Shown here: piece after piece, positions 1 through 36,696 of the stretch
Layout of the letters: each line of letters starts with the position of its first letter
Position numbering within the stretch: position 1 is the first letter of the stretch
Source of the DNA: Trichodelitschia bisporula
Taxonomy: Eukaryota
NCBI GenBank assembly: GCA_010356995.1
Contig: ML996715.1
Coordinates: 7,648 to 44,343 of the forward strand
Direction: 5' to 3'
DNA length: 36,696 nt
The notes under the pieces: model-generated
What the model was told of the DNA's origin: nothing
The model's input: the letters and a program-made list of their open reading frames with translations, nothing else
The model's database searches: none
Program-made: the position numbers and the translations under genes

Positions 1-1717
1 CTTTACGTCCAGCTTACAGATATCATGGACTCCAAAGACACGATGGCATGAAACCCTTCGGAAACCTTCTGCATCCATCCAAGCGCCTCAAGCCAGTGAA
101 GGAGATGCTCCTTCAGGAACTCATGAACTTCACCGTCATCGTTGAGCTGAGATCCACTCTTATGAAGATGCTGTATCCAGTAGAGGCATGCATACTGCTT
201 CTCAGGTTGGAGGGAGCCTTCAACCTTATGACTGTCGACCTCGGTCTTGAGTACTCCAGGCCGACCTATTCCAAGCATGTCCTGCGTGAGGAAGTCTGAC
301 ATGACCTGTATGCATTTCGTGGCAAGGGCTTGATGCGCTTGCTTTTCATCGACCCAGAAACCTGTATCTCCGCTTCTCTTCGAGTCGAGAAGGAAGTCAC
401 GGAATGAAGGGTGGTGTAAACGGAGTGGGTAACCTGGTTCCTTTGGAATGTCTAAAATGGCGTAAAGAACACCCAGTATCTGACTCACATCATCCTGTGG
501 GATGTTGAGCAGCCTGCTCAAGGACTGGGTGGAAAGTGGAGAGAGCAGGGTTACAATGCTTCCAAGAAGACCTTTGAGCTCAGATCGGACCTCATCTTTC
601 TCCTCGTCTGAATAGCGGGGAGAAGTGCAGTGGTTAAGGACCTCTGTGTAAATTTTGTTGAGTTGCTCTACTGGGGAGTCGACAGCAGTGCGACTTTGGT
701 TCAGGATCGTTTCCAGTCTCTTTGTAGCAATTCGCTTTAGCTTTCCGTCATGAATAAAGCGGCATGCGGTTGCTGCCCAGATAAACAGGCCACTTGCGTG
801 CTGAACAAGGCGATGAATGATTTCCTCGCCTGGCCAGCTAGCGTGAAGAGAATATTCGTGGGCAATGCATGCGAGTTGGTGCCGTAGAAAAGTGCGGATA
901 TCGTGGTCAACAATCGATGGTGGTATATTGTGGAGTACAAAATCCCGGTGTTCGTCTTCCGGAATTTTGATAGGAAGCCAAGGTCTGCTCGTCAAAAACA
1001 CTCGGAGCCGTGGCCTCTCCAACAACCGAGCTTCCGCCAACAGTTGCAGAATGATCCGTATGCTGTCCTCATTCTCGCACTCGTCGAGCGCGTCAACCAC
1101 CAGCATAAATGCAAAAGGGAATTGGTTGCCCTTGAGCTTCGACAATGGACCGAGGACAAGATGGCGCCACTGGTCGAGTAGAGACAGGTTTGCGATGTTG
1201 CTGCGCTTGGTGATAGCATCGCAGATGGTCGGCTTCAGAGCCTGCACGTTGTCTGCAAGTTGTACTGCGATGCTTGTCACAAACTTGCCGGCATGGCTAA
1301 CATCTCCGCCACCTCGAGAGAAGAAAAAGCTGGCTCCAAGAGATTCTTCCACGGAACACCTAGCGGCCACTGTTTGCGCCACCGTGGACTTGCCAGTACC
1401 AGCCAACCCACTCAGCCAGAAGATGCTTGGTGAGTTTTCTTCATTGACCCAGCTGTGTATCTCCTGGAGAAGGTCGACACGGGTGCCAGGAAGACAGGTA
1501 GACTCAAGTTCTCGTTGGCGTGCATTAAATGGCGCATCGGCAGCAAAAGGTAAGGCCTTGAGCCCGTTGTCATCTAGGCGACTAATTAGCCTCGGTTTAT
1601 AGCGAACAGTTACATATACTCACCGCTTCCAATACTCACAGGTCCGAATTGGCCGGTAAGAGCAATTGAACGGTTGGAGACAGACACGCCGCTGATGTTT
1701 TGAGTACTGCCAGACAT
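1..1717 (-). CDS. Fungal NLR (HET-E/NWD2-like NACHT, probably NACHT-WD40) with short N-terminal amyloid-like motif; 3' end outside window
   Basis: Exon1 1717-1624 (MSGSTQNISGVSVSNRSIALTGQFGPVSIGS). Phase-1 intron 1623-1574 (GTGAGT...GCTAAT...TAG). Exon2 1573-18 is in frame: APFNARQRELESTCLPGTRVDLL, Walker A WLSGLAGTGKS, Walker B LVVDALDEC, FLTSRP, ASGLFIWAATAC, HHPSFRDFL, YACLYW, HLLHWLEAL. Next donor GTAAGC at 17. Confidence 0.93.
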
Positions 1718-2216
1718 GAGATTCGAAGCCGCGACGACGTAGGAAATTGCTGATATCAGGCTACTGCTCTATCATGGCAAATGTTGTCGAGCGCACGCGC
1801 GTTAATATCCAGGAGTGACCGTATATGCATCTCGGATCAAGACTGAGTTGAGCTAGGATATGTACAGCTTGTTGTGGTCTAATGAACCACCCTGCCGCCA
1901 TCGCTCAGCCAGAGAATACGCCACGACTCAGGCTGAGCCGAAGCGCAGCCCAGTAATCTCGCTTTACGCCCTGCCACCCCGCTCATTATGTGACTGCCAG
2001 TTGCTTTTACTGGACTACGGCAAGACCATTCAGCATGCATTCCACCAGCGCTCGCATAGCAGCGCGTCAGGATGCTTATGCGGGTTTCCTGCGCCTCAAT
2101 ATTGTCGGCGTACCCGAATAAGCTGTCGGCGTACTCGAATGAGCAGTCTTGGGCGGCGGACACTGGTGGTAAGTTGAGGTGGCACAAGGGCTTAAGGGAC
2201 AGAGAATGTGGATGGA

Positions 2217-2469
2217 TGTTAGGGCGAAGCAAGCGACAATTTCTTTGATGTATTTAATCTAGGACAAGGCTTGATTATAAGATAAGAGACAAAGAGTCAA
2301 AATGAGAACAGCGCGAATCTAAGTTATAGGCCGTGAACGAAGCTGCATCGGACTTCGGCGTTGTCTAGCATCGGCTTCGGCATTTACCGTGCGTCGGCTT
2401 CGGCGTCGCCGCGCTAAGGCTGGCTGTCCGGGCGCATCCCCACTGAGCTGCTCGGCATGAGCCGTGACA
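2217..2469 (-). mobile_element. Solo LTR (253 bp) with 5-bp TSD ATGGA
   Basis: TG...CA ends with imperfect terminal inverted repeat (TGTTAGGGC / GCCGTGACA). ATGGA at 2212-2216 and 2470-2474. Shares CATCGGACTTCGGCGT with the reverse complement of the LTR at 27305-27676. Confidence 0.8.
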
Positions 2470-2947
2470 ATGGAGTTGGATGAGAGAGCAGAGCTGTGGA
2501 ACAAGTCTTGTTGGTTCCTTGGCACTCTGGCCCTATACTTGCCTGGCTCAAGCTGAAGGCCTGCCGACCCTTGGACCTTGCCGGGGTGAGTGCTCACATC
2601 CGGTGAAGTGAGCCAGATGCTAGGTTGACAACTGGTACGGCGAAGATGCCTTGCGACGGCTAACTGTGTGTTTCCTTACTTGGCAGTCTGTTGCCATCGC
2701 TGCCTGTCCCTAGCACGCTAAGCTAAATACGATGATTCGTTGCAGCCCGCAATATCTCCTCAGCTGAAGAGCCCTCCTCAGCCCTAAATACTACCCGTTG
2801 CCTCCCTCAACAGCCATCTTTTCCTTCCTTTGTGCAAGACTCCATTCGTCTATCGTCGCCTACTTGAACCTGCCTTGATGGTTTTCTTCTGTTTACTTTC
2901 AGCACGAGAGCACATACAACGACTCTTGAAGCCAACCCCCAGAACTC

Positions 2948-3897
2948 ATGGATCCCTTGAGTATCGCTGCAAGCACTCTGGGCATTGCGCAGGTTGTCGT
3001 AATCAGCATCGTCAAACTCCATGATTTTATCAATGAACTCGCTGAAGCTGATGAAGAGCTAAAAAATATTGCTTCGAACATTGCGGGTATCCATCTCGCG
3101 TTGACCGCCCTGGGGGAACTCGACATTTCCACGGAAAGGACTCGGGCTGTTCTCAAGAAGGCTGGCGTCGCTGAAGCCGTGAGCAAGTGCGGCGCGCTAT
3201 GTGACAAATTCACCAAGAGCCTCGAACGGTGGACGAAACATTCCAGCGGGAACAAACTCTCCTTCAGAGATCGCTTATTAGTCGGCATGTGGCACAGCGA
3301 GAAAATCCGGACGTTCAAGATGCGGGTTCAGTCTTGCAAGGACACAGTTCATTTTGCCGTTTCATGTACCCAGCTGTAGGCGAGCTGTCAAATACCATGT
3401 TGGCAGACACACACTAACGCTAGAAAAGGATCATCTCACTTGACGATGAACATTCTTCTGAGGATCGTCGAAAGGAACTAGAGATACGAGCACGGAAGGT
3501 GAGGGAGGAAGTTAAAGAGCATGTCGATCTCAGCAAAACGCAGCAACTTGAAGCACAACAGCGCAAGAAAGAGTTGGAGAAAGAGTCCGACAGCGAAACA
3601 GAAGAAGCCTTCCAACTGCGAGAGTCCGCTATTGAAGAGGTTGAAAAGCAGTTACGTCTCCTCAGGGTCGATCAAGAGTCCTCTGAAGCAGTTCTCTCAC
3701 AGCTACCCTCCGAGTCAGTGGAACAGGAAATTCGCGATATCCGCACTGCCGAGAATTCGTGGGCTGCGGTAGGGTCGTCAGCGAGTGTTGTCGGAATTAC
3801 TCGTCAGCGAATTGAAGGGGTACATACGACGAACCAATCCGTTGCGGTTGTGGGGAGATTTGACGTGACTTCGATTCCTGGCCCCATGTCACGGTGA
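2948..3897 (+). CDS. HeLo-like (HELL/SesA-type) protein with C-terminal two-repeat HET-s-related amyloid motif, ~298 aa
   Basis: Exon1 2948-3375 begins MDPLSIAASTLGIAQVVVISIVKL, a hydrophobic N-terminal helix typical of Helo_like_N/SesA. Intron 3376-3428 (GTAGGC...CTAAC...AAG) joins it in frame to exon2 3429-3897. The C-terminus has two pseudo-repeats, QEIRDIRTAENSWAAVG and QRIEGVHTTNQSVAVVGRF. Confidence 0.85.
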
Positions 3898-4211
3898 TGG
3901 CGATGGCATACGACAACCTCGCCGCATCATTGCGCGGTTGACAGTGGCGTCGGCAGGCAGAAGCCGACTGTGACTCACAATTTTTAATAAGTGGCGAAGG
4001 GAACAGGCTGGAAGGTTCCAGAGGATGTTTGTACGTCACCAATATGCGGATTGTGGATGTGTGAGTGCTGCTGTGTGTATTGTGTGTAGATCTAGCGAAG
4101 AGGGAGTTCAAGAACCCGCTCAGCAGGTGGAGAGTTGACTGCCAAGCCATGAGGCCGGCCTAGTCCATTCATATTTGATCTCATCTTGCCATCTGACCTT
4201 GGGTCAACAAA

Positions 4212-4307
4212 AGGGAGCCGGTGCCAGGCTGAAGACGGGGCAATTTGAGGGAGGCGCGGTGGTTCAATGCAGAGGAAAGACGAGCACACGTTACTGCTTA
4301 TCCAAAA
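4212..4307 (+). repeat. ~96-bp dispersed repeat, copy 1 (copy 2 at 17580-17677)
   Basis: AGGGAGCCGGTGCCAGGCTGAAGACGGGGCAATTTGAGGGAGGCGCGGTGGTTCAATGC... aligns colinearly with 17580-17677. Confidence 0.75.
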
Positions 4308-4395
4308 TCTCTTAGCGCATCAGTAATTTACATTTCAATTGAAGGAAATCTGGCGCTGGATTGGCGGCAAGACTGAGGAAGATAATAGCTCCCAC

Positions 4396-4418
4396 TGATC
4401 ACGCATCACCTTTCAACG
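4396..4418 (+). mobile_element. 23-bp terminal fragment of LTR family A
   Basis: TGATCACGCATCACCTTTCAACG is identical to 29793-29815. Confidence 0.55.
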
Positions 4419-4689
4419 GTCTGGATACCCACCCCTCGTATTTCGTGCATTGACTTTGGTTTGAAAGGATGAGCACGTTCGCTAGAATGACAACAAGAGC
4501 TTTCGAACAATTAGAGTCAAAAGGAACAACATGAAATTGAAAATAATGGTCTCCTGCTGCAGCCCGTGACATACACCTGTCGACTAGGAAACCCTCGTAC
4601 TCCTGCGCTATCAAGACGACCCCCCACCCGAGTCACTCCACCAAGGAAACGCGTAACTCGAACAGGAGCCGGATTGCCCTGTCAACCGC

Positions 4690-5451
4690 CTATGACGTAT
4701 TGAATTTCCATCGCGAGTTAGCGTCACTGCATTGGGGACAACTGCGCTTGTGGATGGCGAGGTTTCCACGTTACGAAAATTTCTGGCCACATTCACAGGC
4801 AAACGGCTTTTCCCCGGTATGGGTGCGCTGGTGGTCTATCAAGGTATCCGGTCGTGAAAAGGCCACGCCGCAGTTGGCAACGCTGCAAGGGTACGGCCTC
4901 TCTCCGGTGTGAGTGCGCTGATGTCGGGTCAAGCCTTTCGACCATGAATAACCACTCCCGCAGCCGGGAAACTGGTAAATGTACGGCGCCTCGGGGGCAG
5001 AAACGTCAACCACCTCGTTTGTCTCGGGATGGACATAGATGTCAACAAGATGGCCAAGAGCCTCGTCTGGGACGCAAAACACCACCCTAAACGTTTGCTT
5101 CTCCGCCCGTAGAGTCCGGCGCTTTGTGCTCCGCGTCTGAGCTGCCTGGGGTTTGGCCGCTCGAGTTGTTGCTGATGTCGTGGTCGTTGCCGCTGCTGTC
5201 ACTGCTCGAGCCCTTGCTGTTGCTGCCGACCGCCGCGTCTTTTCTCTGCGGCTGTTCCGAAGGCGTACCCGCTTATGCGCCGCGCTTACATGCCGGGCAA
5301 GGTGATCCCGCCAACCGTATTTCTTGTTGCATCCTTCGTGCGTGCAAGGGTGGGCGAAGTTTCCTCGAAAAGTCGCTTCGTGATCGCGGGCGTTCCACGG
5401 ACGCGTGTGCGTCTTGGGGCATTGCGGGCATTTGTATATCCCGGTCGACAT
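4690..5451 (-). pseudogene. Multi-C2H2 zinc-finger protein, probably pseudogene
   Basis: [41 protein letters not shown]. In-frame TAA (4771-4773) interrupts the last finger (FS*RGNLAIHKRSC). One finger has YIYQFPGC in place of Y-C-xx-C. Confidence 0.7.
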
Positions 5452-5664
5452 GGCATCGCGATCTTTGGCCAGAATATTAGCGGAGAGAATGAAAAACCTG
5501 GGGGGGGGGGGGATATCAGATCCTGTCGCAATCTGCAAATGTCTCTTTCGTGCAGCTTTTTCAAGGTAGGTCGCGTCGTGCTTTGGATCTTTGTGGATTC
5601 TGGCTAGCTTTAATGTGGGGGCTGATTGCAATGCCTACAATCCCCGAGCAGCGAGGTGTCACAG

Positions 5665-5872
5665 GATGGATGAAGGGACGACCGGCTGTTGGGGCGCGGT
5701 TCATCCATCACGTCGACGCCTCCCCACGCAAGTGAAGGGGTGCACTCGCCATCAGGTGAGTACCCATCGATAATAGGGAGGCGTCGCCGCTCAAAGCATC
5801 CCTTGACGGCGGATGAAGGGGGGAGCGGTTGCTGGGCGCGGTTCATCCATCATTCTCCACGCAAGCGAAGGG
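5665..5872. repeat. Two imperfect ~65-75 bp direct repeats, each with a hairpin
   Basis: GATGGATGAA(5665-5674)...TTCATCCATC(5700-5709)...CCACGCAAGTGAAGGG, repeated near 5811-5872 as GGATGAA...GGGCGCGGTTCATCCATC...CCACGCAAGCGAAGGG. Confidence 0.65.
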
Positions 5873-6434
5873 ACGCACACGCATTGTCGGGGCGGCGAAC
5901 TCATCTTGTCAGACGAGGTAAGGCGTGAGCATCACCTTCATCTTCGGGTCTCCTATTATTATGGTCAATGTCAATGCAAATCCGCCTTCAAGGTCAGCGT
6001 GGCGTTATCCCGACAGAGGAATTGGGTGTGGGCCGCCGCTCAACCCATCTCCTGACTGATTAACACGGATGCGTCGGTTTATGCGCATTGCGGGACAGTC
6101 GGCACATGGAAGCAGGCGGCGATGTGTGCGTCCCATCAGGGAAGCGAGAGGGCAAGAGCCGGAGGAAGGAGTATGTCGCTGCGGAGCTAAGCTGTTGCGG
6201 CGGGCGGGGAAGGGATGCGAAGGAAGGGTGTGGATAGATAGGATAGGACTGAAAGTAAGAGCCAGTCGGAGCTCTCTCTCCTGATCCTATCTATGCTCCG
6301 ATTTCAGCCATCATTCTTAGCCTGTTGGCGGCTGAGTAACAACTTCGCTAGCTAGTCGCCGAAACGGTGTAACACGCATCTCATTGTTTCGACAGTGATT
6401 CCGGACACTCTAAGCGCCCGACTTCTGAAAAGTT

Positions 6435-6488
6435 GGTAGGCATCGGCCCGACCGTTTAATCCGAGAGCCAGTACACTCCGCAGTCATG
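6435..6488. repeat. ~54-bp dispersed repeat, copy 1 (copy 2 at 20684-20736)
   Basis: ATCGGCCCGACC(G)TTTAATCCGAGAGCCAGTACACTCCGC(A/G)GTCATG occurs at both sites; both minus-strand ORFs read MTAECTGSRIK. Confidence 0.85.
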
Positions 6489-6861
6489 AAGTCGCGATCG
6501 CAAAACTTCTCGGTAGCGGTCCCTTTCCGATAGTTAAGTTCGGTTACGAAACGAGAGAGCGCGGTACAGATTTCCTCGGTCACGAGCTCAAAATCGTATG
6601 GCTGCTGTCCCTCGTAAACGGCCCTTTCCATCGCGAGCAGAGTATCGCAGTAGAGGTCGTACAAGTCCAGATACTCTTGTTTAAGGTCTGGTGGTATCAT
6701 GATTGCGATGGAGGCGGCCGATTCGCGATATGAAGTGTTGTTGTCGGGTGTCGATGAGGCTTAGGCGGCCACGGCAGCATAACCCTCTCCATAGCCCCGT
6801 AGCTTACCTCAGCATATCCATCCTTGACGCGTGAACCTCAGCCACCGAAGTCTCTTCTAGC

Positions 6862-7500
6862 ACCCACCATTTCCGATCCCCCATACACAACAAGTCCATC
6901 GCCTTCATGCTTCCAATGCCTGAAGAGAGTCACCTACGCACACTTCCTCGGAGTTTCTAGTTAACAGTGATGCCGATGCAGACTCCAAGCCCAAGATAAG
7001 CCGTCAAAAGTTGAAAATCCGCGCCTCTAGAGCTAGAGCCTTCTCTAAGTGTCCGAGCTACCGTATGGTTACCCCACATTCTCCTTCTCTCTCTCCTCAC
7101 GCCCTAGGTGGGCTGCAAGACGACAGAGAGTCAGGGTGGATCAAGTGTTATTCGAAAAAGTCGTGGCCGCCTGTCTGGGCCGCCTTTGCGGGTCGGAGCG
7201 GCCACAACCTTTTCAGATACGGGTAGTTCCTTGCGGGCCGAATGTGGGGATTCTCGCGATCGCCGGGCAGCCGCCCAAAACACCAAGCACAGTCTCGCCA
7301 AAACAGTAGCGATCAATACATCTACATCCTTGATATTCAACCCTCAGTCATTAAGTCTTCCCTCCCAGCTCCCACCATCCCCCCCCCATACATAACAGAT
7401 GCATCGCCTTCAATGCCCGAATAGGAGTCACATATGTACAGTTCCCAGGAGTTAGCAACTTGCATTGATGCCGATGTAGAAGACATTGGATCCAAGCGAC
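6862..7500 (+). repeat. Diverged ~130-bp direct repeat (about 6862-6990 and 7372-7500)
   Basis: CCCACCAT...CCCCATACA...CATCGCCTTCA...ATGCC.GAA..GAGTCAC...GGAGTT...TGATGCCGATG.AGA...TCCAAGC present in both copies. Confidence 0.6.
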
Positions 7501-7764
7501 GAGCGCCAACTATCAGCCATGCTAGGAGGCCACGCGAATCCTGCCGCGAATATTCCGCATATACCAGATGTAGGGAACCCTGTCAAAGAAGCTCAAATCG
7601 TCCTTCATTGCCTTCTCCACTCTAATCCCAAGGACCCTCTCTCCATGTTCTCCACGCCCTCTCCCCTCAGCCTTAAAGGCACCAGACTCCTCCCACTCAG
7701 CCAAATGAGGCGCTCTATCTTCTGCGGGAAGTATAAGAAGAAGCTCGTTTAGGGATTAGTTTAC

Positions 7765-9037
7765 TTACCTGCGCTTTCTACGATGTACTTTCGCTGGTGG
7801 TAGCCTCGGGTCGGTGGCCTGTGGTCCGCTTTGCGTAAGTGCTGGTGTGGGAAGTGTGTTCTGCGTTTCGAGGCCCTGCGCTGCTCTGCGGGCTGCGATA
7901 TTGCGACGATTCAAATGTGCGGGTATCTGTACCTGTCGTGTCTGGCATCCAGAGTCGTGGTGTGGTGCTAAGCCAGCGCACCCCCTGCAAGACGCGAGCG
8001 GTTGGGCCCTTTGGGCCCCGTTGGCGGTTCGCTCACCTCCACTGGCAGCTCGCTCACCTCCACTGGCAGCTCGCTCACCTCCACTGGCAGCTCGCTCACC
8101 CTCACTGGCGGCTCGCTCACGTTCACAGGCAATGACGCCGAGAAGCTCCTTCGCATATGCCGCAGCAGCAAGGCCAGCATGTCTCTGCCACTCTTCATTT
8201 TTGTGCTCGTCGCAGTAATCCGAAATGCCCCTGATGACAAGACATGGAAAATTGTTCATCAAGCCAGCGGCTTCCGTTTCGAAGCAAAGGCAATCCCCTA
8301 TTCGTCCGAGCTCATCTCGGATTGTGGCGTCTTTAACAACCTCGTTGCCAGAAGCAATGGTTCCATAGTGAACAACTGGCCCCGGGTGACGGCGGTCGTG
8401 AGGTTCATGTTCGTTTGGAACTCCGTATCCGGATTCGACGTAACTCAGATCGGTTTCCAGTGTCCTCCTCACCCTTTCCGATATGATGGCAGGGTTCCCA
8501 ATGAGATGTATCTCCAGAAATCTCACTGCGTTTTGCAGGAGAGCTGGGGGAGCGTTCAAAGAACCAGTTTCCCTGAATTCATACCGGTACGCCTTGCCCA
8601 TATCGTACTGTCTGACGCCCCCATAGCCAGAATTCGGTGCGCTCACGACGACGTCGCCTAGCCGTATATCATGTGCAGGAGATGGAATGCCTCCTCCAAT
8701 GCCGACCATGAGACCGAATTTGATGTTCGGGAATGTCGCGAGCACTGAGGGATTAGCCTACCGGTATGCAAGTAAGAGGCCAAAACTAACTGTGCTGCGC
8801 CGCAACGGCCGCAGATGTTGTTCCCGCCTGAGAGCAGCACGTAATAGCCACGTTGTGATTTCCCGTCTGACCCCCGATGTGGCCCAAGAAGTACAAATTT
8901 TGATCTATCGGGTTTCTCTGCTCCGGCTTAAGGCCTGCATGTCGTACATCAAGCATCGCTACAGCAGCATATGCTTCGTGCGGTAAGGCAGCAACCCATG
9001 CGACCGTGTATTGGTCGCTATCCAATTGGGAGGGCAT
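7765..9037 (-). CDS. Stand-alone PNP_UDP (nucleoside phosphorylase, NLR-effector type) protein with repeat-containing tail
   Basis: Exon1 9037-8791 (YTVAWVAALPHE...NLYFLGHIG...HNVAI). Intron 8790-8745. Exon2 has FGLMVGIGGGIPS, DIRLGDVVVS, QYDMGK, VHYGTIASGNEV, CFETEAAGLMNNFPCLVIRGISDYCDEHKN, AAAAYAKELL. No NACHT follows. 3' end uncertain. Confidence 0.85.
8022..8130. repeat. 21-bp tandem repeat, ~5 copies
   Basis: Unit CTGGCAGCTCGCTCACCTCCA; encodes (G)ERAASG in the annotated frame or VSELPVE in the shifted frame. Confidence 0.9.
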
Positions 9038-10199
9038 AAGTCAATTGACAGGATTCTCAGATTACTAGAGCGTTAGCACGTGAAAGCAGGTGGGGAAAGG
9101 CGGGATCCCTTACTATGGTAAGGGTCTATCTTACCTGCAGTCAAGCAGATGACGGTCATGAGCGGGAGACAGGGCGCGGAATGATTATGAGGGGGCCCTC
9201 AGGACTTAAGTATGTACAGTCCCAACACTTTGTGCCACAACCCCGCACTCCCAGCCTGATCATGGAATCTGCCTAAGCCGGCATGGGTACATCTTCATTC
9301 ACGAGTACTGTTGCCGTGGCTCGATACTGTGCAGCCTATTGGTTTGTCTGTCCCCTCGGTTCCCTGTATCGAAAGGCCATTCAACTCTGACGTAGCCAAT
9401 GAATGTGGGAAGGGCGAGAGACGCTGGGGCTGTGTGCATAACTTACTTTTTAAGCGGAACATAAGCAAAGGCAACTGTGAAAACTGAAGATTGAAAGGCG
9501 AAGAAAGAGAGAGAGGAAGACAATGTGTAAAATAAGTACGTGTTGCCCTCCGATGCTCCTTCCCTTAGCTATGAGGCACATTGCATCATGTCCCTTCCTC
9601 AGATAAGTATGCTTCTTCCTGACATAACAATGTTCCTGCCTCATGTCAACATCATGTGGGGTACACCGTCGCAGGCTCAAAGAGCGCCATAAGTGTGTCT
9701 CTCGCAACTTAAAAGAGTCCGCAAGTAAACTTCGAGAACAGGGCACCTTTGCCGGCTCCGATTAACTTATCAGGTTAGCGAGCACGCACTCCCTCGAGGA
9801 CGGGCGGCCTGCCTACAACAAGAGCATTGCATCAAACTCACTGACTCAGGAGTGACGTGGCGGTACCTCATCTTATCCCAGCGCTTTCAAGATCAAGAGA
9901 TGCCCGTAAAGTCGATGCGGTCAACGAAGACGAACACTCGAGGACGCGAGCGGCATACCTGCGACAAGCGCATTGCATCAAACCTCGATAGTCCAGGTAC
10001 GAGCTGACGCTGCTGGACGTCGGTCCAAGGCCAAAACTCGTCCGAAGTGTCAGCAGGGTTAACAGCACGAACACCCTCTCCGGACGTCATCATCGGCAGC
10101 CATGCTAAGCGGCGCGGCTAGGCACGGGCCGGCCCACGCGCCGTACCGCCACGAGGCAAGGGCCACCTTGGGCATCAGAACTCCACAGCGTAACCAGAA

Positions 10200-11877
10200 C
10201 GGCGCACAGCATCATCACGATACCCGGCGAGCCATTGCGGCTGTGGCTCGACGCGCTGTCGATTAACCAAAGCGATGAGAAGGAGAAGACGGCGCTGCTC
10301 GGCGTGATGGGCGATATTTACACGAATGCGTGGTCGGTGGTGGTGGTCCTGCCGCCGACGGACGAGCGCGCGTAACGCGTGCTTGCGACGCTAGCGCACG
10401 CGGCGACGATCCTCAACGCCAGCCCGCTCGCGACCGAGAACCCGAATACCCTCAAGGAGGACGCGCAGCTAACGCTCGCGTGCCGCTTGTTCAACGCGCT
10501 GATGGACGAGACGGCGCTCGGCTTGCCGGGCTGGGCATACTGGCGGCGAGCCTGGACGTTCCAGGAGTGGGCCCTCGCGCCGCATATCAGCCTGGGTCTT
10601 GACGGGGCGTACTTCGCGGGCAACGTCATCGGGATTAAAAACACGATCCTGCAGGCAGCGACGCTCATAGCCACGTACAAGCTTCTGCAGCACCAGTACA
10701 GCGTCATCGACTTCGGGTACTCGCGCGGCGAGGTCGTGCCTTGCTTCAACACCGTCAAGCGGCTCTTCCCCGACAAGCGCGCCTTCTACCCGCCAGACCT
10801 GATGACGGAAGAAGAGGCAAACATCGCCATCGTCACCGCAACGTTCAACTTCTCCAAGGCGTTGTGTCTGCGCAGTGCGGTGCCGACGCCGCTTGGCGGC
10901 ATGCCGCTGAAGCAAATGTTCAACCTCACGCCGGACGTCGGGCCAAGCACGCTTTTAGAGAAGTTCTGCTTTGCGTGGCACGCGCTGGGCGTGAGCAAGC
11001 GCGAGGCGCGCTTCGAAGCAGATCTCGTCTCGTCGTGGGCGTCCATGTGCAACATCAAGTACGCCTACAATCCTTCGGACTCCTTTGCCGCGGCGCTGCA
11101 GAAGGTGCTCGCCGTGCTCCGGCGGCAAACCACGATCTACGCGTTCCATATTTCGACCTCCGCACTTGGCGTCGACTTAGCCTTCCTCGAGTATGCGTCG
11201 CCGCACCGGCAGTGCAACGCGACCAACGCATCCTTTCTCCACGGTTTGCCGGTCCTCACCGGGCGCGCCGACACGCTGACATACTTCCGGCACTGCATGC
11301 AACCGGCGACAACGGTGGAAGTCGCCCCTGCCGCCGTCAAGTACCGGCGCATCGTCGGCGCACAATTGCTAGCCAGCGCCCCGCTAGCAGACTCCACCGC
11401 CGCGCTGTCCGCCTTTTTAGTAGCCCTGGTAGGGCACAACCAAGACGGACCGAGCGCAGCGATGTAAACCGACGTGCGCGTCCACCTCATCTCCCTGCTT
11501 CAAACAACATCCTCAGACAAGCAGTTCGTAGTCATGAGCCTGCCCACCGGCACTGGCATCATGGCAACATGGGCCATAGTACCGCGGGGCAGCTCGCCAG
11601 ACACGGGGTCATGCGCGAGGCGCTCAACGGGACGCTGGTTGTCGCCGCCGGCGACACGCTGCTCGCATATCTGACCATTTCCGATAACCTCTCTGGGACA
11701 TACTTGCTGCGTGTCGGCGGCGACGGCAAGATCAGCATTGATATGCGGCGCTCGCAGCGGGGGGACATGATGTCGTCGTTGTTGCCGCACGTGCAGACAC
11801 TGGCGGCACAGGTGAAGCTGGAGCGGCGCGAGGGCGTCTTTGGGGAGGCGGCGCCATCAAGCTGCCACTGCTTTTAA
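10200..11877 (+). pseudogene. HET-domain (heterokaryon incompatibility, TIR-like) protein pseudogene; 5' end unresolved
   Basis: LWLDALSINQSDEKEKTALLGVMGDIYTNAWSVVVVL and YWRRAWTFQEWALA are HET-domain hallmark motifs. In-frame stops at 10373-10375 and 11465-11467, with an apparent frameshift near 11600. Confidence 0.8.
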
Positions 11878-12824
11878 CGTTGCTCGTTGCCTCACTGGTC
11901 GGGATATTGAGCCTTGTCTGAGGGTTTGTCGTGGAAACTAGCAGTGGCTGCTGCTCGAGCCAAAACCAATGTATCAATTGATCTCTGACTGACTAGCTCG
12001 ACCTCTGAATGAGGTCGGGAATGAGTGACTATATACACAACGTCTGACTTCCAGTATCTTCCATCGATCTGACCAGTTTGTCAGGAAGAATACTCTAGGT
12101 ACTCAATTTGTCATCATAGAAGATTCTAGATCTTCATCCCGCAGCGGCTGGGTGTATACCGTCATTGCTCAGTCTGACAAGCCTTTTGTCGACTGTGGTG
12201 TGTCTGTCTGGGGACTAGTGCTTGAGTGGCGCGTCTGAGTACATTTTCAATGGAATTGAACCGGTGTAATGCACGACTTGTGACTCGCAACGGTCTCGAG
12301 AAGAGACTGGAGATCAGAAGGGTTGATGTTGCTGTGTATCGTCCCGTTGAGGCTGTGGAGCACCTGGTTTGCCGTTTGCAAAGCCTCATTCTGAGTCGTG
12401 AGGATGTCTTCGATCCGCTCTGTATGTACTCCACAAGGTATAATTGTCGTAAGCAGCAGTCTACCTCGTGGGATTGCGCTGGTACTGGGACAGAAGATGC
12501 CGCTCGGACGGCATGAAGTGTTGTTGAGATAAGCGCAAGCTAACAGGGAAACCAAATTCACACTATGATCACATGATTGCCAACTCCACACACTACACCA
12601 CTCTTTACCCGGCATTTGATTCCCGAGATACTCCACATTTGTTTACTCCGCTCTTGTTTACTCCGCTTCCGGGGTTAGCATCTTACTTGCGCATTACCGG
12701 GCTTATTCCCATTGCGCTACTACGGCACTTCTCGGTATCTCTCTCACTACATCGTAGCCTTCTCCGCATCAGCTTCCGCTCTTTTACTCATTCTTCCACC
12801 TCTGCATACAATGCGCCCGTCACA

Positions 12825-13199
12825 ATGGCGATAACAGCAGCGCAGGTGAAGAAAGACGCGAGCCCGTGCACACGTACAATCGCATACCCGTTCTGGTTCG
12901 GCGGCTCAGCGTCTTGCTTCGCAGCATGCGTCACACACCCTCTTGACCTCGGTGCGCCGCCTCTCACTCGGAGTCTCCCACTCGGAGCCTCTCCCTCTCA
13001 CCTGAACCCTCTAACACCACACAGTCAAAGTCCGCCTCCAAACTCAACACCATGGCACGCGCCTCAACATGGCGCAAATGTTCCGGCACATCGTCGTCTC
13101 TGACGGACTCAAGGGTCTCTACTCCGGCGTACCACATCCCCTCCCCCCACTCCAACCCCCCACTGACCAGCCTAGCTCTCCGCCTCCCTCCTCCCCCAA
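12825..13199 (+). pseudogene. DIC1: 5' fragment of mitochondrial dicarboxylate carrier
   Basis: YPFWFGGSASCFAACVTHPLDL | intron 12952-13024 | VKVRLQT...GLKGLYSG | intron 13129-13175 | LSASLLPQ (normally LLRQ). Similarity then ends abruptly. Confidence 0.85.
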
Positions 13200-13499
13200 C
13201 CCCGCACAGTATCAGCGTGCCTAACGCTCAACACCCGCTCCCCATCGGGCAGCACATGCAACCCCATCTTCCCCCCCCAGCCCAGCAACCAGGCTGCTAC
13301 CTCCCACCCCCGTTCCTGCCCCCATATGATGCGCCCTAAGCCTCCGCCAACCAGCGGCACGTATATCCGCCGCTCTCGTCGTCGTATATTACAGCTCCAT
13401 CTGGCAGGCTGTACCCCTTCTCCACCCCTACCCCAGCCGTCATACGGCGCACGAAGTACACCCCGCCCCCATCCGGCAATCACAGCATATCGGCCCCCA

Positions 13500-14686
13500 C
13501 TATATCCTTCTTCTGCGAAACGCCCACCACGCCTCCCACGGCAACCGCCACCCCGGGCCTCTCAACCGGCCATCAAAAACATCGAAATCGACACGCTCCA
13601 ACCGCTCCAGCCACATCCGCGTCGGCACCGCACCCATCAGCACGCCAAAACCCGCTTCTACTTCACGGAGCGCCTTGCCACTCGGCACATCCGTCGCGGA
13701 TTGTACCTCATCGTACCCCGCCCGCTGCGCATCGCCCTCGTGCTCGAACGCGTGGCCTGCGCCCTGGCCCGCCAGGAGCGAGCGCAGCATTTCGCGGGCT
13801 GTGATGAGGTGGTCGTTGGCGCGGGTTGCGTCTTCGAAGACTGCGTCGCGGAGGCCGGGGGCTGAGGGGCCGGTGCGCAGGATGGTTTCTTCTTGTACGC
13901 TGTGCGCCGCCATGATGTCCAGCGGGAGGAGGACGGGGGGGTGGGGCGCGCTGCCCTGCGCGGTCCCGCCGGAGGGGGGAGGCGGGAAGCCGAGTAGCGG
14001 GAGGCTGCGCAGGACGGCGACTATGCCGGTTGCTTTGCCGATGTGGGAGGCGAGGTGGTCGGCTGTGATGGAGGAGAGGATGAGGGAGGAGAGGGGGAGG
14101 GAGGAGAGGGTTAGGTAGCTGAATGTTGAGTAAGTGTTTTCGGCGTAGGTTTCGAGGGCGGAGAGGGCGGGGTAGGGTCTGTTTCCGAGGTATTTTTCGC
14201 GTTCGGATATTATGCGGTGGAGCCAGGCGCGGGAGAGGCGTGAGCCCCCCCGGTGCGTTGTTGGAGGGAGGTGCTTACGGCGGCGAGGAGGAGGGGGATG
14301 GGGTGTTTTGGGGGGTTGCCGACGAGGGTGGCGGTCACGGAGTCGCGCCAGAATTGGAAACGCATGGCGCCGATGGTGGGTTGGGAGGTGGAGTCGGCGA
14401 TGCGGGCGGTTTCGAGGTTGAAGGCGCGGAGGGCGAGGTAGGCGTCCCGGGCTTGGGGGGGGATGAAGGTGTGCAGGATGTAGGAGGGGGAGTCTTGTCG
14501 TCTGGATTTGTTAGCTTTGAAGGGGAGAGCAGATGGACGTACTGGAGGAGTGTAAGGCAGTATTGTCGGGGCGTTGTCTATCTCTGCGGCGGAGGCGGCG
14601 GGGGAGGGAGTGGAGCTATATGCCCGGTGCAGACATGATGCCTTACAGCGACCGGGACGGGCGCGGCGGAGGAGGGTTGAGGACAT
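13500..14686 (-). pseudogene. NDUFAF6: Complex I assembly factor 6 (squalene/phytoene synthase fold), frameshifted
   Basis: Mitochondrial-targeting-like N-terminus. RDAYLALRAFNLE, IGAMRFQFWRD, LETYAENTYST, DHLASHIGKATGI, DAVFEDATRANDHLITAR, WLERLERVDFDVFD..L..RLPW. Frame changes in C/G runs near 14570 and 14245. Confidence 0.8.
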
Positions 14687-15379
14687 TGGAGAGTGGGTGG
14701 CCCGCCAGTCGGCCTGGAAGCGGGCCACGGCGCGCCATGCGGGGGATGTCACGGGGGGCTCGTCGTTGCAGATTTCGAAGAGTCGATGCAAAACGATGGC
14801 TTGACGCGCACCGGTCAGGGCCAAGGCCAGTTTTTGGACGAGACGAAGAGCTTCACCCTCCCCAGAAAGATCCCCAGCTACGCCCCATCGCGAGCTCATT
14901 GACCGCGAGTCCTCGGTGCTCAGCATTGCCGCCAACACTACTGAGCTCGACCGCGTTCATCGGTAAGCAGGCCTTCCCGCCCCTCTGCATGAGCCGCGGT
15001 CAGGCAGCAGCACAAAGCCTCCCGTCGAGAACGGCTTCACTCTCAACGCCAAAGCGGCCGCGGAGTATACACTCATGGAGCCCCTGCCGGCGCTGAACAT
15101 CCGCAACCGCAAGCGCGGCCTGGATGTGAAATCACGGCTGTGACGGCGATAGGCACTGGCTGTGTATGATCTGCCATGGCCGCAGCACCCATGACAGCAG
15201 CATCCGTGAGATCACCTCGTTCAGCCTCGGCGGCACAAGCCACATCACCCGCCACTCAGCCAAGTCCCACTGGATCACACGCTAACGCCTTTAATAGGCC
15301 ACATCTAGCGACTTCCTCGGCCTCGTGGCTAGCCTGTGCCATAACGGCCCCACCCCCACCCCCTCGCCCTACAGCACGC

Positions 15380-16397
15380 TGCGCCAGTGGAGATCATGCG
15401 GGCGTACCGCGCCGGCGAGGCATACATCAAGGCCCATCATGGCTTATTTCATCGACGCAGGCGGGCAGCTTCGCCAGCCCGTCCCCACACTGCCGGACAT
15501 CGAAGGTGCATACAGCGGTGAGAACCTTACCGCCGCCCTCAGCAACCTCATAAGGGTATTCGGCATTGACCACATAGGCAAGGTCGGCTTCTTCATACTC
15601 GACAACGCGCACCCCACCAACACCGCCGTCGCTACTCTCGGAGAGGAATTCGGCTTCGATGAGGCCGAGCGGCGCACATGTCCTTCCTTCAGGGCATGAT
15701 CAACCGCGCATGGGTGAAGCTCACCAAGTACTACGAGAAGCTGGATGAGTTCCCCGCCAACGCCATGGCTCTCATCCTCCACCCATAGTACAAGGATCGC
15801 CTCTTTGTCAAAATGTGGGCGAAGAAGATGCCCGGTTAGCTGCATTCGACGCGGCAGGCCGCTAGAACGTACTGGCGCAGCTTTGCGGCCAAGCATCGTG
15901 AGGCCAACGTGTCATTTCAAAGCGACGTGACTGTCAGCCAGCGCCGCACCCTTCCCTCCATGCTTCAGCGTGACAACCTTCGCCCTGCCACGCAGCGCCC
16001 CGATCGGTGCGTAGTTCTCGAGAACCTCCTTTCATCGGACGTCGAGGACGACCAGGAGAACGAAATCGATTGGTATCTTGCGGAGAGGCGCGTGTCGCAG
16101 TGCGCCAAGTTCGACCCTGTGAAATGATGGATGGGCAAGTGGGAGGACTTTCCCGTACTCAGTAAGCTTACACTCAGCCTCTTCGCTGTCCCGACCTCTT
16201 CATCGGAATGTGAGCGGCTGTTCAGCGGTGCCGGCCGCCACCTTACCCCGGACCGCGCGCCAATGCACGCGAGCACGCTGCAGGCTCTCGAGTGCGTGAA
16301 ATGCTGGGTTGGGCCGGAGCAGCAGCACGGGGAGAAGCGGAAGCGTGGCAGCGATAGCGAGGGCAGTAACAGTGAGGGCAGTGGCAGTGAGTTGTAG
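15380..16397 (+). mobile_element. Degenerate, internally deleted hAT-superfamily DNA transposase
   Basis: GAYSGENL..FGI..KVGFFILDNA; AWVKLTKYYEKLD..ALILHP; C-terminal dimerisation motif FPVLSKLTLSLFAVPTSSSECERLFSGAG..LTPDR..LQALECVKCW. Stops and frameshifts between blocks. Confidence 0.85.
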
Positions 16398-17579
16398 ATG
16401 ATCTCGTTAATAAGAGCGCCTCTGGCGAATGTTTTCTCCCTCTTCGTGCGCATCTCCTCCGCGCATCTCCCCCGCGCATCTCCCCCGTATACTACTCCCG
16501 CGCCTTTCCCGTCCATCTCCCCTGCGTGCCTTGTCAGGGGCGTGCAAAAGTATGGAAGTCACAATGGGTAGGGTGCAGGCATGAACAAGTTACTTCCACA
16601 AAGATCTATCTGAAGGGCGAGCCGCCAGACTCTTGAGCAGATCGCGCTGCCATCTGCCTAAGGCATGGCGGGGTGCGGGAAGGCTGGCGTGACGTGGCAG
16701 CAGCCGCGGGGGAAGGTCGCGGGGAGCCAATGACGTTAAGGCCCGGCATTGGTCTCCCACGACACCCAGCTCTCATAGGGGGCCATCTACCGACATCCCC
16801 ACCTAATGTCACCGTCAACAGTCACGCATGCACGATCAAGATGTGGGTAAGACGTAGACTGTAAAGCTACGGAGCAAAGATGTCAGGGACTGCGGGTAAG
16901 TGGGCCTGGTGTGTGAGTGTGAGTGTGAGTGTGACGGCTTGGCACAGCGCCAAGCCCCATACAAACCCGGTGATGGTGCGAGCCCATGAAGCAGCAGAAA
17001 CCGGGTGTCATACCGTAACACCTAAAGCATCGAACAACGCCATATTCGTCTTCCCGGAGGTTTACAAAGTCGAAAACAACAATTGACAATTTGCTTACCT
17101 AGTCGCGCGCTTAATACCGGCAATTTCAATTGGATGGTGTCCGCCAAGGCTGATGACAAAGCACGTAAGATGCTAGTCCATATGACGTGAAGCCGTGTTA
17201 GGGTGCTAGGCGGATAATCCTATGTATGTCACCTGAGACCATACACAGAGAGCCCGATTCTTGAGCGCCACCTCCGCCCGCGCCACCATCTCCATCCGCG
17301 CCACCAACTCCACCCGTGCCACCAACCCACTCGCCACCTGCGCCACTGCTTCAGCTCGTCTTCCCTTCCCTCACCACGGTACAACCCCGCACTTAGCCCC
17401 CCAGCCACCTCACTCGGAGAATCGGAGTGCGGGGTAGTGTTGCCTGAGTCACGTTGAGGCAGAGCTGACACTGCGAAGACGGAATAGGGGTCCTAACAGG
17501 TGCCCCCGCTCAATTGAGATATGACCCTTCCGATACTCATGATACTTCGCTTGCAGGTCCAACCGGGCCGGTTCTGGAG

Positions 17580-17677
17580 AGGGAAGCCGGCGACAGGCCG
17601 AAGATGGGGCGATTTAAGGGGGGCGTTGTGGTTCAATGCGGAGGGCAGGACAAGCACATGTTATTGCCCATCTAAAA
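17580..17677 (+). repeat. ~98-bp dispersed repeat, copy 2 (copy 1 at 4212-4307)
   Basis: Colinear match to 4212-4307. Confidence 0.75.
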
Positions 17678-17911
17678 CACACACACGTACCTCCCATACA
17701 CACGCTCCCCCCACACACGCGCTGCTCCGGGTCCGTAAACAATCTGACATACTCGGGTCTATTCACCCGGCCTGGGTGCTCGCTCAGGCTCACCCCGGTC
17801 CTGACCGTCCAATTAACCATCTTGAATCGCTCATGAAGGGAATCACACTCCAGCCTCGCCTCGATCAACAGTGTAGCAAACAGGCCACGCCTGCTGTAGC
17901 CCAGGAGCTAA

Positions 17912-19878
17912 TCATGACAGCAGCGCAAATTCTGAAACAACGTCCTTGAGCATGTTGTCGAGAACAACGCACGTGAAAAATCCGGGATCGAAAATCACGA
18001 ATAAGACGTTTGGACACGTCGCTAAATGAACATTAGAGATCCGGACAAATGACAGAGGGAAGGTTGAACTTACGCAAGGACTTTGCTGGCCGAGAAGTTC
18101 GGAAGTCGACCACGACCCACTCTCTAAAATTGAAAGAGGTGTAACGGCCTTCCCCGACAAACCGGTCGTAATGCTCCTGTAGTTGGGTCCCGTCCCGCAG
18201 CAATTCAATACCCCAATGGACCCCAGGGATCACAAAGTCGATTCGCTGCCCGCCTAATTCCTTGCTGGAAAACTCCGGGGTGGGAATGATGCGTGCTCTG
18301 GTGACCTTGTATATCGTGCGGTGGAGTTCGGCGCCATAGGCTGCTTCTGGAGTCTTGGATTCTCGTCGCAGAGCATTCCCACAAAACGACTTCAGGCCAG
18401 TCAAGACACACTCCCGTACGCTCTTGAATGGGAAAGGACCGGTGAGATGTGGGACAACGGTGATCGCGGCAAACCTGGCTAAGGTTAGCTATAATTCGTG
18501 CAAAACAGTATAATGGACGTACCAGCGATGAACTTCGGTCGGATAAGTATAGACTATGGAATCGCCGTCTTTCACAACGGCATGCAGGTAGCCCTTGACA
18601 TAGCACTTGCGAAGTGCTTCAGGATTTGTGTCCTCTAGCTGAGCGAACCCTTCTATCGCAACCTTGATGAGAACATTGCGGACATCGGGGTCCCGAAACG
18701 TGGAATGAGGAAATCCGCGGTATGCAGCACAGGATTTGATGACGTTTACGAGGCCATCCCTATTGAACAAGAAATGCTCAAGGGAAGCAGACTGAATTTC
18801 CTTTCCATTTCTGACGATAGTTTTGCAATGCTGGACCATTGAAGGCTGAAGTCAGCAACGCCCAACCGTACAGATTGCTAGGGAAAAGGATGAGACCCAC
18901 ATGGGATTCCAGGAAATTCTCAATCAGGGCAGTCGCAAGGCCAATGTGACCCTCAGAAAACTTGAACAGCATGTCTAGGGCCTCATTCGAGATTGATGCG
19001 GGTATTGCCGTAGTCTTCTTCATCCCCCAGCTCATGAACTCTTCTTGCGAGAAAAACATGCCCACGGAGACAAAAGCTGACGGACGTAGCCCGACGATGC
19101 AATTCTCGGGAAGTGTAAATGGAGTCAATGCACACTCGTCATTGCCAAGGTCCGCCGAACTGCCATAGCAACAGGCGAAGACAAACTTGATACTTTGTGG
19201 TCTTTTTTTGAAATTCTCCAAGACACCCTTGATAGCCTCGTTCCAAAAGGCTGCATCAGCGTAACTCGTCTGCCCTTCATCGAAAAGAATGTAGGCTGGA
19301 GTGCAAAGGACGTCTGTGTGAGCATCCGGCATTAGTTCCTTCAGCTGATCAAACCAGGGCTTCGTTGCCCCTTTAGGGTAACGGGAAAGAAGATGGACCT
19401 GATTGCCTTGGAGACGAAGGTAGTGATAGAGGAGGTCCATGACGCTGGTCTTTCCGGACGCAGGGGTGCCTCGAAGCTGAACGACACCGGTGCGTTCAAG
19501 AAGCGCGACCACAGTCTCCAGGAGAGTTGTTCGGGGCTCCAGGTGAAGGTATTTTGCGACTTCATTGGACGAGATATCGGGTGGAATGGTATTTCGCTCG
19601 CTCGCACCTCTCGCGATTGTGGCAAAGGATTCGTCTTGGGGCACTTCATTCTGGTTAGCTAGGCCGGGGAAGGATGAGTTGCTGTCCTCACCAACGTCAA
19701 TCCCCGAAGAGGGCGGTGCAGCAGCTGTAGTCGGCAGACTGGGCGTGTCGTGGATTGAGAATGCATGATCGCAAACTGTGCAGGCTGGATCACCGCCTGC
19801 GCCCACCGGTGCCGAAGCCTGCATGCAACTGCACGCCATCATTCCTTGCCTGAAGCAGCATGGTCCACGGAACACCAT
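17912..19878 (-). CDS. P-loop NTPase + PD-(D/E)xK-like nuclease (Crinkler-related NTPase+REase type) with N-terminal Cys/His-rich domain, ~603 aa
   Basis: Exons 19878-18901, 18845-18523, 18474-18074, 18021-17912 splice via GT-AG into a 1812-nt ORF. Walker A RGTPASGKT, Walker B ILFDEGQ, EGHIGL. C-terminal PEAAYGAELHR..PEF..RIDFVIP..WGIELLRDG..LQEHYDRF..VVVDFR. Start codon could be further upstream (19929). Confidence 0.8.
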
Positions 19879-20683
19879 GATGGGTGGGCTGGAAGGGCAT
19901 GAAGAGAGAGGGCGCCGGAATATTTCCATGATGGATGATAGCGTCCCTAAATTTGGAGTTCTTGATCGCGACTGACGTGGGTGCAGGCAGTATTGATGAT
20001 GTGAGTTGCTAGGCCTACGTGTTAAGGTAAGGTTCGGTTGCTTAAGAGAGAGCTTCCGGCCTGTCAGGGGCGCACAAATCACTGGTTGCACAGCATTGGT
20101 TGTGGAATAACATTCATTGAAAGCTTGAAGGACTATGTAAGGGTTTCGCGGTGACCGGGGAGTAAGCGGCGAAGATCTCCATGAGCTACTTGCGTCAGTG
20201 GATAGCCCTATGATAGAGTCGCAAAGCTAACCTTGTCCTCACGAAGATGTGGAGTGTGGGGGAGCTGGGGGTGCTAGCGCAACAGGCCAATGCCAAGTCC
20301 TTACCCCTGCAAGTCCAACCGGGCTGGAATTGCAGGATCAGCCATCAAGCTTACCAAATCACGTGACCCACACAGGGCCTGTGGCGATTTGACATGGGAG
20401 AGATGGTATCCTCCCATGACACGGCCTTTGTTTATTCGCCTAGCACATGGAATTTCCTTCAATCAATAACACAGGCGTGTATCCTTGGACGCACGCAAAA
20501 AAAAAATCTATATCGACGCACAATTCGAATCCAAAGCTTCCAGCCAACCGATCATCACTTTGCCTTGATTGATACCACACGGAAGCAAGGCTATGATGGA
20601 CGGGCTCTCTGTACAGCCAGTGACGATCAGCCACGTTCCGACGTAGCCACGCAATTGAATCAAGCCACCGAATCCACTCACTC

Positions 20684-20736
20684 GGTGGGTATCGGCCCGA
20701 CCTTTAATCCGAGAGCCAGTACACTCCGCGGTCATG
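20684..20736. repeat. ~53-bp dispersed repeat, copy 2 (copy 1 at 6435-6488)
   Basis: Near-identical to 6435-6488. Confidence 0.85.
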
Positions 20737-21420
20737 TCTTTCTCTGTCTCCCAGATGCCTCTGCCTCCCGGCGTAACGTTCGCTGACCTCAACGTATCGC
20801 TCGATGATGTACCTTCATACGCTACCGCAATTGCTGCTGCATCCTGCATACTGTGACATTGATAGCTGAAAGGGGATAAATCCGCCATTTCAGAAATCGC
20901 TCGCTTCCGCTCGCTCAGCAATCTCAAATTCAGCTTCAAACAACACCAAACATACTTTCAGCTTCCAGCGCCTCTCGCGGAGCTCCAAAGCTTCATCGCA
21001 TTCAGCAACGCATTGCTAGCCTTCAAAGCTTCCAGCAAACACAGGAACCCTTCGAAAGTACCGCGAACGTGCAGCTCCTCAGATCACCAAAGCTTCGCGC
21101 ATTCAAACAGCGCTAGATCTTGCTACGCTTCTACCATTCACCAGCGCTTCCGCGAACCCCCCAGACCTCGAAGAACCTTGCAAACCTTCGATAAAAAAGC
21201 TTCCTCCAGATCTTCTCCCTTCACCGAGTCACCTCAACGTCATACGTTCAGCGTCTTACGTCCTACGTCTTACATCATCAACAAGCGCAGAGCTACCACG
21301 CCTCATCACTCTGCGACTGGCTTGCCTCCGTCCTTTACCCACCCTCAGCCAGCCGTAGAGCCCCTACATCCCACTACCCCACTTCCCCATCCATATACCA
21401 CACCCTCCGTCACACGTGCC

Positions 21421-22268
21421 ATGACTCAAGTTGCGAACCCCAACCAGCCCGTGCCGCTGGACACCATTCCCATCTCCTCCTGAGGGCTCTATGCGCGTGG
21501 AGAATGGCGCGAGCGACGCTCCCGTCACCGTCTTCCACGACCCGGAGAACTTCAACGTCAAGCACCCGCTGATGAACAAGTGGACTCTGTGGTTTACAAA
21601 GCCGCCAACCGGCAAGGTGCGTAATACTTGTCGTTGCTTAGCATTGGCTGACCGAAGCAGGACAACAACTGGAACGACCTGCTGAAGGAGGTGATTTCGT
21701 TTGACTCAGTCGAGGAGTTCTGGGGCATCTACGTATGTCTCCCACTTGACTCGCTCCATATTTCGTAACTAACCGCCCAGAACAACATCACGTCCGCCTC
21801 CGAACTCGCCCAAAAGTCCGACTACCACCTCTTCAAAGCCGGCGTGCGTCCGGAGTGGGAAGACCCCAGAAAAAGCACGGCGGCAAGTGGGCCTTCCAGT
21901 TCCGCGACAAAAAGAACATCAACATCGGCAACCTGTGGCTGCACGTCATGCTCGCCGCCATCGGCGAGACGCTCGAGGAGGAAGGCGACGGCGAAGTCAT
22001 GGGCGTCGTAGTCAACGTGCGCAAGGGCTTCTACCGCTTCGGTCTCTAGACCAGCTCGACGGGCCGCCCCTTCCCCGGCGGCGGCGACGGCAACACAGCC
22101 GGCGGCAAGGGGCGCTCCGTCGAGGCGGGCGCCGAGGTGCTCAAGCGCATTGGCCGTGCGTTCAAGGAGACGCTAGGGCTGAAGGACAGCGAGCAGGTCG
22201 AGTTCTCCGGGCATACGGACACGGCGACGAGTGACCGCACGCGCGCGAAGGCGAAGCTGTCGGTCTAG
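21421..22268 (+). pseudogene. TIF45: Translation initiation factor eIF4E pseudogene
   Basis: KHPLMNKWTLWFTKPP | intron 21617-21660 | WNDLLKEVISFDSVEEFWGIY | intron 21733-21780 | DYHLFKAGVRPEWEDP..GGKW..LAAIGETLE. Frameshifts near 21478 and 21868; TAG (22047-22049) replaces the conserved Trp of GLW. Confidence 0.9.
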
Positions 22269-22527
22269 GCTGGTGCTGGTAGATGTGTGCTGTAGACGGT
22301 TGAGTGAGTAGTGGCGCAACAGGTGGTCGACACGACATGATCCCACCGTCCGCTGCTCACTGCCGCTACACAACTCTCATCACATCATCGTTATCAAGGG
22401 AGATGAATTAGTCTACCTGTCCAACGCCCACAGACAAACGCGGGGAATCACAGTTCTAGCTCATAACAGTCCAACAGCCAGACCAACTCGTAAAGCCGAA
22501 CGACGTCAAAAGGACAAGCAAGCAAAA

Positions 22528-23400
22528 CTAAGCCTTCTCGTGATTCCACTTGGGGAAGTCGCCCTTCTCGTTGACGTCCTCACTGTTCGCCTTCTTCTTT
22601 TCCTTCTTCTTCTCGGACAGCGGCGCCTTGCCATCTTCGTTGCTAGTCTTCTTCTTGTCCTTCTTGTCGGCTGTCTTCTCCTTCTTCATTTGCGCTTCGG
22701 CCATCAGTTGCTCGAAGGCCATGAAGTCGCCCTCTTCGTCGGGATCACGCGCCGCCTATGAGAGTTGGTTGTCAGTTCTCTCATGCGACGATACCAGCAC
22801 ACACCTTCGCAAACAGCTCGGCAATGATCATAAGCCCATGCGCACGCTCAATGCGCTTATCCAGCTTGACAGTCTTGTCATTGAGCATGCGATCACAGAC
22901 ATCCCTCAGCACGCCCTGAATCTCGAACTTCGTTCCCCGCCAAGCAGCCGCAAGGATCTTCCCCGCAACCTTCTTCTCATACTCAGCGCGCTTCTCATCC
23001 GTCCAGTCCTCGCCGCCCTTCTCCTCGGCCTTCGCCATCTCCTCCACAGACGACTGCGCAACGATCGCCCTGCTAATCGTGCCCCACGTGTCCTTAGCCA
23101 GCTGCCCCTTGTCCTTGATACGCGACCAGAGGCCCGTGATGCCGAACAGCTTCTGGCTCTTAAGGAAGGAGGACGCCTTGAACGTGTACGTCGCGCCAAT
23201 GGCGTGGAGAATTTCCAGGCCGAACGACTCCATCTTGAGATTCTCAACCTCAAGTGCGATCTTGTCGCGGAACGCACGGGTGACATCGGCGGTGCGGTCC
23301 GTCTCCGTCCACACGCTAAGCTTGTCAATGAACTTGCGCACAAGGTGCGCGACGCGCTTGTCACGCTGCCTCTTGCGCTCCTTCGTCAGACCGCCACGGC
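22528..23400 (-). pseudogene. 3' fragment of DJP1/CAJ1-type DnaJ protein (DnaJ-X domain, no J-domain)
   Basis: KLSVWTETD..AF..EVENLKMESFGLEILHAIG, ILAAAWRGTKFEIQGVLRDVCD, intron 22804-22756, AARDPDEEGDFMAFEQL. No HPD J-domain upstream. Confidence 0.8.
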
Positions 23401-23630
23401 GTCCAAGGCAGCGCTGTTCTGTACTACCATACACGGCGGGAAGCTGCTTGACCACCGGATTGAGCGCAGCAGAGTAAAGGCGGTACCAGCCGGGGAGCGA
23501 TGCCGTCTCTTCCGGCTGCGATTTTGCTGTGATTGTGTGCGGGTGCGGTAGAGCTGGCCGTGCGCCTAGCGCGACGTAGCTGCGGAGAGGTTGCGCAAGG
23601 AGGTTGCGGAGCTCGCTTAGCCTTTTCGGT

Positions 23631-23746
23631 TTAGATGTTGGACGCTAGATGCTGGATGTTGAATGTTAGATGTTGAATGTTAGATGTTGAATGTTAGATG
23701 TTGAATGTTAGATGTTGAATGTTAGATGTTGGATGTTAGATGTTGG
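23631..23746. repeat. 7/14-bp minisatellite (TAGATGTTGAATGT)n abutting LTR-A
   Basis: About 8 imperfect 14-bp units running directly into TGTTGGAATG at 23747. Confidence 0.9.
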
Positions 23747-23926
23747 TGTTGGAATGCGGTGGCTGTGTTCAGCCTCACTCAGTTTCAGCCACAGGGGTCG
23801 AGTATAAGTACACTCGGGGTCCCCACCTCTTTGACTAAAATATAAAAGCAACCTGTTCATGGACAGACATTCGGTCCAACCTATGATGCAGTGACGTTTC
23901 CGTTGATCACGCATCACCTTCCAACA
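23747..23926. mobile_element. LTR family A, copy 1 (180 bp)
   Basis: TGTTGGAA...TTCCAACA terminal inverted repeat; colinear with 29496-29815 minus its insert. No matching TSD. Confidence 0.8.
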
Positions 23927-24706
23927 CATGCAAGGCGCCAATGCGCCCTCGGCGGCTCAGCCGAACCAAGCCATAATATCAGACAAGTTTACGTTGCTAA
24001 TCCGGGCAGTCGGGACCAATACCTCGAATCCAACCACCATCTCCTACGCTTAATTTATAAAGGTGCAAGGAACTATATGGCCCTTGCAGCTGACATGGAC
24101 CTCGCCGCAAACCCCCAACCCAACGTCTGAAGAATGGGTGGCTGTCTACTGTATTCTTGTTATTGCGGCGTAGTTCATCTTGGCCGATCCTCTATGATAC
24201 CTGGTTCAGTGCTCTCGGGTCCAAGAGACGTACATTCGACAGGCCCAGGGAGACGTGACCTAGCTAGGTTGACCATAACACCGAGAACGACACACATCGC
24301 CGACGGCAGGTTCCTTTTCTGTCACGAGTCATGAAATAAATGATGGAACAGCAGCCGAATGCAATGTGATGTCGGAGAAGTTCGACACCGATCACCAAAT
24401 CAATTCTCCACTCAGTCACCCCCGGATGATAGGCCGGAATGGTGCCTTGTTAAATTATTCAAAGCAGTTGCGATGTTTTTGTACTTCGGCTCCATCAGCA
24501 CTTCGTGACAAATATGCGGGACATGTATTACGATCACATCGCAGAGATACAGAGTTCCGGTCACCATATTGCTGTTATGGCGCACGATAAACGGGGACAG
24601 TAATCACCCCTCTCCCTGGTGCAGTTCCAAGCGTACTTCCGGGTGCAGTCCCACTGGTTCCCATGTTAGTCCTAAGCCGGGGATAATAATTTGGAAATCG
24701 CAGCTC

Positions 24707-25723
24707 TCACCTGTCCTGTTGTGCCGCTCCTTCGTCAAAGATCGTGAAAACCGTAAACCGCTGGGGGTATCGTTCGGCCCAAATCCGCCAACGCGCCGGA
24801 GAATCTTCCGACTTGAAATCCGGGTCTGGTTTCTCTTCCGAGTATCGGAGGGTCTCGAAATAGAAATGCCCCTTTCGCTGTTCGCCGGTGATTGGTCCCA
24901 TCCCACCCTCAACCTCCCATACTAGATTCCGATTTTGCCAAAAATATAAGCGTACTGCCGTGATGAAGTCGCCAATTGTAACTGGCCCGCCGTCGTTGCG
25001 CTCCATCACAAGAGGTTCGGGCCTTGGATCCGAATCCAGGTCCCATTCATAGGCGTCAATGCTCTCGATGTCCACTACCATTCTGGGCATTGGGGGATCA
25101 GCCGCAGGTTCAGCAGCAATCGGATGCCGCTGGTTATTGTCGATAAACGGTCGCAATTTGGATGGGTTGAACTTGGGCGCGTGCCAGGGCGAGTTTTCTG
25201 CAAAATGCTCGGGGGGTTCGTCTTCGTCCGGTTCGTAAACTTTGATATCTGCCTCCGGAAGAAAGATGGGCCAAAAAAGTCGCGAAAAGGCTCTTTCGTT
25301 GAACATCTTTGGTCCCGGAAAACAGGCAGGTGGAAAGACGATTACTCCAGCCACGACCGCTTCAGCTTCGGTCGTGAAAGCCGCCTCGAGCTCGTCTGCG
25401 GTCGGGAAGGGGGAGACAAGCTCGAGGGCTCTTCCTGTCGCCTCGCCTCGATATACATATCCAGGCCAACCATATGGGACCGATGTGAGACTGGAGTTGG
25501 CAGCAGCATCTGCTTCCGCTGAGCGGCTGGAAGTAGGGCCATTGCTCTCGACGCGTTCAGAAAGCGCATTGGCGGCATTGCCGACCGGGTCTGGATCGGC
25601 TGAGAGTCCTGGTGTGGGATGGCTGAAGCGGGGAATAGTGGACAAAGAAGAGTCTCCTGGTGCAGCGCTGCCGCCACTTTCTGAACGGAAGTCACCTGGC
25701 GGGGAATCCGGGGCGTTCTCCAT
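24707..25723 (-). CDS. Hypothetical protein (~338 aa) with low-complexity N-terminus
   Basis: Long open ORF with a globular-looking C-half (FSRLFWP...HPIAAEPAADPP...VTIGDFITAVRLYF). No function recognised. Confidence 0.6.
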   Translation of the reverse strand: MENAPDSPPGDFRSESGGSAAPGDSSLSTIPRFSHPTPGLSADPDPVGNAANALSERVESNGPTSSRSAEADAAANSSLTSVPYGWPGYVYRGEATGRALELVSPFPTADELEAAFTTEAEAVVAGVIVFPPACFPGPKMFNERAFSRLFWPIFLPEADIKVYEPDEDEPPEHFAENSPWHAPKFNPSKLRPFIDNNQRHPIAAEPAADPPMPRMVVDIESIDAYEWDLDSDPRPEPLVMERNDGGPVTIGDFITAVRLYFWQNRNLVWEVEGGMGPITGEQRKGHFYFETLRYSEEKPDPDFKSEDSPARWRIWAERYPQRFTVFTIFDEGAAQQDR

Positions 25724-26342
25724 AGTGGCAGAAAAATGAAGAATATTGCAGAGTCCGGACCTAGACGGTAGTTTTAGAGTGAGGATTTCCAGCAAGACGA
25801 ATTCTATGGGAGCGCACCTTGGGGAAGCTGTGCCGCACCCTTATATCCTACCACCGGCGTTTCTCGACGGCAGATTCGTATATAATATAGAACATTGTGC
25901 GCATGGCCTGGTATACCTGTGATTCCGAGTAAACGGTCAGGTACTATAATTAATTCGTGTAGCATGTTGCATCAGGGGTATATGGCCCAACGCTACATTT
26001 GCCAAAACTCTTAAGACCTCGCAATTGCTCTGAAGCGCCCTGTCAGCCTTGCGGATTGACGGCCCGAAGTACTACCTGCCTACCTACGTACCGGAGCGTA
26101 GACGGTAGGACGGTGCGTCGAAGATCACAATCGCATGGAGACAGACCAAGTGATGTAGCCTTCGCCGTAATATACCGTATGATGAGATAACAAGACACGG
26201 AGGCGGGGGGTTGCGGTAATAGAATCACCGGGCAGTCTCCCCATGAACTTTAACTCGGGAGTAGTCATCGCATCGTATAAGGCCCTGACCCAGCACGCTT
26301 CATAGCAGACCCTACGTACGTTCTCTCTCAGGTACCACCAAA

Positions 26343-27973
26343 ATGGCGTCTTTAGTCCGATTCCTCTTGTTTTTCTCGCTATGTTACCACTCCTCATCAC
26401 AATTTATTCAAAGGGTGGTGTGGGACAAGGTGAATGGTGTCGAAGTCCCGAGATGGCGCCCAACTTCCCAGGACCAGGTGCAAGCTGTCATACAGATGCT
26501 GATAAACCCCACGTTGATATACAACTGCCACTACATGAAAACTATTTGCAAAAATGCAAAGAAGTAGCTTACCGCTGGCCAGAACATCAGAGGTGGCGAA
26601 GTGGTGCAGCGAAATCTAGAGTTCACCTTTGATTTCGATCGAAAGAGGGCAGATAAGAGAGGAGACAGAATGTGTCCGACTGGCGCGACAGGTTGGAAGT
26701 TGACGTACCGCTGCCCTGAAGTAGACCAACCAGAGGCTATGCCAGGGCTATGGGACCAAAAAGGTCTCAAAACGATAGATCCGCTGGACCCCAGAGAGTA
26801 CGAAATTGAAGCTCGAAGATAATTCAATCAACTGACTGGTAGGAATGAGATTGTGCAAAGAAGCACGCGACGTTACACCTGCGAAGAGTTTCCACCGAGA
26901 GGGTAAGTAACATGTCCTCCGAGAGATGAGTCGTCCATGTTATAGGTTACTGACCTGGAAAAGTCGAGTCGAGGGGGGCATAGGGACGAAGGACCAGAAC
27001 ATTCGCGAAGGCCCCGGTGACCCTGGCTTCACCTACTGTGCTCCAATGATGGTGCGTTACCCCGTCCTAAGATGTGGACACGACAGGGCGGTCGACACCG
27101 TCTGGCATTGGCTTACGTTCGGAGATGTGCAATGGCGACCCAAATGCTAAGTGGTCGGAACAAAGTAAGGAGCTAATTCCCCACCCTGCTGCGAGTCCCC
27201 CAAGGGCTAAGTGATGCAACAGATTGGAAAGGCGAGGCACATAGAAAGCTTGGGGTAGGTCTGTCTTTGCCCATATAGTCCTGACAAGGCTGATGCCGTG
27301 ACCGTGTCGGCATACCCGATGTCGTGTTACCCGGAAATGCAGGCTTGGCACGGCGAACACCGAAGTGACGAAGATGGACGACGCCGAAGTCCGATGAAGT
27401 TCAGGAACATCCTGGAGATGTCGGCATACCCGATGTCGTGTTACCCGGAAAGGCAGGCTTGGCACGGCGAACACCGAAGTGGCGAAGATGGACGACGCCG
27501 GAAGTCCGGTGGACGACGCCGGAAGTCCGGTGGACGACGCCGGAAGTCCGATGAAGTTCAGGAACATCCTGGAGACCCATCACGGATATATACTGTTCAT
27601 TCTGTAAAACTAGAGAAGGCAACAAGCTGGGCAATCAATCTTTTCTCACACAATTCTTTGAGCACTTCCGTCAACAGACCGTTCAGATGTTGATGAACCG
27701 CAGGCAATGCTAAGAAGGGAATTCCGAGGGAATGTGGGCCGGCCATATAGAGATACCGATGTTGTAAGGTTTGGGTTCGCGTATGTTGATCAGCCAAACG
27801 TGGACATCACAGCTTGGGTCGCATGGATGAAAAACGGAGCCAGGCAGGAAGCAACAGCTCCACTTGTCAAGGGAACTTGGGTAAACAGTCTCAACTGGAC
27901 CGCCGAAGAGTCAGACAGGTTAACACCATGGGAGTACCTGGATATGATGGACGACTTACCCATGAAAAGATAA
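26343..27973 (+). pseudogene. Secreted Cys-rich protein with NucA/NucB-like nuclease motif, pseudogene
   Basis: Signal-peptide-like start; YNCHYMKTICKN, FDFD..RMCP..W...CPEVDQP, YTCEEFPP-(intron)-..EGG, then SEQ/NWKG. In-frame stops at 26565-26567 and 26820-26822. An LTR lies in a later intron. May extend by frameshift to 28398. Confidence 0.55.
27305..27676 (+). mobile_element. Solo LTR (372 bp) with TSD GACCG and internal tandem duplication
   Basis: TGTCGGC...GTCAACA; GACCG at 27300-27304 and 27677-27681. A 114-bp unit (27305-27418) is repeated from 27419 with extra 21-bp GGAAGTCCGGTGGACGACGCC units. TATA-like GATATATAC. Confidence 0.85.
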
Positions 27974-28440
27974 CCGCCGTAGACGTCTGGCATACGTTGG
28001 AAGTGAGGGTGGACAGAACCACTCTGAGAGAGTCACCCTTCATGGTGCCTTCCACGTTTTCCTCCTTTTCCGAGTCCCAGTCGATAGAGAATGGGAAGTT
28101 CGGAAATGCAACGATTCCCAATCCGAAGCTCAGTCCGAAGCACACATTCGTTCCAAGCTGGACAGACGAAATCTCTACGGATCCGAGGCCTTTGGGGGTA
28201 CACCAGCAGCCCACGGGCGTAACTGACATCCTCGCCGTTGGCGCAGAGTATATCAACGCGGAGGTGGAATTTTTCGAAGCACCCTCAGCACTCAAATCTC
28301 AGCCTCAGCAAAGATACTGGAAGTCAGACGTGCTGTATATAGTCCCTCATTCCCGACCTCATTCAGATGGGCGAGCTAGTCAGTCAGAGATCAATTGATA
28401 CACTGGTTTTGGCTCGAGCAGCAGCCACTGCTAGTTTCCA

Positions 28441-29494
28441 CTACAAACCCTGAGACAAACAGATACCCAGGTCAGACGAGAGAGGAGTGAGTCCGTGGTC
28501 TTTGAGGAAGAGGGCCAGGGTTTGATACCAGATCCCCGGTGACTGCTTGAGTCCGTAGAGGGCCTTCTGCAGCTTGCAGACGTTGTTGGTCCCGTCATGG
28601 AATTCTGGCGGCTGTTCGACATAGATCTCTTCGTCCACCGTGCCGTAGAGGAATGCCGTTTTGACGTCCACCTGCTCCACTTCCAGGTCGAGCGCAGCAG
28701 CGATGGCAAAGAGGGCCTTGTAGCTCATGGGCTTGACCACGCTGGCAAATGTCTCGTTGTAGTCGATTCCTCCTTGTTGCTCGAACCCCCGGACCACCCA
28801 TCGAGCCTTGTAACGCGACACTTCCCCGTCGGGACCACGCTTGAGCTTGTAAACCCATTTGCCACGCAGCACCCTGCGACCGGCTGGTAGCAGAACCAGC
28901 GTCCAAGTTTGGTTGTCGATGAGTGACTGGTGTTCGTCGTGCGTTGCCTCCTTCCATTTGAGCCAGAAGTAGTCTTGTCGGGCTTGCGCGAGGCTTTTCG
29001 ACTCGAACGGTTCAAGGTTGTTCAGAATGCGCATCGCAGTGCTGAGGAACCCGCACATAAGGGCAAAATGGGTGTTCCCCTCGGTATCGGAGGAGGATGG
29101 CAGATTCCCTACCCGTCTCGAGCGTCGAAGCTCGGCTGTTTCAACCGGGTCCCGATCCAGCCGCTCAGGCATGTGGACTCTGATGACGTCGTCTTCGGTG
29201 GGATCATCTAGTGGTGGGTCGTCCAAGGGTTGATTGAGCGGGAGGGCGCTGGCTAGGGTAGCCGAATGAAATGGAGTGCCACTTGGCAAAGGGTATGCTG
29301 GCGGATCGGTGTCAGCTTCCCCGTCTCCCCCACCATTTGCAAGTGGAACGCCTCCATACTGAAGTGATGGAGCTCCCCCATGCTGAGGCGCGGTACGGAT
29401 GGAGGCTCTGTCGCTTCCTCGGGCGAAACGGTGGGCTGTTCAAGTCCTTCGTGGTGATAGCGCTTTCCGTGAAGACCACGTTCGGGGTGCGCAT
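28441..29494 (-). mobile_element. Ty1/copia pol fragment (post-integrase linker + N-terminal part of reverse transcriptase)
   Basis: WKEA..E..SL..NQTWTLV, KWVYKLK, RYKARWVVRGFEQ..GIDYNETFA, QVDVKTAFLYG, EEIYVEQP, LQKALYGLKQSP. Ends before YVDD. Confidence 0.93.
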
Positions 29495-29495
29495 G

Positions 29496-29815
29496 TGTTG
29501 GAATGCGGTGGCTGTGTTCAGCCTTACCCAGTTTCAGCCACAGGGCTCGAGTATAAGTATGTTGAATTTGTGGCGGCAACGTGGGGTGGCTGGAGTGGAG
29601 CCAGGAGACAGGGGTCGTCTCCCGGTGATGTATATAGTCAGCTCACTTCCTACTGCTAGTTAGTTAAGCAACTCAGTCATGTTCATACTTCATTTCAACA
29701 AAGTACACTCGGGGTCCCCACCTCTTTGACAATTAAGCAACTTGTTCATGGACAGACCTTCGGTCCAACTTGTGATGCAGTGACGTTTCTGTTGATCACG
29801 CATCACCTTTCAACG
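29496..29815. mobile_element. LTR family A, copy 2, interrupted by a nested LTR-B
   Basis: Matches 23747-23926 on both sides of the insert. Confidence 0.85.
29560..29700 (+). mobile_element. Solo LTR family B (141 bp), TSD AAGTA
   Basis: TGTTGAA...TTCAACA; AAGTA at 29555-29559 and 29701-29705. The empty site is visible in LTR-A copy 1. Confidence 0.92.
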
Positions 29816-30619
29816 CACACATCCTCCTTTTTCTCCGGCCGTCCGTTCAATCCGCCCTTACCCTCGCCCTCGGACACCTGCCGCTCGCTCAACCACCCAG
29901 CCAAGTGCTCCATATCGGCTGTATCAAGGCGGTCCGCAATTGACAGCGCCGCAAGGCAGGTGAATAGCTGGCCCGAATGCGATTCTGCACCAGGTGAATT
30001 GCCGTATGCACCGTCGAGATTGGCGCAGGACTCGATATATGTCACCGCATGTGGAACATCGACGAGATCCAACCGACCAAGGAGCGACAGCGCATTCAAC
30101 GCTCCGTACGGGAAGCGCGTGTCAGGCTCTCCATACTGATGCCGAAGAACGTCCCCGTAGCCGGATCCTGCAGCCCTGCAATAACTGCTCCGTCAGTCCA
30201 GTCCACATCTATCTAGAAAACTCACACTTAGCAATTTTCTCCTTCCCCGCCGGCACTCTCGCCTCAAGCTCCTCAAATCCATCCACCAGCGCCAAAATCT
30301 GCACTTCGCTCACAGTATACAGCATATGCGCATCATGCCCTGGAGCAGCACCCATCCCGCCCAACTCATGCAGACAGCTGAGCACGAATTCGAGCACCTC
30401 GGTGCGGGGCAAGGCGTCCGGCTTCCCGAGCAGGTGCAGCGCGGTCAAGCCCCAGTATAGCCCGTTTAGTCGCAGGTGCTCCGTCAGCCAGCACTCGAAC
30501 TCGTCGTGCCGCTTGTCTAGCGTTTGAATGTAGCGTATGTGGGCGTTGGTGTGAAGTTGCTGAGGGGAGGGTCCTGAGGAGAGGGCGCCGCCGCGGCCGG
30601 GGCCAGCGACGGGGGACAT
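29816..30619 (-). pseudogene. BET2: Rab geranylgeranyltransferase beta subunit, frameshifted and 3'-truncated
   Basis: WLTEHLRLNGLYWGLTALHLLG, GAAPGHDAHMLYT, intron, frameshift near 30140, [35 protein letters not shown], then cut by LTR-A (YSWW expected next). Confidence 0.9.
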
Positions 30620-31513
30620 CGTGGATGTGAGCGTTGGTTTTCAGGGCTCAGCTCGGCCAGCACTGGCACTGCCTGCCGGTACGTGTGCTACAATGAAGCT
30701 GTCAGGGCTTTTCTGGTGGGTGGAGGATGTTGTAACTTTAGGGTCTTGGAGTATTGCGATGAGTTGGTCGAATTCCTGCAACCTAACTATCTGCTGATAT
30801 ATATACATAAAGAGTGGCGGATATGCTTGCGCAAACAGAAAGAACTAGAACACACTCGAACGCCGTAATTACCAATCTGATCTTTCTGGCCCCTTCCAAC
30901 AGAGGAAAGGTTGGCGCGGAGTTACATTGAAGGCTGCCTGGTCTCGTCGAGCCAAGCTCGCAGTAACCTTAAGCGAGTAGGGCGTAGGGTGCGGGAAGCG
31001 GAGATATATCGGATGATCCTTAAAGGGTTTACTCTGCTTGAGCGGTATGAAAAATATCAGCTCTTATGATCCCCAAGCCTTATGGCTTTGTAGATGAGAA
31101 TGAACTTTAACTTGAGTTGGCGGGGTTAGGATAAACCCCGCGCCAAGCCGTAAATGTATACTGCGAGGTGGAGCAAGAGCTTCAGCCACCCTTGTCACTG
31201 TACAGTAGCTCTGGACGAGAGAGGCAGCACTTGTGTTGGATCTTGAGGCCAACGTCAGAGAGTTACTGGGAGTAGATAGCCCCTAATCCATCCAATTTCT
31301 GTGCCTTTAATGTAGGGGATTTCGACCACGGTTGCCTCGCAGGGAGCTGGGTAATGGTGGTGATGTTACGTAGTACACGGGAAGGACGAAAGAATGGACT
31401 GATGTAGAATAGGAAAGGGCTCGACCGAGCTCGGTCTCAGTCTCGAGGGCATTCTGGTGGGAATTTCGCAGATGTCGTACTCGTGAAATCAAGCACCATA
31501 CGCGCAAAGCTAT

Positions 31514-32243
31514 CTACGCCTTCTCTTCCTCGTTGACAAACAGGTCCCAGTCTTTGACCTCAAAGGTCTCCAGAATGCGGTCGCGCATCTGTATCGCCGC
31601 CCCGAGAAGCGGACCCGGCTTGCGTGCCTCGAGGTCAACATCCGCGCGGGAATACTCGTCTGCCACATGCGAGACATTAATCGAAATGACAATGTCAGTC
31701 TTCTGCGCCGCGAGCCGCACGAGCACCAGGAGGATGTCCGTAAAGTCGGCTTGCGGGGAGCGCGAAGGCGCGGCACTTAGATGTTGGGTGGCGAACATAG
31801 GGAACGCCGGGGTCGACCTAGGCAGTGAGGTTAGGTGGGGAGTGGGGTACAGACGAGGCAGTTAACGCGTAAGGGAGAGCTGTACTCATATTAGCGGGGC
31901 ATACATACGGCATTTTTGCCAGCGCCGCTGGGGCAAAATCCGCCCAGATGCGCGTCTCGTCGGCGCTGCTGGTCACGATATCGGTGTAATGGAAACGCAG
32001 AGCGGCTTCATCCGAGCTGTCGTTCGGCTGGATGACGCGCTCAGTTATGTCGAAGATGATGCTCGTGAGGCCGGTGGTGTGGAGGAAGACTTCCTGGTTG
32101 TCGGGACCTGGCGGATGGTGCTGTAGGGTTAGATAGGCGCAGAGTCGAGGCTTCCATGAATCTCACCTAACGTCTGCGAAGTCGCGGGGAAGGTTGGCTG
32201 TGAGTGCGCCGCCGAAGAGCGGGACGGTGGTGAAGGTGGTCAT
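31514..32243 (-). pseudogene. MOG1: Ran guanine-nucleotide release factor Mog1, one apparent frameshift
   Basis: PLFGGALTANLP..FADVS | intron | TIRQVP(-1 C near 32103)DNQEVF..TSIIFDITER | intron | ..LVRL..QKTDIVISINV..FEVKDWDLF. Confidence 0.82.
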
Positions 32244-32585
32244 TGTAAAAGGTTTGGTGGCTTTGCCGAAGTGAGGTGAGGTTCGAGGTTCATAGCAGGC
32301 AGGGTATTCAAGTCTAGGGGAAAGCTGTAGGCAGACATGGCAGACTCAATGCTATGACTATTTCAACGCCACATAAAGGATGCAGCTCGAGACGGAATTA
32401 TTGAACCACTGAAGCAACTTTGGAAAGTGAGCGTTTCACATCCTCTAGTCATCGATTTGGTCCTGCAGAGGCCTGTCTTTGTGTCGTACGGATGTACAGC
32501 ACAGTTGATTGGCTTTTCACCCACGTAAGTACGAGGTACAGTACAACGTTACTTCACACTCACGCGGCACCGTACTGATGCTTAC

Positions 32586-32725
32586 TGTTAAAATGAAGTG
32601 TGAACTTGACTGAGTTGCTTGATCGACTAGCAGTGGGAAGTGAGCTTACTATATACCTCGCCAGGAGACAACCCCGTCTCCAGGCTCCATTCCAGCCACC
32701 CCAGGTTGCCGCCACAAATTCAACA
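32586..32725 (-). mobile_element. Solo LTR family B, copy 2 (140 bp), TSD CTTAC
   Basis: Reverse-complement match to 29560-29700; CTTAC at 32581-32585 and 32726-32730. Confidence 0.92.
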
Positions 32726-33729
32726 CTTACTGACAGCCGGAGTGGTGGGCGGGACGACCTGAAAACCGAGTTTAGACATTTATCTGTCGCTTGATGTCGT
32801 CGCGTTGTTGTCGCGCACATGTCAGTGAGGAAGCGGCTTCTGCAGATCATTTTTCTTGTTCCCTCGTAGGCGCTTCTCCCCCGATACGAGGCCACAAAAG
32901 CTGGTGCAGCCTACTCCGCATGGACGGGAGGTACAGCACAGTCAAGCACCTCACGCAAGAAAATCGCCTTACTGTTTCGTACCATGGTAGTTTAAGCACG
33001 AACCACACGACTCTTCGAGCTCCGCCGGCATCTGCCTTCGGGAGGGGTGCAATAGTTCTAGTGTCCAAATCCGCAGTGGCCAACCGATGATGGGATAACT
33101 TATTAGCTTATGAGCAGGCCTCGTCGACGCCCAACCTCAGTGTACTCCGTACAACGGAGCAGACAATGCCTTTGCCGGCTGGCCATCTGCCCTTCCATCC
33201 ATACGTCGTACTGTGTAAATCTAAGCCTCTGTTATTGGTAGAAGTGTCGCCCTGGAGTATGCATGTAGACTGAAGAGGCGTGTTGGCATGTTAGGCCTGC
33301 GCCTTTGAAAGAGGAGTTGAGACTGCGCCTTTGAAGGGGAGGGGTGGCTCCCATTCCCTTTCTGTTCATTCTCCGCTCAGCCAACTTCGAAACGCACGCT
33401 GCACGCTTCACGCATCATTCGGGCCTTTCTTCTTGGCTGGTTGTACAACATGTCCCGCTATTATCGGATCAGAAAGCCACATCATCGGTACGAATGCATT
33501 TCTCTAATCACTGCCTCCTCTAATTCGCAATAGCCCAAAACCAACTAGGCTAGGCAAAGCCAGGAGCCTCCTCGTTAACAAATTTATTAAGAGCCGTCGG
33601 CCCACTATCACCGTTCTTCACAATATCGCTTCGCCGTCTCCGTCGAAAGTGCGCAGCCCTGTGGGTGGCGTGAAGGAGGGGGCAAGGAGCAAAAGACTCA
33701 TCATTAGGGAGGGAGTCTCGCCTCCCAGC

Positions 33730-36696
33730 ATGGATAGACAGCAACTAGACAAGAAGGTAGGTTCTCAGTTCGTATGGCCCACCTCGTGGTCTACAGAAAT
33801 CGAATGCAAACCCACTGACAATGTGGAGCTCTCCCATACTGACACGGCTGCTGTTCGGAGCCTACTGCGCCAATTGAAGCATTCGGAATACACAATAGGA
33901 TGGATATGCGCACTCCCTATCGAACTCGCGGTTGCCCGAGAGATGCTGGATGAGGAGCACCAGGATCTCCCTCAGAGTCCACCAGATGACAATCTCTACC
34001 GACTTGGCCGCATTGGCGAACACAATACTGTCATTGTGGGCTTTCCGGCCGGATTCACGGGCTCCTCCCAGGCGGCCCGGGTGGCCAGTCAAATGCAGAC
34101 GACTTTCAAGTCGATTCGGTTTGGCCTTATGGTGGGCATTGGAGGTGGTGTGCCGAGCCGCAGATATGATATTCGACTCGGAGATGTTGTCGTGAGTCAA
34201 CCATCGAATGGCCATGGCGGAATAATCCAGTACGACTTTGGCAAAACAAGACCGGACGGGTTTGAGCGGACTGGTTTTTTGAATTCACCTCCAACCGCCT
34301 TACTGAGCGCTGTAGCGAGTCTGAAGGCCAATCGCGACTTAGAAAAAAAATTCCTACGCCACCTTTCGAAACCGACCCGTCAACCTTGGTTTGCACAGAA
34401 TGCCGGACCAGACGTTTTATATTGCGCTAACTACAACCATGACCGACCTGGTACTGATGACTGTCGGGAGTGCAAAACAGAGCATGTCGAACAGCGACAG
34501 CCACGTGAACATTTCATCGTCCATTACGGCACCATAGCGTCCGGAAATCAAGTCATGCGAGATGCTACGACAAGAGATAATGTCAGCAAGGACCTTGGAG
34601 GTGTACTCTGCTTTGAGATGGAGGCGGCGGGGCTTATGAACCATTTCCCGTGCCTTGTTGTGCGGGGCATTTGCGACTATGCGGACTCGCATAAGAATAA
34701 GAACTGGCAACCGTTTGCGGCAGGGCTAGCAGCTGCGTATGCAAAAGAGGTACTTTTGTTGATGCCGGCAGCCGAAGTCGAGACAGGGTCATCTGCGGTT
34801 GAGTTGATGAACCAAAATCTTGGTAAGTAGCCTTCACCTTTTCTTAGCTGGTAGAGGTCATAGGGAAGATAGGGTTAACCGCAGTCGTTAGAATTCAATA
34901 AGGTTCTTGGAAACATTCCCACGGCTGTAGAAGCGCCTTTCAATGCACGCAAACGAGAACACGACACTGCCTGCCTCCCTGATACCCGTGTCGCACTTCT
35001 CAAGCAGATATATGAATGGCGTGATGGCATGGACTCCCCAAATATATTTTGGCTGAGCGGGTTGGCCGGCTATGGCAAGTCTACGGTTGCGCGAACAGTG
35101 GCTGCCAGGTGTTTCAAGAAAGGCCTTAGCGCCAGTTTCTTCTTCACCAAAGGCGGCGGAGATGTTGGCCACGCCGGCATGTTTGTTACAAGCATCGCAG
35201 TGCAGCTTGCAAATAATGTGCCGGATCTAAAGCCGGTCATTTGCGATGCCATCGCCAAGCACAGCAACATCGCAAGCCTGTCTCTACGCGAGCAGTGGGG
35301 CCGTCTTGTTCTCGCTCCTTTATCGCTGTTTGGAACCGATCAATCCACTCCAAAATTTCTCCTGATTGTCGACGCTCTTGACGAGTGCACAGATGAGAGC
35401 GATGTGCGGATCATTCTTCAGCTTTTCGCCGAACTTCGAGGATCGCACCAAACCAGGCTCCGAGTATTTCTGACGAGCCGACCCGAAGCTCATATCCGGG
35501 ATGAGATTCAGCATATACCAGAAGTGGAACACTACGACTTTGAACTACATGGCATTCAACAGTCGGTTGTCGAACATGATATCCGCGTTTTCTTAGGGCA
35601 CGAGCTTCGCCGTATTTCCTGCAAGTACTTTGACCGCACTAACTGGCCAAGCGAGCAGATCATCAATCGTCTTGTTCAGAACGCAAGTGGCTTGTTCATC
35701 TGGGCTGCTACGGCATGCCGCTTTATTAGTGAAGGGAAACAATTCGCCCCCGACAGACTGGATTCGATCTTGGACCAAGGCCATACCGAGGGGAACACTC
35801 CGGAGAAGCAGCTCAATGATATCTATTCTACTGTTCTCGAGCAAAGCATTCCTGCAGGCTTTTCGGGAAAAGAGAAGGAAAAGCTGCGGTCTATGCTGAA
35901 ATCTCAACTTGGAAGCATTGTAACCTTATTCTCTCCACTTTCCATCCAGTCCTTGAGCAACTTAATGGAAACTCGCGACGACAAAGTAAGCCAGACACTG
36001 CACGATCTCCACGCCATTTTCGACATTCCAAAAGAGCCAAATAGCGCACTCCGTTTACACCACCCTTCATTTCGGGACTTTCTTCTGGATAAAAAAAGAA
36101 GCGGTAATGCCAAGTTCTGTGTTGACGAGAAGCAAGCACATCAGTCTCTTTCTGCGCACTGCATGCGACTTATGTCCAAATCCCTTAAGCAAGACTTGCT
36201 GGGAATCGGCCGTCCGGGTGCGCCTGCAACAGAAATCGAGAACGATCGACTGGAGAGATGTCTCCCTGCTGAAGTACAATACGCATGCCTCTACTGGATC
36301 CAGCATGCTCAGAAGGGTGGCTCCCAGCTTAGAGATGATGACCAAGTCCATCGGTTTCTAAAGGAGCATCTTCTTCATTGGCTTGAGGCGCTTGGATGGA
36401 TGCAGAAGGTTTCCGAAGGGTTTCATGCCATCGTGTCTCTGGAGTCCATGATATCTGTAAGCTGGACGTAAAGCAGAGTGGGGATACTTGGCTGATACTT
36501 GGTTTAGGCGCAGAGGTGTCCGCGATTATCGGAGTTTGTTCATGACATGAAACGATTTGTCCTCTACCACCGGTCAGCCATCGAACTAGCCCCCTTACAG
36601 ACATATTGCAGTGCGCTGGTATTTTCCCCGGCAGCAAGTCTTGTAAAAAGGCAGTTTCAAAGCCAAATGCCTCTGTGGATGCCCGGACTGCCGCAG
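33730..36696 (+). CDS. Fungal NLR PNP_UDP-NACHT-(probably WD40); 3' end outside window
   Basis: PNP_UDP (YTIGWICALPIE, FGLMVGIGGGVP, CFEMEAAGLMN..CDYADSHKNK) to 34822. Phase-1 intron 34823-34891. NACHT exon 34892-36456 (WLSGLAGYGKS, IVDALDEC). Intron 36457-36507. Exon from 36508 reads DMKRFVLYHRSAIELAPLQTYCSALVFSP, the linker that precedes WD40 repeats in HET-E-like NLRs. Exact 5' start uncertain. Confidence 0.93.

Follow-up and report, generated by a model that had tools for sequence, protein, structure and literature searches.

A divergent NLR/HeLo-like effector gene pair of Trichodelitschia bisporula with HRAM2-type motifs, a probable amyloid-signalling module

Near the start of a 36,696-nucleotide stretch of Trichodelitschia bisporula DNA (contig ML996715.1, positions 7,648 to 44,343 of the forward strand; hereafter the window), an NLR gene on the minus strand and an effector gene on the plus strand lie head-to-head. 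Do their products form a signalling pair that works through a shared amyloid motif? NLR/effector amyloid pairs are a well-described class (PMC4518210; PMC9815663). An earlier note on this DNA had placed the two genes about 1.2 kb apart and had read them as a HET-s-like pair of that class. The distance from ATG to ATG is 1,231 nt. Very probably the two genes form an amyloid-signalling module, NLR plus effector, that belongs to the HRAM2 subclass of the HET-s-related (HRAM) class and works by amyloid templating. The features on which this reading rests are collected in Table 1.

Table 1. Features of the NLR/effector locus (coordinates of the window)
Feature	Position	Strand	Remarks
NLR exon 2, NACHT NTPase and winged-helix region	18..1573	-	Pfam scan
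NLR intron 1	1623..1574	-	50 nt, GTGAGT...CTAAT...TAG; in-frame join to NACHT exon
NLR exon 1	1717..1624	-	94 nt (31 codons + 1 nt); entire pre-NACHT N-terminus, bears R0
R0, 21-residue HRAM2-type motif STQNISGVSVSNRSIALTGQF	1646..1708	-	NLR residues 4-24
NLR 5' leader	1718..2286	-	at least 540 nt; contigs extend to 2258 (X1) and 2286 (X2)
Shared divergent promoter region (putative)	2287..2869		between the two transcripts; suggested by missing contig cover
Effector exon 1, HeLo-like (HELL) domain	2948..3375	+	ATG at 2948; PF17111, E 1.3e-17
Effector intron	3376..3428	+	53 nt, GTAGGC...CTAAC...AAAAG, GT..AG
Effector exon 2: end of HELL domain, long helical hairpin, predicted prion-forming region, stop	3429..3897	+	translation, AF2
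R1, 21-residue pseudo-repeat VEQEIRDIRTAENSWAAVGSS	3718..3780	+	effector residues 240-260
R2, 21-residue pseudo-repeat TRQRIEGVHTTNQSVAVVGRF	3799..3861	+	effector residues 267-287

The first exon of the NLR gene begins at the first in-frame ATG past an in-frame stop at 1771 and translates as MSGSTQNISGVSVSNRSIALTGQFGPVSIGS plus one base. The earlier note had proposed that this exon, which the ORF track missed, holds the whole N-terminal domain, and both the translation and a contig that joins it to the NACHT exon bear this out. The second exon contains a Walker A motif (GLAGTGKS, 1386-1409) and matches PF24883 (NACHT/NPHP3_N, E 2.1e-29), PF05729 (6.2e-7) and PF25521 (6.4e-4). The reading frame is intact across the 554 visible residues. 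A likely GTAAGC donor is located at 17..12, and the gene therefore runs off the start of the window. Over the last 117 visible residues, identity is 86-91% with three paralogs and 70% with a fourth, P0027. The paralogs extend beyond the final '...LESMIS', P0027 goes on into a WD40-type repeat, and WD40 families are recorded for two of the four (P0020 and P0027). Judged from these relatives, the NLR probably continues into WD40 repeats outside the window; database proteins of at least 917 aa did not include the window's own NLR.

Both predicted splice joints are found in contigs from public runs (X1 and X2). One X1 contig (record 5) covers 1415-1573 and 1624-2258 with 0 mismatches, its joint from 1573 to 1624 skipping 50 nt. 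The joint from 3375 to 3429, which skips 53 nt bounded by GT..AG, occurs in one contig each of X1 and X2. Such spliced joints argue that the runs, whose type is otherwise a guess, are RNA. The NLR leader contains eight upstream ATGs, each opening a short ORF, and these may limit translation of the NLR. Between the genes, depth bins 2305-2736 are without contig cover in either run, and X2 has none up to 2880, although absence of cover proves nothing; the lowest coordinate touched by any effector contig listed is 2870.

The spliced effector CDS is identical, letter for letter and with the same junction, to an annotated 298-aa protein (P0005, KAF2395504.1). The HeLo-like N-terminus that had been suspected is present: exon 1 matches PF17111 (formerly Helo_like_N), and the full-length protein does so with E 4.6e-17, the match reaching residue 198. 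The bit scores are 62.5-64.3 against a cutoff of 27.2. PF17111 is the sole family in the full-length scan at E<=0.001, and no other death-domain family matches; Relaxase_C turns up at E 0.15, below its threshold. The HeLo family PF14479 is unmatched in the effector at E<=1, as is the HET-s_218-289 family PF11558 in the C-terminal 156 residues at E<=1 and in the full-length protein at E<=0.001. Residues 4-22 are hydrophobic (Kyte-Doolittle 19-residue mean 2.15), and we take this N-terminal segment to resemble the toxic, HET-S-type form.

UniRef and Pfam call PF17111 'PigL_N', and the effector might accordingly be a secondary-metabolism protein ('azaphilone pigments biosynthesis cluster protein L N-terminal domain') whose motif likeness is incidental. 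This is extremely improbable. In Pfam scans, ten large ORFs of the window yielded pieces of NLRs, PNP_UDP, a C2H2 zinc finger and the relic of a reverse transcriptase, with no polyketide synthase or tailoring enzyme among them. The motif statistics given below exclude chance, and PF17111 is treated as a HeLo-like death domain in the available part of PMC9815663.

The available parts of PMC4518210 define HRAM pairs by three properties. The effector is no longer than about 310 aa and has an N-terminal HeLo, HeLo-like or SesA domain; the motif core consists of two 21-residue pseudo-repeats with G19 and a hydrophobic residue or T at positions 5, 8, 10, 16 and 18; and a neighbouring NLR gene encodes a single N-terminal r0 that resembles the cognate r1/r2. 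The size and PF17111 domain of the effector agree with the first of these, and the divergent NACHT gene with its N-terminal R0 agrees with the last. The core reads I5 I8 T10 A16 V18 G19 in R1 and I5 V8 T10 A16 V18 G19 in R2. R0 has A16, T18 and G19, and its core positions 5, 8, 10, 16 and 18 conform to the published pattern. In the same source, Q3 marks HRAM2, N marks HRAM1, H marks HRAM3, and Q at position 16 or 18 marks HRAM5/4. All three motifs have Q3 and A16, and position 18 is occupied by T in R0 and by V in R1 and R2. By these residues, the motif subclass is HRAM2.

Over residues 242-260 and 269-287, R1 and R2 agree letter for letter with the earlier note. The two repeats have opposite charges at position 4 (E/R) and position 6 (R/E), and are spaced by 27 residues with an inter-repeat loop of 6. 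R0 lacks D, E and K and contains six S, and r0 motifs are reported, in the parts of PMC4518210 available, to be charge-poor and S-rich. Two trends described there, neither of them a strict criterion, are not followed: the preference for R/K at position 15 (I, W and V in the three motifs) and, for HRAM2, an r0 nearer r1 than r2. A canonical HET-s prion motif with a HeLo domain was considered and rejected, as PF11558 and PF14479 are unmatched and position 3 is Q. What stands of the original HET-s-like reading is an NLR/HeLo-like pair with a shared motif; the motif itself is HRAM2, not canonical HET-s.

How secure is the likeness between the motifs? On recomputation, R0 and R2 share the 9 of 19 ungapped identities noted before, with a BLOSUM62 score of 51, the best among all 19-mer pairs of the exon-1 peptide and the whole effector. 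This score was reached by none of 20,000 shuffles of the exon-1 peptide (maximum 42), and nine identities were reached by 54 of 20,000. Over 21 positions R0 is closer to R2 (9/21) than to R1, where the match is weak (5/21, score 15). The internal repeat of R1 and R2 was matched by 14 of 5,000 shuffles. A motif profile was also built from 42 r1/r2 motifs of 21 homologous effectors, excluding the window's own. Against it R0 scored 18.0 bits, the top of 121 NLR N-termini and above all 5,000 shuffles (maximum 9.9). When the whole window was scanned in six frames (1,204 segments), R1 (26.9 bits), R2 (25.6) and R0 (15.8) came first, followed by a segment at 6.3. The motifs are short and R0 agrees with R1 at just 5 of 21 positions, as a chance match between low-complexity peptides might look. 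The probability of such a match is practically negligible, given that 0/20,000 and 0/5,000 shuffles attain the observed scores, that no other segment of the window outscores any of the three motifs, and that the arrangement recurs at independent loci, as described below.

The same scores bear on the role of the NLR. The effector could be chiefly an allorecognition prion or incompatibility determinant acting through allelic variants in the manner of het-s/het-S, with the NLR dispensable or decaying. HET-s itself is such a case (available parts of PMC4518210), the NLR leader has eight upstream ATGs, and the 3' part of the NLR gene lies outside the window. We regard this as very unlikely: the visible NLR frame is intact and present in spliced contigs, R0 is the top-scoring r0 among the 121 NLR N-termini, and the effector retains its hydrophobic N-terminal segment.

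In the AF2 model of the effector (pLDDT 86.5), four strands fall exactly on R1 (240-249 and 254-260) and R2 (267-276 and 281-287). The HELL domain is modelled by AF2 as a helical bundle (pLDDT 84.7). The effector profile matches the ssNMR structure of the HELLF prion domain (PDB 6EKA) with E 1.2e-5 over positions 231-298. A Foldseek structure search returned nothing at E<=0.001, with weak rows for 2msv, 6zvo and 7l7v (best E 0.05). The AF2 model of residues 1-143 aligns with the N-terminal domain of MLKL (6ux8_A; 117 residues aligned, rmsd 2.8 A, Z 10.7), a score within the 10-12 that unrelated helical bundles reach, and with potato Rx CC (Z 9.4) and NRG1.1 CC-R (Z 8.6), in a Z range common for any helical bundle. 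At the sequence level the effector has no match to MLKL or plant CC domains.

These predictions help to weigh a further alternative, in which the module is real and co-regulated and the motif mediates ordinary heterotypic binding or regulation, such as beta-strand addition, without self-propagating amyloid. We infer the amyloid behaviour of the pair from HET-S/NWD2 and HELLF/FNT1; the usual basic residue is missing at position 15, the loop between the repeats has just 6 residues, and R0 resembles R1 weakly. Ordinary binding is nevertheless unlikely, as the core pattern, G19 and two-repeat layout agree with the HRAM definition, the profile matches the solved HELLF beta-solenoid amyloid, and AF2 places beta-arches on both repeats.

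The earlier note had suggested that paired R0/R1R2 genes be sought elsewhere. Six effector homologs with 44-52% identity were found, including proteins of Camillea, Amniculicola, Alternaria, Pyrenophora and Bipolaris. Both repeats are kept in five of the six; the Bipolaris protein, of 257 aa, stops within the linker and is without r2. The Q-type motif occurs in 36 of 160 effector-family members examined, and a ..SVVG.. linker between the repeats is common to the effector and its nearest homologs. Synteny was followed at 12 metagenome loci with homologous effectors, 11 of which have upstream flank. Four of them (L002, L003, L007, L008) have a NACHT NLR in divergent orientation whose N-terminus is r0-like, two (L004, L012) have an r0-like peptide ahead of the contig end, and two others (L005, L009) have a divergent NB-ARC NLR, the one at L005 bearing TPR repeats. 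In four of six testable pairs, the window's among them, the N-terminus of the NLR matches the tail of its partner effector as well as at most 1 in 2,000 shuffles does; L007 and L012 are individually not significant (129/2,000 and 130/2,000). Homologous effectors head-to-head with NLRs of matching N-terminus thus recur. Co-variation, the other part of the suggestion, gave a borderline result: the sum for the cognate pairs was reached in 36 of 720 permutations, and the true partner came first in only 3 of 6. Four NLR homologs (P0059, P0062, P0070, P0078) also have HRAM2-like N-termini (10.6-16.9 bits). In Agyrium rufum the HRAM2 effector P0157 and the HRAM2-NLRs P0059 and P0070 appear, from the lengths of the longest contigs, to be on different contigs, and as these genes are apparently apart, clustering is not universal.

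The same effector lineage appears alongside NACHT (WD40-associated clade), NACHT-ANK and NB-ARC-TPR NLRs. It is conceivable, though doubtful, that the window pair makes up a distinct seeding-specificity group within HRAM2 together with the closest homologs of its effector, those of Camillea, Amniculicola, Alternaria, Pyrenophora and several metagenome loci, a lineage wired to three NLR architectures. The group may be set apart by its 27-residue spacing with a ..SVVG.. linker instead of a free loop and, in the window pair, by the hydrophobic position 15 and an r0 that mimics r2. If so, the effector would be a death cassette that can be passed from sensor to sensor, its motif drifting each time.

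For the favoured amyloid-signalling module, a sequence of events can be proposed by analogy with HET-S/NWD2 and HELLF/FNT1. The NLR, with its single uncharged, serine-rich r0 at the extreme N-terminus, would oligomerize upon ligand binding, and the gathered r0 segments would take a cross-beta fold. This fold would template the C-terminal r1/r2 of the effector into a two-rung beta-solenoid. The conversion would then free the hydrophobic N-terminal helix (residues 4-22) to attack the plasma membrane, leading to cell death.

The locus adds to the NLR-effector amyloid catalogue a cleanly resolved pair from a little-studied dothideomycete order, with both genes supported by transcripts. In addition, the whole signalling domain of the receptor sits here on a first exon of 31 codons, which annotation based on ORFs does not see. 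Since published studies of structure and prion behaviour deal with HRAM1 (HET-s) and HRAM5 (HELLF), the pair would be a convenient HRAM2 test case for cross-seeding barriers between motif subclasses.

With its Q3 motif and HeLo-like domain and without a PF11558 match, the pair has HELLF/FNT1 rather than HET-S/NWD2 as its nearest characterised system. In Podospora anserina, HELLF is a HeLo-like effector with an HRAM5 prion domain that adjoins an r0-bearing NLR, as described in the available part of bioRxiv 10.1101/2020.07.06.188508. In both systems the effector begins with a HELL domain, has two 21-residue HRAM pseudo-repeats at its C-terminus and is of similar length (298 aa here; the HELLF PFD ends at residue 277), and the neighbouring NLR gene encodes one N-terminal r0; the family profile of the window effector spans the whole repeat region of 6EKA. 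The Q near positions 16-18 and the QxFG sub-motif, both marks of HRAM5, are missing here, where Q3 is present. FNT1 is of the NB-ARC/TPR type, whereas the window NLR is NACHT.

HET-S/NWD2, the HRAM1 pair of P. anserina, shares the head-to-head gene order and an r0 on a NACHT NLR, NWD2 being NACHT-WD40. In both pairs r0 is charge-poor, S-rich and closer to r2 than r1, and DIRT, which the earlier note had pointed out in both, occupies r1 positions 7-10, the register of HET-s r1 as given in the Daskalov 2015 supplement. The window effector differs in its domain (PF17111, against the HeLo PF14479 of HET-S), in position 3 (Q, against N) and in its inter-repeat loop (6 residues, against 15 in the available description).

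The window effector gene is absent from the searched parts of the Daskalov 2015 supplement. The HRAM2 pairs given in the available parts of that study (e.g. EYB22904, EWZ36199) differ from the window pair, which has 27-residue spacing, the ..SVVG.. linker and a hydrophobic position 15. Like it, they have Q3 and follow the pattern Q-x-I-x-x-[VI]-x-[TA]...S-x-A-x-x-G; their loop is also short, at 7-8 residues, the effector starts with a HeLo-related domain, and the adjacent NLR bears an r0. The pair leaves the current picture of how NLR/effector amyloid systems work unchanged; it is a fresh example of a kind of system already on record.

The gene-level anatomy of the pair is plain. A NACHT NLR gene on the minus strand and a gene for a 298-residue effector on the plus strand diverge from each other, with 1,231 nt from ATG to ATG (Table). 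The NLR starts at the first in-frame ATG past a stop at 1771. Downstream of its intron the frame reads 'DDNGLKALPFAADAPFN...CLPGTRVDLL...GLAGTGKST', and exon 2 encodes a NACHT NTPase (Pfam PF24883, 2.1e-29; PF05729, 6.2e-7). In exon 1 of the NLR gene, the frame and public contigs rule out an alternative splice site, the first GTGAGT donor, which follows codon 26. The effector gene has an earlier acceptor, TAG at 3421-3423, whose use would put exon 2 out of frame; the later AG is the one used in the annotated protein and in the contigs. The window is fungal DNA. The effector has the same sequence, residue for residue, as KAF2395504.1, 'hypothetical protein EJ06DRAFT_485117 [Trichodelitschia bisporula]'.

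Table. Positions, strands and characteristics of features in the window
Feature	Position	Strand	Remarks
NLR exon 1	starts 1717	minus	94 nt; encodes MSGSTQNISGVSVSNRSIALTGQFGPVSIGS plus one base
NLR intron	1623..1574	minus	50 nt; GTGAGT, CTAAT branch site, TAG
Effector exon 1	2948 (ATG) to 3375	plus	
Effector intron	3376..3428	plus	53 nt; GTAGGC...CTAAC...AAAAG
Effector exon 2	to stop at 3897	plus	
C2H2 zinc-finger protein ORF	4771-5631	minus	zf-H2C2_2, 1.5e-12; directly downstream of effector gene
PNP_UDP_1-like ORF	7765-8745	minus	24.9 bits, just below 25.1 cutoff; possibly an NLR head that was truncated or has decayed
437-aa ORF	18778-20091	minus	weak nSTAND3 NTPase match, 1.2e-4, under cutoff; may be another STAND-type gene
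Copia-type reverse-transcriptase fragment	28441-29289	minus	RVT_2, 9.8e-44; transposon relic in NLR-rich region
Second NLR gene	33649-36471	plus	PNP_UDP_1, 1.6e-8, then NACHT/NPHP3_N, 7.8e-25; probably corresponds to P0027 (944 aa, 'purine and uridine phosphorylase')

Two public sequencing runs, X1 and X2, contain 60-68% of the sampled words of 1400-3950; their records do not say RNA, and the RNA type is a guess. When their contigs were aligned to 1-4300, both predicted junctions were present, and the depth bins covering 2305-2736 were empty. An X1 contig joins 1415-1573 to 1624-2258 with no mismatches, bearing out the claim of the earlier note that a 31-codon NLR exon is spliced to the NACHT exon. 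The effector junction, for which the same note had sought confirmation, is likewise present: 3375 is joined to 3429 in one contig of X1 (from 2870) and one of X2 (from 2951), both of which reach 4209. Because precise removal of canonical introns is what cDNA gives, we take both genes to be expressed and spliced as modelled. A non-canonical skip of 87 nt (427 to 515, GG..CC) occurs in contigs that are 95-99% similar to the NACHT exon. This skip was rejected as an intron of the NLR; these contigs otherwise differ from the window and are most likely paralog transcripts. The NLR mRNA has a leader of at least 540 nt (1718-2286, minus strand) with eight upstream ATGs opening ORFs of 4-53 codons, which may damp translation of the receptor.

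The open frame of the NLR ends with a stop at window bases 5..3, shortly after a GTAAGC donor at 17..12. Its last 117 residues are 70-91% identical to four T. bisporula paralogs, all of which go on into further sequence at the donor point, P0027 directly into a WD40-type repeat; for P0020 and P0027, two of these four, WD40 families are recorded. Because of this donor, and because the paralogs continue at the same point, the gene almost certainly extends beyond the window edge into a repeat domain. The window's own NLR was absent among database proteins of at least 917 aa in the NLR homolog search, where the best match was 64% identical. The NACHT region (1-1573, minus strand) is a mosaic relative to the PNP_UDP-headed T. 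bisporula paralogs P0017, P0019, P0020 and P0027: identity is about 45-57% in mid-region, whereas over the last ~170 residues P0017 and P0020 reach 86-100%, and P0019 rises likewise. R0-headed and PNP_UDP-headed NLRs therefore have a nearly identical segment in common just before the repeats. This suggests that NLR paralogs have undergone recombination or gene conversion, or have swapped N-terminal modules. The PNP_UDP_1-like ORF at 7765-8745 ends in imperfect tandem repeats of ERAASGG-like units, with no NACHT ORF visible downstream.

The two genes are tied together by a shared motif, R0 at residues 4-24 of the NLR and the pseudo-repeats R1 and R2 at residues 240-260 and 267-287 of the effector. 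Comparison of every 19-mer of the exon-1 peptide with every 19-mer of the effector gave R0/R2 as the best pair, and the ungapped 9/19 identity claimed from inspection was recovered in full (9 identities, BLOSUM62 score 51). None of 20,000 shuffles reached that score (maximum 42), and 54 of 20,000 reached nine identities. The R1/R2 self-repeat was matched by 14 of 5,000 shuffles, and R0 resembles R1 weakly (5/21). A 21-column profile was built from the r1/r2 motifs (42 in all) of 21 effectors, the window's own protein being left out. Against it the R0 peptide scored 18.0 bits, the top of 121 NLR N-termini, with none of 5,000 shuffles as high (maximum 9.9). In a six-frame scan of the whole 36.7-kb window (1,204 segments) the profile picked out R1 (26.9), R2 (25.6) and R0 (15.8), the fourth segment scoring only 6.3.

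The HET-s-related amyloid motif (HRAM) is described in the published survey as a 21-residue unit with G at 19 and hydrophobic residues at 5, 8, 10, 16 and 18 (or T at 10); two copies, r1 and r2, lie at the end of short HeLo, HeLo-like or SesA proteins, and a single copy, r0, heads the neighbouring NLR for 98 of the 155 proteins surveyed (PMC4518210). By the same account, HRAM1 (HET-s) has N at position 3, HRAM2 has Q there and HRAM3 has H, a Q at 18 or 16 is found in HRAM4 and HRAM5, and r0 motifs are poor in D, E and K and rich in S and H (PMC4518210). R0, R1 and R2 share Q3, I5, A16 and G19, with V or I at 8 and T or V at 10, and Q is absent from 16 and 18 in all three. R0 contains six S and no D, E or K, and the charges at positions 4 and 6 are opposite between R1 and R2. 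As judged from sequence, the three motifs fit the HRAM definition, with Q3 as in HRAM2.

The kind of N-terminus proposed for the effector was recovered as the HeLo-like (HELL) family PF17111, formerly Helo_like_N and now PigL_N; Pfam's HeLo model PF14479 and its canonical HET-s model PF11558 gave no hit. In an AF2 model from a 29-sequence alignment (pLDDT 86.5, pTM 0.73), a helical domain at the N-terminus is followed by a long hairpin (154-194 and 201-234) and by four strands, at 240-249, 254-260, 267-276 and 281-287, that coincide with R1 and R2. Residues 4-22 are strongly hydrophobic (Kyte-Doolittle mean 2.15), matching the N-terminal helix with which HET-S-type proteins insert into membranes. 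Among solved structures, a profile built from 29 full-length effector homologs matched one significantly, 6EKA (E 1.2e-5, profile positions 231-298), a 78-residue P. anserina chain which we take to be the solid-state NMR structure of the HELLF prion-forming domain. The aligned sequence and the HELLF preprint (bioRxiv 10.1101/2020.07.06.188508) identify this chain as that domain. Folded alone (pLDDT 84.7), the N-terminal domain aligns with the MLKL executioner domain (Z 10.7), the Rx CC (9.4) and the NRG1.1 CC-R (8.6). These matches are consistent with the expected fold and are not diagnostic, because unrelated bundles reach the same scores. Foldseek searches of the PDB, with the whole model and with the N-terminal domain, returned nothing at E<=0.001, and VIA-align with the whole model returned a list filled with generic helical hairpins matching residues 151-238. 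Among PDB sequences, the N-terminal-domain profile had no significant match, MLKL and HET-S being absent and syntaxin at the top (E 0.003). An uncontrolled complex prediction, pairing the 31-residue peptide that carries R0 with residues 232-298 of the effector, scored 0.06.

Relatives of the effector numbered 11 in a word-index search and 413 in an exhaustive one; a search with its C-terminal half among longer proteins found the window's own protein alone. Six homologs, including those of Camillea tinctor, Amniculicola lignicola, Alternaria alternata, Pyrenophora tritici-repentis and Bipolaris oryzae, are 44-52% identical. Five of the six have both repeats and a conserved ..SVVG.. linker, and a 257-aa Bipolaris homolog stops within the linker, without r2. 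A loose Q-type pattern occurs in 36 of 160 family members examined. On the receptor side, 43 of the best 120 NLR homologs have fewer than 130 residues ahead of Walker A, and many of these short N-termini, by our reading, bear amyloid-like motifs of several kinds. Against the HRAM2 profile, four of these reach 10.6-16.9 bits: P0059 and P0070 (Agyrium rufum), P0062 (Eremomyces bilateralis) and P0078 (Sarcosagium campestre). Agyrium rufum also encodes an HRAM2 effector (P0157), apparently on a different contig from its HRAM2-NLRs. Besides HRAM2, the short amyloid-like motifs at the N-termini of this NACHT clade (P0016-P0135) include, by our reading, PP-like peptides (...FGDxNSGFQAGIxNG...) and motifs of 'YQNIxIxxxAxAxLGDxYxI' and 'FTNDGGRIxxQxGQ' types, a range that suggests receptors of nearly identical build signalling in parallel with many specificities.

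Twelve loci coding for effector relatives were recovered from metagenome contigs, and 11 of these include upstream flank. The divergent upstream gene is a NACHT-ANK NLR with an r0-like N-terminus in L002 and L003, and a NACHT NLR with an r0-like N-terminus in L007 and L008 (L008 matching the window's NACHT at 1.9e-138). In L004 and L012 an r0-like peptide lies divergently 266-451 nt upstream, and the contig ends before any NOD domain. A divergent NB-ARC NLR is present in L005, where TPR repeats are seen, and in L009, the effector tail lying beyond the contig end in both; in L001, L006 and L010 no divergent feature of any of these kinds was found upstream. The minus strand upstream of the L009 effector also has an ORF whose start, MASIIGPNYQGLQVATNQGTINY, is a PP-like motif of a different kind. 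In shuffling tests, four of six NLR N-termini match the tail of their own effector (0 of 2,000 shuffles for the window, L003 and L008, 1 for L002), with no match in L007 (129 of 2,000) or L012 (130 of 2,000). The cognate sum, 252 against a permutation mean of 211, was reached by 36 of 720 permutations of the six pairs (12 of 120 with L008 left out), and the cognate effector ranks first in three of the six. The window's R0 scores 56 with its cognate tail and 23-35 with foreign ones. The co-occurring pairs that the earlier note proposed to look for are found; co-variation of r0 with the effector is only suggestive.

The established HRAM mechanism is the best explanation of the locus, by analogy with HET-S/NWD2 and HELLF/FNT1. 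The oligomerising NLR would nucleate r0, r0 would in turn template the folding of r1/r2 as a beta-solenoid, and membrane damage would follow from release of the HELL domain. The earlier view of the locus as an intact-looking pair of this type was right in observation and interpretation; nucleation, templating and membrane damage are steps that we infer from the two analogous systems. A full-text search by identifier returned no paper mentioning the KAF2395504.1 gene, and the 10 papers listed as naming T. bisporula are, by title, taxonomic or genomic. Three motif strings of the locus and one shorter R1 string were not found in two supplements of PMC4518210, nor were the accession, species and locus tag in 11 of the 13 supplements of PMC9815663. 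The window motifs depart from the HRAM trends of PMC4518210 in that position 15 is occupied by I, W and V where R/K would be usual, R0 stands closer to r2 than it does to r1, and the inter-repeat loop has six residues. They resemble the HRAM2 entries in part 1 of supplement 2 (Daskalov et al., 2015; PMC4518210), where one r1 is TKQNIRDVKTTGNSIALAGLI, and the pair joins an already known class of HRAM NLR/effector systems.

Follow-up and report, generated by a model that had tools for sequence, protein, structure and literature searches.

Two NLR genes point outwards at opposite ends of the 36,696-nt stretch of Trichodelitschia bisporula DNA analysed here (the window) and share a short, almost identical tract in inverted orientation. 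The locus raises the question whether this tract marks a 36-kb segment that can be inverted, exchanging the effector-NACHT halves of two receptors between two sensor arrays as the original prediction proposed, or whether the tract has another origin. In our view it is probable that ectopic gene conversion, i.e. the concerted evolution of a C-terminal module across many NACHT NLR paralogues, explains the tract best.

The arrangement of the two homologous genes agrees with the prediction, the left one being located on the minus and the right one on the plus strand. Both encode a NACHT/STAND NTPase domain with matches to PF24883 and PF05729 above the curated cut-offs. The NACHT exon of the left NLR (18..1573, minus strand; PF24883 E=2.3e-29, PF05729 E=6.6e-7) comprises the NPHP3_N/NACHT and winged-helix regions and has its putative 5' acceptor at 1574/1573. 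It is preceded by a putative 50-nt intron (1574-1623, minus strand; G/GTGAGT ... CCTAG/) and a putative first exon of 31 codons plus 1 nt (1624..1717, minus strand), these splice sites being deduced from the sequence alone. The left protein consequently starts with a short motif of about 31 residues, lacking a globular effector domain and any Pfam match beyond chance level (E up to 10). The right NLR, in contrast, carries a PNP_UDP (purine/uridine phosphorylase-like) effector domain in its first exon (33730..34822, plus strand, with a putative start codon; PF01048 E=2.4e-8), as had been predicted.

Contigs of four public runs, X1 to X4, were placed on positions 34800-36696 at an identity of at least 90%. 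X3 and X4 share neither sample nor study with X1 and X2, and are RNA by our guess only. In the right gene, a joint in X3 and X4 contigs (34821>34892) together with the sequence sets the end of the first exon and defines a 69-nt intron (34823-34891, plus strand). The NACHT exon (34892..36456, plus strand; PF24883 E=2.5e-27, PF05729 E=2.9e-7), delimited by contig joints, is followed by a 51-nt intron (36457..36507, plus strand; GTAAGC...TTTAG) and by the first 63 codons of the next exon (36508..36696, plus strand, 3'-open frame), a linker towards the repeat domain. These codons gave chance-level Pfam matches only (E up to 10) and align to the post-NACHT region of NACHT-WD40 homologues with a mean identity of 52%. 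In both genes the NACHT exon has introns at both ends. The left gene leaves the window 17 nt into the downstream intron and the right gene after the 63 codons mentioned, the sensor regions with the C-terminal repeats of both genes being located outside the window. Best homologues of both proteins are HET-E-like NACHT-WD40 proteins, and most of the 120 homologues listed carry WD40-type Pfam families, suggesting that both genes may encode C-terminal WD40 repeats. The left NACHT exon, compared with longer proteins in a collection that does not contain the proteins of this fungus, yielded 2213 matches with a best identity of 62%.

The interval between the arms of the tract (114..36360) includes the 5' halves of both NLR genes. 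Its further content is a C2H2 zinc-finger gene, a second PNP_UDP ORF, a squalene synthase, an nSTAND3-like ORF, a DnaJ-X protein, a truncated copia reverse transcriptase, a prenyltransferase beta subunit and Mog1. The left NLR adjoins, in divergent orientation, a gene for a HeLo-like protein (2948..3897, plus strand; PF17111 E=1.6e-17), the match to PF17111 (2930-3376, plus strand) starting about 1.2 kb from the putative start of the NLR at 1717 (minus strand). The motif-only N-terminus and this head-to-head neighbour resemble the NWD2/HET-S-type pair as described in parts of the literature (PMC4344463, PMC3321046). Two similar short stretches are located within the C-terminal 55 or so residues of the HeLo-like protein and, judged by eye, may resemble the N-terminal motif of the left NLR. 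In contrast to the NWD2/HET-S-type pair, the Pfam HET-s prion-domain model matches neither protein, and no other amyloid family was detected in the first exon of the left NLR or the second exon of the HeLo-like gene (E up to 10). The HeLo-like protein is presumably the amyloid-signalling effector partner of the left NLR.

A global alignment of positions 1-1700 with the reverse complement of 34701-36473 showed 110 of 113 identical columns between the left arm (1..113, minus strand) and the right arm (36361..36473, plus strand), the three mismatches being located at left positions 35, 96 and 102. Only one mismatch falls into the outer 95 columns (94/95). These are exactly the counts given in the prediction. 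To the left arm, the NACHT exon contributes its last 32 codons (18-113) and the next intron its first 17 nt (1-17); the corresponding parts of the right arm are 36361-36456 and 36457-36473. Both NACHT exons end with TCT/GTAAGC, and the intron part is identical at 17 of 17 bases. X3 and X4 contigs skip 51 nt between 36455 and 36507, not more than 1 nt off the GT..AG intron 36457-36507, which identifies the outer 17 nt of each arm as intronic and confirms the predicted inclusion of intron sequence. An exact 36-nt piece of the tract had no match in the JGI metagenome contigs.

The tract stands out from its surroundings. An inverted-repeat search paired the longer arms 1-212 and 36262-36473 at 85%, and the whole NACHT exons share 72.5% DNA identity over 1574-1583 columns (BLASTN). 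Given this background, the binomial probability of at least 110 matches in 113 columns is 2e-12, and about 3e-9 after correction for approximately 1460 window positions. Counted per 50 columns from the outer end, identity drops from 49/50 and 49/50 to 36/50, 39/50 and 24/50; the inner edge is therefore sharp. Since the left arm begins at the first base of the window and is cut by its edge, 113 nt is a minimum length.

At the protein level the two NACHT exons are identical at all 32 residues inside the tract, but at only 293 of 489 (60%) outside. The bodies are thus indeed much more diverged, as had been claimed, although somewhat further than the predicted two-thirds amino acid identity. Third codon positions match in 30 of 32 codons of the tract versus 262 of 489 in the NACHT body (Fisher P=3e-6), and among identical residues other than Met and Trp the codon is the same in 25 of 28 versus 165 of 286 cases (P=9e-4). 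Because the silent positions match to this extent, protein constraint does not suffice to explain the identity of the tract. Nor do its residues seem to be specially conserved across species: in 120 of 120 homologues from other species, identity to the right protein was 65% for these 32 residues and 54% for the body, the former not exceeding the 72% of the P-loop region. The segment is far more alike than the rest of the exons, silent and non-coding sites included, as is typical for concerted evolution, and silent sites and cross-species conservation both favour the predicted recent exchange of sequence over protein constraint. A past crossover and gene conversion leave the same local footprint, and both are compatible with the tract.

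Such a pattern does not seem to be a general property of the NLR family, since the proteins of paralogues from three other fungi (66, 36 and 45 pairs, all of them retained) exhibit no comparable step to near-identity between body and tail. In Lasallia the paralogues share 93% identity over their whole length, and in those of Zopfia and Bisporella the tail is just mildly more similar than the body.

The contigs of the public runs (567, 332, 54 and 44 for X1 to X4) indicate that the tract is not restricted to the two genes. The median summed contig depth of the last six bins (36336-36696, plus strand) exceeded that of the first 24 bins 20.3-, 21.0-, 22.1- and 23.7-fold in X1 to X4, i.e. it was about 20 to 24 times as high as over the upstream NACHT exon; summed k-mer contig depth is a proxy here and neither a copy number nor a gene count. 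The jump begins in the bin that holds the inner edge of the tract, a coincidence within one 64-nt bin, and persists to 36696. At position 36597, 21 contigs of X1 and 20 of X2 carried the same alternative base. The longest contig pieces listed around this position measure 120-220 nt, in agreement with an assembly graph that has many branches, and the run contigs around the arm (120-410 nt) break inside the repeat. Strain mixtures or alleles may inflate these contig counts, because the runs deviate from the window sequence and contain only 0.68, 0.59, 0.29 and 0.29 of its sampled words (X1 to X4). With depth as a proxy, the segment is nevertheless common to many sequences in the runs of the same organism. 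The roughly 20-fold depth jump and the approximately 20 distinct contigs at one position indicate that the tract is probably the 5' edge of a module, consisting of NACHT tail, intron and next exon, which many paralogues have in common.

According to the explanation we prefer, the module would comprise the last 96 or so nt of the NACHT exon, the next intron and the next exon, and would presumably continue into the repeat domain. Recurrent ectopic gene conversion between loci, or else unequal exchange, would keep it nearly uniform, whereas the N-terminal effector parts and the NACHT bodies would evolve independently (60% protein identity). The two genes of the window would be members of this family that happen to lie inverted, 36 kb apart, around ordinary housekeeping genes, and everything beyond the sharp boundary would have been overwritten from other copies. 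Directly observed are the step in identity, the matching silent and intronic positions, and a multi-copy signal that sets in at the same point. For the mechanism we infer conversion and not crossover. The left copy presumably stays similar past the window edge, and the ends of the window were probably set by a short-read assembler unable to pass the repeat.

A known counterpart are the NWD/HNWD genes of Podospora anserina (het-d, het-e, het-r and relatives). Their C-terminal parts are reported to be nearly identical across loci while the N-termini differ, and exchange within and between genes was attributed to unequal crossing-over and/or ectopic gene conversion in the parts of these papers dealing with it (PMC1805685, PMC4986451, PMC13449251). 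The NACHT NLR paralogues of the window likewise are nearly identical in a C-terminal part and different at the N-terminus. In Podospora, however, it is the WD40 repeats that are homogenised, whereas here the NACHT tail, the intron and the linker exon are visible and the repeats lie outside the window. The multi-copy signal is also much larger than the 10 genes described for Podospora, contig depth not being a copy number. A conversion boundary inside the NACHT exon was not described in the portions of the Podospora NWD/HNWD literature at hand. Homologous NODs with unrelated N-termini are known, and one report describes NODs that are 99% identical to each other although their N-termini are totally different (PMC4986451). 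The homologous NACHTs of the window resemble these in bearing unrelated N-termini, a short amyloid-type motif and PNP_UDP, respectively, but differ from the 99% identical NODs of that description in that their bodies share only 60% protein identity. Because of this low value, the N-terminal difference would be old and the tail alone recent.

Alternatively, it might be that the tract is private to the two genes and goes back to one recent conversion, or to one crossover that gave rise to the present orientation, at the NACHT/sensor boundary without any homogenisation of the family. Just 3 differences in 113 positions separate the arms, their location on one contig 36 kb apart favours mutual exchange, and a crossover would yield in-frame chimeras. 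The depth jump and the number of contigs per position, however, reveal many other sequences at least 90% identical, each of them a possible donor, and we regard a private event as rather unlikely. Still less probable is an assembly artefact, in which the last 100 or so nt of the left end would be the overhang of a collapsed repeat node. The tract does start exactly at the first base of the window, and the window length of 36,696 nt with both ends in the high-depth module suggests a whole short-read contig broken in a repeat. Yet the three differences between the arms show that they are not one collapsed node. Moreover, X3 and X4 contigs contain sequence specific for the left gene (reverse complement of about 131-160) as a loose end entering the tract at 36344, and contigs specific for the right gene also run into the tract, to 36402. 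The left junction is thus confirmed independently, by a second sample from a second study whose contigs connect sequence of the left gene with the tract.

The predicted geometry is correct. Judged from the coordinates, a crossover between the arms would invert 114-36360 and swap the halves of the two genes with in-frame joins. Rare homologous crossovers in the in-frame module might thus flip the 36-kb interval without any recombinase, as a strain polymorphism or even somatically, and pair the amyloid-signalling and the PNP_UDP NACHT each with the sensors of the other; we consider this very unlikely. The housekeeping genes inside the interval were rejected as an argument against inversion, as they would be left unbroken by it.

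A recurrent or regulated inversion, flip-flop or shufflon-like, was the core of the prediction and finds no support; we judge it highly unlikely. Bacterial shufflons such as that of plasmid R64 depend on a dedicated tyrosine recombinase (Rci) acting at short specific sites, and their inversion attaches one or another C-terminal end to an N-terminal part that stays the same. Only the idea of exchanging C-terminal ends by inversion is common to both, whereas the host is a eukaryote here and the 105 stop-to-stop ORFs of the window (at least 100 aa) contain no recombinase, integrase or transposase family according to Pfam. The sole mobile-element match among them is the truncated copia-type reverse transcriptase (RVT_2). 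What speaks for a switch is the geometry, in that the two genes point outwards, each with one of the inverted arms on its 3' side, and that the arms are identical in frame, together with a eukaryotic precedent. In Ogataea polymorpha, mating type is switched by recombination between two inverted repeats, flipping 19 kb and changing the connection of genes to the outside (PMC5720833). As far as this account extends, no enzyme is known there either, and the missing recombinase consequently is no proof against inversion. The Ogataea repeats are described as 2-kb copies without differences that occur at this locus only, and both orientations, induced by starvation, were observed (PMC5720833). Here, inverted repeats also flank a region of tens of kb, but the visible arm comprises 113 nt at 97%, it is multi-copy in the runs instead of locus-specific as in programmed invertible DNA, and the arrangement is known in one orientation. 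In addition, inverted repeats of comparable length occur elsewhere in the window (148 nt at 94.6%, 141 nt at 88%), and nobody would regard these as switches. A full-text literature search on inversion or inverted paralogues of fungal NLRs retrieved no relevant report among the 10 matches listed of 40, and the word 'inversion' is absent from a 2026 paper on Podospora NLRs.

Equally improbable is a selective constraint on the nucleotide sequence of each gene independently (splicing signals, RNA structure or a binding site), for some constraint is expected where a tract spans an exon-intron junction, but a splice donor accounts for some 10 constrained nt and not for 113, third positions are frozen across 32 codons, and the same residues are just 65% conserved across species.

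A notable new mechanism of receptor rewiring would be at hand only if the interval were observed in both orientations. Under the explanation by homogenisation of a C-terminal module, short-read contigs end inside the module, and neither the models of NLR genes nor the pairing of effectors with sensors can therefore be relied upon in such assemblies. The locus would then be a further case of fungal NLR paralogues swapping C-terminal parts, an accepted route of diversification. It would add a homogenised block that starts abruptly within the NACHT exon, about 96 nt inside its 3' end, and because this block includes the NACHT tail and the intron, homogenisation would not be confined to the repeats.

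The two NLR genes at the ends of the window carry NACHT exons within stop-to-stop open reading frames at 6-1619 on the minus strand (left NLR) and 34879-36468 on the plus strand (right NLR), both matching the NPHP3_N/NACHT Pfam models above the cut-offs. The window starts inside the minus-strand gene and ends inside the plus-strand gene, so that the genes point outwards as originally predicted, and the C-terminal repeat domains of both lie outside it. The NACHT exons share 72.5% DNA identity over about 1575 columns. The closest match in the protein collection, which does not include this organism's own proteins, reached 62% identity. In both genes the NACHT ORF ends in ...TCT/GTAAGC, followed by a 3' intron of which the left gene shows the first 17 nt (1-17, minus strand) and the right gene all 51 nt (36457-36507, plus strand, GT..AG); the open frame behind the latter runs past the window end. 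Upstream of the right NACHT exon and its 5' intron (34823-34891, plus strand) lies a PNP_UDP exon (PF01048, ORF 33508-34827, plus strand). The left NLR has a predicted 5' intron at 1574-1623 (minus strand), on the equivalent side of its NACHT exon, and as its only upstream exon a short putative first exon at 1717-1624 (minus strand) without a Pfam match. The intron positions are thus equivalent in the two genes. A phase-1 intron on the 5' side of the NACHT exon, about 13-14 codons ahead of the APFNAR motif that both proteins share, and a phase-0 intron on its 3' side place the effector, NOD and sensor parts on separate exons.

These models were compared with k-mer contigs of four public sequencing runs, aligned to 34800-36696 at at least 90% identity; none of these runs matches the window completely. 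X1 and X2, with long contigs, come from one sample and contain fractions of 0.68 and 0.59 of the words sampled from 30000-36696, and X3 and X4, presumably RNA, come from a second sample and study (0.29 each). Contigs of X3 and X4 jump 34822-34891 (one letter substituted) and lack the 51 nt between 36455 and 36507. Both joints were absent from the X1 and X2 contigs of 34800-36696. The X3/X4 joints fit spliced transcripts, the source contigs of which could be close paralogues, and they confirm both introns of the right gene as well as the 17 nt of intron ascribed to the near-identical tract.

Head-to-head with the left NLR stands a HeLo-like gene (PF17111, 2948-3897, plus strand). By eye, two short stretches that are alike can be made out in its C-terminal approximately 55 residues, and they resemble the NLR's N-terminus of about 31 residues. 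Pfam searches detected no amyloid family in the left first exon (1624-1717, minus strand) or in the HeLo-like protein. The same gene layout is described for NWD2/HET-S-type amyloid-signalling pairs in the available text of two reports (PMC4344463, PMC3321046). The two genes therefore look like a putative pair of this type, and the label "amyloid-NACHT" of the original prediction is plausible, not proven.

The interval between the arms of the tract (114-36360) contains ordinary genes, such as those for squalene synthase, a DnaJ-X protein, a prenyltransferase beta subunit, Mog1 and a C2H2 factor, together with a truncated copia RT and additional NLR-like ORFs. A second PNP_UDP-like ORF (7768-8757, minus strand) stays just under the Pfam cut-off (E=1.6e-5), and a 482-aa ORF (18781-20226, minus strand) matches nSTAND3 weakly (E=1.3e-4). 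Both are immune-type ORFs and, added to the HeLo-like gene and the NACHT pair, turn the region into an NLR-rich neighbourhood interleaved with housekeeping genes. A 148-nt inverted repeat (11914-12060 / 28311-28458, 94.6% identity, 16.2 kb between the copies) probably represents an LTR remnant or a small repeat element, since its right copy abuts the truncated end of the copia-type RT ORF (28444-29439, minus strand). Furthermore, 23746-23925 matches both 29495-29559 (95%) and 29701-29814 (90%), meaning that the copy at 29495-29814 carries a 141-nt insertion (29560-29700), which is found again, inverted, at 32586-32725 (88%). By this arrangement, a MITE-like element appears to have entered a short duplicated sequence on the flanks of the prenyltransferase and Mog1 genes.

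The tract itself is real and non-random. Global alignment of window 1-113 with the reverse complement of 36361-36473 gave 110/113 identical bases, exactly as predicted, with three differing positions and one mismatch in the outer 95 bases; the next 50-column blocks inward fall to 36/50, 39/50 and 24/50. Against the 72.5% background the binomial probability is 2e-12 (about 3e-9 corrected for positions). All of the last 32 codons encode identical residues, compared to 293 of 489 in the remainder. Third codon positions are alike in 30/32 versus 262/489 cases (Fisher P=3e-6), the codons of identical residues agree in 25/28 versus 165/286 (P=9e-4), and the intron bases match in 17/17. As the left arm starts at window base 1, 113 nt is a minimum length.

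On 34800-36696 we found 567, 332, 54 and 44 contigs in X1-X4, mostly of 100-300 nt, as is typical of a heavily branched k-mer graph; the contigs end within the repeat. Over the greater part of the NACHT exon the summed contig depth remains modest; it rises abruptly in bin 36336-36399, where the inner edge of the tract lies (36361), and is still high at 36696. Median depth over the last six bins exceeds that over the first 24 bins 20.3-, 21.0-, 22.1- and 23.7-fold (X1, X2, X3, X4), summed contig depth not being copy number. At position 36597 the same alternative base occurs in 21 contigs of X1 and 20 of X2. The conclusion drawn from depth is limited to this: the stretch, intron included, recurs at 90% identity or more in many other sequences of the organism's data. 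Several contigs also match the right NACHT body itself at 90-99% identity, indicating close paralogues or alleles of the right NLR and making depth harder to read. The stretch 34800-34947 looks unique, and X1 and X2 each cover it with two contigs of near-equal depth (212 and 233 in X1, 441 and 457 in X2). One matches the window exactly and the other departs from it by 7 differences over 148 nt, so that the sample contains either two haplotypes or a right NLR that was duplicated very recently.

The pairwise tract and the multi-copy block start at the same place. The simplest reading is that NACHT tail, intron and following exon(s) would constitute a module that many NLR paralogues share in homogenised form, the two window genes being two of its carriers. 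The same pattern, homogenisation among NLR paralogues, is described for the NWD family of Podospora anserina in the part of the literature available. According to the accessible text of a 2026 study, distinct NLR genes exchange repeats, "possibly by ectopic gene conversion" (PMC13449251). The window pair also combines homologous NODs with N-termini that are unrelated, a situation described in the available portion of Dyrka et al. (PMC4986451). The odd length and the position of both ends in the high-depth block suggest that the window is a whole short-read contig broken in a repeat, which would explain the tract at base 1.

The original prediction combined sequence exchange with an invertible, shufflon-like rewiring device. 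Its first part is upheld by the silent and intron identity. The geometry of the second is correct too, as crossing over in the two arms would turn the interval 114-36360 around and give in-frame chimeras, but recurrent or regulated inversion is very improbable: none of the 105 ORFs of at least 100 aa carries a recombinase, integrase or transposase domain (Pfam), the repeat is multi-copy in the runs and hence not locus-specific, and inverted repeats of comparable length occur elsewhere in the window (148 nt at 94.6%, 141 nt at 88%). The one good eukaryotic precedent, flip/flop in Ogataea polymorpha, involves, as far as the available text goes, identical, locus-unique 2-kb repeats seen in both orientations (PMC5720833). 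Among the matches listed by a full-text literature search, none described fungal NLR paralogues undergoing inversion, and the term "inversion" does not appear in the accessible text of PMC13449251. Occasional inversion polymorphism through non-allelic recombination may occur. A pure assembly artefact is made unlikely by the X3 and X4 contigs, independent of this assembly, in which each NACHT body is joined to the tract: those with a left-specific loose end (reverse complement of window about 131-160) join it at 36344, and right-specific ones reach up to 36402. Protein constraint was rejected as the cause, because silent and intron sites match and the 32 tail residues (65% identical to the window protein in 120/120 homologues from other fungi) are no more conserved than the P-loop region (72%), the body standing at 54%.

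At protein level, a step to near-identity at the NACHT tail is absent among paralogues of Lasallia pustulata, Zopfia and Bisporella (66, 36 and 45 pairs, none dropped); in the latter two the tail is only mildly more conserved than the rest. The twelve NACHT-WD40 paralogues of L. pustulata, a lichen fungus, share on average 93% protein identity over the whole NACHT exon (66 pairs), suggesting that NLR expansion there was very recent or has been homogenised. The sharp boundary of the tract is thus a trait of this organism's family and no general rule. The locus, which matters mainly on technical grounds, is probably a further case of the known concerted evolution of fungal NLR C-terminal modules.
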